The translations under genes and the position numbers were made by a program. Under the pieces are notes generated by a model, which was given only the letters and a program-made list of their open reading frames with translations, did not search any database and was not told the origin of the DNA. Below, in pieces: positions 1 through 64,000 of a stretch of 64,000 bases of DNA (positions within the stretch are counted from its first letter, which is position 1; each line of letters starts with the position of its first letter). Source of the stretch: a virus; IMG/VR virus record IMGVR_UViG_3300040801_001572, positions 50,655 through 114,654 of that record, one strand, 5' to 3'.

Positions 1-1141
1 TCTGGCCGGTAAATATGAAATAATATCTTTTGGCAAGAAGATCATTGTTTAAGTATTGCTGAAAACGATCTGAAGAACTGATATTAGTGTCAGCATTGTT
101 AGCAACAATCTGCCCCATGAGATGAGGAACAACAATGTATGTAAATTCACGCTGATATACTCCACGGCCGGTGTCGTACTCAAGCTGTCTTGTTTTAGTA
201 ATCACTCGGTGCAACTGTTTTAGTTCACCGTCTCTCTTGTCACGCTTGGCATCGTTGTTTTCTGTGTCGGTTTGCTGAGCAACTCGTTGGTAATCGGGAC
301 TAGAGGTCACAATTCTATTCACAGTATCAATGATGCTGATATTCTGTTCTGTTTTGATGGTTTTAACTTCGCTGCTGCCGACTTCGTCTTCCGTAAAGCC
401 CGCATTACGATTAAGGTTAGCAAGGTCAGCATCTGTTAAGCGATATGCAGCAATAGTAGGGTCTACAACAAATCGATACTGGTCAGGCTTCGTTAGGCCC
501 GTAACAGACTGCTGCACAGATCTTAACGACATTTGCGTTGCTAATTGGTCAAGTGCTCCGCCTACTGTTCGGTCTGTAATTTGCCAGCTCTTGCTTACCA
601 TTCCGAACTCGTCTCTTTGTACAGCTTCGTCGTAATGATATGCAGTTACAGAATACGTGGAGCCACCTGCATCGATTGCAGTTTCTACTGAACCAATCAG
701 TACTGGCCAGCGATATGTTAGGTTCGGAATAGAACCCTGTGGCTCGGATCCATTTGGCTCTTGCCTGTTTGCTTTGAACGTTAACTGAATGAAATATGGA
801 ATCTGAAAATAATTTTCTACGCCTAACTCTAAACTTGCAGCAATAATTTTGTCAATTAAACTTGCGCCTGTGAATTCTCTCAGTGTCATGCTGAGCTGAG
901 TAAATGTAGAGTTTTTAGAAGCCTTTGAATAACTAGGGTGGCTGCGAAATGTGAAATCTTCAATAAACACCTGGCTAGTTACACCAGACTGTGCAATCAC
1001 AATTCCGTTAGACGGATCCCAGTCGACGGATCGGTTCTCGCTGCGAATACTACGGTTCGGCAACATATAAAATGTTAAGTTATATGTTGTTAAGTTGTAT
1101 TCGTCTAGTATGTTTCCCTGTGGTGTAAAGGTAGTGCTCAT
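1..1141 (-). CDS. Partial virion/baseplate hub-like protein (runs off window start)
   Basis: ATG at 1141 (minus) overlaps the stop of the gp53-like gene; begins MSTTFTPQGNILDEYNLTTYNLTFYML; absent from the ORF track, consistent with no stop in the window; baseplate context. Confidence 0.5.
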   Translation of the reverse strand, partial: MSTTFTPQGNILDEYNLTTYNLTFYMLPNRSIRSENRSVDWDPSNGIVIAQSGVTSQVFIEDFTFRSHPSYSKASKNSTFTQLSMTLREFTGASLIDKIIAASLELGVENYFQIPYFIQLTFKANRQEPNGSEPQGSIPNLTYRWPVLIGSVETAIDAGGSTYSVTAYHYDEAVQRDEFGMVSKSWQITDRTVGGALDQLATQMSLRSVQQSVTGLTKPDQYRFVVDPTIAAYRLTDADLANLNRNAGFTEDEVGSSEVKTIKTEQNISIIDTVNRIVTSSPDYQRVAQQTDTENNDAKRDKRDGELKQLHRVITKTRQLEYDTGRGVYQREFTYIVVPHLMGQIVANNADTNISSSDRFQQYLNNDLLAKRYYFIFTGQ

Positions 1142-1446
1142 TAGCTCAGTGATGGTAGTCTTTCAACTGCGTCTCTTGTTGGCGCAAAGATTAATATGCC
1201 CGACCTAAAATCATTGATAGGATCGATCAGTGTATCTGGATTTCTTATTGCAAATACCCACCACAATCTTGGTGTACCGTACAGATCAAATGATAGCAGG
1301 TCTGGTCTTTCGTCGTACTTCGGGTCAACTTCAATCAACAGATCGTTTGGACTTTCGGGTATTTCTATTTCGGTCCAGAGATCCAAATAGAAATCTTTAA
1401 TCGGTGTCCCGCGATATCTACTAGTAAACTTATGAATATCAGCCAT
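1141..1446 (-). CDS. Baseplate wedge subunit, T4 gp53-like
   Basis: ERPDLLSFDLYGTPRLWWVFA motif typical of gp53/LysM-like baseplate proteins. Confidence 0.75.
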   Translation of the reverse strand: MADIHKFTSRYRGTPIKDFYLDLWTEIEIPESPNDLLIEVDPKYDERPDLLSFDLYGTPRLWWVFAIRNPDTLIDPINDFRSGILIFAPTRDAVERLPSLS

Positions 1447-2102
1447 TAGATAAATCCTGTATTACCGTCTCTATCTGCTAACAAGTCGCCATTTCTAAAC
1501 TTAGCAAGATCGAAGTTTTCTCTAACTGTTCTTGGATTGTAGTTAACATCCATAGTTATTGTGATGTTAATAAAAGTAGGCACATATGTGGTTTTGCCGT
1601 CTACTTCGACTGCAACGTAATCAACATCAGGCTGTAGAGCATAGGTGTAAGATTTGATAATAACTGGAACGTTAGTGAACATCTTTTCACCTAAGTAACT
1701 GAAGTTAACAATAGGAGGTGGAGTTCCTGCTAGGTTGCCGCCTTGTCTACCAAAGTTACTTTTAGTCACTGTCCTAAAGAAGTGCATACAGCCTAGCGTG
1801 TATTCGGCTTCTTCTTGTGTTTGACTAGTAAAGTCACAGGTAAGCACAATTTCACTGATATAGGATCTAGAATACGCATTGTATTTGTAGATAGCATGAG
1901 TAAAGGTGTACTCTTCGTATTCTGCGTTGCCGGTTACCTGAATTGTCGGAGTGTAAGGAAACACTAATCCTCTTTTGTCTCGCAGCGGTCTAGTGATGTC
2001 TCCGGAGCCAAACAAATTCTCAAGTCTCGACGGGGCACCTGCACCACTGGTCGCAGTGTTTCCTGTGCCTCTAGGGGTAATTCTCGCTCTAAAGTCTGGC
2101 AT
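1446..2102 (-). CDS. Baseplate/tail-tube initiator-like structural protein
   Basis: GLVFPYTPTI...GTPPPIVNFSYLG...VPVIIKS motifs; adjacent to gp53-like gene. Confidence 0.6.
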   Translation of the reverse strand: MPDFRARITPRGTGNTATSGAGAPSRLENLFGSGDITRPLRDKRGLVFPYTPTIQVTGNAEYEEYTFTHAIYKYNAYSRSYISEIVLTCDFTSQTQEEAEYTLGCMHFFRTVTKSNFGRQGGNLAGTPPPIVNFSYLGEKMFTNVPVIIKSYTYALQPDVDYVAVEVDGKTTYVPTFINITITMDVNYNPRTVRENFDLAKFRNGDLLADRDGNTGFI

Positions 2103-2174
2103 AATGTTCTCCGGTTTTCATTATTTATCAGAACATAATTAACTGCGTATTTAACTCGATAAATAGTATGTCGG

Positions 2175-2204
2175 TTGACATCCTGTTCCGATTTCACGTA
2201 TAAT
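2175..2204 (+). promoter_or_regulatory. sigma70-type promoter for the late sigma factor gene
   Basis: TTGACA-N18-TATAAT. Confidence 0.7.
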
Positions 2205-2243
2205 TGCAGCATAATAACTATAACACTTGCAAAGGATTGCTTA

Positions 2244-3095
2244 GTGAAAAAGAAAATCAATTATCTCAATAACAAGGATATGTTGTTAGAGATACACAGA
2301 AGCAAATTGTCCTTTTGCGACTACAAAGATCCTGAACATGGTTGGTTCGATCTGATCGTAGAAAATGTCGAAGATATCACAGCAGATGTAATTGACGAAG
2401 CAAAAGAGCGCAGAGCTGCTAGAATTGCTGACATGGCTTACAGAAAGGCTTTGTACGAGTCTACTAGCACGCCACGGCCAAAATTAAGCGAATACAAGTT
2501 CGATCCACAAACAATCGACGATTCGGAATTGGTATTTCGAGTGGTTACTTGGGAACATATTCCGGAAGAACCAGGCCGTAAGAAGAACCCTAAAACAGTT
2601 GCTGACCACCATGTTCGCCTGAACTTTATTCCGTTCAAGCATTATGTGCTAGATCTAAGTAAAACTGTAAAGAAAGGCCCATTGCCTGTTATTGAAGTTT
2701 TGCGTTCTCACACAAAGGACGGCGAGTTCTGCATGACCCACGGATCAATTACCGATAAATTGGCTAAAATGTACATGCTGATGGTAAACAAGTATAGTCA
2801 GAAATCCAACTGGCGTGGGTACACATATCTAGAAGAAATGAAAGGACAAGCGCTGTTACAGCTTAGTCAAATGGGACTACAGTTCAACGAAGCAAAATCG
2901 GATAATCCTTTCTCATATTACACAGCTTCTATCACAAATAGCTTTACTCGTGTTCTGAACATTGAAAAGAAAAATCAGAACCTCAGGGATGACCTGCTCG
3001 TAGATGCAGGACAGAATCCAAGTTTCACTCGCCAGCTCGAGATTGAACAAGAGATTCGAAAAATGCGAGAAGACGCTGCAATAGACAGCGAATAA
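2244..3095 (+). CDS. gp55: Late-transcription sigma factor, T4 gp55-like
   Basis: NYLNNKDML, NWRGYTYLEEMKGQA, FNEAKSDNPFSYYT motifs; upstream of gp47/gp46 as in T4-like phages; GTG start with AAGGA SD. Confidence 0.85.
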   Translation: MKKKINYLNNKDMLLEIHRSKLSFCDYKDPEHGWFDLIVENVEDITADVIDEAKERRAARIADMAYRKALYESTSTPRPKLSEYKFDPQTIDDSELVFRVVTWEHIPEEPGRKKNPKTVADHHVRLNFIPFKHYVLDLSKTVKKGPLPVIEVLRSHTKDGEFCMTHGSITDKLAKMYMLMVNKYSQKSNWRGYTYLEEMKGQALLQLSQMGLQFNEAKSDNPFSYYTASITNSFTRVLNIEKKNQNLRDDLLVDAGQNPSFTRQLEIEQEIRKMREDAAIDSE

Positions 3096-3106
3096 GGAGG
3101 GAAACC

Positions 3107-3394
3107 GTGAGTTTTATACGGGTATCTCAAGACGGGTATGATCAAGTTGAGGTTGACCCTGCACATCGGCACACCATAAAAAAATCTTTAGAAGGATGGG
3201 TCGATTTCGATAGTTGTTTTAGATCAGGAGTAATCGAAGGCGAAATTTGTCCTTACGAAGTCGGTGTTGGTGTTCCTCCAGCGATCACAGGCAATTTCGC
3301 ACAAGAAAAGGAATACGTAAGGGAAGTTCGGTCATTTCGCGAATTGCAAGGCGAATGTGCCCCCCAGAAGCAATCATGCAACAGGCTCCCCTAA
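3107..3394 (+). CDS. Hypothetical protein
   Basis: ORF with strong AGGAGG SD. Confidence 0.6.
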   Translation: MSFIRVSQDGYDQVEVDPAHRHTIKKSLEGWVDFDSCFRSGVIEGEICPYEVGVGVPPAITGNFAQEKEYVREVRSFRELQGECAPQKQSCNRLP

Positions 3395-3496
3395 GATATA
3401 CGACGAAGATATTTTAATTGTCGAGACTTACTACGACCAAGACGAAAACAATTTCGGCATATTCGTACACTATGACAATGATAAGCTAAAAGAATA

Positions 3497-4324
3497 TTGG
3501 GTATACGACGTTTGTTCATCTACAAAATCACAAATCTGGTAAACAAGAAAATTTACATCGGATACGACACTAGCAGTACCGACGAGTGTTTACGCTGGAA
3601 GTATCACTTAATTGCATACAAAAGAAAGAATGCAAAAAAGCGACTTTATCTAGCAATGAAAAAATACGGCGCTGAGAAATTTTGTCACGAAGTTCTCGAT
3701 ACTGCCGAATCACTCGACGAGCTTAAAGAAAAAGAGATACTGTACATCAGTATATTAGAGTCTACCGATCGAAGCGTCGGCTATAACGATACACGCGGCG
3801 GCGACGGAGGTGACACATTTATATATAAGTCCGAAGACGAGCTTAACCTCATCAAAGAAAGGATGAGTATTTCAGCAAAAACAAGATGGGAGAATATCTC
3901 AGACAGCGAAAAAGAGCTTATATTAAAGAATTTTATCGGGTCTAAATGGAAGAACGTGTCTGTGCAAGATAGAAAAAGAAAAATGCAACACCTCTACACC
4001 AGCGAAGTTAGCAGCAAGAAGTCGCAGACACTGAAGAAATTTTACGCAGGCTGCTCTGATCGAGGAGCTGAAAAAGGGCGAGCCATTAAAGAGTGGCAAA
4101 ACAAGAACAAAAACATCGTTAGAAAACAGAATAAAATTGCAGCGGAAAAAGCAGCAGAAAAGAAAAGACAAAGAATAAAAGCAATCAGCCCTTTGGGAGA
4201 AACACTTTTCTTTAACTCAAAGAAAGAGTTCAAAGAAAAACACGGGTATATCCTAGATAGAATAATTAAAAAGACAGCTAATAATAGCAGTCACAACGGA
4301 TGGAGAGCATGGGAAATTGAGTGA
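3497..4324 (+). CDS. GIY-YIG homing endonuclease (Seg-like)
   Basis: IYKITNLVNKKIYIG, GYNDTRGGDGG; basic C-terminus; overlaps gp47 start; exact start uncertain. Confidence 0.85.
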   Translation: MGIRRLFIYKITNLVNKKIYIGYDTSSTDECLRWKYHLIAYKRKNAKKRLYLAMKKYGAEKFCHEVLDTAESLDELKEKEILYISILESTDRSVGYNDTRGGDGGDTFIYKSEDELNLIKERMSISAKTRWENISDSEKELILKNFIGSKWKNVSVQDRKRKMQHLYTSEVSSKKSQTLKKFYAGCSDRGAEKGRAIKEWQNKNKNIVRKQNKIAAEKAAEKKRQRIKAISPLGETLFFNSKKEFKEKHGYILDRIIKKTANNSSHNGWRAWEIE

Positions 4325-5333
4325 CCAACTATTTAAACGGTTAGCTGCGTTTACAGATATCCACTTTGGAAATAAACACAACAGCAGACTACACAATGCA
4401 GATTGTGAAGAGTTTGTGTTGTGGTTTATTGACGAAGCTAAAAAGAGAAATTGTGATACTTGCATCTTCTTAGGAGACTGGCACCATCACAGAGCAGCAG
4501 TTAATGTTTCCACAATGAATTACACTGTGAGTAACATCGGCTTTTTAAACGATGCTTTCGAGAAAGTATACATCATTACCGGCAACCACGACCTGTTTTA
4601 CAGAGAAAAACGAGAGATCCATTCCTTAGTAATGGGTAAGAACTTTGAGAATGTGGTTCTAGTCGACGAACCTGTAATAGATGGTGACGTTGCTATTGTG
4701 CCATGGCTAATTGAAGACGAATGGAAGAAAGTCAAAAAGATTAAGACCAAGTACATGTTCGGTCACTTTGAGATCCCCGGGTTCAAAATGAACGCACAGA
4801 TTGAGATGCCAGACCATGGTGCAATCAACAAGCGTCATTTCGAGCATCAGGACTTAGTGTTCAGTGGACACTTTCACAAAAGACAAAACGATGGGCACAT
4901 TCACTACATTGGCAATCCGTTCGGACACAACTTTGCAGATGCATGGGACTTTAATCGTGGGGCAATGTTCTTGGAATGGGACAAAGAACCAGAGTATGTG
5001 AATTATCCGCATGGTCCTAGATACATTACTTGTTATCTTAGCGAACTGCTTGACAACACCGAAGATTATCTTAAGCCAAAGACATATGTCCGTGTGACAC
5101 TGGACTCAAATATCTCTTACGAAGAAATTAACTTCTTGAGAGAAACACTAATCGAAAACTATGAGATTCGAGATTTAAAACTAATATACGATCGCACTGT
5201 TGAAGAAGATATTGAATTCGAGGGTGAGATCACTTTCCAGACTGTTGATCAGATTGTAACCGAACAATTGAGCAACCTGGACCTAGGAACGTACGACCGT
5301 AAAAAACTTGTTGAGATTTACAATAACCTATAA
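4317..5333 (+). CDS. gp47: Recombination endonuclease subunit (Mre11/SbcD-like), T4 gp47
   Basis: FTDIHFG, FLGDW, GNHD, FSGHFHK metallophosphoesterase motifs. Confidence 0.93.
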   Translation: MSDQLFKRLAAFTDIHFGNKHNSRLHNADCEEFVLWFIDEAKKRNCDTCIFLGDWHHHRAAVNVSTMNYTVSNIGFLNDAFEKVYIITGNHDLFYREKREIHSLVMGKNFENVVLVDEPVIDGDVAIVPWLIEDEWKKVKKIKTKYMFGHFEIPGFKMNAQIEMPDHGAINKRHFEHQDLVFSGHFHKRQNDGHIHYIGNPFGHNFADAWDFNRGAMFLEWDKEPEYVNYPHGPRYITCYLSELLDNTEDYLKPKTYVRVTLDSNISYEEINFLRETLIENYEIRDLKLIYDRTVEEDIEFEGEITFQTVDQIVTEQLSNLDLGTYDRKKLVEIYNNL

Positions 5334-5335
5334 AC

Positions 5336-7105
5336 ATGATTAATCTTAAAAACGTCACTATCAAAAATTTCATGTCTGTGGGCAATGTGTCTCAGGCAAT
5401 TAGCTTTTCCGAAAACGAACTTGTGCTAGTGCTAGGTGAGAATCTAGACCTAGGCGGCAATGACAGCAGGAACGGTGTAGGTAAGAGTACTGCACTTAAT
5501 GCGCTCAGTTACGCACTGTACGGAGAGGCACTTGTAAAGATCAAGCGAGATAACTTGATTAACAAGGTTAACGGGAAAGGCATGATGGTTACGCTGGACT
5601 TCGAAAAAGACGGAGTAACCTATCGTATCGAACGCGGACGCAAGCCTAACATATTCAAGTTCATTGTGAACGGGCACGAGATTGAGGATGAGACTGACGA
5701 AGCACAAGGCGACAGTCGTCTCACTCAGGAAGAAGTCGAAAGAGTCATGGGCATCTCCCATGACATGTTCAAGCAGATTGTGGCACTTAACACATACAGC
5801 GAACCGTTTCTTAGCTTACGTGCCAACGATCAAAGATCAATCATTGAGCAGCTACTAGGCATCACCAAGTTGTCAGAAAAAGCCGAAGTGCTAAAGACAC
5901 AGCTCAAGGAGGTTAGAGATGCCATTAAGGAAGAGGAGTTCCGGGTTAAAGCGACCCAGGAGGCGAATAAAAAGATTGAGGAGAACATTAAGACGCTTAC
6001 GCTCCGTTCCCAAGCGTGGGAGAAAACCAAAACTAACACGATTAAAGACTACGAAGACAGCCTCCTCGCCCTCGACGAAGTCGACATCGAAAAAGAGCTT
6101 GAGACGCATAAAGAGAATAAGAAGGCTCGGGAGTCGATAAGAGAGCGCGACAAACTGGAACGTGAGATTAAATCTCTAACTCGCGAAATCAAGCTGCACA
6201 AGAACAGTTTAGAGCAAGTCGAAAAGAACATACACAGAACTTCTGAAGGCAAAGAGTGTCCTACTTGTCACCAAGAAATGGACAAAGAAACACACGAAAG
6301 GGTCCATGCAGAGTACGAAGCACAGGCACTGCAAGCTCGTGATAAAATTGCCGAAAAGCAGCAAGAATTAGATGAGCTAGAAGCAGTGTTGTCGTCTACT
6401 CCTGACGTAAACGAAGAAGACACCTTTTATAGCTTTGTGGAAGATGCATATAACCACAGATCCACAATGCAAGAGCTTGCGAACAATCTTGCACGTGAGC
6501 AAAGTTCGGAAAATCCGTACACTGAACAGATCGAAAGCTTACAGACATCTGGTATTCAGCAGGTTGATTACTCGTACATTAACGAAATGACCAGCTTGCG
6601 TGATCACCAAGAGTTTCTGCTCAGTCTACTAATCAACAAAGACAGTTTTATTCGCAAGAAAATTATTGATCAGAATCTGCTGTATCTAAACAACAGACTG
6701 TCTCACTACTTAGGCAAGTTAGGTTTGCCCCACGAAGTTAAGTTTAAGTCAGATCTCGAAGTCGAAATCACACAATACGGCAGAGACTTTGACTTTGACA
6801 ACCTCAGCCGAGGTGAACGCACACGACTAATACTAAGCCTCAGCTTTGCTTTCCGTGATGTTTACGAAAGCTTAAACACCAAGATCAATCTGCTGTTCAT
6901 TGACGAACTAATAGATAGTGGTCTTGACACAGCTGGTGTAGAAAACGCACTAGCAGTATTCAAAGGTATGACAAGGGAACAAAGAAGAAACATCTTCTTG
7001 ATCAGTCATCGTGACGAACTCATTGGACGAGTTACTAGCGTATTAAAAGTGATCAAAGAAGGGGGCTTTACATCCTTTGATAGTACCGACACAAACTTAA
7101 TATAA
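5336..7105 (+). CDS. gp46: Recombination ATPase subunit (Rad50/SbcC-like), T4 gp46
   Basis: Walker A NGVGKST, CPTC zinc hook, LSRGE signature, FIDE Walker B, ISH. Confidence 0.95.
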   Translation: MINLKNVTIKNFMSVGNVSQAISFSENELVLVLGENLDLGGNDSRNGVGKSTALNALSYALYGEALVKIKRDNLINKVNGKGMMVTLDFEKDGVTYRIERGRKPNIFKFIVNGHEIEDETDEAQGDSRLTQEEVERVMGISHDMFKQIVALNTYSEPFLSLRANDQRSIIEQLLGITKLSEKAEVLKTQLKEVRDAIKEEEFRVKATQEANKKIEENIKTLTLRSQAWEKTKTNTIKDYEDSLLALDEVDIEKELETHKENKKARESIRERDKLEREIKSLTREIKLHKNSLEQVEKNIHRTSEGKECPTCHQEMDKETHERVHAEYEAQALQARDKIAEKQQELDELEAVLSSTPDVNEEDTFYSFVEDAYNHRSTMQELANNLAREQSSENPYTEQIESLQTSGIQQVDYSYINEMTSLRDHQEFLLSLLINKDSFIRKKIIDQNLLYLNNRLSHYLGKLGLPHEVKFKSDLEVEITQYGRDFDFDNLSRGERTRLILSLSFAFRDVYESLNTKINLLFIDELIDSGLDTAGVENALAVFKGMTREQRRNIFLISHRDELIGRVTSVLKVIKEGGFTSFDSTDTNLI

Positions 7106-7123
7106 AAATAAAAAGGTACACAC

Positions 7124-7789
7124 ATGAAATTTACCCCGAGCTACCTCTGCAAGGAGGACACACTTAAGGTTTTACCGGGATCCCTTTATAGAGAAGTGCT
7201 GTATAAGCAGCAAGAGCTCTACTACAACAACCTCAGTAATCTAAATTTCAAACAGATACGTTTTGCAAATTTAGATCCTTCTGAAGTTCCTCCGACAGAT
7301 TCTATCGACTATATACGTGACTGGATGGGCTGTGTTCCTGTCGGTGTTCTGCCTATCTACGGTAGACACGGCGACGATGGTATTACACCAGACGGCACAG
7401 GCATCGAAACAAAGACACTTATGATTGACGAAGACAAATGGGAACGCGGCCCAAGAGGTGGTATTCGCTCAAAAAGCAAAGGTAATTGCAACATGGGCAG
7501 CTACTACAACATCGGCTACGGAAACGACCATGGTATTTTTGACACAGAACATAAAGTCAAAGACACCTATGTGATTATCATTTCCCGTGCATTAGATCAA
7601 GTAGTGTCGGTGTTCTACTTAGATCCAGATGCTGTAAGAGAACGCCTCAACAATTACGGCGGTAGTTGCAAAAAGATCTATCTACGTCACATTTTAAACG
7701 ATGGTATTGACGTTAGCGGACAAGGCGACGTAATGGAAGCGATTGGTTGGGAACGATATCAACAGTTTTTAGACAGCTATATCGTTTAA
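7124..7789 (+). CDS. Hypothetical protein, possible PD-(D/E)XK nuclease
   Basis: DDGITPDGTGIETK resembles a PD...EXK motif. Confidence 0.4.
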   Translation: MKFTPSYLCKEDTLKVLPGSLYREVLYKQQELYYNNLSNLNFKQIRFANLDPSEVPPTDSIDYIRDWMGCVPVGVLPIYGRHGDDGITPDGTGIETKTLMIDEDKWERGPRGGIRSKSKGNCNMGSYYNIGYGNDHGIFDTEHKVKDTYVIIISRALDQVVSVFYLDPDAVRERLNNYGGSCKKIYLRHILNDGIDVSGQGDVMEAIGWERYQQFLDSYIV

Positions 7790-8205
7790 TCTAGTCGCGC
7801 CTTTTCAGGGCACTTTCCGGTCTTCCCAAGGAACTCATTGTAATAGCGTCTGCTTGGTATAGCATCTTCCATTACAATGCGTTTGGTTTCGCCGTAGCTA
7901 AGTTCCCACTTGGTATCATACAATTCCAGTATAGTAAAGGTAAACTTGTCTTTGCCTAATTTTTCTATATCTGCGTTTAGCTCTTTAGATGAGCCTGTGT
8001 ATGTGCGCCAATCTGACTCTTTAGTGCTGCGGCGGCGGTTCTTTCGGCCTTTGAGCGGAGGCTTAGAGACTTTGAAATGCAAGAGTTTTTGCCCTATGTA
8101 TTTGCGGCCATCTACAGTGTTTACTATCTCGTAAACAAAGCCTAGATGGTCAGCAGGATCGAATTCGGGGCCGGACCAATGTCCGTAATCAGTTTTTTCG
8201 CTCAT
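7786..8205 (-). CDS. Short GIY-YIG nuclease conserved in T4-like phages
   Basis: GFVYEIVNTVDGRKYIGQK...ESDWRTYTGSS. Confidence 0.8.
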   Translation of the reverse strand: MSEKTDYGHWSGPEFDPADHLGFVYEIVNTVDGRKYIGQKLLHFKVSKPPLKGRKNRRRSTKESDWRTYTGSSKELNADIEKLGKDKFTFTILELYDTKWELSYGETKRIVMEDAIPSRRYYNEFLGKTGKCPEKARLD

Positions 8206-8261
8206 TTTAAAACAGCTTGCATAATTATGTATGCTGTTATTTACCAGGCAAAAAGTTTCGG

Positions 8262-8291
8262 TTGACTGCCAAATGGTAAAGACATTATACT
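8262..8291 (+). promoter_or_regulatory. sigma70-type promoter
   Basis: TTGACT-N18-TATACT. Confidence 0.55.
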
Positions 8292-8297
8292 TTTATA

Positions 8298-8792
8298 TAG
8301 AAGCTTGTGAGACTATCGCGACTCGCAAGTCGAAAATCGCAGCGTTAGATTACTTCGCAAAGCCCCCGCTGACAATGCTAGGCGGGAATTGGTACTCAGC
8401 ATTAAATTAGGCTATCTGACTCACTACAATCGGCAATATCGCACAGCACTCGGCCATTTGTGCTGTGTCCTATTGAGACTGCCAGCGCGAGCTGTTGCCG
8501 TCGGACACTTAGGAGCCGAATCTCAATAACGATTGTGCTCTACGCCTCCGATATCGGAGAATAAATCGAATGCAGATATGCAGCGTAACACAGTCCGAAA
8601 TACATTACTTCACTATGGTGTATTTTGGTTCCGTTGTTGGCGGATCGATGGTACCGGGCAACCGCCTACTAGCCATGCGTTAGTACTTTGCTGTGAGTCG
8701 CAAGGATCGATTGTAGTGAAAGACCCAGATGGCCTCAACCAAGGCACTGACTGTTAACTAGAAGAAGATTACCCTCTGGGTGATCTTTTTTT
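8298..8792 (+). ncRNA. Candidate ~490-nt structured non-coding RNA
   Basis: No convincing ORF; many hairpins; bracketed by promoter and terminator. Confidence 0.45.
8765..8792 (+). terminator. Intrinsic terminator
   Basis: AAGATTACCC-tct-GGGTGATCTT stem followed by T run. Confidence 0.6.
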
Positions 8793-9303
8793 AGTGGCCC
8801 TGAAAAGGGCTAGAGTCATGACCGATAAATCAGTCATTCCTCTTTTGTTGACAGACAATTCCTAACCAATCATATTCAGTTCGTCTGCTCAAGCAGCCGT
8901 ATTTAAACAGAACCAGAATAAGATATGGTAGATAAACCAACGAGCTTGCGAGTTAGGGATAGATACCATATCTTCGAGAGCAGCTTCGCTGCCTCGATTA
9001 ACTATTAGGGAGTAACAGTTATTTCTAAACAATCTCGAGTTATGCTAGGGCAAGTTCTGAGTATTGCAAAGACAATAGGGTACTCAGATACAATTCAACG
9101 TTTCGTAATTAATGAACTTCGCAAAGATCTCAGTGATGATTGTGCGAGTGTTTGTAAGAAATGTGGCAGGAAAATATATCAGGTAGTGCTACAGAGCTAT
9201 GTGAATCAATTGCCAAGAAAAAAGCGCATCTGTTCCCAGTGCGCTCATTTAAAAGATGATTTTAAACCCAACTGCACATATCAAGCAGCTTGGGATAAAA
9301 ATG

Positions 9304-9810
9304 TCAAGGTGTAGGTAACTTCTTATACACTTTCTTAAATAGCTTTTCGGCTTCTGGTGGGAATTGTGCTAGGGCTGGCTGAAATGGCTTGAGCCATACA
9401 CGACGAATATCACTGCCTACTGATTCAAATGTGACACAGCCTGAATGTTTCTGCATGTACATGGTCACAAATGCACTGATTCTCAAATCCACTGCACCCA
9501 CAACTTCATCCTCAAATTGCTCACTGAAATGATCCCAGTGAGCTAACCACTTGACTTCTCCTCTCTGCACAATTGCTTGTGTGAATTTTACCTGGCCGGT
9601 ATTTTCTTCTAGATACACATCTGTTGATACTTCAGTGATTGTGTTGAGAAATTGTGGCTCCGAATGGTAAAATGGTTCCTGGAGGAACGGTAGCCATTGT
9701 ATGTTTTGTGCGTCTAGTACACGAGTAAGATCATATACCCAGTTTAGCTTAGGGTATCTTGTGTATGCTTCTCTATCTATGCGGGGAAAATCATATTCTA
9801 GGTAATTCAT
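9304..9810 (-). CDS. Hypothetical protein
   Basis: 168-aa ORF coupled to upstream baseplate genes. Confidence 0.65.
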   Translation of the reverse strand: MNYLEYDFPRIDREAYTRYPKLNWVYDLTRVLDAQNIQWLPFLQEPFYHSEPQFLNTITEVSTDVYLEENTGQVKFTQAIVQRGEVKWLAHWDHFSEQFEDEVVGAVDLRISAFVTMYMQKHSGCVTFESVGSDIRRVWLKPFQPALAQFPPEAEKLFKKVYKKLPTP

Positions 9811-10028
9811 TACATGTACTCCCTTCCGTCTCCGCTCATTTTCTGTAGTGTCTTGTTGATCATTGTGATTATCTTTTTGCGGCTGATGTGATCAATTGCC
9901 CACGCTTGATCCCAGGTCACTCCGCCTCTCATCCAGTAACATATATCAATAATCTGCTGGGTCAGTGCATTTGTGTCTCGATCTAAATCTTTAATGAACT
10001 CGGAAATCTCTTCAGGACTTCTGGTCAT
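9810..10028 (-). CDS. Baseplate hub assembly catalyst, gp51-like
   Basis: Small ORF (YWMRGGVTWDQAW) directly after the gp26-like gene. Confidence 0.55.
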   Translation of the reverse strand: MTRSPEEISEFIKDLDRDTNALTQQIIDICYWMRGGVTWDQAWAIDHISRKKIITMINKTLQKMSGDGREYM

Positions 10029-10870
10029 TAAGACCCCATAAAAAAATTTACAGGATTAAAGTCCACTGTAGATTTCCACTTGTGCTCGCACTTTTCACAT
10101 GTAGCATCAAAATCTTTGCGCACACCGATTGAATTAATGCTAGAAATAAGATTGTCTACAGCTTTGTAGGTTTTCTTATCGAGGTTAGCCATATATTCGT
10201 CTATGTGTGCTCGTTCTGTTACTTCCACTCCGTCTGGTGTAACAATTTTCTGAATGCTGTTGATTAACAGCTCGATGTTTGTTTCTGATATCTTTTGATA
10301 GCTCTTAGAGAACAGAGCAAGTCTAGTGTCTTCGTCTATGTTTTCTTTTGCAAACACTTTGCTGGCTTTGATCTGTTCAAACTGAATTTTAAGGGCACTT
10401 ACGCCGTCTTTATACGTGTACGGTCTTACGTATATGACTACCCCGCTCTCTGTGTGAACTGTGTATTCTGGGTCTAAATGATCCATTTGTGCCAAGTTTA
10501 CACTGAGGTCAACGGTGTAAGTATTTTCGTGCTGACAGTTCGGACAAGGAGTTTTGATTTCCAAATCCTCTGCATATGTAGCGTGTCGAATACCAATCAT
10601 AATAGCATCAACGTCGTTTGCCAGTAGCTGCTTTGGGTCTTTGATGCTAGGTGCACAGCTTTTGATAATATCTAGGATAGCATCGCCGTTAAGTAGTGCA
10701 TCTGGATTTTTAGTGATCATTTCATCACGTGCTGTCATTGGCATGATGCCAATTTCGCCTGAATCATTGAAGTCCACTACATCCGAGCCATAGTAGTTTG
10801 TGCCACTAGGCAAGCCGATGTAGATCTTTGTTGTCCTGAAATACTGTTGTAGCGGATTAGCTTCAGACAT
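10028..10870 (-). CDS. Baseplate hub subunit, gp26-like
   Basis: NPLQQYFR..LPSG, PMTARDE, DVDAIMIGIRHATY, two CxxC pairs, terminal NFF. Confidence 0.75.
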   Translation of the reverse strand: MSEANPLQQYFRTTKIYIGLPSGTNYYGSDVVDFNDSGEIGIMPMTARDEMITKNPDALLNGDAILDIIKSCAPSIKDPKQLLANDVDAIMIGIRHATYAEDLEIKTPCPNCQHENTYTVDLSVNLAQMDHLDPEYTVHTESGVVIYVRPYTYKDGVSALKIQFEQIKASKVFAKENIDEDTRLALFSKSYQKISETNIELLINSIQKIVTPDGVEVTERAHIDEYMANLDKKTYKAVDNLISSINSIGVRKDFDATCEKCEHKWKSTVDFNPVNFFMGS

Positions 10871-10945
10871 TTCGCAGTCTCCAAAAAGGTAGATAAATAA
10901 TAAACTACGACTATTTATCTACGTATTTAATGGTGGAAACAAAGA

Positions 10946-13012
10946 GTGGCTGATGGAGTAATTATTGAGGGCTATGGCCCCGGCGCGAAGCAGTGGGCAA
11001 CTGAAGCTACTCAGGCTCAGGTACTAGCGACCCTGCAAAAGCTAGGCAGGCTTTCAGAAGACCAAATCAAAGAGATCAAAAAGGCAGCAGATGCCCAGTC
11101 TCCTGACGAATTGTTTAAAGGTGTCAAAAAAGAAGCAGACGAGCTAGACGAAGCTTTAGACGAACTAGAAAGTAGTACTAAAGGTCAAACCAAAGCCACA
11201 AAAGCAGCCACAAAAGAAACCAAAAACTATGCCGCAGCATTAGGTAAGTCTCTGCAAGAAACTGGTATTGCTACAGCAGCAACACTGGCAGCAGCAGGCA
11301 CAGCATTCGCAGTTGGAGCAGCAGATCAGCTGCAGATGTACCTACAATTAAATGCAGCAGGTATGAATTTAACTAGTTCAGTCGACGGAGTTCGCTCAGG
11401 GCTAGAAACATTTGCACGTTCAGCAGAAACAGCAGAATTAAGATTTGCTGATCTAGCAGATCTACAGCAACGTTACGGCAACGTACTAAACCTGTACGGT
11501 GTGCAACAGTTTGCTCGTGATTCTCAGCAACTAAACAATCAATTGAGTGTGCTAGGTTTTACTAGCCAAGAAACAGCAGAGTTCTTGTCTAGCTATGCAG
11601 AACAACAGCGTTTCTTTAGTCTCCAAGAACAGCTAGGCTCCCAAGAAAACATTAGACGAATAAACGAGTCTGCAAAAAGCTTAGATTCGTGGAGTAAGGT
11701 ACTAGGTCGTTCCAGAACAGAGTTGTTAGATGATATCAAAGAAAGCCAGCAATCTAGTATAAATGTAGCAGGTTTCATTGCACAGCAGCTTGCAGGCGGA
11801 AACAACGATATTAAACAAGCAATGGCCGAAGTAGCCATCGGATTTGGTGATGCCGGTCAAGACGTAGCAGAATTATTTGCAGCTAGGGCAGCAGCAGAAG
11901 CTCCGATATTTCAACAATTAGCGATTACTGCACCTGATGCACTTAATGCATTATTAGATATGCGTGAGCAGGTCAGAAACGGAGTAATACCTACCACAGA
12001 AGAAATGGCGAGAGTTACTTCGCTGGTAACTGATGCATCTATCACCTCAGCAAAGGCTATGGGTCCGTTGGGCGACGAAGCTATGGCAACTATTTTAAGT
12101 ATGCAGAGGGCTAACGCAAATATAACGAAACGAGCAGAAATAGAAGCGAAAGAACAAGACAAAGCACTAGGTGCGCTTGCTGAGACAGCTAATGCTGTAA
12201 CTAATGTTCAGGGTTCATTTGAAAGATCAGAGGCAAAAGCAGTCGGCACAGAAGAGTCGATGGACATTATAACTCGACAGTTAGATAAACTAGCTAACGA
12301 AGTGTTGGCACCTCAAAAGCTAGCTGAGATAACAGATAACATCGGTGAAGCAGGCGCAGACCTAATTTCAGCATTAGATGGTACTGCAAACGGATTGTTA
12401 GATCTGGCCAACGATATTATCAGTCCAGACTACAGTACAGGCGAAATAATTGCTGCTGGTCTTGCAGGAATGTTCCTGAGTACCACGGTAGTAAAAGCAG
12501 CAGGTAGTGCTATTCTCGGCGGATTAGGAAAGTTATTAGGAGTTAAGTCCTTAGGCGGTGCACTAAGTACTACCGGAGCGGCCGCTGGCGGCCTTAGTAC
12601 TGGCGCAGCTTTAGGAGTTGCAGGTGCAGGTATTGTAGGCTACGGTGCAGGCTCCCTCTTTAATACAGGGTACGAAAGATTAACTGGATCTTCTGTCGGT
12701 AGTGACTTGTTTGATTTCTTTACTGGTGGTAGCCAAGAAGCGCAAGTGGCTGCAATGCTATCTTCATCTAACGTTAATGTGAGAAACTCACCTGGTGTAA
12801 TGCCTACTGATCAAGGAGCGTCAGTTAGTAAATCTACTCCTCCGACGTCGGCTAGCTTAACCACATCCTCTAGTCAAACCACAATGGACTCGATAAATAG
12901 CTTGATATCGGTTGTTCAAGAACAAACTTCTGCAGTACACAGATCAAATGAACAGCTAGACATGGCAGTAAGCCACCTCAAACAGATTAGAAGAAACACG
13001 GAAGATACTTAA
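10946..13012 (+). CDS. Tape-measure-like protein
   Basis: 688 aa, Ala/Gln-rich helical with Gly-rich hydrophobic C-terminal part; between hub and portal genes. Confidence 0.6.
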   Translation: MADGVIIEGYGPGAKQWATEATQAQVLATLQKLGRLSEDQIKEIKKAADAQSPDELFKGVKKEADELDEALDELESSTKGQTKATKAATKETKNYAAALGKSLQETGIATAATLAAAGTAFAVGAADQLQMYLQLNAAGMNLTSSVDGVRSGLETFARSAETAELRFADLADLQQRYGNVLNLYGVQQFARDSQQLNNQLSVLGFTSQETAEFLSSYAEQQRFFSLQEQLGSQENIRRINESAKSLDSWSKVLGRSRTELLDDIKESQQSSINVAGFIAQQLAGGNNDIKQAMAEVAIGFGDAGQDVAELFAARAAAEAPIFQQLAITAPDALNALLDMREQVRNGVIPTTEEMARVTSLVTDASITSAKAMGPLGDEAMATILSMQRANANITKRAEIEAKEQDKALGALAETANAVTNVQGSFERSEAKAVGTEESMDIITRQLDKLANEVLAPQKLAEITDNIGEAGADLISALDGTANGLLDLANDIISPDYSTGEIIAAGLAGMFLSTTVVKAAGSAILGGLGKLLGVKSLGGALSTTGAAAGGLSTGAALGVAGAGIVGYGAGSLFNTGYERLTGSSVGSDLFDFFTGGSQEAQVAAMLSSSNVNVRNSPGVMPTDQGASVSKSTPPTSASLTTSSSQTTMDSINSLISVVQEQTSAVHRSNEQLDMAVSHLKQIRRNTEDT

Positions 13013-14715
13013 TGTCTTGGAAAAAACATTTTCGACCAGTCAACTCGGTGTTGCCTGCACAGTCTAGAAACATAGACAGCTCGTATGCTAGCGCAAGCAA
13101 GTACAATTCTTGGCTGCCGGAAGTGTATGCAGGTCCGCCTGACAGATTGCAGCGTTACAACATATACGAAACAATGAATCTGGACCATGAGATTCATGCA
13201 GCCCTAGACACTATTGCTGATTTTTCAACAGAAGAAGATAACGAGACTAAACTTCCGTTTGTGTTTGAGTGGGGTGATGATCCTACTCCGAACGAAATGC
13301 AAATCTTAGAAAAGAGTTTGCGTCAATGGTGTATTCTGAACGAATGGAACAAGCGTATCTGGAGTATGTTCCGCGGCGTATTAATGTACGGCGACCAGTT
13401 CTTTATTCGCGACCCCGAGTCTTACAAGCTATTCTGGTGCGATCCTAACAAGGTCATGAAAGTGATTGTCAATGAAAGCGAAGGCAAGAAAATCGAGCAG
13501 TATTATATGAAAGACCTCGATTTAAACCTTAAGGATCTTGTTGCAACTAGTATGCAGGGTGCAAACCAAGATCATTACGGATCTACTAGCTTGGTGTTTA
13601 GCCCACCGCTCAATGGCAACATGAACTATACGTCCACATATTACGCTACACCAGGTGGAGGCACAGACAGCTTCCAGACAGCAGACGAAGTAGCAGTAGA
13701 TGCTAACAATGTAGTACAGGTTACCATGAGTGACGGTATGAATGCTGCATGGCCATTTGGTCTTAGCATCCTCGAATACGTATATAAAGTATATAAGCAG
13801 AAAGAACTGCTAGAAGACAGCATCCTGATTTACAGAGTACACCGTGCACCAGAACGTCGTGTGTTCTTCATTGACGTGGGTAGCATGCCACCTAACAAGG
13901 CACAGCAATACCTAGAACGTATTCGCTACGAAGTACAGCAGAAGCGTATTCCTAGCCGCACAGGCGGCGGCCAGAACATTGTTGACTCTGCATACAATCC
14001 TATGAGTATGCTAGAAGACTATTTCTTTGCTGTAACAAGCGAAGGCCGCGGATCTAAAGTAGAAACACTACCAGGCGGCGAAAACTTAGGAGATATTGAC
14101 GACCTAAGATACTTTAACAACAAGATGCTACGTGCACTAGGTGTACCTAGCAGTTACTTGCCTACTGGTCCAGAAGATGGTACAGCAAGCTATAATGACG
14201 GCAGAGTAGGCACAGCGTTTATTCAAGAATTCCGCTTTGCTAAGGTGTGTGAGCGTTATCAAAGGCACATTATTAAGCCGCTTGACGAAGAATTTAAGTT
14301 GTTCCTAAAGAAACGTGGTGTACAGATTGATAACAGCTTGTTTGAGCTGAAGTTTACTCCTCCGCAGAGCTTTAGCGAATACAGACAGCTTGAGCTTGAT
14401 GCTGCACAAATCAATGTATTCGGTGCTATGTCCGAAGTGCCATATATTTCTAAGAGATTTGCACTAAAACGTTATCTCGGACTAAGTAACACTGAAGTTT
14501 CCGAAAACGAAAAACTTTGGAAAGAAGAAAAAGGCGATCAGCCTGCAGATGATGAACCAACAGGTAATGCTGCGTTAGGAGACATTGGCATTACACCGAG
14601 TGGCATAGATAACATGGCACCAGAGGGCGGGTTCGAGGATGCAGAAGATACAGAATCTGGCGCCGAAGAGTTAGATGTTAGTCAGGACGAAATTTCTAAT
14701 TTTGGAGAGGAATAA
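13012..14715 (+). CDS. gp20: Portal protein, T4 gp20
   Basis: LEDSILIYRVHRAPERRVFFIDVG, SMLEDYF, ETLPGGENLGDIDD. Confidence 0.95.
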   Translation: MSWKKHFRPVNSVLPAQSRNIDSSYASASKYNSWLPEVYAGPPDRLQRYNIYETMNLDHEIHAALDTIADFSTEEDNETKLPFVFEWGDDPTPNEMQILEKSLRQWCILNEWNKRIWSMFRGVLMYGDQFFIRDPESYKLFWCDPNKVMKVIVNESEGKKIEQYYMKDLDLNLKDLVATSMQGANQDHYGSTSLVFSPPLNGNMNYTSTYYATPGGGTDSFQTADEVAVDANNVVQVTMSDGMNAAWPFGLSILEYVYKVYKQKELLEDSILIYRVHRAPERRVFFIDVGSMPPNKAQQYLERIRYEVQQKRIPSRTGGGQNIVDSAYNPMSMLEDYFFAVTSEGRGSKVETLPGGENLGDIDDLRYFNNKMLRALGVPSSYLPTGPEDGTASYNDGRVGTAFIQEFRFAKVCERYQRHIIKPLDEEFKLFLKKRGVQIDNSLFELKFTPPQSFSEYRQLELDAAQINVFGAMSEVPYISKRFALKRYLGLSNTEVSENEKLWKEEKGDQPADDEPTGNAALGDIGITPSGIDNMAPEGGFEDAEDTESGAEELDVSQDEISNFGEE

Positions 14716-14927
14716 TGAAAGCTAGGGAAATGTTGGTGGAATTCTACGACATGGCCAACGATGATTTGGAGCAGTGGAATTACGACGATACACGCCGACC
14801 TAGATTGACCCTAGGGCAGTTGCATAAGATGAGACTTGCTAAGGATGCCGAGAGAGCAGATAAAGCAGATCATCTTGCATTTTTGCCTACCATGTACAAT
14901 CAAAGTACTGGTTTAGAGGGTGAATAA
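14715..14927 (+). CDS. Small head-module protein
   Basis: SD-led ORF coupled to portal; DTRRPRLTL. Confidence 0.6.
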   Translation: MKAREMLVEFYDMANDDLEQWNYDDTRRPRLTLGQLHKMRLAKDAERADKADHLAFLPTMYNQSTGLEGE

Positions 14928-15107
14928 ACCCAGCTAAAAAATACAGTAAAACACAAACGAAATTTTACTGAACACCGCATAAATATCACACAGGGTCGCA
15001 AAAACACCTTCTTTTTGACCCTTTTGCCCCTTCTTTTGTCTTTTTTCTATTAAATACTGTTAGATAATTTATGTATCTACATATTTCTATTAAGGAGACT
15101 GCAAGCA

Positions 15108-16040
15108 ATGTCACAACAATCAAAACTTGAGCAGATTCTTGATTTCCTAGTAAACGAGGAGACAGAAAAGGCTGAAGACCTACTGCATGATCTCGTTGTA
15201 GAAAAGGCCCGCAATATCTACGAAGAGCTAGTCAACGAAGAAGACGACGACGAAGCTGAGATGGACGAAGAGATGGAAGAGTCTATCGGCGGAGATATGA
15301 AGCAGGACTTTGTCGGCGAAATCGAGGCTGCAAAAGAAGACATCCAAGCTGACGAACTTCAAGACGGTCACGTAAGTGAAGACGAAGATGAAGACAGCGA
15401 TGACGAAGAAGAACATAGCGAACATGACTACGACGGCGACGGCGAACATGACGATCACGAAGAAGATCACATGGACGTTGAAGACAAAGTCGAAGATCTA
15501 GAAAAAGAGCTGGAAGAGCTACGCGCAGATTTCGAACGCCTAATGGCAGACGAAATGGAAGAGCCATACCACGATGAAGAAGATTTCAACATGGATATGG
15601 ACAGCGGCGAAGGCACAATGGGCGACATGGAAGACGAGATGCCAGAAGGCATGTACGAAGATGAAGCTCTTGAAGAAGCTACTAAGCTACAGCACGAAGT
15701 TCCAGGTACTGGACAGGAAACAGAGTCCGGTAAGCTAGCAGGAACAGGTGCACACTCCAAGACAGGTGCTACTGGTAAAGAAGCTCCGTATACAAATGCT
15801 CCTTCAAAGAGCGTAGACGGTTCTGATCCAGTTGATTTCACCAAAGGTACTGCACCAGAGGGCGGTAGCGCAGAATCAGCAAAAGATCACACACCTAGCT
15901 CAAACATCGACGAAAATCCGTCCGATGTTAGCCACGGTGAACAAACAGCTGAAGGCGACTTTGTAGGAACAGGTAAGGGGTCTAAGAAAGGTGCAACAAA
16001 CACCGATAGCCCACTTACTGATGCTCCTAAGAAGCCGTAA
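15108..16040 (+). CDS. Highly acidic prohead core protein
   Basis: Asp/Glu-rich; between portal and protease. Confidence 0.6.
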   Translation: MSQQSKLEQILDFLVNEETEKAEDLLHDLVVEKARNIYEELVNEEDDDEAEMDEEMEESIGGDMKQDFVGEIEAAKEDIQADELQDGHVSEDEDEDSDDEEEHSEHDYDGDGEHDDHEEDHMDVEDKVEDLEKELEELRADFERLMADEMEEPYHDEEDFNMDMDSGEGTMGDMEDEMPEGMYEDEALEEATKLQHEVPGTGQETESGKLAGTGAHSKTGATGKEAPYTNAPSKSVDGSDPVDFTKGTAPEGGSAESAKDHTPSSNIDENPSDVSHGEQTAEGDFVGTGKGSKKGATNTDSPLTDAPKKP

Positions 16041-16051
16041 CGGTGAGGTAA

Positions 16052-16690
16052 GTGGTGGCGAACAAGCTGTATGAATACTTGAACTTTGATACTGCTCATT
16101 GTGTGTTGGAAGAATCTGACAACGGCAAGGGCGGAAAAGATCTTTTCATGAAAGGGATCTTTATTCAGGGTGACGTTCGTAATCAGAACCAGCGTGTTTA
16201 TCCACTGAGAGAGATCAATCAAGCAGTTAACATCATCAATGAGAAAATCAACGGTGGTGAACCTGTACTAGGTGAACTTGATCACCCTGAAGAGTTATCA
16301 ATCAACCTCGATCGTGTATCACACATGATCACTGAGATGTGGATGGATGGCAACGATGGGTACGGTAAGCTTAAGATTGTTCCTACTCCGTGCGGAGAAA
16401 TTGCAAGGACATTGCTACATTCGGGAGCGAAACTAGGTGTTAGCTCCCGTGGTTCTGGCAATGTTGATGACTCCGGTGCTGTGAGTGATTTCGAAATAGT
16501 CACAGTTGATATCGTAGCGCAACCGAGCGCGCCAGATGCTTATCCACGCACAATTTACGAGAGCCTATTTAACATGAAAGGTGGTTCTCAGATCTTAGAG
16601 ACAGCACGTGGTGTTGTCCATAATGATCCATATGCACAGAAACACTTACAGAAAGACATTATCAAGTTTATTAACGAACTTAAAATTTAA
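16052..16690 (+). CDS. gp21: Prohead protease, T4 gp21
   Basis: GELDHP, GVSSRGSG, DIVAQPSAPDA. Confidence 0.95.
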   Translation: MVANKLYEYLNFDTAHCVLEESDNGKGGKDLFMKGIFIQGDVRNQNQRVYPLREINQAVNIINEKINGGEPVLGELDHPEELSINLDRVSHMITEMWMDGNDGYGKLKIVPTPCGEIARTLLHSGAKLGVSSRGSGNVDDSGAVSDFEIVTVDIVAQPSAPDAYPRTIYESLFNMKGGSQILETARGVVHNDPYAQKHLQKDIIKFINELKI

Positions 16691-16704
16691 GGGAGAAACT
16701 CAAG

Positions 16705-17826
16705 ATGCCAAAGGATATCAACAAAGTCTTGAGTGAGAGCGCAAGTCTAACAGAGGAGCAGCAGGCTCAGATTAGCGAAGCATGGGAAGCAAAGCTTGAA
16801 GAAGCTCGCGAAGAAGTTACAGCCCAGCTACGTGAAGAGTATGCAAAAAAGTACGAGCACGATAAAGGTGTTCTTGCTGAAGCAGTAGATCAGTTCCTCA
16901 CTGATAAGATTCGCGTTGAACTCGAAGAATTTGCCGAAGACAAGAAGGCACTTGTCGCAGAACGCATTGCGTACAAAGGCAAGATTACAGAACACACTGA
17001 GCTCCTAAACAAGTTCATCACAGAAGCAGTTGCAAAGGAAGTAAAAGAACTACATTCAGACAAGGCGCGCATGTCAGAGAGCATGAAGCAGCTTGAAAAT
17101 TTTGTTCTTAAGCAACTAGCAGAAGAGATTCGCGAATTCCGTTCGGATAAGCGCGAGCTTGTTGAGCAAAAAGTTAAGATGGTTGCAGAGGGCAAGGAGA
17201 AGTTGGCCGAAACCAAGAAGCAATTTATCAAACGTGCTGCTAAGGTTGTTGAAGAAAACATCAACAAGGTTCTTAGAACTGAAATTGATCAATTCAAAGA
17301 TGACATCAAGTTTGCACGTGAAAATGAGTTTGGTCGTCGCATGTTTGAGGCTTTCGTTGGCGAGTACATGACTTCACACCTAAATGAAGGTACTGAAGTT
17401 AGCAAGCTAGTTAAAGTTATCGAAGCGAAGGACGCAGAGATTAATGCATTGTCTACATCTGTTTCAGAGAAGGCGAAAATTGCAGAAGGTCTTGAGTCTC
17501 AGCTTAATGTGGCAAAAGATCGAATTAACAGAACTAAAGTAATGTCCGAACTACTGTCTCCACTTTCTAACGAAAAGAAAGCAGTAATGAAAGACTTACT
17601 TGAATCAGTACAGACACAAGATCTTGAAAAGCAGTACAACAAGTATCTACCTGCTGTACTAAACGAAACGGCTGTTCCTCAGAAGAAAGCAAAAACACTC
17701 ACAGAGAACAAAAAACTTTCTGAAAGAACAGGAAACAGGGCTACTGATAAAGCCCTCCAAGAGAGCATCGACAATGAGACCAAGTCTCAGCTTGACGAGA
17801 TTAGGGCTCTTGCAGGTTTAAAATAA
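16705..17826 (+). CDS. gp22: Prohead scaffold, T4 gp22-like
   Basis: Coiled-coil protein between gp21 and gp23. Confidence 0.8.
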   Translation: MPKDINKVLSESASLTEEQQAQISEAWEAKLEEAREEVTAQLREEYAKKYEHDKGVLAEAVDQFLTDKIRVELEEFAEDKKALVAERIAYKGKITEHTELLNKFITEAVAKEVKELHSDKARMSESMKQLENFVLKQLAEEIREFRSDKRELVEQKVKMVAEGKEKLAETKKQFIKRAAKVVEENINKVLRTEIDQFKDDIKFARENEFGRRMFEAFVGEYMTSHLNEGTEVSKLVKVIEAKDAEINALSTSVSEKAKIAEGLESQLNVAKDRINRTKVMSELLSPLSNEKKAVMKDLLESVQTQDLEKQYNKYLPAVLNETAVPQKKAKTLTENKKLSERTGNRATDKALQESIDNETKSQLDEIRALAGLK

Positions 17827-17841
17827 TAGGAGAATAAAACA

Positions 17842-19044
17842 ATGGCAAATAAGCTATTTGAAAGCAACTGGGGTGCTACCAAGGACGCTCTTCTTGAAGG
17901 CCTTGACGGTTCCCGCAGATCAACAATGGAAACTGTACTTGAGAACGCTCGTAAGCACATGAGCAACAACGTGCTAACAGAATCCGCTACAGGCGGCGCA
18001 ACTCAAGCAGGTAACATTGCAGTACTTAACAAGGTAATGCTTCCGCTGATCCGACGTGTTATGCCTACTGTTATTGCTAACGAAATCATGGGTGTTCAGC
18101 CTATGACTGGTCCTGTTGGCCAGATCCACACTCTACGTGTTCGTTACGCTGACAGCAAAGCTGGCCTAACAGCTGGTACAGAAGCACTATCTCCGTTCGA
18201 ACTAGCTCGCGCTTACTCCGGTAACGAAGTAGCTAACGGCGGAACAAACCCTGCACCAGGTGCGGCACAGACAGCAATGCTAGAAGGCCTACCAGGTAAC
18301 AGACTAAGCATCCAGATCTTGAAAGAGACTGTTGAAGCTAAGTCTCGTAAACTAAGCGCTCGTTGGACTTTCGAAGCTGCTCAAGACGCTAACGCTATTC
18401 ACGGTGTTGACGTTGAAGCTGAGATCATGCAGGCGCTAGCACAAGAGATCACTGTTGAGATCGACCAGGAAATGCTACAAAACCTACGTAACCTAGTTCC
18501 AGTTGCTCCGGTAACTTTCGACCAGGGTGCGGTAAGTGGTACTGCTACTTACGTTGGTGACGAGCACGCCGCTCTAGCGGTACTGATCAACCAACAGGCG
18601 AACCTAATCGCTGCACGTACACGTCGTGGCGCTGCTAACTGGGCGGTTGTATCCCCAACCACTCTAACTATCATGCAGTCTGCTACTACTTCTACTTTTG
18701 CACGTACAACTGAAGGTACTTTTGAAGCACCTACAAACACCAAGTTTGTTGGTACTCTAAACAGCACCATGCGTGTATACGTAGACCAGTACGCTGCTGA
18801 CGATGAAGCGGTTCTTATTGGTTACAAAGGTCCTACTGAGACTGATGCTGCGGCATACTACTGCCCATACATTCCTCTAATGAGCACCGGTCCTGTAATG
18901 GATCCAGACACCTTCGAGCCAGTGGTTAGCTTTATGACCCGTTACGGTTATCTAGAGCTTACTAACACTGCTAACAGCTTCGGTAACGCAGCTGACTATC
19001 TAAGCAAGGTTGGTATCAACTCCGCTAACTTGAAGTTCCTCTAA
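17842..19044 (+). CDS. gp23: Major capsid protein, T4 gp23-like
   Basis: GVQPMTGPVGQI, EAKSRKLSARWTFE, YCPYIPL, FEPVVSFMTRYG. Confidence 0.96.
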   Translation: MANKLFESNWGATKDALLEGLDGSRRSTMETVLENARKHMSNNVLTESATGGATQAGNIAVLNKVMLPLIRRVMPTVIANEIMGVQPMTGPVGQIHTLRVRYADSKAGLTAGTEALSPFELARAYSGNEVANGGTNPAPGAAQTAMLEGLPGNRLSIQILKETVEAKSRKLSARWTFEAAQDANAIHGVDVEAEIMQALAQEITVEIDQEMLQNLRNLVPVAPVTFDQGAVSGTATYVGDEHAALAVLINQQANLIAARTRRGAANWAVVSPTTLTIMQSATTSTFARTTEGTFEAPTNTKFVGTLNSTMRVYVDQYAADDEAVLIGYKGPTETDAAAYYCPYIPLMSTGPVMDPDTFEPVVSFMTRYGYLELTNTANSFGNAADYLSKVGINSANLKFL

Positions 19045-19070
19045 TCGTAAGATTAGTAACCTTAATAGAG

Positions 19071-19098
19071 AAAGCGCTCCTTATGGGGCGCTTTTTTT
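19071..19098 (+). terminator. Intrinsic terminator after capsid gene
   Basis: AAAGCGCTCC-ttat-GGGGCGCTTT then T run. Confidence 0.85.
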
Positions 19099-19166
19099 AT
19101 GCCCGCTAAATTTTATCCAAAATCTTGATAAATACTGAAAACATCCATTTCTTAGGACAGAGTTAG

Positions 19167-21860
19167 ATGACGGATATCCATCGTTCACAAAGTGGCAATG
19201 TAGAATGGGCCGCAACACCAGATGCATTAGGTTTACCTAGAGACCTAGAAGGGTTATTCCTTGGTAATCTAGAAGTGCAAGGGACTATTACAGTTGAGGA
19301 CATTACTTCAACTACAGACCTTACTATTGATCCAACCGGAGATCTTATACTAAAGGGCGGAGTAACTTTTCCCCCGACTGCTGGCGCCAGTGGTGAAGTC
19401 CTTACTCTTGTCGATAACATGGGCACAACTGCTTGGCAACCAGGCGGCGGTGGCGGATCTACTAACTTCATTGGCTTAACTGACACACCTGGCACCTATG
19501 CAGGCCAATCTGGTTTTGCAGTAGTTGTCAATGGTGCTGAAGATGGATTAGAGTTTGTATCACTAGCAGGCGGCACAACAGATTTCACAGGCTTAACTGA
19601 TACACCAGCTAACTATACCGGCGCAGCATTAACGCTGGTTAGAGTAAACGCAGGACAGACTGCACTAGAATTTGGAGCAGACCTAAGTAACCTAGACGAC
19701 GTGAGTGCATCTGTACCAAACGATGGCGATGTACTAACCTGGAACAACACAGGCAGTACATGGGAACCTTCTGCTCCAACTGGCGGCGCCAGTGATTTTG
19801 TAAGCTTAACTGATACCCCGGCTAACTACTCGGGCGCAAGCGGGCTGTTTGTCCGTGTAAATGTAGGCGAAACCGGGTTAGAATTCGTGGCAGGAAGCGG
19901 TAGTGGACTCAACGACGTAGTCGACGACCTTACCCCGCAATTAGGCGGTGATTTAGACGTAAACGGCTTTGATATTATAAGTGTGTCGGGCAACGATATT
20001 AATCTTCTTCCTGACAGCGGAATCGTTAACTTGGGAACTGCAGGCGATGCAACAATTTCTAGTGACCCAGGCAGCGAATTAATACTTGAATCGGGCACAG
20101 GTACAGTTACTATAGGTTCGAGCGGCACTGCAATTATTACATCAGATCCAGCAGAAGACTTAGAACTAACTCCTGGTGCAACACTAGTGCTAGACGGATT
20201 AAACTGGCCAACAGCAGATGGAACAAATGGTCAAGTACTAACTACAGACGGAGCCGGTACACTAAGCTTTACCACAGTAGCAGGCGGTAGTGGACTCAAC
20301 GACGTAGTCGACGACCTTACCCCGCAACTAGGCGGAAATCTAGATGTGAATGGCCAAAGTATTGTCTCTGTTAGTAATGGCAATATTGATATTACTCCAG
20401 ACGGCTCCGGTCAAATCACATTCGGCGGCAACCCAGTGTTGATTACTACAGGTGCAATGCAGCTAGAGTCCGGAACTGATTTTGATGTTGTCGCTGGCGC
20501 CGGTGACCTATCTCTATCGAGCGGCGGAGGAGCAGGCCAAGATATTAATCTTTTTGCAGGCGCTCTCGGTAACATGAATTTCGACAACGGGTCTGGTGTC
20601 ACACCATTTGTTATTGTGCCGACTGCATCTGGTGCAAACGCTCTGCAACTTGCAGCCGGAACAACAGGCAACGGACCGACTTTATCTGCAACAGGTGAAA
20701 CTAACAGCGATATTGTTATCCTTCCTGCAGGAACAGGTGTTATTAGTGTAGCAGGTACCACTGATTACGAAAACAACGTAACCGACGACGACGATATTCC
20801 TAACAAGAAGTACGTTGACGACGAAATTGCTGCTATTTCTGCGGGCAACCAAATTAGCCAATTAGACTCTAGCGTAACAGTTACTGACACAGGCTCTGAT
20901 GGTACCATTACCACTGTTGCAGATAGCACCACAATGATGACCACAACATCGACTGGTACCACATTTAATACCGGTACTGTTAGTGTTACAGCACTTGATG
21001 GTGTCACAGGCGAAGCAGGCAATGCGTTAAACGGTGCCGATGATGGCACACTAACGTATGTTGATGGTTCTGGAACACTAACATTGATGAGTGGCGTTTG
21101 GTATGGCGATTCCGGCAAAGGTGGACCTGTCGTAGGATTCGACGGAGGTGAAATACATTTCGCTGCTGCAACGAACGACGGACTGACAATTAACAACACC
21201 GGTATTCAGGGAAGCAGCCAACAAAACTTAATACTAGAAGCAAACAGTACATTTGATCTGTTTATCCAGTCTAACACTGGTGACATCATCCAGAGAGTAA
21301 ATGGTGATGTCGTGCTAAGGTTGTCTAATCCGAGCAACGAAACAGTAAACGGTTTGCAGATTGACGGTGCTATCACCGGAAACAATCCTACTATCAGCAT
21401 TGAAAACACACTTAACACACCAGACACTAATGTCGATATTGTTATTGTTCCAAATGGAACAGGTGTTATTAGTGTAGCTGGCACAACCAACTACGAAGAT
21501 AACGTAACTGACGACGACGATATTCCTAACAAGGCGTATGTCGATCCTACTGTGCAAGCAGGCGGCACAGTAACCGCTAACACAGATTTTGATCCTGATA
21601 GCGGTACAGAAATTCATTGGACATTCGGCGCAGCAGCTACAGCAGAAGTTGGTTTTGCAGCATCTAGTATACCTTCTACAGAAGTCACAATGGAAGTTAC
21701 AAATGGTGGGCAAGGCACACTTACTTGGGGCTCAGAAATACAGTGGGCAGGCGGTACTGCACCTACACTAACAGCAGCAGGAACTGACTTGTTAAAATTC
21801 TGGACTAGAGATAGTGGTACTACTTGGATAGGCTGGACTGTAGCTCTTAACGTAAGTTAA
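19167..21860 (+). CDS. Fibre-like virion structural protein
   Basis: Gly/Thr-rich with internal repeats (LTDTP, LNDVVDDLTPQLGG, DDDIPNKxYVD); upstream TAAATA late promoter. Confidence 0.7.
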   Translation: MTDIHRSQSGNVEWAATPDALGLPRDLEGLFLGNLEVQGTITVEDITSTTDLTIDPTGDLILKGGVTFPPTAGASGEVLTLVDNMGTTAWQPGGGGGSTNFIGLTDTPGTYAGQSGFAVVVNGAEDGLEFVSLAGGTTDFTGLTDTPANYTGAALTLVRVNAGQTALEFGADLSNLDDVSASVPNDGDVLTWNNTGSTWEPSAPTGGASDFVSLTDTPANYSGASGLFVRVNVGETGLEFVAGSGSGLNDVVDDLTPQLGGDLDVNGFDIISVSGNDINLLPDSGIVNLGTAGDATISSDPGSELILESGTGTVTIGSSGTAIITSDPAEDLELTPGATLVLDGLNWPTADGTNGQVLTTDGAGTLSFTTVAGGSGLNDVVDDLTPQLGGNLDVNGQSIVSVSNGNIDITPDGSGQITFGGNPVLITTGAMQLESGTDFDVVAGAGDLSLSSGGGAGQDINLFAGALGNMNFDNGSGVTPFVIVPTASGANALQLAAGTTGNGPTLSATGETNSDIVILPAGTGVISVAGTTDYENNVTDDDDIPNKKYVDDEIAAISAGNQISQLDSSVTVTDTGSDGTITTVADSTTMMTTTSTGTTFNTGTVSVTALDGVTGEAGNALNGADDGTLTYVDGSGTLTLMSGVWYGDSGKGGPVVGFDGGEIHFAAATNDGLTINNTGIQGSSQQNLILEANSTFDLFIQSNTGDIIQRVNGDVVLRLSNPSNETVNGLQIDGAITGNNPTISIENTLNTPDTNVDIVIVPNGTGVISVAGTTNYEDNVTDDDDIPNKAYVDPTVQAGGTVTANTDFDPDSGTEIHWTFGAAATAEVGFAASSIPSTEVTMEVTNGGQGTLTWGSEIQWAGGTAPTLTAAGTDLLKFWTRDSGTTWIGWTVALNVS
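19897..20327 (+). repeat. 44-nt perfect direct repeat pair within fibre gene (19897-19940, 20284-20327)
   Basis: gcggtagtggactcaacgacgtagtcgacgaccttaccccgcaa occurs twice. Confidence 0.85.
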
Positions 21861-22372
21861 TATCTACAATCTTTCATCATTTCAAACACTTCGATATAAT
21901 GTCTGAATTTAGTCTTAACATTCTGTAGAATGTTTAAGTACTCGAGTTTTTCGCTTTCTTTTTTGTTGTAGTGCTCGATTTGAAATTCAGTGATAACTTG
22001 GCAATCTTCTTTTAAGTCTCTTATCAATTCATCGACCCATCTGTGGTCTTTGAACTGATCGATTAGCCAAACACAAAAATCGTTTTCTTCGTCGTACTTG
22101 AATAATACTTCTTGTAGATTCTGATATAGTGCATCAACGGGATTAATTGATCTTCTATAATCTGCTAGGATGGTAGGGTATCTATATTTTGTATTCTTGC
22201 TGTTAAGATTATTAAGCAATCGATTGTAATTGTCGAAAAAGCTATTCGGTCGACATGAAGTGTTACGACATTTGCTACCCACGGCAATAGAACGCTGTTC
22301 TTGATTTTCATCAGCGGCACGTTCTCTTAATCGTTTTTGTGCTTCCAGGAAGCAAATGATCTTAGCACTCAT
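21857..22372 (-). CDS. Hypothetical protein
   Basis: ORF preceded by TAAATA-N5-ATG. Confidence 0.65.
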   Translation of the reverse strand: MSAKIICFLEAQKRLRERAADENQEQRSIAVGSKCRNTSCRPNSFFDNYNRLLNNLNSKNTKYRYPTILADYRRSINPVDALYQNLQEVLFKYDEENDFCVWLIDQFKDHRWVDELIRDLKEDCQVITEFQIEHYNKKESEKLEYLNILQNVKTKFRHYIEVFEMMKDCRY

Positions 22373-22387
22373 GCTAATATTTAGCTG

Positions 22388-22822
22388 TTATTTGTGTTGC
22401 TCTAAGATCATGTGGAGTTTTTCTACCGATTTTTTCTTGCAAAGTGACTGTTTTGCACCACTGTGCATTGGTTTAGGCCATACACCTAATTTTGTCCAAG
22501 CATAGCCAACAGCTTCCTGGTTGATGTCGGGTGTAAACTCACTGTCAACTACACATACGAATGTGTAATAACGAAAGTGGCCATCTTTTGATTCGTATAT
22601 ATCAAACGGATAGAATTTTTCAATGTCCGGAACAAACCCGATCTCTTCGTCAAGTTCTCGCAGCAAAGTCTCTTTAGGGGTTTCTCCTGATTCCATCATA
22701 CCTCCCCATAGACTCCAGCACAGGCTATGTGTTTTATAGGGTGCTCTTAGATTAAGCATGACGCGAGAAGTTTTAGAGCAAAGAAAGATTGCACCAACTC
22801 CGGTCTTTTCTGTTTCTTTCAT
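22388..22822 (-). CDS. NUDIX hydrolase
   Basis: WGGMMESGETPKETLLRELDEEIG Nudix box. Confidence 0.9.
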   Translation of the reverse strand: MKETEKTGVGAIFLCSKTSRVMLNLRAPYKTHSLCWSLWGGMMESGETPKETLLRELDEEIGFVPDIEKFYPFDIYESKDGHFRYYTFVCVVDSEFTPDINQEAVGYAWTKLGVWPKPMHSGAKQSLCKKKSVEKLHMILEQHK

Positions 22823-22823
22823 G

Positions 22824-24266
22824 TTAGCACTGATCACTTGGACTCTGGTCCAAAGGATCTCCGTTATCTGTACTTGTTGCTAGATTTTCTACTCTCCAGT
22901 AGCCCGGGAAATATTCTCCCAGGTATGTGAACACCCAGCCATCGTCTGTAAATTTATAATGGTTAAGCGATGAAAGATTTACAACGTATTGATCTGTATT
23001 TTCAGTTTGGCTGTTGAAACTCACAAACCAACGAGTTCCGTCGTATTCGATGATGTCGTTCTCGTTTGCACGTATAATTCCCCAAGGAGAATTTGCAGCA
23101 TCGGGTGTTGCAGCTTCTTCGCCGTTTGTTAGATCACTAACTAGCAAATATCTTTGCCCTGGAGCAGAGGCAGGAAGTTCTTTACCTGGCAATTTCTTGT
23201 GCGGGTCTACAATTGCATCAATTGCAGGAATCGTACTAGGCAAAGTATCTTCATCAACTGTGAAGGTTAAAATGTTCGGTCTGGAGTCGTCATATGCTAC
23301 TGTGCCCAGTATGTCCGAATCGAAGTTTTCGATATCGTCGTCGAGCTTGAGTCTAATCCGCGTCTCGTTGTCTTGCAGATTACCGTATGCTTCAAACAAG
23401 CTCCTCCAACTGAGAGTAGGATCTGCTACTCCGTGTTTAGTGAGAAGTATAATTTCGTTGTTTGCGATTCCGTCTGTGCCTACGCCGATTCTAAAGTTAC
23501 CAGGCGTAACGATGCATTGTGCTAATCTTCCTCCTAAGCAACCAAATGGATCGTATATGCTCTCGTCAAAGTCGTCAGGATCAATTGCATTTACATCGTG
23601 CATGTTAGTCACAATCTGTTCGATTATCTTAATGTGCTTAACTTTAGCAGGCGGATTAATCCAAATTGGTATTTTAAACTGCATACTTGCAACATCTCTG
23701 TCTGCTTCGGTGCCTTGCGGTATACCTCTGTTGCTCCAATTGATGTCAACTAGTTCTAATTCGAATATGCTAGTCCAGTCAAATTTGTTTGAGTTTTGTT
23801 GTAGCTGCACCATCGGGTTAAAGATAGTCATCAGTTGCTCTAAAATTTGTAGCTTAGTTGTGGTCGTAGTTGTCCATATATCTAGCTGCATAGTTAAGTC
23901 GTAAGGAACAGGCATGTAACGTTCGATAGTATAGCGATTACCGACTTCGTTGCCGTACTCGCCGTTTTCAAAGCTGCGTTCTATCGCATTAATCTTGCTT
24001 TCAAACGCAGGATCCTGTCTTCGCTGTGGAGCCAGTTCTAAGTTTGCAATCCATGCAGCCATCATTGGACTAGGCAGAACTGTGTTTTCGCTTTGTCCTT
24101 TAATGATCTGAGAAACCATCCAAGAAGGATCACCGTATACAATTGGCACACGAGTTTGGACCAGTGTACCTTCATCTAAGCTGCCAGATTCTATCTTGAC
24201 ATCACTGAACGCACGGATGAACTGAAGTAAGTAACGCCTTACTTGACCATCATAGTGAAAATCCAT
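22824..24266 (-). CDS. Tail sheath stabiliser/terminator, gp15-like with C-terminal extension
   Basis: FHYDGQVRRYLLQF, VPIVYG, MPVPYDLTMQLDIW..QILEQ. Confidence 0.75.
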   Translation of the reverse strand: MDFHYDGQVRRYLLQFIRAFSDVKIESGSLDEGTLVQTRVPIVYGDPSWMVSQIIKGQSENTVLPSPMMAAWIANLELAPQRRQDPAFESKINAIERSFENGEYGNEVGNRYTIERYMPVPYDLTMQLDIWTTTTTTKLQILEQLMTIFNPMVQLQQNSNKFDWTSIFELELVDINWSNRGIPQGTEADRDVASMQFKIPIWINPPAKVKHIKIIEQIVTNMHDVNAIDPDDFDESIYDPFGCLGGRLAQCIVTPGNFRIGVGTDGIANNEIILLTKHGVADPTLSWRSLFEAYGNLQDNETRIRLKLDDDIENFDSDILGTVAYDDSRPNILTFTVDEDTLPSTIPAIDAIVDPHKKLPGKELPASAPGQRYLLVSDLTNGEEAATPDAANSPWGIIRANENDIIEYDGTRWFVSFNSQTENTDQYVVNLSSLNHYKFTDDGWVFTYLGEYFPGYWRVENLATSTDNGDPLDQSPSDQC

Positions 24267-24456
24267 TCTCGGTGTTTCCCTTAGGTTCGTTGGTTTTGAT
24301 GTGTCGTCTAAGACTGCCGTTTATTCTTTTTTCTTTGCGAAGCTTTTTCTTAAGCCTTGCAATTTCTTTGTTTTCGGGCTCGACAGTTGTTTTAGCAGCA
24401 GATGTAACACCCATGAGCTCGTCTAACTCTTTCTTCCAATCGTTGTGTGTTCTCAT
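24250..24456 (-). CDS. Small basic hypothetical protein
   Basis: Coupled between gp14- and gp15-like genes. Confidence 0.5.
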   Translation of the reverse strand: MRTHNDWKKELDELMGVTSAAKTTVEPENKEIARLKKKLRKEKRINGSLRRHIKTNEPKGNTENGFSL

Positions 24457-25640
24457 TCTGCACCATCTAGTTTCTTAGCAATACGACTTCTTTTTTCTTC
24501 GTTGTCTTTTATTTCTTGCTTCTTCTCAGCATTAAGATCTTCACGCTGAGGAATGACTTCACTGATAGATTGTTTTTCTCTCACTGTAGTACCGTCGTCT
24601 AACACAGTTTCGTTGATGTTGTCGATGTAAGTATCTAAGCGCCTATTGTATGCAGTCCATACTTTTCTTAGATCATCTTCGATCCTTACATAACAATTGC
24701 CTTGCTTCTGGAACAAACGATCGGGTTCAAAATCTAGGCGCAGGAAGTATTCTCCGTCGTTCATATCTTCGGGGAACTGTGTACCCATTCCTACAAGCGG
24801 AGCACCATTAGGAGGTACGCCGTCGCCGCCAGCCCAATACTCTACACAAGGGTAATCGTTCTCATCTAATGTTATCCAAAGATGCGCAGTCTCGAAATAT
24901 TTAGGATCAAAACAAACATTATCTTCTGCTTCTTGGATAATTTCGTCTGTGATACCTAGTATCTTGCAATATCTATTCAGGCTGTCGATTAAATCTCTGT
25001 TGGTACCAAACCCAGGGTTTCCATCTGCATCTACTGTTTCCGAATAACCCGGTGGCATAAGACCAGTGCCTTCACCTTCTGCACCAGCAGTATCGCCTGT
25101 TGCTGCTTTGTCGAGTATATCTTGAAACTCTGGCGCCGCAGGCATCTTCTTGGCTCTTACTTTCCAGAGATGCGGTCTCCAAGTGAACGAATATCCTGGT
25201 GCAGAAAATAGCGCATCTTGAACAACGTAGTAATCGTTTACCCATCCCCCTTCTAGAGTCACGTCTCTTTTGTTCGGTAGCTCAATAATATCTCCTGCCA
25301 TGATCTTTCTGCCAAGCAAGCGAATCATATCATTGTAGTGGAATGTGAATCTCAGCGTATCACTTGAAAGGAATATACCAAATTGGGTAAGATCGTAATC
25401 TACGTCCTCTGGTGTGTAGAAACCTCGCACCTCGTACACAGTGTCGTCGTAGTTTCTATCTCTGTTTTCCAGGAACAGAAAGTCTTGTATATCGGTTACG
25501 TCTTCTTCGCCGCCTTCTACACCGATGTATTTGTGAAGTAATGTTCCTACACCGCCAATAAACAGATTTTCGCCCGATACCTGATCAGCGTATTCGTAAT
25601 CTAATCCCTTGTGCGGGTTCCACATTGATATCTTCGGCAT
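24453..25640 (-). CDS. Neck protein, gp14-like
   Basis: MPKISMW start with SD; FLFLENRDRNYD, LTQFGIFL, GDIIELP. Confidence 0.7.
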   Translation of the reverse strand: MPKISMWNPHKGLDYEYADQVSGENLFIGGVGTLLHKYIGVEGGEEDVTDIQDFLFLENRDRNYDDTVYEVRGFYTPEDVDYDLTQFGIFLSSDTLRFTFHYNDMIRLLGRKIMAGDIIELPNKRDVTLEGGWVNDYYVVQDALFSAPGYSFTWRPHLWKVRAKKMPAAPEFQDILDKAATGDTAGAEGEGTGLMPPGYSETVDADGNPGFGTNRDLIDSLNRYCKILGITDEIIQEAEDNVCFDPKYFETAHLWITLDENDYPCVEYWAGGDGVPPNGAPLVGMGTQFPEDMNDGEYFLRLDFEPDRLFQKQGNCYVRIEDDLRKVWTAYNRRLDTYIDNINETVLDDGTTVREKQSISEVIPQREDLNAEKKQEIKDNEEKRSRIAKKLDGAE

Positions 25641-25765
25641 AGGAGTCTCCTTTTTACTATTTATCTTATAAATTTCTAGAAAGTCTGTGCAGTGATAAAT
25701 ACATGAAACTTCCGTGACTAGCAGCAATTGCTAGACAGACAATAGTCTGACATAGGAGACACAGT

Positions 25766-27139
25766 GTGGCAGTAACAATAAATGCGAAGGGAACTTCTTC
25801 GCAGAACTTTAATATCGGTAAGCAGGGAAACGGAACAGCTACTCTTAGCACATCCGGCTCTAATGACCTGCAACTTTCACCAGGCGGATCGTTAATCTTA
25901 GATTATGTGTCTTTTCCTGCCGAAGATGGTCAGAACGGACAAGTTTTAACCACAGACGGTGCAGGTAACCTTACATGGGAATCAGTTGCCGCAGGCGGAG
26001 GACTTAATAATGTAGTCGAAGACACTTCTCCTCAGCTAGGTGGCAATTTAGACGTAAATGGATTTGATATTGTTAGCGTCGGTGCCACTGACGTTGTTAT
26101 AGAATCAGGATCGGGCAACATTGTGTTAGGTGCCACAGGAGCAGCAACCCTTGCATCTGACCCGGGACAAGGTCTAGCTCTCGAATCAGGTTCGGGTGTA
26201 GTTTCGGTAGGTGTTTCGGGAACTGGCATAATTACTACCGACCCGGGCGAGGATCTGATAATTGCAGCAGGAAGTAATACACTGCAAATCGGAGACACAA
26301 GCACGGGCTCTACTGTAATTGCAACAGACTCGGGCGAGGACCTAGTGTTCGAGTCTAGTTCCGGAACGGTGTTCTTTGGCACTAGTGGCGCTAGCGAGAT
26401 TACAACAGAGAATAACGAAGACCTTACTCTCAAAGCTGGCAGCGGGAATGTTATATTAGGCGAATCGGGTGCTGCAACCTTAGCAACCGATCCTGGTCAA
26501 GGACTTGCATTAGAAGCAGGCTCCGGCGTAGTAACAGTTGGTGTGTCAGGCACCGGAACTATCGGCACCGATGCAGGTGAAAACTTAGAATTGGTTCCAG
26601 GCAGCGCAATTGTTGCAGTAACAGGCGAACTAACTACAACTACTGGTTTGACAGCAGGCGACCTAACAGCAGAAGAAGTTGTATATGCAGGAACAGGCGG
26701 CAAACTGTCATCGGATGCAAACTTCACATACGACGGAACCGTATTAACAGTCGGCACATTTAGCGGAGACGAACTACAGTTAGCAGGCACAGGTGGAAAT
26801 AGATTTGTAGTTGACGGCAGCGCTAACCCAATCGCACCAGCATACACTAATTTAAATTTTGACTACGACACAACAGCTAATACAGCATATTCGTTTAACA
26901 CATACACCAGTGTTGTTAATTATCAGTATAATTTTGTCGATGGGTTTGTTTATACTAACAGGAACGACACAGCGAATGCTCCGGCACCTACTAATAATGT
27001 GTTAACGTCGAAAGCATATGTTGACGGACAAATATCAGGACTGCAATCGCAAATTGATACCATTAACACAACACTGTCTTCTCTGCAGAGCCAGATTGAC
27101 GCACTTGATGTCAGAGTCGATGCCCTAGAGAATCCGTAA
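25766..27139 (+). CDS. Fibre-like structural protein related to 19167-21860
   Basis: Shared LNNVVEDTSPQLGGNLDVNG and DGQNGQVLTTDGAG motifs; C-terminal coiled coil. Confidence 0.65.
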   Translation: MAVTINAKGTSSQNFNIGKQGNGTATLSTSGSNDLQLSPGGSLILDYVSFPAEDGQNGQVLTTDGAGNLTWESVAAGGGLNNVVEDTSPQLGGNLDVNGFDIVSVGATDVVIESGSGNIVLGATGAATLASDPGQGLALESGSGVVSVGVSGTGIITTDPGEDLIIAAGSNTLQIGDTSTGSTVIATDSGEDLVFESSSGTVFFGTSGASEITTENNEDLTLKAGSGNVILGESGAATLATDPGQGLALEAGSGVVTVGVSGTGTIGTDAGENLELVPGSAIVAVTGELTTTTGLTAGDLTAEEVVYAGTGGKLSSDANFTYDGTVLTVGTFSGDELQLAGTGGNRFVVDGSANPIAPAYTNLNFDYDTTANTAYSFNTYTSVVNYQYNFVDGFVYTNRNDTANAPAPTNNVLTSKAYVDGQISGLQSQIDTINTTLSSLQSQIDALDVRVDALENP

Positions 27140-27174
27140 TTGACAACAAACAGTCTTGGTCGTAATGTATAAGG

Positions 27175-27558
27175 ATGAATAGACGTCTCGACCAAGGCAT
27201 AGTTAGTGCTATAGAAGTTTTCTTTATGTACGGCATCGATCCGGGATCGTGCACCAGTCTTTTGCTACAAGGCAAATACGACGAAGCAGTAAATCACGCA
27301 CATTCTTTTTATCGTGCAGGAATGACTGAAGAGTGGTCGAGCTTGCTTTGGTTCATCGATACTTGCGTACCCCATTGCTGCAAAGGGGCGAATTACAATA
27401 CGTGGCGAGGCTGGATCGACGAAAGCAAAGAGAATCCAGAACTACTCACATATATAAAGCTTACGCTAACTGACGATACTAATTTGATGCTATGGTTAGC
27501 ACAGCACGAAGCACTGTGCTTGATAGGAATAGAAGATGGCAAACCAGTTGTTCGATGA
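27175..27558 (+). CDS. Hypothetical protein
   Basis: ORF just after a TTGACA-N17-TAATGT promoter. Confidence 0.6.
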   Translation: MNRRLDQGIVSAIEVFFMYGIDPGSCTSLLLQGKYDEAVNHAHSFYRAGMTEEWSSLLWFIDTCVPHCCKGANYNTWRGWIDESKENPELLTYIKLTLTDDTNLMLWLAQHEALCLIGIEDGKPVVR

Positions 27559-27937
27559 TAGCATGACACGTTGGGCGGAAGCTGCAAAACAGTTCCGCGC
27601 AGATTTACATGAGATCACTTATTTCTCTAGAGACAGAAGAAATCGATATCAGGAAATTTACGCCAGTCACGGTGGCGATCGAAACATATACGTATACCTC
27701 AATATGTTCACACACGAAATACTTCGTATTGTGATCTCGTGCGATTATTCTGCTGACTCGCACCAGAATCAAACCGAATCAGTTGACATTTTAACTAACG
27801 ATGCTAACTTAAAACTTCAGATCGAGAGTTTAGACTCGGTCAGAGAAATGCGTGAATCGATGTCAGTATGTCGCAAACTTGCATACGAAGACACAGTTTA
27901 CGCTACATTAAAGTATGGAAAATTGAAACCTTTCTAA
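27536..27937 (+). CDS. Hypothetical protein
   Basis: ORF track; coupled to previous gene. Confidence 0.6.
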   Translation: MANQLFDDSMTRWAEAAKQFRADLHEITYFSRDRRNRYQEIYASHGGDRNIYVYLNMFTHEILRIVISCDYSADSHQNQTESVDILTNDANLKLQIESLDSVREMRESMSVCRKLAYEDTVYATLKYGKLKPF

Positions 27938-28054
27938 AGAAGGAGTCGAACATGAATTAACATGTTGTTATAATTTTCAACTATACTTAAGAATGCTCGG
28001 GTACGAGCTGCCTCTAGTTGGAAGGAATGTCCGCCACCAATTATGTAAAATATT

Positions 28055-28440
28055 CGACAACAGACCCTGGGACATAAAGGCTGTTGTGGGTTGATCACAA
28101 ACCTAACCGAAATTTGTGTGCCTCTTGTTCAGCCTTACATGAATAATGCAAACTAGTCAACGATGGTAGTACCCGCTGCTTTAGTAAGGATAGGCAGCGA
28201 CATTTAAGTGAAACTGTGCGGCATTGGAGCCGCGTCGACAAGGGAGAGTTTACTCCCAGTACAAGATAGCACAGACGCTGTGAGCGGAAATACGTCAGAG
28301 ACTGCCAAATCGCAGTGACCAATTTTTCTGCAAGATGGTGCTCGCAGAAGAGCAATCAGCTGAATCCCCTGAGTGGACAAGTCGATGGCGATGACCTTGT
28401 GCAAAGACGGACAGTGGGCGGGGTAGAGTCCGCCCTCACT
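28055..28440 (+). ncRNA. Candidate large structured ncRNA upstream of the tRNA array
   Basis: ORF-poor and hairpin-rich; terminal GC hairpin at 28412-28440. Confidence 0.4.
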
Positions 28441-28468
28441 TAATTACTCACTTTTTTATAAAAAGCAG

Positions 28469-28496
28469 TTGACAGAACATAAATAAACTTTATACT
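28469..28496 (+). promoter_or_regulatory. tRNA array promoter P1
   Basis: TTGACA-N16-TATACT followed by GC-rich discriminator GCACCGC; AT-rich upstream. Confidence 0.8.
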
Positions 28497-28562
28497 GCAC
28501 CGCATTGTTTAGCGATTTTGGCATTGAAGGCCAAAAACTGCAAAAAAACCTGTTAAAAGAGG

Positions 28563-28591
28563 TTGACTTTTGTTTGGAAGCTAAATATAAT
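28563..28591 (+). promoter_or_regulatory. tRNA array promoter P2
   Basis: TTGACT-N17-TATAAT. Confidence 0.85.
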
Positions 28592-28651
28592 TGCGGAACA
28601 GTTAACGAGTTCCACTGCGTTGGGCTCTAATTAAAGGAAATGGTAAGACAA

Positions 28652-28804
28652 ATGTTTACGATATTACACGACAAGCAACTCGGACATCGCTGGCAAGCGA
28701 CCGCATCCGTGTTGGCGTGTGGATCAGAACTGAGTCTGATGGAACCTGGCTTTAATTATGATCCGATTAGCGCAGCTTCTTTAGGGGAGGAAGAGCTTTA
28801 CTAG
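28652..28804 (+). CDS. Putative attenuator leader peptide (50 aa, contains all 20 amino acids)
   Basis: MFTILHDKQLGHRWQATASVLACGSELSLMEPGFNYDPISAASLGEEELY; AAGGA at 28634-28638; second in-frame ATG at 28640. Confidence 0.7.
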   Translation: MFTILHDKQLGHRWQATASVLACGSELSLMEPGFNYDPISAASLGEEELY

Positions 28805-28863
28805 AATGACTTAGTGAACTCAAGCAAGAACCTAAAGAAGCAGCTCAAGAAGCTGCTTTTTTT
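28772..28863 (+). terminator. Antiterminator/terminator switch (attenuator)
   Basis: Terminator AAGCAGCT-caaga-AGCTGCTT+T run (28838-28863); GCTTCTTTAGG (28775-28785) perfectly complements CCTAAAGAAGC (28831-28841). Confidence 0.8.
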
Positions 28864-29147
28864 ATGGCTAAAGTTTTGTAAGGCAGCTTGGATAGAAAAC
28901 TTTAGCCCGTGTAGACACCAACTACGCGGTGATGGTAAGGACGGCTTAGTATGAAAGCGCAGAGGTTGAAATCCCTCCCGACTCATACTTTGGCAACCCC
29001 GGCTAGTGCGGTAGCTAGTTCGGTCCAGGTACCCCGGAACTCTATTCGTGAGGACGAATTTTGCGGGATAGAATTTGTCCTTGATTTTTCGGTGGGCGAA
29101 AGGAAATAGGTCCGAGTAGCCCACTTTTAATATTAAGTGCTTTTTGT

Positions 29148-29236
29148 GGTGGCTGTGACGAAATTGGTAGCCGTGCAAGGTTGTGACCCTTGTGTCTGTA
29201 ATGGACGTGGGAGTTCGAGTCTCCTCAGTCACCCCA
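29148..29236 (+). tRNA. tRNA-His(GTG) with long variable arm
   Basis: G-1:C73; CAAGG-ttGTGac-CCTTG; 16-nt V region; CCA. Confidence 0.85.
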
Positions 29237-29311
29237 AAGAGCATTTGTAATACCCCAAGAACTATGTGACCTCAACCTTGGCATATAAATGAATCACATA
29301 GGAGAAATGTT

Positions 29312-29689
29312 ATGATTTACGTAGAAGACTTTCAGTCTTGGGAAGATGTTGAGCAGTGCTTCAACATGAAAGAGGATAATGCAATTCCGTTATACGCTGA
29401 GTATACCTACGAGAACTACGATGGCTCTGCTTTCGTGTTGTATGTTGATCGTCGTGATATGCAGTTGTATGCGGTATACGGAGGACACTGTTCTTGCTAC
29501 GGCTTAGAAGACCAGTGGGATCCTGAGCATATTCCTTGGAATGTATCTGCAGAGATGGTAGGTAAAACTGCTAGCTTAGGTGGATACGAACAGGTTGTTC
29601 TTGACATGATAAACTCAATCGTGGGCTCCGGTTCCGAAGAGGACATCATGCAAGGATTAACTGTGTTCAAACTAAAGCACTCAGTGTAG
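29312..29689 (+). CDS. Conserved phage hypothetical protein
   Basis: YENYDGSA..GGHCSCYGLEDQW motif; SD present. Confidence 0.7.
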   Translation: MIYVEDFQSWEDVEQCFNMKEDNAIPLYAEYTYENYDGSAFVLYVDRRDMQLYAVYGGHCSCYGLEDQWDPEHIPWNVSAEMVGKTASLGGYEQVVLDMINSIVGSGSEEDIMQGLTVFKLKHSV

Positions 29690-29705
29690 GAAACTACACT
29701 GTTTT

Positions 29706-29780
29706 CTCCCGGTCGATTATTGGTTAAATCATCTGCCTTTCAAGCAGAAGCACGGAGTTCGATCCTCCGTCGGGAGACCA
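29706..29780 (+). tRNA. tRNA-Glu(TTC)
   Basis: Cloverleaf; TCTGC-ctTTCaa-GCAGA; CCA. Confidence 0.9.
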
Positions 29781-29783
29781 AAT

Positions 29784-29926
29784 TAGGTAGTATGCTACGA
29801 ACCTCACATGGAGGAGACGCGGATCTACCGAGTCGTTAGAATAGATGATTAGCATGAACCTTGCTCGACCATCTAATAGTTCTAGACTATTAGACTCAAG
29901 CGACTGGATTGCTAGTGTACTACCTA
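29784..29926 (+). ncRNA. Unknown ~143-nt structured RNA
   Basis: 14-bp closing stem TAGGTAGTATGCTA/TAGTGTACTACCTA plus internal helices. Confidence 0.55.
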
Positions 29927-29941
29927 GCGGCGGGCTTATAT

Positions 29942-30029
29942 GTCGTAGTGGACGAATGGTAGAGTCGCCGGGCTTTCACCCCGGAGTTGCGTATGCATGT
30001 TGCGAGTTCGAGTCTCATCTACGATTCCA
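29942..30029 (+). tRNA. tRNA-Glu(TTC)-like with long variable arm
   Basis: CCGGG-ctTTCac-CCCGG; 17-nt V region; U discriminator; CCA. Confidence 0.7.
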
Positions 30030-30051
30030 AACAAGTTTTATAAATAGGTGT

Positions 30052-30711
30052 ATGATCTACATTGTTTATAAAACAACAAATACTGCTAACGGAAAAGAAT
30101 ACATCGGATGCCATAAAACAAAAGACATTGACGATGGCTATTTAGGGTCCGGAAGATTGCTTCGAGAAGCAATAGTTAAATACGGCATAGATTCTTTTCG
30201 TAGAGAGATTATTGCTATATTAGATAGCGAAAAAGAAATGTTTGCGTTAGAAGCAAGTATTGTTGATCGAAATTACGTCGATAGAAACGATACATATAAT
30301 TTAACATTAGGTGGCCATGGAGGATTCTCTCATATATCGAAAGAATCTATGTTAGAGAGAAACTTGCAAATTAATTCACATCGTGATTACGAGTGTGAAC
30401 TTTACAAAGAAAATTTAAAAGCATCTCTTGCTACTGTAGACTACAGCGAAAGAAATAAGCGAAGAAGAGAAACGTTAGTTAATCGATATGGCTGCGTTCC
30501 TTCTTCGTTTAAAGGCAGAGAGCATACTGATGAATCAAAGAAGAAAATTGGTTCGGCAAATTCAAAACACCAGCAAGGCACCGGCAACAGCCAATACGGA
30601 ACTTGTTGGATATACAATTTGCATCTAAAGAAGAATCAGAAAATTCCTAAATGCGATCTTGATGCGTGGCTAGATAAAGGCTGGCACAAAGGTCGTAAGC
30701 TAAAATTTTAG
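30052..30711 (+). CDS. GIY-YIG homing endonuclease
   Basis: IVYKTTNTANGKEYIG, YLGSG, NUMOD3-like HTDESKKKIG. Confidence 0.9.
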   Translation: MIYIVYKTTNTANGKEYIGCHKTKDIDDGYLGSGRLLREAIVKYGIDSFRREIIAILDSEKEMFALEASIVDRNYVDRNDTYNLTLGGHGGFSHISKESMLERNLQINSHRDYECELYKENLKASLATVDYSERNKRRRETLVNRYGCVPSSFKGREHTDESKKKIGSANSKHQQGTGNSQYGTCWIYNLHLKKNQKIPKCDLDAWLDKGWHKGRKLKF

Positions 30712-30782
30712 GGGGTGCCATATGGGATGGACTTTGCACTTGCACTGCGAATGGCGGGGATCGTTACCCCGTTCCTCCACCA
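30711..30782 (+). tRNA. tRNA-Ala(TGC)
   Basis: G3:U70; ctTGCac loop; CCA. Confidence 0.8.
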
Positions 30783-30788
30783 AATTAT

Positions 30789-30865
30789 GCCGATGACGCG
30801 TCCTGGGGGACCAACACGACTGTCTATCGTGTGCATGGCGGGTTCGATTCCCGTCTTCGGCGCCA
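30789..30865 (+). tRNA. tRNA-Asp(GTC)
   Basis: CACGA-ctGTCta-TCGTG; G73; CCA. Confidence 0.8.
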
Positions 30866-30935
30866 AACATGATATGTACTTTTCCGTTAGTCAGCTACTC
30901 CAGTAGCCGAGAAAATGCCTCTATCAACTTTTTAT

Positions 30936-31023
30936 GCCCCGGTAGGCGAATTGGTATAGCCAGCAGGCTGAGAACTTGCGTCCCTCTGTAGACTTGTCGG
31001 TTCGAGTCCGACTCGGGGCACCA
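30936..31023 (+). tRNA. tRNA-Leu(GAG)
   Basis: Cloverleaf with long V arm; CCA. Confidence 0.9.
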
Positions 31024-31076
31024 TCTTCATACTAGTTTATTGTGCTGTACGAAAACTAGTTTATTGTGTTAAAAAT

Positions 31077-31152
31077 GTGTGCGTGACAGAATGGCTAATG
31101 TAGCGGATTGCAACCCCGTTTTTTGCTGGTTCGATTCCAGTCGCACACTCCA
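31077..31152 (+). tRNA. tRNA-Cys(GCA)
   Basis: ttGCAac loop; U73; CCA. Confidence 0.88.
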
Positions 31153-31160
31153 AATTCCAT

Positions 31161-31234
31161 GCCCGGTTAGTTTAATGGAAAAACATCTGTGTTACATACA
31201 GAAGACGTTGGCTCGATTCCAGCACTGGGTACCA
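31161..31234 (+). tRNA. tRNA-Val(TAC)
   Basis: TCTGT-gtTACat-ACAGA; CCA. Confidence 0.88.
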
Positions 31235-31240
31235 AACAAT

Positions 31241-31318
31241 GGGGGGTGAGCTAGTCTGGTGATTCAGCGTCCGCCTGAAGAGCGGAAGAACTTGGTTCGA
31301 TTCCAAGACCCTTCACCA
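31241..31318 (+). tRNA. tRNA-Phe(GAA)
   Basis: TCCGC-ctGAAga-GCGGA; CCA. Confidence 0.85.
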
Positions 31319-31362
31319 AATATAGATATTTCCGACTAAATACAAATTTAGGAGGAGATATC

Positions 31363-31731
31363 ATGGCAGTAAATCAAATACCGAGCAAACATGCTTTTGC
31401 TTTTACAGTAACTGACACCGCTGGTGTAGAACATAAACTTTGGTGGGATCTAGTGCAAAGTGTATATTTTGCATGGGAAACCGGAGTGTTCCTTATACAC
31501 CTAGACGACGGTGTTTACAAGCGTATCGCCGCGGCCGACCTGTACCCAGAATCACAAGCTCCAGAAGGGCGATATGTGAAATTGGTAAACGATTGTCGTA
31601 GTACGTTTAATGAAAAGATTTCTAGCATGTTTCTTACTGCAGAGTTAGGTGAACACCCAGTCGATGACGAAGCATTTGATGCACTAGTCACCGGACTAGT
31701 GTGGGATCCTGAAGCACAACAGTTCAAATAA
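31363..31731 (+). CDS. Hypothetical late protein
   Basis: TAAATA promoter and AGGAGG SD. Confidence 0.7.
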   Translation: MAVNQIPSKHAFAFTVTDTAGVEHKLWWDLVQSVYFAWETGVFLIHLDDGVYKRIAAADLYPESQAPEGRYVKLVNDCRSTFNEKISSMFLTAELGEHPVDDEAFDALVTGLVWDPEAQQFK

Positions 31732-31732
31732 C

Positions 31733-31816
31733 GCGGGCTGCAGGCTAACTGGCGTAGCCGACGGGCTTCCACCCCGTTCCGAAAGGTTCAGAGTTCGATT
31801 CTCTCAGTCCGCTCCA
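31733..31816 (+). tRNA. tRNA-Gly(TCC), 8/4 fold with V arm
   Basis: 8-bp acceptor GCGGGCTG/CAGTCCGC; 4-bp T stem; CCGAAAGG V hairpin; U73; CCA. Confidence 0.8.
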
Positions 31817-31822
31817 ATTTTT

Positions 31823-31896
31823 GCGTGTGTAGTATAATGGTATTATGCTAGGTTGCCAGCTTAGTGATGCAGGTTCGATTCCTGTCACCCGCACCA
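31823..31896 (+). tRNA. tRNA-Gly(GCC)
   Basis: ttGCCag loop; CCA; A discriminator. Confidence 0.85.
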
Positions 31897-31902
31897 AACA
31901 AT

Positions 31903-31973
31903 GGGTCGTTGCTCTGGGAGCAAATTGGATTCCAAACCCAATGAGGAGGGTTCGAAACCTTCACGGCCTGCCA
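31903..31973 (+). tRNA. tRNA-Trp(CCA)
   Basis: ttCCAaa loop; very short D loop; G73; CCA. Confidence 0.8.
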
Positions 31974-32035
31974 ATCATGCACATATAAGTCGGTAGGTAC
32001 GTTGATCCTGACTATATCACTGTGCACTAAATAAT

Positions 32036-32088
32036 GCCCCGGTAGTGTAATGGCCATCACGCTTGACTGTCTATCAGGAAACCGGAGT
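32036..32088 (+). pseudogene. Truncated tRNA-Asp(GTC) 5' fragment
   Basis: Acceptor 5' strand, D arm and CTTGA-ctGTCta-TCAGG intact; breaks at T loop where the HNH promoter begins. Confidence 0.75.
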
Positions 32089-32104
32089 AAAGATAAATAG
32101 TATT

Positions 32105-32812
32105 ATGAATTATACAAGAATTTATAATGCTATTATTTCGAGAGCAAAAATGCGTCCGGTTTTAGAAGGATACGCCGAAAGGCACCACATAATTCCTAGA
32201 TCATTAGGCGGCACAGACGATTTAGATAATCTAGTTATGTTAACAGCCAAGGAGCATTTTATATGCCACCTGCTTTTAGCTAAGATGTACGAGAAAAATT
32301 CTGTGGAATGGCAAAAGATGACCAAGGCATTGATGATGATGCGAGCGTCTGGTAATGCACATGACAGATATACGTCGGCAACATACGAGTATTTTAAAGA
32401 GGCGTTTTCCGAAGCACAGAGTTATGCACAACGAGGCAGTCGAAATAGTAGTTATGGAACTCGATGGATTCACAGTTTAGAATTTAAGCAATCTAAAAAA
32501 ATCTGTAAAAAGGCACCTTTGCCTGATGGCTGGAACGAAGGCAGAATTATTGACTTTGAAAAACATGCCTCTGCTATGATGAAGAAAAAGTTATTAGAAG
32601 ATCAACAAGCAGAATGGGTTGCCAGGTTAGGCATAATATTAGAATATTATAGAGATAACGATATTTCCATCAGGGCGTTGTCGAAAAAGTTTAATGTAAA
32701 CGGTAACATTTATAAGCAGTTTGAAAAATATTACCCAGAAGAATATCGAGATATTGTGATGGATAAGCCTCGCAATAGCAACAAAGGAAAAGGTAGATAT
32801 ATGCCTGCGTAG
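32105..32812 (+). CDS. HNH homing endonuclease
   Basis: ERHHIIPRSLGGTDDLDNLVMLTAKEHFICH. Confidence 0.92.
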   Translation: MNYTRIYNAIISRAKMRPVLEGYAERHHIIPRSLGGTDDLDNLVMLTAKEHFICHLLLAKMYEKNSVEWQKMTKALMMMRASGNAHDRYTSATYEYFKEAFSEAQSYAQRGSRNSSYGTRWIHSLEFKQSKKICKKAPLPDGWNEGRIIDFEKHASAMMKKKLLEDQQAEWVARLGIILEYYRDNDISIRALSKKFNVNGNIYKQFEKYYPEEYRDIVMDKPRNSNKGKGRYMPA

Positions 32813-32878
32813 CTCAATCGGGAGAGCACCGGCCTGTCACGTCGGAGGTAGTGAGATCGAAACTCATCGCAGGCGCCA
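32803..32878 (+). tRNA. tRNA-Asp(GTC)
   Basis: CCGGC-ctGTCac-GTCGG; G73; CCA. Confidence 0.9.
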
Positions 32879-32951
32879 AATTACTTAAACGGAGAATGTA
32901 TGTTCAACACTAGTTAAGCACTTCTTATTCATGGAATAAGGAGGTGCTATT

Positions 32952-33176
32952 ATGAACAGAGCACAATATATGACTCCTGAGCAAAAAGCTCTTTGGGAGT
33001 CCGCTGAAAAGCGTGAGGGTCGCAAGATTAAAAGGACCCACGAGAACTGCCGCAAAATCCTAGGCCGTTACATTACGGTCAAGGACAATGCGGGAAACAA
33101 AACCCGCGTGTTTCGCCCTGGCGTGGCGAGACCTGGCAAGACTGCGCGAGATCGCGCAAGGAGGCGCGGGAAGTAA
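32952..33176 (+). CDS. Small basic protein with hairpin-sequestered RBS
   Basis: AAGGAGGT SD lies in the 3' arm of hairpin 32917-32948. Confidence 0.7.
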   Translation: MNRAQYMTPEQKALWESAEKREGRKIKRTHENCRKILGRYITVKDNAGNKTRVFRPGVARPGKTARDRARRRGK

Positions 33177-33183
33177 AAACAGA

Positions 33184-33274
33184 GGAGGGTGATCCTGTCT
33201 GGGACAGGCGTGGTCTTGAAAACCAATGGAGGGTAGAAATATCCTTGCAGTTCGATTCTAGCCGCCCTCTGCCA
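33184..33274 (+). tRNA. tRNA-Ser(TGA), Sec-like scaffold
   Basis: 8-bp acceptor; 6-bp D stem; ctTGAaa loop; long V arm; G73; CCA. Confidence 0.8.
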
Positions 33275-33277
33275 AAT

Positions 33278-33489
33278 TGCGTCGGTGTCTTCCATGCTTA
33301 ACTTTTAGCGAAGTGAGGGGAGACGAACGTATAGCTTGTACGAACGGTGTCCTAACGCTGCGCCACGTTTCTCGCTATTCGTTAGGTGTCAAGCTTAAGA
33401 AGCGGCCAACAAAACAGGTTATTTCGGGCAGGGCAGAGACGAGCGTAACCCCCGAATGACTTGGGCAGGAGTTGCGACCTGTCGACGCA
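33278..33489 (+). ncRNA. Unknown ~210-nt structured RNA
   Basis: Closing stem TGCGTCGG/TCGACGCA; GC-rich; no credible ORF. Confidence 0.45.
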
Positions 33490-33497
33490 CTTATTAG

Positions 33498-33547
33498 CCG
33501 TCCTGATGATGACTTAGAGGAGTCGAAACACCACATGGTGTAGGCGG
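33498..33547 (+). ncRNA. Hammerhead ribozyme (type I)
   Basis: CCGTC-CTGATGA-t-GACT(tagagg)AGTC-GAA-ACACC(acat)GGTGT-A-GGCGG; GUA cleavage triplet. Confidence 0.85.
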
Positions 33548-33599
33548 AGTAGAAGCGTAACTGTAAATGATAAATAAAGTAGTCGGTAAAGGCTACTTT

Positions 33600-34379
33600 A
33601 TGAATTATGAAAAAATTTACAGTTCTTTAATAGAAAGAAGCAGACATAGAAAACTCTCAGGGTATGTCGAAAGGCACCATGTTGTTCCTAGGTGTCTCGG
33701 TGGAACTGACGACGCTAGTAATATCGTCGAACTCACTCCAGAAGAGCACTATTTGGCTCATCAACTACTAGTCAAAATGTATCCAAAATCTTCGCCTTTA
33801 GTTCGAGCTGCTCAGATGATGGTACCGAACCGCCCTTCTAATAAATTATACGGCTGGGTCAGAAGACGATTTGCTAAAATTCAAAGCGAAACGCAATCCG
33901 GTAGAGGTAATACCCAATTTGGTACTATGTGGATCTTTAATGAGGAACTTAAGGAATCTAAGAAGATACCGGTTAACTCGGAAATACCGAAAGGTTGGGA
34001 AAAAGGCCGAGTTGTAAAATTTGATGAGAAGTTTAGAGAAAGGCGCGAAACTGAGCAGAACAGAAAACCTCGTGTATTATGTTCGGAAAGAGAGAAGAAA
34101 TTAAGACGCATTAAGTCTAAGCATAGAAAAATAAGAAGATCAGAGAAATATATGTCTGCAAAAACAAAAAAACTTTATTTAGAGTTTCTTTCAGCAGATT
34201 TGTCATTAAGAAATTTTGCAAAACAAAAAGGCATAGTGCCGATGACACTTTCTAATTGGTTTAATAAGTATATCGATGAGTATGATATAATACCCAGAAC
34301 CAAAGCAAACAAACAATTAGGGGCGGACGTATCCTTGGGAGATACAACAGGTTGTAACCCTGTCGCGAAGGCTAGGTAG
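33600..34379 (+). CDS. HNH homing endonuclease
   Basis: ERHHVVPRCLGGTDDASNIVELTPEEHYLAH. Confidence 0.92.
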   Translation: MNYEKIYSSLIERSRHRKLSGYVERHHVVPRCLGGTDDASNIVELTPEEHYLAHQLLVKMYPKSSPLVRAAQMMVPNRPSNKLYGWVRRRFAKIQSETQSGRGNTQFGTMWIFNEELKESKKIPVNSEIPKGWEKGRVVKFDEKFRERRETEQNRKPRVLCSEREKKLRRIKSKHRKIRRSEKYMSAKTKKLYLEFLSADLSLRNFAKQKGIVPMTLSNWFNKYIDEYDIIPRTKANKQLGADVSLGDTTGCNPVAKAR

Positions 34380-34403
34380 GTTCGATTCCTACCCGCCCCA
34401 CCA
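34320..34403 (+). tRNA. tRNA-Tyr(GTA)
   Basis: ACAGG-ttGTAac-CCTGT; V arm; CCA. Confidence 0.85.
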
Positions 34404-34443
34404 GATTATTTCGCGGAGTTAACTACTCCGCCACCAAATTTTT

Positions 34444-34538
34444 GCCGGATGGTGTAATTAACAAGCCTCTTTGAAAGCGTAGGTTTAACCTATTTGAATG
34501 CTGAGGAACTGCAGGTATCGAATCCTGCTCCGGCCCCA
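34444..34538 (+). ncRNA. tRNA-like RNA with expanded anticodon arm
   Basis: GCCGGA/TCCGGC acceptor; GCAGG/CCTGC T arm; CCA; no 7-nt anticodon loop. Confidence 0.55.
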
Positions 34539-34557
34539 TTTATTTTATAGAAACAAT

Positions 34558-34631
34558 CTGTGCGTAGCTCAACGGTAGAGTGCTGGCTTTGGAAGCTTGA
34601 GGTGCTGGTTCGACTCCAGTCGCACTGACCA
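34558..34631 (+). tRNA. tRNA-Pro(TGG)
   Basis: ttTGGaa loop; C1:G72; CCA. Confidence 0.85.
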
Positions 34632-34639
34632 AATTCAAA

Positions 34640-34713
34640 CTCCCCTTAGTTCAATGGTAGAACGGTCCGTTTGGGACGGAGTGACGTTGGTTCGATTCCA
34701 ACAGGGGTGACCA
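34640..34713 (+). tRNA. tRNA-Pro(TGG)
   Basis: ttTGGga loop; CCA. Confidence 0.85.
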
Positions 34714-34769
34714 AACATTGCAATAGATCTGTACAAGTGTTAATATTTAATTTTCAGCGAGAATTCACT

Positions 34770-35072
34770 GTGCAAAAAGTTATTGAATTTATTGCAGCAA
34801 ACATCGACACTGTTGACACGTTCTTCTCCTCCAGATTTGATTCTGTTGAGGTAACTGCGATAAGCGCAGATCGTGTTTATGTGAACGTAACTGTATCGGA
34901 CGACGACAAGAAGGCGTTCGGTGAGAAAATGAAGAAGCTCTCGGTGTTTAAAAAGGCATATGTTGAAACAACTGATGTGAACTTTTCCGTCAGCGATATC
35001 TATGACGAAAATTTCGTTGTCCCGAAGGGTGCATTTGACTATAAGACGAAGTATCAAATCTACGAAGTATAA
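34770..35072 (+). CDS. Hypothetical protein
   Basis: GTG start downstream of tRNA; ORF track. Confidence 0.6.
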   Translation: MQKVIEFIAANIDTVDTFFSSRFDSVEVTAISADRVYVNVTVSDDDKKAFGEKMKKLSVFKKAYVETTDVNFSVSDIYDENFVVPKGAFDYKTKYQIYEV

Positions 35073-35104
35073 TTCCGGAGAGTCTAAACACGATAAATAG
35101 CATA

Positions 35105-35605
35105 ATGCGACATTTCGAACTTAGAGAAGCACGTGAACTACCGTGGAACGGTAACATTAATGTTGGCTGGTGGGAAGACCAGTCTAAGCTTACATTATAT
35201 CACGGCACTCATGTCAGCAATGTCGATTCTGTTATCAAGAACGGCTTAAACAAAGCAGACCCCGACACCGGAATGATATCGCTTACACTTGATCCTTTTA
35301 CTGCTCGCGGATATGCAGCAATGCACGGCGGAGAAGCAGAGTTTCGTAAAGCAGGAAACAAAGCACAGCACGTTCCGATGAATCAAAGAGCAGTGTTTGT
35401 GTTCGACATCCCAACAGAATGGATCAAAGCAAATATGGATCCACGGTTCGGAGGTAATGTAGGATCGGCAGCAGGTAAACTGTCCGATCGTGAGCAATAC
35501 GAACAATGGACTGGATCGGATACAGAATACTATCAGCTAACAGAATTTCGAGTTAGCAAAGCAGTACCTCCCCGCTTTATCAAAGGCTACATGCTTACCA
35601 AATAA
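35105..35605 (+). CDS. ADP-ribosyltransferase-fold protein (Tpt1/KptA C-domain-like)
   Basis: LYHGTHVSNVDSVIKNGL, ISLT, terminal VPPRFI. Confidence 0.6.
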   Translation: MRHFELREARELPWNGNINVGWWEDQSKLTLYHGTHVSNVDSVIKNGLNKADPDTGMISLTLDPFTARGYAAMHGGEAEFRKAGNKAQHVPMNQRAVFVFDIPTEWIKANMDPRFGGNVGSAAGKLSDREQYEQWTGSDTEYYQLTEFRVSKAVPPRFIKGYMLTK

Positions 35606-35672
35606 ATTTGCACTTCTAGCTGTACTTTGCTAGACTGTTTTCTACTCAAAAGCTTGACAGCAGGTATACAAA

Positions 35673-36146
35673 ATGCTGAATGATATTGTTATCCATGTCG
35701 GACTAGATCCACTCGGCGACCTAGTTGCCATGCTCAATGGCAATAGTGGAGGAACAGAAAGAATAGCAGAGGGCATATACCAAATTGGTCATTTCAATTT
35801 TAACCATGTGCTCGAGGCTAGTGGTTACCGACTTGAAGAATACCCTAAAGATCTTGTGGATTCCGGCGTTGATGACGATCCTTTTGGCTGGGGGTTTAGT
35901 CCGTACGGTGTGTGCGATGATCCGCAGCAAATACTAGATCGCTGCCCTACACTGCAATCACCGGACAGAGATTTTGTGATATCTGTTACTCCGATTCTAA
36001 AAGAGAATCAGGAAAAACATGGCGGTTGGCGCTGGCATAAATGGGGCGAGTATATCGGTGTTCACGAGATTACTAGCGAGTATCTCTACGATGAGCCAGT
36101 TGTAGAAAAGGTGTACTGCTACCACATTTACGAAATAATAGAATAA
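35673..36146 (+). CDS. Conserved phage hypothetical protein
   Basis: YGVCD...GGWRWHKWGEYIG. Confidence 0.7.
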   Translation: MLNDIVIHVGLDPLGDLVAMLNGNSGGTERIAEGIYQIGHFNFNHVLEASGYRLEEYPKDLVDSGVDDDPFGWGFSPYGVCDDPQQILDRCPTLQSPDRDFVISVTPILKENQEKHGGWRWHKWGEYIGVHEITSEYLYDEPVVEKVYCYHIYEIIE

Positions 36147-36147
36147 T

Positions 36148-36232
36148 TCCAGGGTGCGCAGAGAGGTAATGCAGCCGGCTGTTAACCGGTCGTCGAAAGA
36201 CATCGTTGGTTCGATCCCAACCCCTGGAGCCA
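36148..36232 (+). tRNA. tRNA-Asn(GTT) with long variable arm
   Basis: GCCGG-ctGTTaa-CCGGT; GTC-GAAA-GAC V hairpin; G73; CCA. Confidence 0.85.
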
Positions 36233-36233
36233 A

Positions 36234-36503
36234 TTAACCCCACGGTGCAATTTCTAATTCGACACCGTGTTTTAGTTGTTGTTCGGCACGTTTGCGGACA
36301 GCATCATCCCAGTTTTTAGCAAAAGCATAACCTTTGCCAAATTCGTCCACAATTACGTATTCCTGTTCAGTTACTTCAGGCGGAGTAGGATACCAACGAT
36401 CGGTAATTTCGTCGTAAGTCATGCCTCGGTCTTTTTGTACCTGTGCATGACGCTTCTTTGAAGGAAACTTCACGACGTTTTCGGTTATCTCGGAAACTTT
36501 CAT
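36234..36503 (-). CDS. Hypothetical late protein (MKVSEI...)
   Basis: TAAATA-N5-ATG on minus strand. Confidence 0.65.
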   Translation of the reverse strand: MKVSEITENVVKFPSKKRHAQVQKDRGMTYDEITDRWYPTPPEVTEQEYVIVDEFGKGYAFAKNWDDAVRKRAEQQLKHGVELEIAPWG

Positions 36504-36517
36504 AAATATATTTATCT

Positions 36518-36604
36518 GGAAGGTAAATCAGTCAGGGTACTGAGGGGACCTGCTAAGTCTTTCGTCTGCTTAACGCGGATCTGTTTCGATTACAGTGCCT
36601 TCCG
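36518..36604 (+). tRNA. tRNA-Ser(GCT), 8/4 fold
   Basis: GGAAGGTA/TGCCTTCC acceptor; CTGT/ACAG T stem; no encoded CCA. Confidence 0.8.
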
Positions 36605-36667
36605 CCCTTGGGGCAACATCTGCCCAGTGTACGAATACAAATGCAGTGTGTTCGAATAAATAGTGTT

Positions 36668-37291
36668 ATGTATTACACGATTTATAAAATCACCAATCAA
36701 ATCAATGGCAAGCAATACATTGGTGCGCATAAGACCACAGATTTAGAAGATGATTATATGGGCTCGGGGAAGCTATTAATCCGAGCTATTGAAAAGTACG
36801 GCATAGAAAATTTCAGTAAAGAAATTTTAGCTGTATTTGATTCTGCAGAAGAGATGTTCTCACTTGAAAAAGAACTTGTGAACGAAGAGTACGTTAATAG
36901 AAACGATACTTATAATTTGACAAAAGGAGGCTCCGGCGGTAATCGACTTTTACCGGGAAATTCGACTTGGTCATCCGAGCATTCTAAAATGATGACAGAG
37001 AAAAGATTAAAAATTTATACCGAAGATGAACGACGTGAATGGTCTAGAAAAGGCGGCCTGGCAATAAAGAAAAAAGGCACTGGTATATTTTCTCCGGAAA
37101 ACAAAAGAAACAAGGGTAAGCCCCATTCCGAGGAGCACAAGAGAAAGATAGGAAAGGCAAATTCTGTGTCTCAGAAAGGATCTAAGAATTCTCAGTATGG
37201 AACTAGGTGGATTACCAATGGAATTCTTAATAGAAAAATTAAAAATGGCGACTGTATTCCGGAAGGTTGGGTATATGGTCGTACACGATAG
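36668..37291 (+). CDS. GIY-YIG homing endonuclease
   Basis: TIYKITNQINGKQYIG, YMGSG, HSEEHKRKIG. Confidence 0.92.
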   Translation: MYYTIYKITNQINGKQYIGAHKTTDLEDDYMGSGKLLIRAIEKYGIENFSKEILAVFDSAEEMFSLEKELVNEEYVNRNDTYNLTKGGSGGNRLLPGNSTWSSEHSKMMTEKRLKIYTEDERREWSRKGGLAIKKKGTGIFSPENKRNKGKPHSEEHKRKIGKANSVSQKGSKNSQYGTRWITNGILNRKIKNGDCIPEGWVYGRTR

Positions 37292-37364
37292 GCCCTTAGC
37301 TTAATGGTTAAAGCGTCGGACTCTGACTCCGAATATATCTGTTCGACTCAGATAGGGCCCGCCA
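37290..37364 (+). tRNA. tRNA-Gln(CTG)
   Basis: TCGGA-ctCTGac-TCCGA; G73; CCA. Confidence 0.9.
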
Positions 37365-37398
37365 ATTTGATAAATATGTGTAACTTGGGAGGTTACAC

Positions 37399-37680
37399 AT
37401 GTCTAAAGAAATGCGAAGAATAATGAATATTTTAGAAAATTATCATTATGTATTTGCAGATGAAGCACACGACACCCCTGAAGAATTTCGTAAAAATTTG
37501 CATAAGGAAGTTATTGCAAATTATTTGAAAGAGAAACATGGTTTAGACTTCAACGAATCTGATGAAGATTATATCGCTGCGCTTCAACAAGGCATTGGGC
37601 ATTTGATGGCGTTAGATCTCTCAAACTCAGAATTAGAAAGCTACTCATATCGGAGCGATGTTCCGCTATTTAAGGAATAG
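37399..37680 (+). CDS. Hypothetical late protein (MSKEMRRIM family)
   Basis: TAAATA promoter; GGAGG SD. Confidence 0.7.
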   Translation: MSKEMRRIMNILENYHYVFADEAHDTPEEFRKNLHKEVIANYLKEKHGLDFNESDEDYIAALQQGIGHLMALDLSNSELESYSYRSDVPLFKE

Positions 37681-37706
37681 CCCTAACACAACCCACTAAA
37701 CACCTT

Positions 37707-37782
37707 CCCTGGCTAGCATAATGGTAAATGCACTCGGCTGATAACCGAGCGAGTCTGTGTTCGATTCACAGGTCAGGGACCA
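37707..37782 (+). tRNA. tRNA-Ile(GAT)
   Basis: CTCGG-ctGATaa-CCGAG; CCA. Confidence 0.9.
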
Positions 37783-37822
37783 AATTATTACAAGTAGTCA
37801 AAGTAAACAACTAAATACGCTT

Positions 37823-38479
37823 GTGAAATATTATATTTTATACAAGACTACCAACTTAATAACAGGCCAATATTATATAGGTAAACACGAGACAGACAAT
37901 TTAGACGATAATTATCTGGGCTCAGGGCTGCGGTTAAATCGTGCAATCAAAAAATACGGTAAAGAGAATTTTAAAAAAGAAATTCTTTGTTTTCTAGAAA
38001 ATTCGGCAATATTAAACGATTCAGAAAAAATGTTAATAAATGAGCACTTGGAAAATCCGAAATGTTATAATTTAGCACCCGGAGGCCAAGGAGGCCACGT
38101 GTATGCTCATTATACAGAAGAAGATAAGAAAAACATTTATGCTAAGATTAGCAAAACTTTAAAAAGAAAGAAAATCGCTCCACCGAGGCCCGACCTAAAG
38201 GGCAGAACACTGTCCGACGAACACAAGAGGAAGATTAGCGAATCACAGAAAGGTCGCAAAAAGCCCACTAGGTCAGCTGAACACTGTAGGAATATTAGTA
38301 AATCTCTCAAGGGTAAGAAGCTAAGTAAAAACATGAAGCTTCGTCTGTCAAACAAAATGAAACAGAATCATGCCAACCATAAAGAATTAACTTGTCCCCA
38401 CTGCATGAAAAATGGAAAAAGTGGATCTATGTATAGATGGCATTTTGATAACTGCAAAAATAAGCGCGGGTTAGAGTAG
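37823..38479 (+). CDS. GIY-YIG homing endonuclease with NUMOD3 repeats
   Basis: ILYKTTNLITGQYYIG, YLGSG, LSDEHKRKISES, CPHC..RWHFDNCK. Confidence 0.92.
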   Translation: MKYYILYKTTNLITGQYYIGKHETDNLDDNYLGSGLRLNRAIKKYGKENFKKEILCFLENSAILNDSEKMLINEHLENPKCYNLAPGGQGGHVYAHYTEEDKKNIYAKISKTLKRKKIAPPRPDLKGRTLSDEHKRKISESQKGRKKPTRSAEHCRNISKSLKGKKLSKNMKLRLSNKMKQNHANHKELTCPHCMKNGKSGSMYRWHFDNCKNKRGLE

Positions 38480-38538
38480 TGGTTACTCATGGGTCTCATA
38501 AGCCCACTAGGTCGGTTCGATTCCGGCACCCGCTACCA
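38465..38538 (+). tRNA. tRNA-Met(CAT), initiator-like
   Basis: CGCGGG start with C1 mismatch; ctCATaa loop; CCA. Confidence 0.85.
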
Positions 38539-38546
38539 AACACAAT

Positions 38547-38623
38547 GCCGCCGTAGCCCAATTGGCAGAGGCAGTAGGTTTAGAACCTATTCAGTGTGAG
38601 TTCGAGTCTCACCGGCGGCACCA
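38547..38623 (+). tRNA. tRNA-Leu(TAG), short variable loop
   Basis: GTAGG-ttTAGaa-CCTAT; CCA. Confidence 0.88.
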
Positions 38624-38721
38624 ATTAGAGGAGAAATGTTATGTGCAACTTACGAGTGAAACAACAAACCATAACAATGGCTCCAGTAACTCTAGGTACG
38701 ATTTTACTCGTGCCTCCCTAT

Positions 38722-38798
38722 GGGTGATTAGTTCAGCTGGTTAGAACGGCGGCCTGTTAAGTCGTATGTCCCCGGTTCGAGTCCGGGATCGCCCTCCA
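38722..38798 (+). tRNA. tRNA-Asn(GTT)
   Basis: GCGGC-ctGTTaa-GTCGT; CCA; atypical U discriminator. Confidence 0.85.
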
Positions 38799-38841
38799 AA
38801 TTCATTTGCATTGTTGTTCCAGAGAGTGTATAATTCCCCCT

Positions 38842-39765
38842 ATGGATCCTGCAATTTTATTTTTTGTTTTAGGCTTTATTGCAACACTACTGGGTAGCAA
38901 TATACGTTTTCCGGAATCAACTGCAAAGGCAGTTAGTCTTTACTTGCTAATCGCAATCGGCTATAAAGGCGGAATGTCGATGGCAACCGCTGCACTGAGT
39001 TATTCAATGGCAATGTCACTAGGACTTGCTTTAGCTGCTAGCGTTGTTGTTCCGTTAGTCGCATATCTGTTGCTAAGAAAATTAGAAAAACTCGAAGATG
39101 CTGTGAGCATTGCAGCAACATATGGTTCGGTTAGTGCAGTGACGTTTGTCACAGCCGTTGCATTCTTAGAGGCAGCAGGCATAGTGTTTGGCGGTTACAT
39201 GGTAGCAGCACTGACTGTGATGGAAGCACCTAGTATTGTAATGGCACTACTACTTTATAACCGAAGCACTAGTGAAAGCAAAACTTCACTGAAAGAGTTA
39301 GGTAGAATTATCTTTGCAGAAAAAAGCATTGCTATCTTGTTAGGTAGTATGTTTATCGGATATTTTGCAGGTGCCGAATACCAATTAGCACTAGCAATTA
39401 AAGGTGATATTTTTAAATTTGCCCTTTGTTTATTTTTGTTAGACATGGGCGCAAAGGTTGGTGAACGTTTCCGAGTAACAAAAACACTTGAAATTCATAA
39501 TGTTCTTTTTGCTCTGTTAATGCCAATTACAGCAAGTATTACCATGCTGTTAGTGGCTAGTATGTTATCACTTCCGGTAGGTAATGCTTTGTTGCTTGCA
39601 ATACTGGCAGGATCAGCAAGCTATATTGTTGTTCCGGCCGTTATGCAAGAAGCTATGCCTGATGCAGATCATGCAAAATATTTTACAATGAGCCTAGCTA
39701 TCACTTTTCCGTTTAACGTAATTGTTGGCATACCTGCTTATTACTATTTGTTGCTGTTGCTATGA
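38842..39765 (+). CDS. sbtA: Na+-dependent bicarbonate transporter family (SbtA/DUF897) membrane protein
   Basis: DPAILFFVLG, AIGYKGG, AATYGSVSAVTF, LLDMG, SASYI, LAITFPFN; TTGCAT-N17-TATAAT promoter 7 nt before ATG. Confidence 0.88.
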   Translation: MDPAILFFVLGFIATLLGSNIRFPESTAKAVSLYLLIAIGYKGGMSMATAALSYSMAMSLGLALAASVVVPLVAYLLLRKLEKLEDAVSIAATYGSVSAVTFVTAVAFLEAAGIVFGGYMVAALTVMEAPSIVMALLLYNRSTSESKTSLKELGRIIFAEKSIAILLGSMFIGYFAGAEYQLALAIKGDIFKFALCLFLLDMGAKVGERFRVTKTLEIHNVLFALLMPITASITMLLVASMLSLPVGNALLLAILAGSASYIVVPAVMQEAMPDADHAKYFTMSLAITFPFNVIVGIPAYYYLLLLL

Positions 39766-40019
39766 AAGCAGTTGTTGTACAAGAATCCGATATAGAAAAG
39801 GCACTAACCAAAGCAGGTTATATGTCTACACCATACGGCGATAAACATATAGCAAGAGTGTTGGACATTTCAGAAAACCAATCTGTGGTCACACTTAGTA
39901 CAGGCGAATCTTACTTTTGTGAAACCACAGAAGGACCTAGCTCACACGCATACATGAAAATATTCACTGTAGTGGGCAACGTACCTGTTCCGGGAATCGA
40001 AGTTGTTCGATTCCCATAA
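39762..40019 (+). CDS. Hypothetical protein
   Basis: ATGA overlap with sbtA stop. Confidence 0.6.
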   Translation: MKAVVVQESDIEKALTKAGYMSTPYGDKHIARVLDISENQSVVTLSTGESYFCETTEGPSSHAYMKIFTVVGNVPVPGIEVVRFP

Positions 40020-40020
40020 T

Positions 40021-40097
40021 GCCGGTGTACCAGAATAGGCATATGGACCTGGTTCAAACCCAGGGGTTTGTGGGTTCGACCCCCACCACCGGTACCA
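40021..40097 (+). tRNA. tRNA-Leu(CAA), short variable loop
   Basis: CCTGG-ttCAAac-CCAGG; CCA. Confidence 0.85.
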
Positions 40098-40102
40098 AAC
40101 AT

Positions 40103-40354
40103 GCGATATACACAGGAAAGCCTCCCTGTTGTGAGCAGGGCAAAGCGCCTGCAGTCACTATCGCAAATTTTTCAGAGGAAAGTCAGGACACGGCGGAAGC
40201 CAGGTGGGAGACGAAAGTCGCTAGAACCACAAGATACGAAAGCGCCGTGCAACACAAACAGTCCAGAGATAAGCTTCAATTGTAGACGGACGGGTAGTGG
40301 CACTAGATGAATGACGGTTGAAAAAACAGAATCCTGCTTACGTAGAACCGTCGC
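40103..40354 (+). ncRNA. rnpB: RNase P RNA, compact
   Basis: GAGGAAAGTCAGG (40175) and ACAGAATCCTGCTTA (40326) P4 halves with compensatory change; AGATGAATGAC; GCGAT/GTCGC terminal pairing. Confidence 0.88.
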
Positions 40355-40362
40355 TGAAACTT

Positions 40363-40439
40363 GCTCCTAAAGCATTTATTTGGATGATGCCTGGTTTTGT
40401 AATCCGGAGAATGGGGTTCGATTCCTCATGGGAGCACCA
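40363..40439 (+). tRNA. tRNA-Thr(TGT)
   Basis: ttTGTaa loop; CCA. Confidence 0.8.
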
Positions 40440-40457
40440 AATTTAATAAATAGCTGT

Positions 40458-40919
40458 ATGAAGCTATACGAAGTCATACAAGAAGAACCATTCGACAGTT
40501 CCGAAGTCGGAATGGGCCTTACTCAATACTATAATAGCAATTTTGTTATGTGGGGCGGAATGCGTTCCGGCAATAGTCCTGCTGGTCAAACACGATTGAA
40601 ATTTATGGTATTTGATCGAAAGCAACTCGAAGCAGGCGTCGATCAAGAAGAAGCAGAGATAGGGTTTGTAGAGTTGTTTGTGAAAGACGGGACACAAGAA
40701 ATAGTTGGTCTAGTTAATATCGAACTCAACAAAGATTTGAGAAAAACAGGTTACGGAAGAAAGCTAGTCCGTGATATAGTCGATACCACACAGTCAGGTC
40801 TGACTGTTAATGATATCCAGAAACGAGCTAAGGGTTTTTGGAAAAAGCAAGGCGTAGAATTTACCGATAAAGCAGAAAGATTTGGTAAGATAGATAAAGA
40901 CCAAAACTCCGATATGTGA
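40458..40919 (+). CDS. GNAT-family acetyltransferase-like protein
   Basis: LRKTGYGRKLV (motif A) and AKGFWKKQG. Confidence 0.65.
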   Translation: MKLYEVIQEEPFDSSEVGMGLTQYYNSNFVMWGGMRSGNSPAGQTRLKFMVFDRKQLEAGVDQEEAEIGFVELFVKDGTQEIVGLVNIELNKDLRKTGYGRKLVRDIVDTTQSGLTVNDIQKRAKGFWKKQGVEFTDKAERFGKIDKDQNSDM

Positions 40920-40951
40920 TAAATACAACAAAACAACACACGGAGTTTAGC

Positions 40952-41866
40952 ATGTCTTCAGAAATGCGCAAACTAATGGAAGCTGTAATTGGCATGACTT
41001 CCGCAGGTGATACTACACCTGATGCTGTTCCAGTAAAAGAAGAACCAGAACATGCGGATGATGTAATCCGTCTAAGCATGTTGCAAGAAGAAATGCTGGA
41101 TAATCTAAGAGAATTCAACGACATTGTAGTCAAGATTGCAGGCTACGATAGTTCAGTCCATGAAAGATTCAAGCGCCATGTATTTGCTAATATTATGGCA
41201 GCAATTGATAATAGTACCTACGGTAGCCGTGGGCACGACATGAACGACATTATTACAGACATTCAAGAGAGAATTGATACAGATAGTATTGATGCGCCGG
41301 ATGTCGATATGGATCAGCTTGAGCGTGACGTAGAGCAGTCATTTCGCCAAGAAGAATCTTACTTACTAGATGATTACAGTGACCCCGACAGCTTGATGCA
41401 AATGCTAAAAGCAGAAGGACACGAAATGGTAGCAGCAGGCCGCGATGCAAAGATAGTTGCTGCAATCTTAGGAAAGAAAGCAGGCCTAGACGCTACTAAT
41501 ACCGAAATACTTTATCACGAATTGTTAGATAAAGAGTATGATAGATTCCGTGAATCGGTTACTGCAGAATTAGATGAAATTGAAAAGAAATTAGCAGTTT
41601 TCGAAAGCAAGATTTTACTAGCAGAAGATCATCAACAGCCTTTGCCAGGTGCAATTTCTGCTAAGTTGCAACAAGCGCAAAAGCGATATGATGCAGCTAG
41701 ATCAGGTCTAAGCATTGCGCATAGACTTCCAGATGGCGAAGAAAAAGCAATGCACATGAAGCGTATTTTTGGAAATATGAATCGTCTTCGTGCTGAAGTT
41801 AAAAGAGTCGAAAAAGAACTTGCCCAAGCAGAACAAGATCTTTCAAGGATGGTAGGTAAGCTGTAA
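40952..41866 (+). CDS. Hypothetical late protein (MSSEMRKLME family)
   Basis: TAAATA promoter; GGAG SD. Confidence 0.7.
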   Translation: MSSEMRKLMEAVIGMTSAGDTTPDAVPVKEEPEHADDVIRLSMLQEEMLDNLREFNDIVVKIAGYDSSVHERFKRHVFANIMAAIDNSTYGSRGHDMNDIITDIQERIDTDSIDAPDVDMDQLERDVEQSFRQEESYLLDDYSDPDSLMQMLKAEGHEMVAAGRDAKIVAAILGKKAGLDATNTEILYHELLDKEYDRFRESVTAELDEIEKKLAVFESKILLAEDHQQPLPGAISAKLQQAQKRYDAARSGLSIAHRLPDGEEKAMHMKRIFGNMNRLRAEVKRVEKELAQAEQDLSRMVGKL

Positions 41867-42426
41867 TGCGCTTAATCGAACTTGACATGAGTCCACAGCG
41901 AATGAGGCTAACTCCTGAAGAAATGGAGTTTGTGCTCGATCTTGTGAAAGACGAAATTATGACTCAGTCAGAACTTTCTGCAAAGGTTAAAGATGCGACA
42001 GTTGACTATTCTCGAAATAAAAACAGTTTGAGAATGGCAGCACCCAGGATTTATACACTGGTACACGGTGAACTTCCTTTAGATATGGAAGACCGAGCAG
42101 GTTGGTTTGCCGAGATGCCGAACACAATGATTCGGTTCTTGCAATCAAAGGGATACGACGTTGCAGACAATATTCGTCGTGCTAAGATTGATGCTAGACA
42201 CCGAACCAAGAAGCCAACAAGGCAGCAAGCTAAAGACATTATGATCAGTTATTTTAACGATCATGAGGAACACTTAGACAGAGATGCCGTTGTAAAAAAC
42301 CGAGAGAAGATACAGAGACAGATTCAACAAGGAGATCACATCGAACTTGTGTTTCGTCCTTTCTACCTCGATGAATCTGTTTTTGAATCAATAATAGATC
42401 AAAAAGGATTACAGCATTTGCTGTAG
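41866..42426 (+). CDS. Hypothetical protein (MRLIEL...)
   Basis: Coupled ORF. Confidence 0.65.
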   Translation: MRLIELDMSPQRMRLTPEEMEFVLDLVKDEIMTQSELSAKVKDATVDYSRNKNSLRMAAPRIYTLVHGELPLDMEDRAGWFAEMPNTMIRFLQSKGYDVADNIRRAKIDARHRTKKPTRQQAKDIMISYFNDHEEHLDRDAVVKNREKIQRQIQQGDHIELVFRPFYLDESVFESIIDQKGLQHLL

Positions 42427-42438
42427 GAGATTAAAATA

Positions 42439-42891
42439 ATGGATAGCATTTGGAAATATATTGCCGCAATTTTCACCGGCATTCTTGCACTGCTTGGCAT
42501 GGGTTGCAGCAACCTAGAGTCAGTCGATCCTGTAGAAACAGGCGAAGTAATTGGTTTTGTTTACACAATGACCAAGGACGAGCTTGACGAGGATCACCGT
42601 GAAGCAGTTGAAGAAGCTTATGCGGTTTTTGTTGAAGTAGTAAACAACTTCGACGAGAATGGTAACATCGATCTTAAGCAGACTCTTTTCAATGTACTTG
42701 AAGAGAAGTTCCCAGGTGAAACTGGTGACAACGCCCAGACAAAGGCGATTGTTAAGATGATCGTTAACCGTTACTGGGATCGTGTAGACGAGAAGTATGG
42801 CATTACCAACCGTATTCCTAGCGAGCAGATTGCAATCGTTCGTCAGGTTTACATCGGTATTGAGCGCGGCCTAGGACGCGAAGTAGAGTAA
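42439..42891 (+). CDS. Putative lipoprotein
   Basis: Hydrophobic N-terminus then LGMGC lipobox-like; terminator-like hairpin at 42898-42920. Confidence 0.65.
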   Translation: MDSIWKYIAAIFTGILALLGMGCSNLESVDPVETGEVIGFVYTMTKDELDEDHREAVEEAYAVFVEVVNNFDENGNIDLKQTLFNVLEEKFPGETGDNAQTKAIVKMIVNRYWDRVDEKYGITNRIPSEQIAIVRQVYIGIERGLGREVE

Positions 42892-42922
42892 AACGATAGC
42901 CGGATTTATTCCGGCTTTCTAT

Positions 42923-42996
42923 GCCCCCGCCGGCGGATCCGGTCTTTCGGCTACGAACCGAGATGATGGCGAGTTCGACTCTCCCCGGGGGTTCCA
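42923..42996 (+). tRNA. tRNA-Arg(ACG), degenerate D arm
   Basis: TTCGG-ctACGaa-CCGAG; T loop; CCA. Confidence 0.65.
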
Positions 42997-43014
42997 AATT
43001 TTAGGAAAATAATT

Positions 43015-43335
43015 ATGTCAGCAAACGAAATGCGCAAGATCATGGAAGCAATACGACTTGCCGAAAGCGCACAATATGCATACAATGTTTATTTTGAAAC
43101 TGACAGTGGATATGATGTGCAAGCCACTGTTGCTTATTATCCGGGAGACCCGGGTATGCGTACTATGCCAAATGGTGATCCGGGTTATCCACCGTCAGGT
43201 GCAGAAGTCGAAATTTATGACACCTTTATAGACGGTAAGCCATATCTGCCAACAGACGAAGAGCAAGAGCGTTGGGAAGAAGACGTATTGGAGAATCCTG
43301 AAAAATATTTTAGGTCTCCTGGGGATGAATACTAA
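43015..43335 (+). CDS. Acidic protein (MSANEMRKIME family)
   Basis: ORF with SD. Confidence 0.7.
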   Translation: MSANEMRKIMEAIRLAESAQYAYNVYFETDSGYDVQATVAYYPGDPGMRTMPNGDPGYPPSGAEVEIYDTFIDGKPYLPTDEEQERWEEDVLENPEKYFRSPGDEY

Positions 43336-44075
43336 TGTCAGCAAACGATATGCGTAAACTAATGGAAACTGTTGCACGGTTTTCAGAAGATGAGAGCGAA
43401 GCACAAAAGAAAGCCAAAAACGTAGCAACAGCAGTTGAGAATGTTTGGCAAACCATTGGTCATGATTTTTCCGGAGAATACTCCGCAGAAGAAGTTGTTG
43501 AACTATCGACAGACGGACATCGTTTAGCAACTTTCGGATTTGAGCGCGACAATGAATTATGGGCTGACCTAGTTAATTCTATGGGAGCATCGGACGCAAT
43601 GAGTCTTGTTGCTGACTACATGAGCGACGATTACTATATGGGCGCAGAAGAGGAAGAGTATACAGATTATCACGATTTTGATGATGTATATGAGTCTGAT
43701 ACAAATATTCCGTTTGGCAAGTGGGTAGAATATGACGCCGACTCGCTAGAAGCAGTAGTTGATGAGCTACACCGAGACGCAGGATACTACACCCAGTTCG
43801 GAGAAGATTTTTATGTTTTCTACGAAATAACAGGTGTTAAAAGCAAGCGAGGCACATTTAGTCCGAGAGCGTCTGACCCCGAAGAATACCACGGTTATCG
43901 TACAGTTAACAGTGAGCCAAAGTATGTTATACTGTTTAATGACAATGACCAAATGATGGCAATGGACTACGATAAAATGCCGGACCGTAGCTTGCAATAT
44001 GACGCCGAGATGGCAGCAGACGAAGCAGCACAAGAGCAAGACGTTAGTGACAGTGATTTTGATCCTAGATACTAA
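43335..44075 (+). CDS. Acidic protein (MSANDMRKLME family)
   Basis: Coupled ORF with paralogous N-terminus. Confidence 0.7.
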   Translation: MSANDMRKLMETVARFSEDESEAQKKAKNVATAVENVWQTIGHDFSGEYSAEEVVELSTDGHRLATFGFERDNELWADLVNSMGASDAMSLVADYMSDDYYMGAEEEEYTDYHDFDDVYESDTNIPFGKWVEYDADSLEAVVDELHRDAGYYTQFGEDFYVFYEITGVKSKRGTFSPRASDPEEYHGYRTVNSEPKYVILFNDNDQMMAMDYDKMPDRSLQYDAEMAADEAAQEQDVSDSDFDPRY

Positions 44076-44087
44076 TGGCAGCATAGT

Positions 44088-44354
44088 GTGAAAAGGCTTG
44101 CAAAAACTTTTATCGATTTTGTTTGGTGGCTGTTTCTTATGCCATCGAACTATGACCAAGAAAGAAGAAATTCACCCGAATACAAAGCAAGATTGCGCAT
44201 AGTCCAATCAGCGTGGACTGTGGTCGGAATCTTTATGCTATTTGTCTTATTCTTTTATCCCGGCCTCCCGGGGTTAGCGATGTGCATGGTCTTAGGACTG
44301 TTAATGACGTTCGGAGCCTTTATGTTCCTGGACGAATACCACATCGACGACTAG
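44088..44354 (+). CDS. Small membrane protein
   Basis: Two hydrophobic helices. Confidence 0.6.
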   Translation: MKRLAKTFIDFVWWLFLMPSNYDQERRNSPEYKARLRIVQSAWTVVGIFMLFVLFFYPGLPGLAMCMVLGLLMTFGAFMFLDEYHIDD

Positions 44355-44360
44355 TTTTAT

Positions 44361-44466
44361 GGGCGTATAGTTTGAATGGATAAAACGACAGGCTCCACAC
44401 CTGTAGATCCGGAGCGGAAGCGCTGCAGAGCTGAAGCTAATGGTTCGAGTCCCGGTGCGCTCGCCA
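44361..44466 (+). tRNA. tRNA-Trp(CCA) with ~30-nt insertion in T stem
   Basis: ACAGG-ctCCAca-CCTGT; G73; CCA; extra segment splits the CCGG|G T-stem strand. Confidence 0.7.
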
Positions 44467-44472
44467 ATTTAT

Positions 44473-44532
44473 GCCGATGTCTATATAGTGGTCTAGAGGA
44501 GACCAAAATCACTAGATACAACGTCGGCGCCA
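44473..44532 (+). ncRNA. 60-nt CCA-ended mini RNA
   Basis: GCCGATGT/ACGTCGGC stem followed by GCCA. Confidence 0.55.
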
Positions 44533-44609
44533 AATCTTGACCTCTGATTAGAAATGCACTATGCTGATAAATATTGTGTAACTATTACACAAATACAGAG
44601 GTTGACACA

Positions 44610-45758
44610 GTGCTTAAAAGAGTATGTGGACCAATACTTATAATATTTTCTACTGTGTCTGTTGCACAAATGGACACAGAGTACTACAAAGGTTCTGCTT
44701 TAGATAGGCAAAATCGTATACTGCAATATCAGGTAGCGCTAGAGCAAGCAGAGCGAACTGGCGGCGCATATTCTTCAGATCTTGGCGAAATTTTGTTAGG
44801 ACTCGGCAGGGTTTACCAAGAGTTCGGCGAGCACGAAGATGCAATTACAATCTTCAAAAGATCAGCACACCTTACTAGAATCAATGAAGGCCTAAATAGC
44901 GAAGGACATCTAGCAGCATTAGAAGAGCTATTAGAAAGTTATCTGCAGACAGGTGACATTGCTCATGCGGATGACATTAGAAACAGAATGTTTCGAGTAC
45001 AACGAAATCTGTATCCGATAGACAGCAACGAATATTTAGATGCAATGACTGAATATGTGCAATGGCAACAAGTTGCATACCGTTACAAATTTGGACCACG
45101 TACATATGCTCGACTTTTGTCAATTGAAGAGTTAGACAAAGAAGCATCGCAGTCGCACCCCGATCTAACAATTGAACGTTTTTATAATTGTTACTTGGTT
45201 AAAGCATACAAAGGCGAGCCTGTTCCAAAAATGCAAATAAGCGTAAATGGACAAGGCGGCCAACAAGATAGAAATGCAGATGTCGATTGGCACAAATTTA
45301 GAGCATTTGGTAGACACGTATATCAAAACGGTGTGAAAATGCTCGAAGAATACATTGACCAAGAACAAGACGATCTGAAAAGAGCACATGCATTAGCGTT
45401 GCTAGGCGATTGGCAGTTGTGGAACGGTAAGGTAGCGACTGCTAAAAAATTATACCTCGAGGCTTATGCACTGGATAATACGCTTTTTGAGAAACCCACA
45501 CAGATCCCACCAGAGGATGTGTATGCTGATGTTGACTATATTGTGCCCGCAGTAGAGCACGAAGTCGAAGTCCGCTTTACTGTGAGATCAAACGGACGAC
45601 TCAGAGATGTAACTGCAGAAGAAACAGAAGAAAACCGATCGGCCAGAATACGTGCACTCAAAGATGTGCGTAGATGGAGATTCCGTCCTAGGATTGAAAA
45701 CGGTGAAATAGTCGACACAGCAGATGTCGTTGCCCGTTACAAAATCTACCAAGATTAA
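44610..45758 (+). CDS. Secreted TPR + TonB C-terminal domain protein
   Basis: Signal peptide; TPR-like helices; VRFTVRSNGR..WRFRPRIENG. Confidence 0.75.
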   Translation: MLKRVCGPILIIFSTVSVAQMDTEYYKGSALDRQNRILQYQVALEQAERTGGAYSSDLGEILLGLGRVYQEFGEHEDAITIFKRSAHLTRINEGLNSEGHLAALEELLESYLQTGDIAHADDIRNRMFRVQRNLYPIDSNEYLDAMTEYVQWQQVAYRYKFGPRTYARLLSIEELDKEASQSHPDLTIERFYNCYLVKAYKGEPVPKMQISVNGQGGQQDRNADVDWHKFRAFGRHVYQNGVKMLEEYIDQEQDDLKRAHALALLGDWQLWNGKVATAKKLYLEAYALDNTLFEKPTQIPPEDVYADVDYIVPAVEHEVEVRFTVRSNGRLRDVTAEETEENRSARIRALKDVRRWRFRPRIENGEIVDTADVVARYKIYQD

Positions 45759-45759
45759 T

Positions 45760-45836
45760 GCCCCTGTAGCTCAGTGGATTAGAGCACTACGCTACGAACG
45801 TAGGTGTCGGAGGTTCGAGTCCTTCCAGGGGTGCCA
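45760..45836 (+). tRNA. tRNA-Arg(ACG)
   Basis: Canonical cloverleaf; CCA. Confidence 0.93.
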
Positions 45837-45880
45837 AATAAAATATTGCAAACTGAAGATAAGCTTGCTAATATGTTATC

Positions 45881-46084
45881 ATGACTATGCATACTGATTT
45901 TAGGCGCGGCCAGAAAATCTTTGTGATTTTTAAAGACGGTTCGCAGCTAGTCGATTCCTATGTCGAAAGCAAAAGCCAGCATATTTTTTTACGAAAAACA
46001 GGAAAAATTCCTGTGAAAAGAATTAGATCGATTACCATATATAAGACGCCTCCGAGATCGTTGCCCCATTCGTCTACTGGCTAG
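45881..46084 (+). CDS. Small hypothetical protein
   Basis: ORF after promoter-like sequence; ends inside tRNA-Glu. Confidence 0.55.
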   Translation: MTMHTDFRRGQKIFVIFKDGSQLVDSYVESKSQHIFLRKTGKIPVKRIRSITIYKTPPRSLPHSSTG

Positions 46085-46137
46085 GATACTGCATTCTCAG
46101 TGCAGTGAAGAGAGTTCGATTCTCTCATGGGGTACCA
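46063..46137 (+). tRNA. tRNA-Glu(CTC)
   Basis: CTGCA-ttCTCag-TGCAG; CCA. Confidence 0.9.
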
Positions 46138-46212
46138 AACTAAATCGCAATTTGTTACGTAAAGTGATAAGTAACACTGTGTTACAACCCGTAACACTTA
46201 TCCAGGGACGTA

Positions 46213-46560
46213 ATGAAAAAGCAAATTGCGATAATCTTGCTTGGTTCACTCTTTTTGACAGCACAAGGTGCACGAGCACGACCTCTAATTGTGCCGGAGT
46301 ATGAGCACTACCATGTACAAGTCACTGTTGTTCCAGTTAAAACACACAAGGAACTAATCAAAACAGTAAAGCCTTACATGACACGAGGAGAACTCTTAGA
46401 TGCTCCTAATTTACGTGCATACTCAGTAATGATACGTGGTACAAATCAGTGTATAATGTTTGTGCATATGCCCAAACGCGAAAAACAATTTATTGACTGG
46501 GGCCACGAGTTAGGCCATTGTGTATATGGCCGTTGGCACTCAGATATAAGTTTTAGGTGA
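46213..46560 (+). CDS. Secreted protein with HExxH metallopeptidase motif
   Basis: Signal peptide; WGHELGHC. Confidence 0.6.
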   Translation: MKKQIAIILLGSLFLTAQGARARPLIVPEYEHYHVQVTVVPVKTHKELIKTVKPYMTRGELLDAPNLRAYSVMIRGTNQCIMFVHMPKREKQFIDWGHELGHCVYGRWHSDISFR

Positions 46561-46796
46561 TGACAATGACAGCCGGTGACAACCAGAGCATCGGAAGTAT
46601 CAGGTTTGCATTGCCGAGTCGCTGGACGACAAACAACAATGTGGTGTATTGGTGCACACTGCCGTCAGCCCTGTCTACTACGAACAGACCAGCTACGGCG
46701 GAGGATGGCGTTAGAGTCGCCCATAGTGGTTGGATTGATCATCCTGGTCTAGCGGCGGATCTATTTTAATGTTATAATACATTTCTTAAAATTAGA

Positions 46797-46888
46797 CCTC
46801 CTATAGTGTAATGGTAGCACCCAGGATTTATAATCCTGTACCGCCAGATTAGCGGGTAGTTCTGGTTCGAGTCCAGATGGGAGGACCA
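46797..46888 (+). tRNA. tRNA-Ile(TAT) with long variable arm
   Basis: CAGGA-ttTATaa-TCCTG; CCGC/GCGG V hairpin; CCA. Confidence 0.85.
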
Positions 46889-46893
46889 AATAA

Positions 46894-46968
46894 CGTGGTG
46901 TGTGGTGCGGTACCACAGCAGATCTCATAAGTCTGTCTTCGTCGGTTCGAATCCGACCTCCACGACCA
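46894..46968 (+). tRNA. tRNA-Met(CAT)
   Basis: CAGAT-ctCATaa-GTCTG; CCA. Confidence 0.8.
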
Positions 46969-46975
46969 GTTTTAT

Positions 46976-47149
46976 GAGGAATCGTCAATTGTCTCTGTCG
47001 AAGCAAGCATACGGGGGACCACATGCCCTAACTGTATGCAGACGTCATGCATGACGGCTAACCTACAACCTGTTTGTTACTATGTGGAGATTTCAATCAG
47101 GCAACTGTAGGATCTAGCAGTGGCGGGTAAAGCCGTTCTGTCCTCACCA
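46976..47149 (+). ncRNA. Unknown ~174-nt CCA-ended RNA
   Basis: GAGGA/TCCTC end pairing followed by ACCA; internal helices. Confidence 0.5.
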
Positions 47150-47155
47150 AACAAT

Positions 47156-47228
47156 GCCTCGGGCGCTGGGTACGCATACGGCTCTTACAAAGCTGTTGAG
47201 TTCAGTTCGATTCTGAAACGAGGTACCA
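47156..47228 (+). tRNA. tRNA-Val(TAC), atypical D arm
   Basis: CGGCT-ctTACaa-AGCTG; CCA. Confidence 0.7.
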
Positions 47229-47251
47229 AACAATAAAATGAAGGTGTAAAC

Positions 47252-47683
47252 ATGAAAGTATATGTAACGACAGAAGAAAGCTGCTACGACTCATATTTAA
47301 GTTCAGAGCCTTATGGTGATTGGTACGAGCACTGGGACTGCAGAGTCAATGAGGTTTACATACAAAAGGAAGCTGGCCACTATTACGCAGACTCCTTTGA
47401 ACTAGGTGACGTAGATCTAAAATCCGGTTCTCCTGTGTTTGTACTTGTAATGCACTACGACACAGGCGACAGCTTTGGTCGTGCTACAGGTAAAATGGAA
47501 GTACTTTGGGTGTTTGACAATTACCAGGATGCAAGTGATGCTCGCAAAGCTGTTGAAGCTAATCAGGAAGAGTTTTCTGTGAAGTTCGAAACTGCACGTG
47601 GTGAGATAAAAATGAGCAACCCGGGCGCAGGCTATTTCGAAAGCGTAAACAATATCGACATAGTTGATCGCATTTTACGATAG
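47252..47683 (+). CDS. Conserved phage hypothetical protein
   Basis: YDTGDSFG..GYFES motif, also in 52925-53320. Confidence 0.7.
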   Translation: MKVYVTTEESCYDSYLSSEPYGDWYEHWDCRVNEVYIQKEAGHYYADSFELGDVDLKSGSPVFVLVMHYDTGDSFGRATGKMEVLWVFDNYQDASDARKAVEANQEEFSVKFETARGEIKMSNPGAGYFESVNNIDIVDRILR

Positions 47684-47759
47684 GGGTGTCGCCAAGTCTG
47701 GTTAAGGCAACGGGTTTTGATCCCGTCATGCGCAGGTTCGAATCCTGCCACCCCCGCCA
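47682..47759 (+). tRNA. tRNA-Gln(TTG)
   Basis: ACGGG-ttTTGat-CCCGT; CCA. Confidence 0.92.
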
Positions 47760-47765
47760 AACAGT

Positions 47766-47842
47766 TGCGGTGTATCCGGTTGGTTTCCGGCGCCAGGTTT
47801 TGAGCCTGGGCAGATAGAGTTCGATTCTCTACACCGCTGCCA
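47766..47842 (+). tRNA. tRNA-Gln(TTG), second divergent copy
   Basis: CCAGG-ttTTGag-CCTGG; CCA. Confidence 0.8.
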
Positions 47843-47860
47843 AACAATAAGGAGGATGAT

Positions 47861-48013
47861 ATGAGTTCTGTATCTAAAACTCCTAGCCAATTTAAGCTGA
47901 AGCAGATTCGAATCTTGGAACAGAAGATTCGTGCTTGCCAGTTCACCAACCCCAGACTGGCACAGGCCTACCGGCAGGAGTTAAAAAAACTAAAAGACGA
48001 AGTATACGCATAA
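47861..48013 (+). CDS. Small basic protein (50 aa, below ORF-track cutoff)
   Basis: AGGAGG SD; MSSVSKTPSQFKLKQ... Confidence 0.6.
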   Translation: MSSVSKTPSQFKLKQIRILEQKIRACQFTNPRLAQAYRQELKKLKDEVYA

Positions 48014-48062
48014 GAAAAAATCTGCTATAGTCATGAGCTAATGTCGAAGCGAGATCAATGAT

Positions 48063-48524
48063 ATGGAAAACAGAAAAATCTGTGTTCTCTTAGTAGATCA
48101 CCAATACGATTGGGAAAATACTCAGACCCTCACAACTATGCTTCCGGATCTTTGCTGGAAGGAAGTTACTCCCGAGGAAGAAGACATTTACCGTCGTTAT
48201 GCAATGCTAAAGAATAGCAAGCTCAAAAACACTAACTATTCGTATCAGGTATTTGTTCATTTGCCACATGAACAGGTGGTGATGGACATTGACTTTGAGA
48301 AAGCCAAAGCTGAAATTGAAGAGGAAGAGGCCCGCAAAGCAGCCGAGAAGTCCAAGCGACAGAAGTCTGCTACTAAGAGCAAATTGACTAGAGAGATCAA
48401 GAAAGTCAAAAACCAAATCGACGCACTGCTTGATCCTGAGCTTGGGTACACTGAAACTTCTCTAGAAATCGTGAAGCTTCGTGACAAAATAGCAACCCTG
48501 GAAAAACAAAAACTGGAATTGTAA
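48063..48524 (+). CDS. Hypothetical protein
   Basis: ORF track. Confidence 0.6.
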   Translation: MENRKICVLLVDHQYDWENTQTLTTMLPDLCWKEVTPEEEDIYRRYAMLKNSKLKNTNYSYQVFVHLPHEQVVMDIDFEKAKAEIEEEEARKAAEKSKRQKSATKSKLTREIKKVKNQIDALLDPELGYTETSLEIVKLRDKIATLEKQKLEL

Positions 48525-48859
48525 TGGATCAAAACATCGATTTAATCCGTTCGCTCAAAGGCAAACGCAAAGGCGGCACAATCGAAGATTGGCAGCAAAC
48601 CGATCCAATCGAAGGCCACGAATACACTGGTTCTATTATCTACGGTAAAATTGTAGATGATCCTAAGTGGGGTAACACCGGAGCATTTCGAACTTCCGAG
48701 GTAGTGAAAATTCACGAAAAAGAAGGCATCGTGGAAACACGCAATACATACTACAAGCTGGGCAAGAAATTTACACCGCCTGTGCTGACCGAAGAAGAAA
48801 AAGCAGAAAAGCAGAAACAGCTCGATGATGCTGTTGAAACGCTGAGGCACTTCATATAA
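48524..48859 (+). CDS. Conserved phage hypothetical protein
   Basis: RTSEVV..VETRNTYYKL. Confidence 0.65.
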   Translation: MDQNIDLIRSLKGKRKGGTIEDWQQTDPIEGHEYTGSIIYGKIVDDPKWGNTGAFRTSEVVKIHEKEGIVETRNTYYKLGKKFTPPVLTEEEKAEKQKQLDDAVETLRHFI

Positions 48860-48869
48860 ATAACTGTAT

Positions 48870-48943
48870 GCGGGATTAGCATAGTGGCAATGCCCCTCGT
48901 TGCCAACGAGGCTAGAGGAGTTCGATTCTCCTATTCCGCTCCA
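48870..48943 (+). tRNA. tRNA-Gly(GCC)
   Basis: Canonical; U73; CCA. Confidence 0.92.
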
Positions 48944-48971
48944 ATTCAATTAACCGTTAAGGAGAAAGGTT

Positions 48972-49016
48972 ATGAACAAACGAAAACCTAGCAAACTTAA
49001 CGGCACACCGAAGTAA
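48972..49016 (+). CDS. Lys-rich 14-aa leader ORF
   Basis: AAGGAG SD; MNKRKPSKLNGTPK. Confidence 0.55.
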   Translation: MNKRKPSKLNGTPK

Positions 49017-49059
49017 TATTCCTAGAGAATCCCGGTGTGTCGTGAAAATTTGATACATC

Positions 49060-49149
49060 GGGAGGTTTACCGAATGGCTGAAGGTACCTGACTTTTAATC
49101 AGGCGCGGAGAAATCCCCACTCTGGGTTCGAGTCCCAGGCCTCCCACCA
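49060..49149 (+). tRNA. tRNA-Lys(TTT) with long variable arm
   Basis: CCTGA-ctTTTaa-TCAGG; 18-nt V region; CCA. Confidence 0.85.
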
Positions 49150-49152
49150 TTC

Positions 49153-49229
49153 GGGGCGCTAACTCAATTGCGTAGAGTAACAGGCTTTTACCCTGTAGGT
49201 TCTGGGTTCGAATCCCAGGCGTCCCACCA
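49153..49229 (+). tRNA. tRNA-Lys(TTT)
   Basis: ACAGG-ctTTTac-CCTGT; CCA. Confidence 0.9.
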
Positions 49230-49238
49230 AACACTCTA

Positions 49239-49314
49239 GGGTTGCTAACTCAATTGGCAGAGTACCTAATTCTTAATTAGGAGGTTCCGAGTTCGAGACT
49301 CGGGCAACCCACCA
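49239..49314 (+). tRNA. tRNA-Lys(CTT)
   Basis: CCTAA-ttCTTaa-TTAGG; CCA. Confidence 0.9.
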
Positions 49315-49322
49315 AATTCTCT

Positions 49323-49398
49323 AGGACGCTAACTCAATTGGTAGAGTAACCGGCTTTTAACCGGTAAGTTCTGGGTTCGAGCCCCAGGCGTCCTACCA
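49323..49398 (+). tRNA. tRNA-Lys(TTT)
   Basis: ACCGG-ctTTTaa-CCGGT; CCA. Confidence 0.92.
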
Positions 49399-49439
49399 AA
49401 TTCTTTCAAGTTAACTGCTCTGGCCGAATAAGTACAGAC

Positions 49440-50063
49440 ATGTTAATTTGTGAATTTTGTGGTAAACAGTGTTTGAAAAATAACGGCTTTAAACAGCACG
49501 TCAGAATGTGCCCGAAAAATCCAAATCGGGTTTATAAGAACGGTATGCTAGGTAAAAAAGGTCGCAACCAGTGGATGAAGGCGAAAGACGAAGGCACCGA
49601 ATATGTGCTGTCGGACGTAACAAGAAAGAAACTTTCAAATGCTGCTTCGGGTCGCAAACACACCGAAGAAACAAAAAAGATAATCAGCAAAAAGCGTAAG
49701 AAGTATCTTGAAGAAAATCCCGATCAAGTTCCTTACAAACTGAATCATTATTCGAAGGGACCATCTTATGCAGAATCTTACTGGAAAGATATTTTAGATT
49801 TGCATGAGGTCAACTATATCGCAGAACATCAAATTTATTTGTATTCCTTAGACTTTGCGATTCCTGATAAAATGATCGACTTAGAGATCGACGGTAACCA
49901 ACATTATTTAGATGAGCGAATCGTCGAAAGCGATAAAAGGCGTACAGAATATTTAGAAAATCAGGGCTGGACAATAGTTCGTGTTCGCTGGTCTGAATAT
50001 CAGAAATTATCTAAGCATGATAGAGAATCCTACGTTGCAGATCTTATTGCGCAGCTTTTTTGA
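49440..50063 (+). CDS. Vsr/DUF559-like endonuclease with Zn finger and NUMOD3
   Basis: LDFA..IDLEIDGNQH..GWTIVRVRW; HTEETKKIIS. Confidence 0.85.
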   Translation: MLICEFCGKQCLKNNGFKQHVRMCPKNPNRVYKNGMLGKKGRNQWMKAKDEGTEYVLSDVTRKKLSNAASGRKHTEETKKIISKKRKKYLEENPDQVPYKLNHYSKGPSYAESYWKDILDLHEVNYIAEHQIYLYSLDFAIPDKMIDLEIDGNQHYLDERIVESDKRRTEYLENQGWTIVRVRWSEYQKLSKHDRESYVADLIAQLF

Positions 50064-50668
50064 CTGTGTTAGTGTTAGTGTATGACAAAACTGTACAAAA
50101 AGATAGACAGACTGATAGATCTAGTCGACACAGCAAAGCATTCCAGTTATGGTGTTACATATTGGCAAAGAGGTGATGGTTCGAGGTATCGAGAGCCAAA
50201 CTGGATACATTGCGAAACAGGTCGCGCAGCAGATGCATTTGAAAATATTCGAGCAGTAAGCCCCGGGCATCGTAGATTAACAGTGAGGGGTGAATTTGTG
50301 TCCGATGGTTACGACGACGCTATTATTGCAAAGGGTATCATATTCATTCTTCGAACTGAAAGCAAAATACAGTTCGGGACACTGAGTTTGTTAAGAAACT
50401 CGGATATATGGAAAGCCAAATATGAAGATGAAGATTAGAGAAACAGATTGGTTCAAGCGCAGACTGCCTACCCCACAACCAAAGGCAATAGATGTCAAGG
50501 TGCATAACTTGGTACTTGAGCAAAACCATATGTGTAAAATGACAGCATATTATGATGATGGTTCTGTGTTTCAACTGAATGCAAGAGTCAATCAAAATGA
50601 TATCAAAGGTACATGGACAGTGCACGGTATTGATCATTTAGGACACAGTGTACTGGTAGATATAGTCG

Positions 50669-50890
50669 ATGAATGAAATCGATCTTCACGGCTACCTATT
50701 AGAGGATGCATTAGAAGAAGTGCATCGCCTAATAGCTAGAGTGAGAATGAGCGGCCACCCACAGCAGGTGAGAATCATAACGGGTCATGGCCCCATTCGT
50801 GAATCGGTTAAGCAGTTATTGACAAGTTATGGTATTGAGCATAATATCATGATTGGTAATACAGGCACAATAGTTGCAGTAGTAGACTGA
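50669..50890 (+). CDS. Stand-alone Smr-domain protein
   Basis: IDLHGYLLEDA...IITGHG...NTG. Confidence 0.85.
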   Translation: MNEIDLHGYLLEDALEEVHRLIARVRMSGHPQQVRIITGHGPIRESVKQLLTSYGIEHNIMIGNTGTIVAVVD

Positions 50891-51295
50891 TGGCATACGC
50901 AATTTTCGTTAAAGGCGAAAAATGGAAGTACCGTTATACTGAACGAGGAACTCCAGTTCAGTTTAACAGTTCTTTCGATGCAGCGGATTGGTTAAGCAAT
51001 AAGCAGATGATCTGTAGAGCATATCGTCCACACCAGCTGATACAGGTAGATACTATGTCTCGACTTGAAGATTTAATGGAGATCGGCGCGAAGCGCATTG
51101 ATGCCACAATTGAGGCCGTGATTGAAAAGAACGAAAGCGAATGGGAAACAGGCAAAACGCTTGAACTGCAACCGTTCTTGGATAAGCACCTGGCAGGCTT
51201 GCCTGACTATGCGGATATTCCGAGCATGGAAGATCGTCAAACAATGGCAGCATCACAACCTACCTAGGTTCGGGATTCTGCTTGCTAAATAACGT

Positions 51296-51703
51296 ATGAG
51301 TGAGCCCAAAACATATAATTGTTTGTCTTGTGGCAAAGAAAATCTGTGGAAAGGACATAGTTACAGAAACAAATACTGCAACAATGAGTGCCAGCACGAT
51401 TACCAGCATCGTGAACGAATCAAGATTTGGTTCGAAACAGGACAAATAGGAGCTCATGTAGCAAAACGTTACTTACTCGAAAAGACAGGCTGTTGTGCCA
51501 TATGCGGCATAACAAGTTGGAATGAAAAAGAGATTGTTTTTGATCTTGACCATATCGACGGAAACAGTCAAAATAATAGACCCGAGAATTTGAGATTATT
51601 GTGTCCTAATTGTCATTCGCAAACAGACACATATAAGGCTCGCAACACGGGAAATGGCAGACACGCTAGAAGGCAGCGTTATGCTAAAGGAAAAAGTTTT
51701 TAA
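51296..51703 (+). CDS. HNH endonuclease
   Basis: CAICG..LDHIDGNSQNNRPENLRLLCPNCH. Confidence 0.92.
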   Translation: MSEPKTYNCLSCGKENLWKGHSYRNKYCNNECQHDYQHRERIKIWFETGQIGAHVAKRYLLEKTGCCAICGITSWNEKEIVFDLDHIDGNSQNNRPENLRLLCPNCHSQTDTYKARNTGNGRHARRQRYAKGKSF

Positions 51704-51704
51704 C

Positions 51705-51980
51705 GCCGGTATAGCTCAGCAGGTAGAGCAACTGACTTGAAAAGACGAGTGCTCCGAAGGAAACTTTGGAAGTAGAACTCCTCAAATTCGGGGAAACCTT
51801 TAACATGGCAATCCCGAGCGAAGCCCGGAAGGGAACGTGTAGAGACTTGACGGGGAGCAGCTAAGTCGTTAGATACGCTGAAGAGAAAGTCCAGACCACA
51901 AACGGTAAATGCCGGCAACGAAAGTTGTAGTTGGTAAGGTAATCAGTAGGTCCCGTGTTCGATTCATGGTGCCGGCACCA
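51705..51980 (+). tRNA. tRNA-Thr(TGT) interrupted by a group I intron (exons 51705-51738, 51939-51980)
   Basis: Spliced ACTGA-ctT|GTaa-TCAGT; body resembles proteobacterial tRNA-Thr(UGU); CCA. Confidence 0.9.
51739..51938 (+). mobile_element. Group I self-splicing intron, 200 nt, no ORF (IC3-like)
   Basis: P AAATTCGGGGAA, Q AATCCCGAGC, R GTAGAGACTTGACG, S AAGAGAAAGTCC; P1 with U-G at 5' splice site; terminal G. Confidence 0.9.
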
Positions 51981-52221
51981 TTTCACCAGAGGCAGAAATG
52001 ATGTACTATCTTATTTGTTGTCTTCTTTGGGCATCCTGGGCAGCATATATGCAGGATAAACATTTCGGAAGAAATGTTCCGATGATTATTTTTGCCTTTT
52101 GCTTGAATTTTTTGTTGATGCCTGCTTGCGTAGCACTAGCAACATGGAACAAGATCAAGTACGGTAGTGTCATCAAGCGTCACAGAAACAAAGAAGAATA
52201 ATATACTCGATAAATACTCGT

Positions 52222-52515
52222 ATGCGATTATACGAGTTTGATTCTGCAAGGAAAGACGGAGACGGGAGTCCACAAGAAGGCTTCACTGCAAAGGTTTGGC
52301 TTGAGAACGAAACGTTCTTCACTGTGTTCTTTGATTACAACATCATTGACGATGTTTGGAAAGCAAAGAACTATCAAGGCCCAAACGAATATCTTCCTGC
52401 CGTAACAAGCTATTCGTGGCCAGGCGGCCCGCTAATACCCGACGAAGTCAAAAGATCTTTTGAGAGACATTGGGTAAAATTTCCCCCTATGCCGCCTATT
52501 GACAGAATAGACTGA
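52222..52515 (+). CDS. Hypothetical late protein (MRLYEF...)
   Basis: TAAATA-N5-ATG. Confidence 0.65.
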   Translation: MRLYEFDSARKDGDGSPQEGFTAKVWLENETFFTVFFDYNIIDDVWKAKNYQGPNEYLPAVTSYSWPGGPLIPDEVKRSFERHWVKFPPMPPIDRID

Positions 52516-52531
52516 ATTCCTTTATAATATT

Positions 52532-52606
52532 GCCCTTGTAGTACAACGGCCAGTACACCGCTTTGGTAAAGCGGAGACGATAGTTCGACTCTATCCCTGG
52601 GCACCA
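52532..52606 (+). tRNA. tRNA-Thr(GGT)
   Basis: CCGCT-ttGGTaa-AGCGG; CCA. Confidence 0.9.
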
Positions 52607-52924
52607 AAATATGTTTATAACTATATTGCAAATTTACGTGACACTCTGTGTCCTCTACGGACTGTTCGGCGCATACTGCGGATGGAAAGAGTATAAGACA
52701 CCTTTGGCTCCGGTCGGGTTTTTCTTTTACTTTGCTGTTCTTACGCCAGTGGGGTTGCCAAAAACAATCTATTTAACTATTAGGGATTGGTATGTCAAAA
52801 GGAAGCAGTAGAAGACCTAGGCAAATTTCTGCACAACAAGAAGAGCTCAGATGGGAACTGATGAGCAGTAAAACTACCCCGGAACGAAAACAAGAAATCA
52901 AGAAGATTTTGGCGAGTATGAAAG

Positions 52925-53320
52925 ATGCTACATTGGACAATAGAGATTGATTACACAACAGGTGATACATTCGGTAGCGAAGATATCACAGGCAGCAGTG
53001 TAGGTTATTGCTGGAAAGACAAAGAGCTTGCAATCGAAGCGCTAAAGTCAATTGAAGAGCACTATGAGCTTTATCAGCTAGGTGACGATCGTTATTATCG
53101 TTGGCGCCCAGAAAGGAAAAAAGAACTGGATGCTCGAAAGAAAGAGCTCAAGGCTCGTCCCTGGTATGATAAGCAGCTCACATATTCTATAAAAGTGCAG
53201 GGCAACGACGGAGAAACAACCCACATTAGCGCATTTTGGTGCGGCTACTTCGAAACATTAAATGCAGCTCGTGTTGTGTCTATTGACCCAGATGCAGATA
53301 GAATGGAATTTAGACCATGA
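52925..53320 (+). CDS. Conserved phage hypothetical protein
   Basis: YTTGDTFG..AFWCGYFETL. Confidence 0.7.
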   Translation: MLHWTIEIDYTTGDTFGSEDITGSSVGYCWKDKELAIEALKSIEEHYELYQLGDDRYYRWRPERKKELDARKKELKARPWYDKQLTYSIKVQGNDGETTHISAFWCGYFETLNAARVVSIDPDADRMEFRP

Positions 53321-53512
53321 CAAGAGATCGCAAAAAAGAGTTTCTTCGCAAACTAGCAGATTTGCTCGAAGAGTACGACGAAGTGATTGAATCAGGACAC
53401 GACACAGAGCCATATACTGGATCGCCTACTAGCTATGTTATAGTGTGCGGAAGAGAAACTAGTTACGACTTTTACGCAGATGATGCTCGTGCACTTGCAG
53501 AAAAAATATAAC

Positions 53513-53590
53513 GCGCCTGTAGAGAATTGGAATATCGGCCTTACTTAAAATAAGGTGTCATTGTCGGTTCGATCCCGACCAGGCGCACCA
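53513..53590 (+). tRNA. tRNA-Leu(TAA), short variable loop
   Basis: CCTTA-ctTAAaa-TAAGG; CCA. Confidence 0.85.
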
Positions 53591-53780
53591 ATTATGACTG
53601 AGCAAGAACAATTAGAAAAATTATCAAAGTCACTCGAAGAAACCGTTAGTAAACTTGCTCGGCTTGTAGACAGTTTTGAAAAATTAGGTGCAAACATCGA
53701 GCACCTAGAAAAACAGAAGCAAGAATTAGACACAATCAGTAAACAAATTGAAACTTTACGAAATAATAAAAAAGGATAAG

Positions 53781-54611
53781 ATGAAACCTATTTGCATTTA
53801 TCACGGCAATTGTGCCGATGGGATGAGCGCCGCTGCGGTTGTAGCATGGAAACTGGGTGCAGACAACGTTGATTTTCACCCGGGGTTCTACGGAGAAGAT
53901 CCGCCCGATGTGAAAGGACGTACAGTTTATGTTGTAGACTTTTCTTATCCCCGTGAACAAACAGTTGAGATGGCCAAGCAGGCAGAGAAAATTATTATCC
54001 TCGATCATCACAAAACAGCAGAGAAAAATCTAGTGGACTTGCCCGACAACGTCGAAGCCGAATTCGATATGAACCGGTCTGGTGCAATGATGGCATGGGA
54101 CTATTTCTATCCTGGGGAAAAACCTCCCCGTGTGCTCGAGCATGTGCAGGATCGTGACCTGTGGAGATTCAAACTCGAAAACACTCGTGAGATACAAGCG
54201 GCATTGTTTTCGTACCCCTATGACATAGAACTATGGTGTGGTCTAGTGTTAACAGACGAACACATCGATCAGCTTATACAAGATGGCGTCGCCATTAACC
54301 GTAAGCACCTCAAAGACGTACATGAATTAATCGACGTCGGCACTCACGAAATTGAATTGGCTGGATATACAGTTCCTGCCCTAAACGTGCCCTACATGCA
54401 TAGTTCTGAGGCAGGTTCGAAGCTAGCAATTGACAAACCCTTTGCAGCCTGTTATTTTGTAAATGAAAATGAAGTCTATGTGAGTCTCCGCTCAACTGAC
54501 GAAGGCGTGGATGTAAGTGAAGTTGCAGAAAGCTATGGCGGCGGCGGACACAAAAAGGCGGCCGCATTTAGAATGAGCAGAACAGACTTCAAGAAAATTT
54601 TTCCCAAATAG
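53781..54611 (+). CDS. DHH/DHHA1 phosphoesterase
   Basis: YHGNCADG, VDFS, ILDHH, SLRS, YGGGGHKKAA. Confidence 0.92.
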   Translation: MKPICIYHGNCADGMSAAAVVAWKLGADNVDFHPGFYGEDPPDVKGRTVYVVDFSYPREQTVEMAKQAEKIIILDHHKTAEKNLVDLPDNVEAEFDMNRSGAMMAWDYFYPGEKPPRVLEHVQDRDLWRFKLENTREIQAALFSYPYDIELWCGLVLTDEHIDQLIQDGVAINRKHLKDVHELIDVGTHEIELAGYTVPALNVPYMHSSEAGSKLAIDKPFAACYFVNENEVYVSLRSTDEGVDVSEVAESYGGGGHKKAAAFRMSRTDFKKIFPK

Positions 54612-55877
54612 AGGATAGCAAATGGCTGTTGTTGAGTGGGACAAGCCGGTCGAAATGAAGTTCGACGAGGATACCGGACAAGAACTGCTGATGCAAGCTC
54701 TCAAAATTGACAGTGTCATGAAGTGGGAAGGCAAAGTCAAGCAAGTCAAGCATCGTTATTCTCTTGAGTTGCGACAGCAGTTCTCGGGTTCGTCGAATGT
54801 TCTTGTTGTGGTAGGATACCACAAAGATATGGTTCCTGATCCTAGATGGCCATCTAATCGTCCTAGCGAGGACCGAGACATCTGCGTCAGCATGAACGGT
54901 AAGACACACCTTACTGACGAAGAGTTCTACACAATGACACTGGCTATTCGTGAAGCAAAGGCAGTATTGGCACACCTCAATGAGCAGTAAAGAACCCGAC
55001 GTCCATTCTCTACTTGGCATAATTGAGATAACGTTTCCGTATACGTCTGTTCGTCGTCGGAGTATCTGCACAGATCTTGATCAAATAGAGAATTTAATAA
55101 CCAAACTAGGAACAGCATACGAACACGAAGATATTGACTACATAGGTTCCTTGCTCGGTGATTTAAATTATTGTGTATCCTCGCTGAGTGATGCAAAGGA
55201 AATAATCGAGTTTTCGGACGACTACGAAGATTATGCGTCTTACTGGGTAAAAGAAACAGAATCTCGCCTCGACGAAGATGAGTTGTTAGAACTGGAGCAG
55301 CAGAAAATCCTACATAGGCTATCGAATGGCAAATGAAATCGAGAAAGTAGTTTGGTTTGCATATTACCCCGGCCAGGGGTTTCTTACGTCTAAACACAGT
55401 CGTAAAAAGTCGTACGATCTTAGCAAAGCGGTAGTCTATAAAAGAAAGAACGACGTGACTAATTCTTGCTACGGTGAAGGTGTTCCGGTGTCAGCTACTA
55501 TCACACTAGACGAAGAAACATTGTCGATGCTGGCGCTGTATGCAGACGGCGGCGACAAGAATCACGGCTTTGATTTAATCAAAGGTAAGAAATGAAAACC
55601 GAAAGAACAATTTGGGTAGCATATATACGTGGTAAAGGATTTCTCACCGGCGGCAAAAAAGATGTCAAACAAGAAGACAATTCTACAGGCCGATCCTACC
55701 GTCGCAAGAAACGAGTTTATACTACCAGTATGGATTTTACCAAAGCCAGGATGTTCAAAGAAAAACATCATGCGGAAGCTGCTGCTCACAACACTGAAGA
55801 TGAGTTAGTGCCAGTTCCAATTAAAATGACTATTGAGCCCGAAGTTCTTACACTGTTGGAGCTCGGAGGATCAGTTG

Positions 55878-56372
55878 ATGAATCAGTTTAAGGCTCCAGA
55901 GAATTACAGTTACTTCATGGACGGCGGAGAACAAGTTCTCTTTCTCGCCGGCACAATTGACATGGGAGACTCTGTAGATTGGCAAGAAGACGTAGCCAAT
56001 CAGTTGAACGATGTTGACGACCTAGTGATTCTTAATCCCAGGCGAGACAACTGGGACAACAGTTGGGAACAAAGCAAAGATCATCCACAATTCAACGAAC
56101 AGGTAACATGGGAGCTAGAAGGACTTCGCCGTTCGGACATTGTGTTTTTTAATTTTCTCCCAAGCTCGAAAAGCCCGATTACCATGATGGAATTAGGATA
56201 TATGCTTGGCTGGAATGACTTTGTCCACAGAGACATTGTTGTATGTTGTCCGAAAGAGTTCTATCGCAAAGGCAACGTCGACATAATCTGTGACATGCAC
56301 TACGTAAAGGTGTATGAAGAATACCAAGAAGCTGTACGTGTTCTTAGAAAGAGAATAACAGGAATATTATAA
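55878..56372 (+). CDS. Nucleoside 2-deoxyribosyltransferase-like protein
   Basis: FLAGTIDMG..WQ, NPRR, QVTWEL, SPITMMELG. Confidence 0.85.
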   Translation: MNQFKAPENYSYFMDGGEQVLFLAGTIDMGDSVDWQEDVANQLNDVDDLVILNPRRDNWDNSWEQSKDHPQFNEQVTWELEGLRRSDIVFFNFLPSSKSPITMMELGYMLGWNDFVHRDIVVCCPKEFYRKGNVDIICDMHYVKVYEEYQEAVRVLRKRITGIL

Positions 56373-56495
56373 TGTGTAGCTGATCCATTCCGATCAGTAA
56401 GACCACCAGATCTTTCAAATGCTGGAAGGGGAACCTAAGCCTCTCCTCGGGCCTGATTTAATGCGGGGAGACAGATCCGGTAGCTAAATAAGTGC

Positions 56496-57116
56496 ATGTC
56501 ACTTATACCAGACAATCAGTTGTGTGATTCCGGCTGTGGAGAACTTGCAAAGTATTTTAGCGAAGGCACAGGGAGATACCGATGTCGAAAGAGCGCTAAC
56601 AGTTGTCCTGCTAATCGAAAAAAGAATAGTCAGGGCCTTACTAAAGCTCACGCATCTGGTAAAATGAAAATTTTTACAAAAGAGGATCGACATAAAAGTC
56701 ATGTTTCTCACAGAAGAAAGCTGGTTGCATCGAAACCGTTTGAGCAGCTTGGCTATCGACTAAGAAAAAAGATTGTATTAGAAGATCAGGATTATAGGTG
56801 TTTGCATTGTGGCATTAGCGAATGGCAAGGTATACGTATAACGTTAGAGCTTGACCATATCGACGGTAATCGTTATAATGACAAACGTGAGAATTTGCGC
56901 TGTCTTTGTCCAAACTGTCACAGCATCACTGACACATGGAAAGTCGGTAGTGTTAAGAAAACAGGCAAGCGCAAATGTACAGATAAAGAGATTGTGAAAG
57001 CATTTGAAAATGCAGGATCGATCAGCGGAGCACTCAAGGAACTCGATATGAATTGGGGCTCCGGAGAAACTGTTAAGAGAGTTTTGTATCAGCAGGGACT
57101 AATTGACAGTTTGTAA
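56496..57116 (+). CDS. HNH endonuclease
   Basis: CLHCG..LELDHIDGNRYNDKRENLRCLCPNCH. Confidence 0.92.
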   Translation: MSLIPDNQLCDSGCGELAKYFSEGTGRYRCRKSANSCPANRKKNSQGLTKAHASGKMKIFTKEDRHKSHVSHRRKLVASKPFEQLGYRLRKKIVLEDQDYRCLHCGISEWQGIRITLELDHIDGNRYNDKRENLRCLCPNCHSITDTWKVGSVKKTGKRKCTDKEIVKAFENAGSISGALKELDMNWGSGETVKRVLYQQGLIDSL

Positions 57117-57124
57117 AATGAATT

Positions 57125-57210
57125 GCGGATGTGGCGAAATTGGTATACGCGCAGTCTTTAGGTGTCTGTTCCTTTATGGAGTGTGGGTTCAAGTCCCTCC
57201 ATCCGCACCA
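57125..57210 (+). tRNA. tRNA-Leu(TAG)
   Basis: Type II cloverleaf; ttTAGgt loop; CCA. Confidence 0.9.
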
Positions 57211-57929
57211 TATCGTTAGTTACTACCATCGCATGGTACAGACAGGCTAACAAGCGTTAGCAATAAGGTAACGAGATCGACTAAAAGCTGTGACGTCGAT
57301 CATTCTTAATAGCAAGGTGTGCAATATGTTCGCGTGGTTCACGAATCTTTTTCGAAGAGAACAGTGGCGTTTGGTTGCTACAGTGAGTGATCCAGACGAG
57401 TACGCCCATTACACTGTTAATAGAATTGGCGAACGCAAAGACAGAGGTCGGTTTTCATTCTTTTATCACTTGTTTGAAAGTGATCGGGGTAATCGCCGAG
57501 TTGAGATCGCACACACCCTGACTACTGCTTCTCGTAATTATGATGCAACAAAGACAGCTAAGAATTCCGAATTCTATCACACAAAGATCTATCGCTGGGA
57601 ACAAGGCAGATATGATCCGGATATTCCTAGGTACTCCGAAGTACCAGAGGAAGATACTGCTAACGCACTGAAAGGGACATTATGAAGTTTGGCGAATACG
57701 TTGCACAACTGCAGGAGTTCTTAGAGAAGAACCCAGATGCAAGTGAATACACCACAGTGTTTTCACGCGACGACGAAGGCAATGGTTTCAACGTAGTTCA
57801 CTATACTGCTACAGTCGGAAACTTCGACGGTGAACGCGACGGTGAGTTCATCAGCGGCGATCGAGACATGGAAGAGTACGAAGTCGAGCCAAATGCAGTT
57901 TGCATCAATTAAATGGTAAATAGTTTTAT

Positions 57930-58008
57930 CCGGGTGTAGCTCAGTCTGGTTTAGAGCGCTCGCTTTGGGAGCGAGAGGTCCTCAGTTCGAATCCGAGTAC
58001 CCGGACCA
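57930..58008 (+). tRNA. tRNA-Pro(TGG)
   Basis: CTCGC-ttTGGga-GCGAG; CCA. Confidence 0.92.
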
Positions 58009-58446
58009 ATTCAACTTGTTGCTCTTACGACGATTTTCAGATCTAGTAAGATACTGCAAGTTATCCTGATGATGTAGGCCACCTCTGCTAATTGGTATGA
58101 TGTGGTCTACTTCATAACCCTCCGGACAATTTTCATATATTTCTTGAATTAACGCACGGTCTGCATCGTCCGGCGTCTGTGCTTTTTGACGAGCGTGATA
58201 TCTTTGCCATGCTTCGTTTTGGATAGCACGATTTCGTTTGTGCCATTTTTCATCTTTAGGAACTCGGCTAGCAATTTGGGCACATTTATGCGAACAGTAT
58301 TGGTTAGTTGATTGGTGATACATCTCTTTCTCAACACCACAGACCTTGCAATTGAATTTAGGTTTTTCTCGACCACAGAATTTAACATGCATAGAAAGTC
58401 CTTGCGTGTTTTTGAATTCTTTTTGGCATTTATTACATGTGTGCAT
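57982..58446 (-). CDS. HNH endonuclease (antisense, ends inside tRNA-Pro)
   Basis: EVDHIIPISRGGLHHQDNLQYLTRSENRRKSN; TAAATA-N5-ATG. Confidence 0.9.
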   Translation of the reverse strand: MHTCNKCQKEFKNTQGLSMHVKFCGREKPKFNCKVCGVEKEMYHQSTNQYCSHKCAQIASRVPKDEKWHKRNRAIQNEAWQRYHARQKAQTPDDADRALIQEIYENCPEGYEVDHIIPISRGGLHHQDNLQYLTRSENRRKSNKLNWSGYSDSN

Positions 58447-60159
58447 GTGACTATTTACCTCAGCCTGGTAGCGCAGAATAAACTTCTTGACCATCACTGT
58501 CCTTTTTTTATATGCTAGTTTTGCGACGGCAAGGTAGCGAGAGCGCTCTAAGTGCAAACAGCTTCGATGTCCTTTATGGATAATGGGCGGGTGCAGGCCG
58601 GGGGGAAAATACCTCTATGCAACAGCATATGTACCGGGGTCCTAAGACCAGTGTCGCCGCACAAATTAACGGAGAGTGCAATGACAACAGAAACAATACA
58701 AAAATATATACCTTATGCACTCTCATTGGAAAAATTGCACAGTCTCCCGACACCTCGGCTCTTAGCATATTACAAGAAGTACCGTTGGGTGCGACATTAC
58801 GGTGTGGAAATCTTAAACGAAAGAGATAAAACTGTTAATCAGCTTGCAAACGAGTACATGGACGCAATCAAAGAGATACTAGACAGCCGTGAGCATGTTG
58901 CCTGAAGAAACCACACTTCGAAAGCTGCAAGGTCGCTGCTACGACACTGACATCGATGTCGACACAGTGCAGATAGATGATATCTATTCTAGTGACTATC
59001 CAGATTTTTCCGATGCGTTTGTGCTCGAAGCAAAATGGAAAGACGGCACAGCACTCACTGAGGAAGAACTAAGGCAATTCAACGAACTGGAACAAACAAA
59101 GTATCTAATCAGCGAACTGATACACGAGAATGTTCTGTACCTATGAAAAATCGCGATCCAGAAAGAATCTTCGATGGACTTTGGTCACACGATGATGTAG
59201 CGGTTGCTCTCCAAAGGCTAATCGACTCGAGGAAAGTAAAGCGAGAAGATCTTGTAGAGTGTCCAGGCGAAGCACACGAACTGGACTGCACTTTTAATCC
59301 AGGCAGCCAAGGACCATACGGTCCGGGATATCATCACTGCGACTATTGTGATGATGCTGGGTGGATCACAGAGGAATGGGAACTCGAAATAAGAGATTGG
59401 GAAGCCGAATGCAAGAGACAGGCCGAGCAAAAGAGAAAGGAAGCTCAGCGTGAACTCGAGCAACTAAAGATTGTTGAGAAACTGAAATCAGGCCCGAGGC
59501 AAATACATGGTTAAGGTAAAGATAATAAATTCTTGCGAGCACACCGGTGTAAAGGCAGGTGAAGTATACGAGGCCAAGCGATACCATTTAGACCCCGGCA
59601 AGTATATACTGGAGCGCAGAATACCAGATGGCCACGATCCAATGTGCACAGAATATGCATACAATGTGGCCCTGTGGATGGGCCCACCAGGGCACAAGAA
59701 GTGGATGCAGATCGTAGACAATACATACGTGGAGCTCGAAGAATGACAATGGACGAAATTGTCAGTGTGCTGGTAGCTCGCTATCGACCTCTTGCAAAGC
59801 AGCTAGGCACTTCAGGACGTGAGCGACTCGAAAACATGCTAGATATTCTAGAAACAAATTCGCATGACTGGCCAGTTGACAAAACACACCGTTGGATAGG
59901 ATTTATACAAGGTGCACTTTGGGTAAGCGATCTAATCGACGTTGACGAAGAAAGAAATTTCACCCGCCCGCTTTTCCATCAGTTTTACCGTAAGCTCGGT
60001 CTTGAAATACCTGACTCTGTCGATGTAATGAACAGTGATCTGAGCCGTTGACAAACTTTGCAATTTTGCTAAACTATTGATGCGGTGAATTGGTTTGCTT
60101 CGCATCTTACGACCTACGCATTCTAACGAGTGTGTTGGCGTTGCAGACTTTTACATCGT

Positions 60160-60245
60160 GTTGCCTATGTTGGATAGGAACCAGCAGGCTGTTGCAAGGT
60201 CTGTGTGTACCGGTTCGATTCCGGGCAAACCTCTAGGCAACCCAA
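60160..60245 (+). ncRNA. tRNA-like element (Cys-like loop, no CCA)
   Basis: GTTGCCTA/TAGGCAAC closing stem; D-like arm; CCGG-TTCGATT-CCGG T arm. Confidence 0.5.
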
Positions 60246-60455
60246 ATTCGAGGACAGGAACAATGGAACACAGTGACTTTAAAATTAACGGTATCTTCTA
60301 CACTGCCACAGGCGAATGGTACTGCACTGACATCGGAACAAGAACAGTGATTGCAGTCAAGGTTGTTCCTGGTCAGCGTATCAGTGACGGCGAAGAAGTT
60401 GTGTTCGATGAATTTGACTTCGGTGGTTGTCGCCTTAGTGCGTTTGAGGACTAAC

Positions 60456-61007
60456 ATGAAATATTTTGCGACTCTGCTTGTTGTTCTAGTTACAGCATGT
60501 TCCGGTCAACCGGGTCCCCAAGCAACAGTATGGCATCCGGACGAAAATGAATCTCTGCTAATGGATGCCAAGCAACGCATTGTAATCAGCACAACACGAA
60601 ACGATCAGCATGTGATCTGCGCAGAACCAGTTCCAGATGTAGTCAGTTCGGTCAATACTGATTTTGGGTTTGATGCAAACATCGGCCCAGCACTGAGCAG
60701 AGCCGGTGCCGCAGATATTGGCCGAACTGCTGACGAGACTGTGACCAATCTAGGCAAGCGAACACAGAGCGTACAACTGTTACGAGATGGCCTGTATCGT
60801 GCATGTGAGGCATACGTCAACGGACTGCTCGACGAAGAAGATTATCGCCGTATTTTGGTGAATTACGACGAGATTCTTGTAGCCCTAACAGCTATTGACG
60901 CACTGGGAAATCACACGGGCAGCAACGACGCTGTGATAGCAATTGAGGAACTAGTGAAGACCTACTTCTGCTTGCACAACGATTTAGAAATTTGTACACC
61001 GGAGTAA
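60456..61007 (+). CDS. Putative lipoprotein
   Basis: LVTAC lipobox; CAEPVPD..QLLRDGLYRACEAYVNG. Confidence 0.7.
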   Translation: MKYFATLLVVLVTACSGQPGPQATVWHPDENESLLMDAKQRIVISTTRNDQHVICAEPVPDVVSSVNTDFGFDANIGPALSRAGAADIGRTADETVTNLGKRTQSVQLLRDGLYRACEAYVNGLLDEEDYRRILVNYDEILVALTAIDALGNHTGSNDAVIAIEELVKTYFCLHNDLEICTPE

Positions 61008-61491
61008 CTGTGTCAGAATACACATTTTTCTACCCCATGCTTGGCAAGTGTGAATTGCTATCAGTGTGGCACAAAGGTAAGCGTGGTCAGAAACCGATTC
61101 GCTATCTATTTAAATATGTCGAACCAACAAACACAGAATTTCATCAGCCGGGTGATTTGTTTTTGTTTTACTTCGATTTCGATCCATATGGCCTAGGCGA
61201 CTTTGCAGGTATGCCAGGTATGTCGATGGCGCAGATACAAACTATCGACATTACTGGAATGCTAAGTGATGGTGCACGATTCGTGACGCCTGAGCACATT
61301 AGGCAGCGTGGTTATAACTATTACCTGATGGATGTTGCTGCTGATGAGTTGGATATGCAATTTCAGAGTGACTTCCATGGCTGGCTAAGGCACGACCCGA
61401 TGATATTGGGCAGTGATAATTTACATCAAAAGTACAGCACAGCAGGTAAGAAATTCGTACAGGGGCCCAACGGTTTCTGTGTTTAAGTTAC

Positions 61492-61545
61492 GGGCCCATA
61501 GCTCAGTTGGTTAGTTAGTTAATTAGAGGTTAAAGCACCTTACTA
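61492..61545 (+). pseudogene. tRNA 5' remnants upstream of endonuclease
   Basis: GGGCCCATAGCTCAGTTGGTTAG then GGTTAAAGCAC; no anticodon or T arm. Confidence 0.65.
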
Positions 61546-61567
61546 CGCAAGAGATAAATAAACATGT

Positions 61568-62200
61568 ATGTTTATTTGTCCATATTGCCAATCTAAAAGA
61601 AAAAGCCAAAACTCACTTACCCAACATCAGATACGATGTAAGAAGAACCCAAATCATATTGAAGTTAAACCTTCTTACGGAATGTCCGGAAAGAAAGGCG
61701 CCAATCAATATACGTATGGTGCAAAAATGTCCGAAGAGACAAAAAGAAAAATATCTAAGGCTAGTTCAAAGCAGACCTGGGATAGAGAACGAAGAAAGAA
61801 ACATTCTAAACGAATGAAGCAAGCAGTCGAGGAAAATCCAAATTCCTATACTAAAAATAATGTAGTTGGCAGGGTCCGTAATATCGAATATAAAGGTAAA
61901 ATACTGAAGGGAACCTGGGAGCTAAGAACTGCCAAGTGGTTAGACTCACAACATGAAGTATGGAACAACGAAGTAAGCCCTCAGGTTTATTTTTGGAACG
62001 ACAGCGAGCATTTATATTATCCTGATTTTTATTTACCGGAACATGATCTTTATATTGAAGTCAAGGGGTATAAAAGAGAGAGGGATGAGGCGAAATGGTC
62101 GCAATTTAACGGGACTCTTGTTATAATTGACAAGAGTCTTATTAATAGGCTCGAAAAATATACGATACTAGAGATTCGCCCCTATAGCTTAGTGGCCTAA
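61568..62200 (+). CDS. PD-(D/E)XK homing-type endonuclease with Zn finger and NUMOD3
   Basis: GTWE, YYPDFYL, YIEVKG; MSEETKRKIS. Confidence 0.88.
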   Translation: MFICPYCQSKRKSQNSLTQHQIRCKKNPNHIEVKPSYGMSGKKGANQYTYGAKMSEETKRKISKASSKQTWDRERRKKHSKRMKQAVEENPNSYTKNNVVGRVRNIEYKGKILKGTWELRTAKWLDSQHEVWNNEVSPQVYFWNDSEHLYYPDFYLPEHDLYIEVKGYKRERDEAKWSQFNGTLVIIDKSLINRLEKYTILEIRPYSLVA

Positions 62201-62254
62201 AGCACTCCGCTCATAACGGATTGATCCTTCGTTCGAATCGAAGTAGGGGCACCA
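62178..62254 (+). tRNA. tRNA(CAT), Met or lysidine-Ile2
   Basis: ctCATaa loop; CCA. Confidence 0.88.
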
Positions 62255-62268
62255 GACAGTGAAAAATT

Positions 62269-62901
62269 ATGAAAAGAATAGCTGTGTTGTTCTTATTGAT
62301 GTTTCCTGCCACGTCGTGGAGCATAGACGAAAATCAAACAGGTGCATGGTACAGCTTCATATACAGTAAATCATTTCTAGATAGTCGATGGGGATTAAAG
62401 GGAGACTGGCAATATCGAAAATGGGACCTAGACGGTGACCTGCAGACGTTTCTGATACGTAACGCCGTTACATACACCATTAACGATAATTGGACAGCAG
62501 CAGCGGGCTATGCACATTTGACTCGAGGCGAGTTCGGCGCAAGTGATAGAAAAAACACAGAGCACAGAACGTATCAGGAAATAGTTTACAGACATCAAGC
62601 AGGCGATCTAAGTGTTTCTCATCGCTTGCGAACAGAACAACGCTGGATACAAAATAGAAGCAGAACTGAAAGATATCGGTACAATCTCAGCATACAATAT
62701 CCGCTAACAGACAGATGGTACCTGAGTGGCTATAACGAATACTTTGTGAATGCCGGCGGTAAGTTTGACCAGAATCGAACCAAGGCTGCCCTTGGTTATA
62801 GAGTAAATGCACAGAATCGAATACACGCCGGGTACATGTATCAGGTAGACAACGATTTCGAGAAAGGACAAGTCATGTTGTCTTGGTATCTCGATTTCTA
62901 A
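62269..62901 (+). CDS. Outer-membrane beta-barrel protein (DUF2490-like)
   Basis: Signal peptide; EHRTYQE, HRLRTEQRW, RYRY, FDQNR; C-terminal F. Confidence 0.8.
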   Translation: MKRIAVLFLLMFPATSWSIDENQTGAWYSFIYSKSFLDSRWGLKGDWQYRKWDLDGDLQTFLIRNAVTYTINDNWTAAAGYAHLTRGEFGASDRKNTEHRTYQEIVYRHQAGDLSVSHRLRTEQRWIQNRSRTERYRYNLSIQYPLTDRWYLSGYNEYFVNAGGKFDQNRTKAALGYRVNAQNRIHAGYMYQVDNDFEKGQVMLSWYLDF

Positions 62902-62917
62902 ACTGCTAAATACTCGT

Positions 62918-63142
62918 ATGCGACTACATGAAATTATAACAGAGCGCCGAGTTAAAAGTTCCTGGATTAAAGACTTGACACTCAACGGCAGAGATGTTAC
63001 GCTTACGACCAAGACTGGAAGAGTTTATCTTATCAAAGACGTAAGCGAACAAGACATTGAGCGATGGGGAAATTCTCCTAGCTTTGGCTCTTTCTATAAT
63101 AACGAAGTAAGAGACGAATACGATATTACCAGGATCAAATAG
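62918..63142 (+). CDS. KTSC-domain protein
   Basis: VKSSWI..GRVY..SPSFGSFYNNEVR. Confidence 0.7.
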   Translation: MRLHEIITERRVKSSWIKDLTLNGRDVTLTTKTGRVYLIKDVSEQDIERWGNSPSFGSFYNNEVRDEYDITRIK

Positions 63143-63427
63143 TGTCGCACTGGAACCACCGTGTAGTCAAAAAAGAATTTCGATCAGTAATAAACAATAA
63201 AGAAGTAGTTTCTACTAGATACGGAATTCACGAAGTTTTCTATAGCAACGGCGAAACTGACAAACTACTTCCAGAAGTAGGCTGGACTGAAGACCCTGTG
63301 TCAGTGTCATTGTATTCCGAGCAACATCATGAACTGACTGACCAAGAAGCAATCGAAGAATTACGCTGGACATTGGAGCATATGCTCAAGTGTCTCGACA
63401 AGCCCATTCTTGTAGATGAGGACTAAT

Positions 63428-63501
63428 GCGGGTATAGCATAGTGGTAATGCAGCGGCCTTCCAAGCCTCGGAGAGGAGTTCGATTCTCCTTACCCGCTCC
63501 A
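63428..63501 (+). tRNA. tRNA-Gly(TCC)
   Basis: ctTCCaa loop; U73; CCA. Confidence 0.92.
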
Positions 63502-64000
63502 AATTATGAATAGCAAAATAAAATACGTAAGCATCGACGCAATCAAGGAAGAGCAAATTAAGGTACAAGTCCGCGAGGATGAGATTGAAAAAATGATCCG
63601 CTGGGGCCGTTTCGATGAGAGTGTTTTGCTAGCTGGCCTCGAAGCAAGATTTAGAAAGGCGCGCGGTTTCGATGGCTACGATCTTTTACGTAAGCACACA
63701 GTAGACTACGATCGACATCGTGAAGAATGGTGTGAGTATGAGCCTCGAAACAATCATACTTATAAAACACACGGCGGCGATGCTACTGAGAATGATAAGA
63801 TTTTTCACCAGACTATCGACCACATTCGTGAATGCTTTTTAAGGGTACCACTGGAAAAAGATGACTGACCGAGAAAATATATTGACTAAAAATCTCCCTT
63901 CTAATTTTACTGTCCTAGGAACGAAGACGGAAAAAGTCAACGTCGAAGTCATGCGACACGAGATTGAAAAAATTGTTGAAAGAGGAGATGTGTCAATATA

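Follow-up and report, generated by a model that had tools for sequence, protein, structure and literature searches.

A candidate leader-peptide attenuator that encodes every one of the 20 amino acids upstream of the tRNA array of an uncultured jumbo phage

Leader-peptide transcription attenuators, represented by trpL, hisL, pheL, and leuL and by the multivalent thrL and ilvL, possess a short promoter-proximal open reading frame (ORF) and mutually exclusive RNA helices, and the position of the ribosome decides between these helices. The phage unit described here is predicted to share these properties, but a number of differences were noted. (i) Classical leaders contain their cognate amino acids, one to three in number, in runs, whereas the phage leader contains one to few codons of every amino acid. 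(ii) Classical attenuators control biosynthetic enzymes, whereas the phage unit precedes tRNA genes. (iii) The trp-type 1:2 pause hairpin, a classical feature, was not found as a conserved helix in the phage family. (iv) The stop codon is situated in the antiterminator loop in the phage and just before strand 2 in the classical systems. Of the features of leader-peptide attenuators, the phage unit thus has an open short ORF, an intrinsic terminator, and an antiterminator that excludes it, and it lacks a run of cognate codons. We propose that the unit works like a leader-peptide attenuator in which a selected completeness of the amino acid set would take the place of this run.

The nearest mechanism in print, by analogy, is the attenuator formed by the upstream ORF (uORF) of mycobacterial whiB7. 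The original prediction for this locus knew of no described equivalent, a statement that is not supported, since the whiB7 attenuator has been described as a general translation-stress sensor (PMC10274678). Like the phage unit, it consists of a long and diverse uORF with an antiterminator and a Rho-independent terminator downstream of it; termination results from efficient translation and readthrough from stalling, and the uORF of Mycobacterium smegmatis contains 19 of the 20 amino acids (PMC10274678). An amino acid is sensed by this system only when it occurs in the uORF, and in uORF variants devoid of Trp or His, the response to a shortage of the corresponding amino acid is weakened or abolished (PMC10274678). 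However, whiB7 is a cellular system that controls a transcription factor, and the completeness of its uORFs is not conserved, as they are enriched in Ala and many of them lack several amino acids (PMC10274678). The phage unit, in contrast, precedes tRNA genes, and all 36 of its leaders are complete. The two systems are unrelated in sequence, so that the phage leader would be analogous in its working and is not a member of the whiB7 family.

The nearest functional parallel in print, again by analogy, is the trn operon of Anabaena, a long accessory tRNA array that is induced when translation is impaired and that is regulated by the repressor TrcR acting on direct repeats over the promoter (PMC8421152, PMC10272220). 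This operon differs from the phage unit in that it is a cellular plasmid element for which no leader peptide, attenuator, or terminator has been reported, these words being absent from the article. T-box riboswitches are similar in being transcription attenuators that respond to tRNA charging by means of competing antiterminator and terminator helices, but they bind one specific uncharged tRNA directly and without translation, whereas the phage unit has a conserved reading frame. The Rfam T-box model gave no match at an E value of up to 1 in the window leader and of up to 5 in a relative. A full-text literature search retrieved no description of a leader-peptide attenuator for tRNA genes or phage tRNA arrays.

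The window, that is, the whole 64,000-nucleotide stretch of DNA analyzed, corresponds to the last 64 kb of a viral contig of 114,654 bp from IMG/VR that is ~31% complete according to CheckV. Its gene products include a portal protein of the T4 type and a nuclease subunit resembling gp46 (Pfam/PHROG level), and the source of the contig is an uncultured T4-like jumbo phage. As judged by the portal protein, the nearest cultured phage is Pseudomonas phage PA5oct, with an identity of only 57%, and IMG/VR contains many uncultured relatives with identities of 55 to 81%, of which four are complete genomes of 363 to 385 kb. In the closest relative, G001 (81% portal identity), the segment from the leader to the first tRNA aligns with the window at 72% DNA identity, and both promoters, the terminator, the antiterminator pairing, and an ORF of 51 codons with all 20 amino acids are kept. 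In the four complete genomes (~67% portal identity), the DNA preceding the first gene of the tRNA array was read; 3 to 5 tandem promoters are followed by a homologous ORF of 49 to 58 codons and the first tRNA, and the RNA has the same three-strand layout as in the window but a different sequence. Further relatives among viral and metagenome contigs were retrieved by pattern and profile searches based on the terminator pattern and on two C-terminal peptide motifs, none of which selects on amino acid content. Apart from that of the window, 35 distinct leaders were obtained, resulting in 36 distinct peptides of 49 to 60 residues, although these are kin and represent effectively far fewer independent lineages. 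All of the additional 35 present the succession of tandem sigma-70-type promoters, leader ORF, antiterminator overlapping an intrinsic terminator, and tRNA genes. The cultured-phage collection, searched at the DNA and protein levels with the leader region, its neighbors, a main-clade leader peptide, and a main-clade switch, produced no match, and neither did single-protein searches of viral contigs with the window leader and the next ORF. The features of the locus are as follows.

28469-28496, plus strand: promoter P1, sigma-70 type, TTGACA-16-TATACT, 11 of 12 positions matching
28563-28591, plus strand: promoter P2, sigma-70 type, TTGACT-17-TATAAT, 11 of 12 positions matching
28652-28804, plus strand: leader ORF of 50 codons and TAG, homologous to 35 other leaders
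28652-28759, plus strand: proposed sensing zone, codons 1 to 36 with all 20 amino acids (from the translation)
28772-28785, plus strand: strand A, forming the 5' side of the antiterminator, within codons 41 to 45 (pairing, fold, and covariance model)
28793-28821, plus strand: inner hairpin of the A-B loop, containing the stop codon at 28802-28804 (fold)
28831-28844, plus strand: strand B, forming the 3' side of the antiterminator, sharing 28838-28844 with the 5' arm of the terminator (pairing, fold, and covariance model)
28838-28863, plus strand: intrinsic terminator with an 8-bp stem, a 5-nt loop, and T7 (-14.3 kcal/mol alone)
28864-29148, plus strand: conserved structured RNA from the terminator to the first tRNA, with 14 pairs in which both bases are exchanged in G001 relative to the window
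29149-29236, plus strand: first tRNA, anticodon GTG, with a long variable arm (ARAGORN), which also follows the leader in G001
Tandem promoter clusters in relatives: L103, 4700-5240, minus strand; L104, 4350-4660, minus strand; L105, 4700-5870, minus strand; L107, 2627-3135, plus strand

The near-consensus sigma-70 promoter that had been proposed to precede the ORF is P2, which was found as claimed. The -35 and -10 elements of P1 are conserved in G001, in which the second promoter is slightly shifted in position. While the window has two promoters, the complete relatives have 3 to 5 strong tandem promoters of the form TTGACA-17-TAnAnT at distances of ~90 to 150 nt, all of them aimed at the leader. 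The sequence ATAAATAAAC is present in two copies in the window, one of which lies within P1, and is conserved upstream of all main-clade leaders. In the complete relatives, the motif GATGATAAATAA is conserved directly 3' of the last promoter, ahead of a covarying 5' hairpin. The ~500 nt upstream of P1 (27966-28456) harbor no convincing ORF and end in a GC-rich hairpin (28418-28436); a contig from an RNA library that matches 28120-28366 with 4 differences falls on this stretch. Two further candidate elements were dropped, namely, a T4-type late promoter as an additional entry point, as TATAAATA was not enriched, and an rrn-type boxA in the leader, the match being confined to the 5-nt core and absent, as judged by eye, from G001.

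The leader ORF has the predicted extent, with 50 codons and a TAG stop codon. It had been referred to as unannotated, which is only partly true, since a protein collection contains a public gene call of 54 amino acids starting at ATG 28640, an in-frame start codon that would lengthen the ORF by 4 codons. A search of that collection returned, besides this call, only a peptide nearly identical to that of G001. A GGA-type motif is found 6 to 9 nt 5' of the ATG in most relatives, and the Shine-Dalgarno match is weak in the window itself. When the 36 leaders are taken together, the leader frame is free of stop codons, as compared to 95 and 221 stops in the two alternative frames; 11 different leader lengths occur, every one of which is in frame with strand A; and the invariant Pro is encoded by all four Pro codons. 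Taken together, these data bear the signature of selection on the leader reading frame. Conservation is seen at the level of amino acids, with Pro being invariant and YW and QD near-invariant, while synonymous codons vary. As opposed to the attenuator reading, these residues could reflect a function of the peptide itself. Pfam and PHROG searches with the peptide identified no family, and AlphaFold, run on the alignment of the 36 sequences, returned no confident fold or secondary structure (pLDDT 52, pTM 0.14), which is a weak negative result because short peptides frequently fold poorly in silico.

The amino acid content of the leader was central to the original prediction, and the counts given there were reproduced. 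All 20 amino acids occur in the first 36 codons, the 20th being reached at codon 36; codons 1 to 14 are all different (encoding 12 different residues), and 33 of codons 1 to 40 are distinct. There are no runs of any amino acid, and every amino acid is present, many as single copies; in the window leader, Trp, Cys, Lys, Asn, Arg, and Val have one codon each. In the DNA of the window, only 0.16% of the open 36-codon segments in the six frames contain a complete set, and none of 9,818 such segments within long ORFs does. All 20 amino acids were found in each of the 36 leaders, against a background of 0.6 to 2.3% for segments of 50 to 60 residues in phage proteins and of 2.4% for six-frame ORFs of similar size. 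Since the leaders are related, we used a tree-aware null, a custom-made model in which site-independent evolution was simulated on the leader tree (derived from a 71-column alignment) with the residue frequencies of the family's own columns. Under this null, which already grants column conservation, ~45% of the leaves were complete. The event that all 36 are complete was observed in 0 of 2,000 simulations at a mu of at least 1 and with a probability of at most 0.05% at a mu of 0.5, and at a mu of 1 the simulated sequences were still more alike than the real leaders. The null does not yield 36 complete leaders because rare residues relocate between columns while none is lost. Across the leaders, residues present as a single copy occupy 6 different columns for His, 6 for Arg, 8 for Val, 3 for Cys, and 3 for Trp; two close leaders are separated by an Arg/Cys swap, and leaders that lack the Asp of the QDP motif have an Asp at another place.

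Two further properties concern the position and the coding of these residues. (i) In each of the 36 leaders, a distance of 9 nt or more separates the codon that completes the set from strand A, and completeness never depends on the last 11 to 20 residues, which lie over strand A and the inner hairpin. (ii) The number of distinct codons is above synonymous nulls, with a mean z of +2.1 for phage codon usage and of +1.4 for uniform usage, and 34 of the 36 leaders are above the mean of the uniform-usage null. This excess of codon diversity is suggestive only, as the sequences are related, but the completeness of the 20 amino acids looks selected.

The proposed RNA switch was recovered as predicted. 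Strand A pairs with strand B at 13 of 14 positions, the 3' strand of this antiterminator overlaps the 5' arm of the terminator at 28838-28844, and an internal GGGGAGG is found at 28783-28789. According to our own estimate, less than 0.01 inverted repeats of 13/14 are expected by chance within 300 nt. The terminator stem is formed by 28838-28845 and 28851-28858, with a T7 run at 28857-28863, and a hairpin scan listed it for the minus strand only; it is kept in G001 and in every family member with sufficient sequence. In the main clade, strand A (core GGCTTCCTT), which falls within the last codons, forms a helix of 16 pairs with strand B (core AAGGAAGCC), and B continues straight into the terminator stem of 11 pairs followed by T6-7. 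The inner hairpin of 5 to 6 bp is situated in the A-B loop and contains or adjoins the stop codon. The A:B helix and the inner hairpin are paired in 91.9% of the main-clade alignment cells, and this value decreases to 31 to 54% when the partner is slid by 1 to 3 columns. Seven pairs show changes on both sides, a number reached by none of 500 shuffles. Most of the covariation is supplied by the inner hairpin, including a G-C to A-U exchange in 5 main-clade sequences, whereas 10 of the 16 A:B pairs are invariant across the main-clade sequences and are hence uninformative on covariation. The A:B helix of G001 has a U-A to C-G exchange with respect to the window. In L169, a C-to-U change in B is accompanied by G-to-A changes at both of the positions with which it pairs, one in A and one in the terminator, a three-way change that is the prediction of two mutually exclusive helices with a common strand. 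A covariance model built from the main clade only gave a single, marginal match in the window (28771-28863, 17.4 bits, E value of 0.09) and detected the G001 element with 28 bits (E value of 3.6e-4); in the lineage of the window, both helices were remodeled and their overlap was retained.

On average, the predicted energy of the A:B helix with the inner hairpin is -29.6 kcal/mol, compared to -17.1 kcal/mol for the terminator alone, and A:B can form ahead of the synthesis of the terminator 3' arm. As A:B is both earlier and far more stable, the default state without a ribosome would be readthrough. A pause or anti-antiterminator hairpin of the 1:2 type was not conserved in the consensus fold of 13 full leaders, in which, apart from the inner hairpin, strand A merely forms a small hairpin of its own. 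The stop codon lies 12 to 16 nt past the 3' end of A and ~25 nt before the core of B. A Shine-Dalgarno (SD)-like motif is present within the ORF at the 3' end of strand A throughout the family, as GGAGG in the window (28783-28789) and as AAGGAG in most relatives (columns 17 to 22 of main-clade alignment A10); it might cause ribosome pausing or bind free 30S subunits. The GGGGAGG sequence was also considered as the start signal of a downstream ORF and was discarded, since there is no suitably spaced start codon and a 46-amino-acid GTG frame at 28814 is not conserved. An Rfam search of the leader identified no family; the element of a relative had only subthreshold Thr_leader and Phe_leader matches (20 to 21 bits as compared to a gathering threshold of 55), which we treated as chance level.

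Having named a comparison with relatives as decisive, the original prediction can be judged by it. In the relatives, the ORF and its completeness are retained together with the alternative pairing and the terminator, and the base pairs covary, which supports the core idea of an attenuator for all amino acids; the parts of the prediction that are not supported are the gating of the whole array, discussed below, the link to anticodon nucleases or counterdefense, and the absence of a described equivalent. On the level of sequence comparison, the conserved ORF, the selection for completeness, the competing and covarying helices, and the position before tRNA genes are documented. We consider it fairly probable that the unit, which precedes the phage tRNA array, is a transcription attenuator of the ribosome-mediated, leader-peptide type that senses a shortage of any aminoacyl-tRNA. 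In the mechanism that we propose, strong host-type promoters would start a transcript that first encodes the leader of ~50 codons, the last codons of which are strand A. This strand would pair with strand B, ~45 nt downstream, which also serves as the terminator 5' arm. With no ribosome on or just past A, the A:B helix would form first, and the polymerase would continue into the structured RNA and the tRNA genes. During undelayed translation, the ribosome would cover A and then sit at the stop codon in the A-B loop, so that B is free and transcription terminates. A ribosome stalled at any of the first 36 to 49 codons would leave A free, A:B would form, and readthrough would result. Since every amino acid is encoded upstream of A, stalling for any one aminoacyl-tRNA is expected to keep the ribosome off A, and the output of tRNAs would be fed back on decoding capacity. 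Because a ribosome at the stop codon leaves A uncovered, termination would depend on timing or on steric hindrance by this ribosome, both of which are assumptions of the model. From these features we infer the translation of the leader in vivo, the direction of the switch, and its physiological trigger; the polarity agrees with that of the trp-type and whiB7 attenuators. As for the trigger, a decay of the host translation capacity or a simple feedback on tRNA supply fits equally well as the anticodon nucleases invoked originally. The broader proposition that a leader selected for 20 amino acids and diverse codons reports the weakest link of the aminoacyl-tRNA pool and sets the phage tRNA output, restoring decoding when host tRNAs decay, are outcompeted, or are cleaved, is in our view evenly balanced between being right and wrong.

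The first tRNA had been placed ~285 nt downstream, in agreement with its start at 29149, 286 nt after the T run. From there to the end of the window, all tRNA genes called by ARAGORN are on the plus strand, with ORFs in between. An array covering all 20 amino acids, as claimed, was obtained only at a relaxed ARAGORN threshold (44 tRNAs); the default settings gave 41 tRNAs for 19 amino acids, and the Trp tRNA (31903-31973) was called at the relaxed threshold only. A tRNA on the same strand is present within the available downstream DNA of 28 of the 36 leaders, mostly 270 to 350 nt after the stop codon, and among the 8 leaders without one, several are on contigs that end early. In the window and the complete relatives, no strong promoter (>9/12) was detected between the terminator and the first tRNA. 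The array, however, extends over ~35 kb and contains further strong sigma-70-type promoters, such as those at 52499-52528 (12/12) and 56851 (11/12), so that a single switch cannot be said to gate all of it, as had been proposed. The promoter at 52499 ends four bases before a tRNA-Thr gene, transcription would start approximately at the start of this tRNA, and by its sequence it is an independent entry point within the array. The structured RNA of ~285 nt between the terminator and the first tRNA matched no Rfam family; it includes a minihelix resembling an acceptor/T arm near 28950-28995, and the main-clade relatives have a different-looking conserved structured stretch at the equivalent place.

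Two contigs from RNA libraries of one microbial-mat sample span 28724-29036 and 28790-29091, are 100% identical to the window, and bridge the terminator, reaching into the structured RNA. They are deeper than the contigs of the DNA runs of that sample, and they carry no information on transcript ends or levels, with DNA carryover being possible. Sequence identical to the window was found in four runs of this sample, which may be the source of the window itself. Coverage was inspected over 27900-30100, and uncovered parts were given no weight. These contigs fit the existence of readthrough transcripts in nature. One of them ends at 29091, beside a hairpin and T run at 29049-29092.

Several of these observations bear on readings other than attenuation by amino acid supply. 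The unit may be a real switch that responds to another signal, namely, arrest by the nascent peptide as in TnaC or SecM, free ribosomes or 30S subunits acting through the SD-like motif, or a binder of the inner hairpin. The invariant Pro and near-invariant YW and QD, conserved as amino acids with synonymously varying codons, would be in line with peptide arrest, the constant place of the SD-like motif at the 3' border of strand A with ribosome sensing, and the covarying inner hairpin with a ligand. We nevertheless regard such a switch as rather unlikely, since it leaves unexplained the retention of all 20 amino acids, the relocation of single-copy residues, and the completion of the set before strand A, and since neither a T-box nor another Rfam family was detected; selection for completeness alone would, moreover, conserve single-copy residues in place. 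In T4-like phages, a strong early promoter followed by a small ORF and a terminator is common, and the locus might accordingly be an ordinary small early gene with its own terminator, the peptide of which is functional, with A:B stabilizing the mRNA 3' end and the tRNAs being transcribed by leak-through or from other promoters. This usual layout, the calling of the ORF as a protein by a gene caller, the conservation of some residues, and the additional strong promoters within the array speak for such a gene.

However, an ordinary early gene accounts poorly for a completeness of 36/36, which exceeds the prediction from column conservation, or for the raised codon diversity; the peptide has neither a predicted fold (pLDDT 52, pTM 0.14) nor a family match, B is common to two helices linked by one three-way covariation, the unit is placed directly before tRNA genes (28/36 with a tRNA downstream), and promoters above 9/12 are absent from the terminator to the first tRNA. 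This explanation appears improbable to us. The product might also be primarily the terminated leader RNA, acting as a small regulatory RNA with the ORF being secondary, for which rnTrpL of Sinorhizobium provides a precedent of an attenuator-derived small RNA (PMC7968998). Strong tandem promoters with a terminator ~265 nt downstream would indeed release an abundant short RNA, but the amino acid completeness and the frame conservation would be left unexplained, and the RNA-library contigs cross the terminator instead of ending there. We consider this very improbable as the main function, and such a small RNA need not replace attenuation but could act alongside it.

For the dozens of tRNA genes found in large phages, both the reason for their presence and the time of their use are an open question; the roles proposed comprise the matching of codon usage, the replacement of a decaying host pool, and the escape from tRNA-cleaving defenses. 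If the attenuator reading is correct, the phage treats its own tRNAs as a demand-driven supply, with the array being turned on when any amino acid is decoded slowly. Leader-peptide attenuation would be extended from one or a few amino acids to all of them, with completeness as a selected sequence property, and from enzyme operons to tRNA genes. The completeness of a short ORF could then become a search criterion for similar sensors elsewhere. As the promoters are of the host type and the terminator is intrinsic, the switch should function in a reporter fusion or a defined system of transcription and translation, which would open this question to direct testing.

A number of other observations were made within the array. 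The His (GTG, 29149-29236) and Glu (TTC, 29942-30029) tRNAs contain a 13-nt insertion in the variable arm that gives them a class II-like appearance; the His tRNA with its insertion is kept in G001, and the tRNAs of G004 called as Trp and Gln have 89 nt. The segment 30788-30862 is an additional tRNA-like sequence with, by eye, an Asp GTC anticodon that was missed by ARAGORN. At 33184-33274, Rfam detects a tRNA-Sec-like scaffold (48.5 bits, gathering threshold of 47), which ARAGORN reads as tRNA-Ser with the anticodon TGA. Finally, a group I intron match in Rfam was found at 51729-51909, within the tRNA array region, with 54.5 bits as compared to a gathering threshold of 50.

Follow-up and report, generated by a model that had tools for sequence, protein, structure and literature searches.

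The tRNA array of a giant phage (a jumbo myovirus), represented by an IMG/VR contig, contains nine endonuclease genes, and the stop codons of six of these lie within the next tRNA gene on the same strand. This layout of nuclease stops inside tRNAs is real, and its proposed consequence, the removal of the stop codon by tRNA maturation, is mechanistically plausible. In these arrays, the overlap with a tRNA is specific to endonuclease genes. We consider it probable (about 0.65) that nine free-standing homing-endonuclease cassettes colonised the array, and that the overlap is primarily a signature of how these cassettes are built and where they land.

Endonuclease stop codons within tRNA genes

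The window, the entire stretch of 64,000 nucleotides that was analysed, contains 41 tRNAs, all on the plus strand (ARAGORN), and the endonuclease genes among them comprise three SegB-like GIY-YIG genes, five HNH genes and one NUMOD3 nuclease gene (Table 1). Pfam and PHROG matches cover all nine nuclease ORFs, and the corrected starts of five are 30052, 32105, 33600, 36668 and 37823. Overlap was measured with a script from the ORF list, as the position of the last stop base relative to nucleotide 1 of the tRNA. By this measure the stop codon is 3' of the RNase P cleavage site in six of the eight same-strand nuclease ORFs. The remaining two end 1 and 8 nt before a tRNA, and the minus-strand HNH gene ends antisense in tRNA-Pro.

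The first-pass annotation had named eight stop positions within tRNAs, six of nuclease and two of non-nuclease ORFs, and all eight agree with the ORF list and ARAGORN. The nuclease stops end at +10 of tRNA-Asp, where U8-A9-G10 forms the codon, at +60 in the T stem of tRNA-Tyr, at +2 of tRNA-Gln(CUG), at +15 in the D arm of tRNA-fMet and at +23 of tRNA-Met, in the D loop of what had been described as the D arm of a CAT tRNA; the non-nuclease stops end at +22 of tRNA-Glu(CUC) and +2 of tRNA-Gln(UUG). The overlap at 30711 is likewise present (+2), but the base read there as G1 of tRNA-Ala is nucleotide 2, since ARAGORN places nucleotide 1 at A30710. All six nuclease ORFs are homing-endonuclease-like, although the list was incomplete: the array has three more (51296-51703, 56496-57116 and, on the minus strand, 58446 to 57982).

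Table 1. Nuclease cassettes, neighbouring tRNAs and other overlapping ORFs in the window
Feature	Position	Strand	Signals and stop codon	Detection and matches
SegB-like GIY-YIG cassette 1	30041..30711	+	TAAATA box 30041-30046, ATG 30052, TAG 30709-30711	ORF 30052-30711: PF19835 28.6 bits (cut-off 25), phrog_314 3e-40
tRNA-Ala(UGC)-like	30710..30782	+	A1.C72, G3.U70; cassette 1 stop is nt -1 to 2	ARAGORN only; no Rfam match even at E<=1
tRNA-Asp(GUC) 5' fragment or mini form	32036..32089	+	directly 5' of HNH2	Rfam tRNA 25.7 bits, below threshold
HNH cassette 2 (HNH2)	32094..32812	+	TAAATA box 32094-32099, ATG 32105, TAG 32810-32812	PF01844 26.7 bits, phrog_655 9e-45
tRNA-Asp(GUC)	32803..32878	+	HNH2 stop is U8-A9-G10	ARAGORN, Rfam 59.6 bits
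HNH cassette 3	33571..34379	+	TAAATA box 33571-33576, then hairpin, ATG 33600, TAG 34377-34379	phrog_655 1e-49 across residues 11-239; PHROG match only
tRNA-Tyr(GUA)	34320..34403	+	first 60 nt inside HNH cassette 3 ORF	ARAGORN; sole Rfam match is the tRNA-Sec model, 33 bits
SegB-like GIY-YIG cassette 4 (GIY4)	36657..37291	+	box 36657-36662, ATG 36668, TAG 37289-37291	PF19835 26.1 bits (cut-off 25), phrog_314 4e-49
tRNA-Gln(CUG)	37290..37364	+	A1.C72; GIY4 stop is nt -1 to 2	ARAGORN, Rfam 63.7 bits
GIY-YIG cassette 5	37812..38479	+	box 37812-37817, GTG 37823, TAG 38477-38479	phrog_314 1e-46, NUMOD3 22.5 bits; PF19835 16.8, below Pfam cut-off
tRNA-Met(CAU), initiator-like	38465..38538	+	cassette 5 stop is nt 13-15	ARAGORN, Rfam 49.5 bits
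67-aa ORF, no known family	45881..46084	+	stop at +22 in tRNA-Glu(CUC) 46063-46137	
143-aa ORF, no recognisable nuclease	47252..47683	+	Shine-Dalgarno present; TAG is nt -1 to 2 of tRNA-Gln(UUG) 47682-47759	
HNH cassette 7 (HNH7)	51286..51703	+	box 51286-51291, ATG 51296, TAA 51701-51703; no overlap, ends 1 nt 5' of tRNA-Thr	PF13392 28.8 bits, phrog_10822 3e-25
tRNA-Thr(UGU) with 200-nt group I intron	51705..51980	+		ARAGORN (introns allowed); Rfam RF00028 54.5 bits
HNH cassette 8 (HNH8)	56485..57116	+	box 56485-56490, ATG 56496, TAA 57114-57116; ends 8 nt 5' of tRNA-Leu (starts 57125)	phrog_10822 2e-25; PHROG match only
HNH cassette 9	57982..58457	-	box 58452-58457, ATG 58446, TGA 57982-57984; final 27 nt antisense to tRNA-Pro 57930-58008	PF13395 25 bits, phrog_1271 2e-14
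Truncated tRNA 5' fragment	61492..61514	+	acceptor strand, U8A9, D arm; 5' of END6	sequence read directly
NUMOD3 + endonuclease cassette 6 (END6)	61555..62200	+	box 61555-61560, ATG 61568, TAA 62198-62200	phrog_15137
tRNA-Met(CAU)	62178..62254	+	END6 stop is nt 21-23	ARAGORN, Rfam 62.9 bits

The first-pass annotation had also named the frequency of overlap among nuclease and other tRNA-adjacent ORFs as a point to check, and the difference proves to be large. On the window's contig, 6 of 8 endonuclease ORFs overlap a tRNA, whereas among the other ORFs, counted from 80 aa upwards, the ratio is 1 of 12 (Fisher p = 0.004). The comparison was extended to tRNA-abutting ORFs in a dereplicated set comprising this contig and 52 loci of uncultured phages. 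Homology searches with two of the window's nucleases supplied the 52 loci, and junctions within one family are not fully independent. Across this set, the tRNA is entered by 24 of 29 abutting endonuclease ORFs but by 4 of 41 other ORFs (p = 4e-10). The 52 loci alone give 18/21 versus 3/29 (p = 1e-7), and 6 of 7 endonuclease ORFs unrelated to the query that fetched their locus overlap as well. Ordinary ORFs cluster at a TAA plus one base 5' of the tRNA (often exactly 1 nt before), as if crossing the RNase P site were costly, a pattern that would lend indirect support to the earlier proposal that tRNA maturation limits nuclease expression. The in-tRNA stops are distributed among the frames as 15/5/4, favouring the frame of the universal U8-A9-G10 TAG (p = 0.01), which suggests that termination on uncleaved transcripts also matters.

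Cassette architecture and probable insertion sites

The nuclease genes follow a compact plan in which a TAAATA late-promoter-like box, an ORF and a tRNA succeed one another without spacer, 3' UTR or terminator. The distance from box to start codon is about 5 nt; eight of the nine nuclease genes fall within 4-7 nt, five of them at exactly N5-ATG, and TAAATA-N5-ATG occurs 12 times where 0.8 occurrences are expected; upstream of structural genes the box stands at 17-64 nt. The window's nuclease cassettes have no Shine-Dalgarno sequence, and the spacing of their boxes suggests that the transcripts may be leaderless. With nothing between ORF and tRNA, translation ends at the first stop that the tRNA happens to supply in frame, very often U8-A9-G10 (TAG), and the overlap would therefore primarily mark the construction of these selfish elements and their choice of site. 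Insertion junctions, the alternative that the first-pass annotation itself had offered, give a direct account of the geometry, as compact endonuclease cassettes that directly adjoin a tRNA or move together with one.

A broken tRNA fragment is sometimes found upstream of a cassette: HNH2 has a tRNA-Asp 5' fragment on its 5' side and a complete tRNA-Asp on its 3' side, and END6 follows a truncated tRNA 5' end. Some cassettes may adjoin the leftover fragment of a tRNA that they displaced. A search for complementary 3' acceptor strands found no nearby 3' halves matching the two 5' fragments, a blastn-short search of the array outside its tRNA genes detected no significant tRNA fragment, and at the three GIY-YIG cassettes no flanking halves or fragments of the resident tRNA were seen. 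Other loci provide occupied and unoccupied sites. In locus L002, where the element is absent, tRNA-Ser and tRNA-Met are 1 nt apart, and in L001 a cassette made up of a hairpin, TATAAATA, a Shine-Dalgarno sequence and an ORF lacking its own stop fills exactly this gap, its stop falling at +15 in tRNA-Met. In L052, an END6-like gene together with tRNA-Met lies between both halves of a split tRNA.

The three relatives of END6 in other loci stop inside tRNA-Met or tRNA-Ile, and all four family members precede such a tRNA. Nearly all of 50 IMG/VR relatives of GIY4 reside in tRNA arrays, directly 3' of a tRNA, and many independent relatives stop in different downstream tRNAs. Given the wide variety of tRNAs 3' of SegB-like relatives, a nuclease that travels with its tRNA is clear only for the END6 family and HNH2. 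Homology searches with the TPR/TonB_C protein (44574-45758) or the HNH protein (33567-34379) revealed no close relatives of the window's phage, and megablast against cultured phages returned matches to single tRNAs only. Since no close relative without cassettes was found, we infer the insertions by analogy with the other loci. The stretch was found in four DNA runs of one microbial-mat study and in no RNA run. Contigs from the four runs were considered as cassette-free alleles of the stretch and rejected; they were low-depth pieces, with sides of at most 30 nt at the joint that came from tRNAs of other organisms.

Predicted RNase P processing and competing explanations

RNase P cleaves at the 5' end of tRNAs, and mRNAs lacking a stop codon are directed to tmRNA tagging. 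There is no space for a terminator, so each overlapping nuclease mRNA would also form the 5' leader of a tRNA precursor. Thermodynamic folds that included a 60-nt ORF leader gave acceptor-stem probabilities of 0.77-0.99 for the overlapped tRNAs, the doubtful tRNA-Ala excepted, and predicted no alternative structure in leader plus tRNA that hides the RNase P site. With the stop 3' of this site and the acceptor stem predicted to fold, cleavage would leave a stop-less mRNA; it follows from known biochemistry that an RNase P cut would remove the nuclease stop codon. This part of the earlier proposal holds for the same-strand overlaps and fails for the antisense overlap and the two stops outside tRNAs. 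With the nuclease mRNA as a presumed pre-tRNA leader, normal termination would be limited to ribosomes that reach the tRNA ahead of the cut. Trans-translation should tag and destroy the product of the cut mRNA, so that little nuclease would be made, and only for a short time; ordinary array genes, whose stops lie immediately 5' of the RNase P site, would escape. No tmRNA gene was found on the 114.6-kb contig. These steps can be generalised into a rule under which ordinary genes pack up to the RNase P site as to a hard wall at -1 or 0, and leaderless, stop-less nuclease cassettes are dosed by competition between ribosome and RNase P, with about one properly terminated protein per transcript and the remainder non-stop and tagged. 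That such a governor is widespread and selected, rather than an accident of packing, seems to us unlikely. No paper describing the layout emerged from literature searches on leaderless transcripts with TATAAATA promoters or on RNase P in connection with tRNA overlap and non-stop mRNA.

That the overlap in this phage was itself selected to govern expression, with RNase P set against the ribosome, non-stop mRNAs tagged by tmRNA and a toxic nuclease of low specificity thereby kept scarce, is a possibility that we hold only tentatively and think doubtful. The specificity of the overlap for endonucleases, the position of ordinary ORFs at the wall and the normal folding of the overlapped tRNAs are consistent with it, as is the behavior of SegB, an enzyme of relaxed specificity that in vitro cleaves the tRNA genes of T4 itself and of which infected cells contain barely detectable amounts (PMC2330249); homing endonucleases in T4 are tightly controlled as a rule (PMC2988022). 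However, one overlap is antisense, where RNase P cannot matter, indicating that geometry alone yields overlaps. Furthermore, overlap is absent from two of the nine genes as well as from T4 segB (-5) and the seg gene of Klebsiella phage Merci (0), and the bias to the early TAG frame implies use of normal termination. The A1 of the window's tRNA-Ala, which is unique among 14 distinct tRNA-Ala and creates the sole stop in the reading frame of cassette 1, also argues against such a governor. We judge it improbable that the overlap serves retention, such that bases or a tRNA held in common hinder clean loss of the nuclease and tie it to a resistant tRNA allele. The tRNA-Met or tRNA-Ile downstream of the END6 family and the pairing of HNH2 with tRNA-Asp fit this explanation, and in T4 the promoters that lie within seg and mob genes are believed to promote the retention of these genes (PMC2988022). 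An altered T loop (ATCGTTA) adjoins SegB-like genes in L002 and L004 and is present in the window's tRNA-Ala. Nevertheless, the common bases belong to the tRNA and survive precise deletion of the ORF, so the overlap protects little, and the downstream tRNA is variable among SegB-like relatives.

A completion of stop codons like that in mitochondria, in which RNase P leaves a terminal U at U/AG junctions (those with tRNA-Ala and both tRNA-Gln) and polyadenylation restores UAA, has suitable geometry at these three window junctions and at one TA/G junction in L020. Most overlaps (+4 to +60) are beyond such rescue, and A1 is common in phage tRNA-Gln regardless of the upstream sequence; we know of no bacterial or phage precedent and regard this explanation as very improbable. 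A1 had been considered as a special feature of the two tRNA-Gln and was discarded, other phage tRNA-Gln also beginning with A or U. Homology was likewise rejected as the cause of the TACGAT/AGG junction common to 37291 and 47683, the two proteins not being homologous. Equally remote is an artefact of mis-called tRNAs or ORFs, or of a phage in which TAG is not a stop. Although tRNA-Ala is without Rfam support and tRNA-Tyr is weakly supported, Rfam scores of 49-64 bits are reached by five of the eight tRNAs with an overlap, and the nuclease-family matches span the whole ORF length. Moreover, TAG terminates 11 of 72 long ORFs, and ARAGORN finds no CUA anticodon among the 41 tRNAs.

Known systems and significance

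Neither the nuclease-tRNA overlap nor the regulatory idea is new, and the same layout is present in T5 and in many uncultured phages. In the T5 RefSeq annotation, the coding sequence of hegC runs 14 nt into tRNA-Ser2 and that of hegD 23 nt into tRNA-Gln2 (both HNH, F-Tfl group), and other ORFs of the T5 tRNA region end 0-20 nt before their tRNA, as in the window. The T5 proteins differ in belonging to other HNH subfamilies, with weak kinship to HNH7 and HNH8 via hegA only; the T5 host is E. coli, and tRNA-Gln2 is flagged as a pseudogene. A 2008 paper proposed that transcript processing limits the expression of SegB and the T5 F-Tfl nucleases (PMC2330249), and hegC/hegD offer a ready E. coli system for this 20-year-old idea of tRNA maturation capping the dose of a selfish nuclease. 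If dose-capping is true, non-stop decay would have a further natural use that is new; if false, the layout can still serve to mark mobile cassettes by which the tRNA sets of phages are remodelled. For annotation, endonuclease ORFs in phage arrays genuinely overlap tRNAs, and such calls should be left uncorrected. For evolution, the published association of SegB with tRNAs gains a quantitative rule, in which the 5' end of the tRNA is crossed by nuclease ORFs, whereas other ORFs stop just short of it.

The GIY-YIG proteins of the window are homologous to T4 SegB, GIY4 sharing 42.7% identity with it over 99% coverage (tblastn, E = 8e-39). They have in common an MxYYTYKITN start and a PEGWxKGRKxKF end, which the C-terminus of cassette 1 (KGWHKGRKLKF) matches. 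T4 segB is similarly set between two tRNA genes with a TAAATA-type box upstream. However, it has its own TAA 5 nt before tRNA-Arg, whereas the window's stops are inside the tRNA, and its leader, 26 nt long, carries a Shine-Dalgarno sequence together with a sequestering hairpin, whereas the window's box is 5 nt from the ATG. A cut just before the segB stop was proposed, and was later reviewed as RNase E (PMC2330249, PMC13096335). The T4 genes for I-TevI, I-TevII, I-TevIII and mobE resemble the window's in having a nuclease-specific late-type promoter just 5' of the ORF within a longer transcription unit (PMC2988022), and in both cases read-through transcripts are probably poorly translatable; in T4, however, a hairpin hides the ribosome-binding site, whereas the window's cassettes have no such site and may give leaderless transcripts.

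A nuclease mRNA that has been cut at tRNA position -1 would be expected to undergo trans-translation by tmRNA-SmpB, for which no phage endonuclease is a known target. In the tRNA punctuation of mitochondria, as in the window, ORFs abut tRNAs, and excision of the tRNA sets, or in the window would set, the 3' end of the mRNA. There, however, polyadenylation completes the stop codon, whereas the stops of the window lie mostly deep in the tRNA and would be lost.

Nuclease genes within the tRNA array

The window forms the right-hand 64 kb of a contig of 114.6 kb from a jumbo myovirus; the contig encodes a tail sheath, a major head protein and a portal protein with 57% identity to the one in Pseudomonas phage PA5oct. 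The stretch is present in DNA runs from one microbial-mat study. In the window ARAGORN identifies 41 tRNAs, all on the + strand between 29.1 and 63.5 kb, to which Rfam adds a tRNA-Sec-like gene (33184-33270; 48.5 against a threshold of 47), a group I intron and several weak tRNA-like elements. Elements absent from the ARAGORN list at 30788-30862, 31903-31970 and 44361-44463 have Rfam scores below or just at threshold. Two related arrays of uncultured phages contain CUA-anticodon tRNAs, amber suppressors labelled Pyl by ARAGORN (L014, 5202-5276; L033, 2219-2294). Embedded in the array are a full-length SbtA-type Na+-dependent bicarbonate transporter (38806-39765; PF05982, 1e-90) and a DUF2490 outer-membrane-like protein (62269-62901; 6e-42), which may be auxiliary metabolic genes and hint at a cyanobacterial host or another mat phototroph. 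Between tRNA-Leu and tRNA-Thr, at 40144-40359 (+), lies a weak full-model match of only 216 nt to bacterial class A RNase P RNA, scoring 28.4 bits against a gathering score of 100 (E = 3e-7 for a 501-nt search); were the match true, the phage would carry a minimal RNase P RNA of its own, with direct bearing on how the tRNA array is processed.

Six ORFs regarded as endonucleases in the first-pass annotation are indeed nucleases: three SegB-like GIY-YIG proteins, two HNH proteins of phrog_655 and one NUMOD3 plus nuclease protein of phrog_15137. Along the full length the GIY-YIG protein GIY4 shares 42.7% identity with T4 SegB, and the two have both termini in common. Three further HNH genes in the array had been missed. 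One stands free and flush upstream of a tRNA-Thr(UGU) whose anticodon loop is interrupted after position 36 by a group I intron of 200 nt. Checked against the ORF list and ARAGORN tRNA coordinates, all eight stop positions previously placed within tRNAs are correct (see table). The tRNA-Ala (30710-30782) is called by ARAGORN alone and has an odd T loop; it has no Rfam match even at E<=1.

ORFs of the array and the positions of their stop codons relative to the adjacent tRNA (+, last stop base inside the tRNA, whose first base is nt 1)
ORF or ORF end	Class	Strand	Adjacent tRNA	Stop
30711	nuclease		tRNA-Ala	+2
32105-32812 (HNH2)	nuclease, HNH		tRNA-Asp	+10 (U8-A9-G10)
34379	nuclease		tRNA-Tyr	+60
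36668-37291 (GIY4)	nuclease, GIY-YIG		tRNA-Gln(CUG)	+2
38479	nuclease		initiator-like tRNA-Met	+15
61568-62200 (END6)	nuclease, NUMOD3		tRNA-Met	+23
45881-46084	non-nuclease		tRNA-Glu	+22
47683	non-nuclease		tRNA-Gln(UUG)	+2
51296-51703	nuclease, HNH	+	intron-containing tRNA-Thr 51705-51980	TAA-C, then tRNA
56496-57116	nuclease, HNH	+	tRNA-Leu	8 nt short of tRNA
58446->57982	nuclease, HNH	minus	tRNA-Pro	last 27 nt antisense to T arm and acceptor end

Overlap with tRNAs is real and specific to nucleases. We collected ORFs of at least 80 aa ending anywhere from 40 nt upstream of a same-strand tRNA to the tRNA 3' end, drawing on the complete contig plus 52 IMG/VR loci that two of the window nucleases had retrieved; the set was dereplicated, and ORFs were classed as nuclease or other by phmmer and PHROGs. 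The comparison of overlap frequencies suggested in the first-pass annotation gave 24/29 nucleases against 4/41 other ORFs across all loci (Fisher p = 4e-10), with the qualification that loci were ascertained through nuclease homology and junctions of the same family are not fully independent. The contrast holds on this contig (6/8 vs 1/12, p = 0.004) and in the other loci only (18/21 vs 3/29, p = 1e-7), where overlap is also seen for six of the seven nucleases that have no relation to the query used to fetch their locus. The ends of the other ORFs cluster immediately before the tRNA: eight are at exactly -1 (in this phage TAA and one pyrimidine), two at 0, and the majority of the rest between -3 and -10. 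Six ordinary ORFs of the window (ends 31731, 36146, 40019, 45758, 53511 and 63426) finish with TAA and exactly one pyrimidine before tRNA nt 1, a packing limit at the RNase P site that is strikingly uniform. The overlapping nuclease stops are distributed 15/5/4 among the three frames (p = 0.01), the favoured frame being the one that meets U8-A9-G10, a TAG at +10.

Cassette geometry and probable insertion

The nuclease cassettes are minimal, with no spacer between ORF and tRNA on the 3' side, and this geometry is probably the proximate cause of the overlap. In one uncultured-phage locus (L002) tRNA-Ser and tRNA-Met are separated by 1 nt; in the syntenic locus L001 precisely this gap is filled by a SegB-like cassette whose reading frame continues to a TAG at +15 of tRNA-Met. 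This cassette comprises a hairpin, TATAAATA, a Shine-Dalgarno sequence and an ORF without a stop of its own, and the same cassette precedes tRNA-Cys in L002 and L004, where its stop falls at +4. In L052 an END6-like nuclease gene and a complete tRNA-Met split a resident tRNA, anticodon CCA (Trp), after its anticodon loop, and the two halves (2880-2970 and 3680-3730) can still be recognised. Within the window, a tRNA-Asp(GUC) 5' fragment lies upstream of HNH2, which enters the complete tRNA-Asp, and a truncated tRNA 5' end lies upstream of END6. Geometry alone can produce overlap, since the minus-strand HNH gene overlaps tRNA-Pro in antisense.

The window tRNA-Ala has the unusual T loop ATCGTTA (vs TTCGAAT), which recurs in a tRNA-like gene just upstream of SegB-like cassettes in L002 (~900-945) and L004 (~2985-3030); the L001 allele without the nuclease has TTCGATT. 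ATCGTTA may be a variant that escapes T-loop motif recognition of the SegB type.

Transcription and the predicted fate of nuclease messages

Eight of nine nuclease genes have a TAAATA box 4-7 nt before the start codon and no Shine-Dalgarno sequence, while structural genes have the box 17-64 nt upstream and normal Shine-Dalgarno leaders. The window has 12 instances of the arrangement TAAATA-N5-ATG, where 0.8 would be expected; 11 of the 12 open an ORF, five of these being nucleases. Sites include 30041, 32094, 35094, 36657, 40447, 52211, 56485 and 62907, and 22383, 36514 and 58457 on the minus strand; non-nuclease ORFs that follow such sites encode a GNAT-like protein (40458), a KTSC-domain protein (62918) and several unknown proteins. 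The box is similar to the late promoter of T4, in which a TATA box of 8 bp occupies the -10 position (PMC2988020). Because this spacing would put the transcription start at approximately the A of the ATG, it suggests leaderless late transcripts from a T4-late-like promoter. A sigma-70-like TTGCAA-17-TAATAT within 45843-45883, 6 nt before the ATG of the 67-aa ORF 45881-46084, is apparently a second kind of leaderless arrangement.

The bases shared by ORF and tRNA leave no space for a terminator, which makes the nuclease mRNA a pre-tRNA leader. RNase P cleaves at tRNA nt 1, and tmRNA rescues stop-less mRNAs. In predicted folds with a 60-nt ORF leader the acceptor stems of the overlapped tRNAs, the doubtful tRNA-Ala excepted, are kept with probability 0.77-0.99, and these tRNAs should be RNase P substrates. 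The first-pass annotation had proposed that tRNA maturation strips the nuclease stop and keeps expression low, an outcome that the sequence makes plausible: the cut at nt 1 would leave a stop-less nuclease mRNA subject to tmRNA rescue. Ribosomes following the polymerase could terminate on the uncleaved transcript, and later ones would reach a non-stop end. That ordinary genes keep to this wall is consistent with the RNase P site being genuinely costly to cross. From the bias towards a frame with early TAG stops it seems that ribosomes also terminate within the tRNA; tRNA-Ala, whose unique A1 creates the only stop in that frame, points the same way. The overlap may be tolerated rather than selected for.

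Comparison with T4, T5 and other phages

SegB, encoded in the T4 tRNA cluster, has been proven to be a homing endonuclease; it recognises the T-loop motif of tRNA genes, its specificity is relaxed, and it is scarcely expressed (PMC2330249). In the Discussion of the same paper the authors proposed that segB mRNA is cut at its stop when the tRNA precursor matures, with lower expression as the result, and cited the same processing idea for the T5 F-Tfl nucleases; a 2010 review restates it as RNase E processing (PMC2988022). The RNase P and non-stop idea was, in essence, proposed long ago. A 2026 paper reports that SegB homologues are widely tRNA-associated, with overlap, stop codons and RNase P unmentioned (PMC13096335). 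The segB stop itself lies outside the tRNA, 5 nt before tRNA-Arg, and a seg stop in Klebsiella phage Merci is flush with its tRNA. Two annotated T5 genes, hegC and hegD, extend 14 and 23 nt into tRNA-Ser2 and tRNA-Gln2, respectively, and T5.069 extends 24 nt into tRNA-Asn, whereas other T5 ORFs stop 0-20 nt short of the tRNA. The new elements are the frame bias, the numerical contrast between nucleases and ordinary ORFs, and, in the window phage, the spacing from box to ATG.
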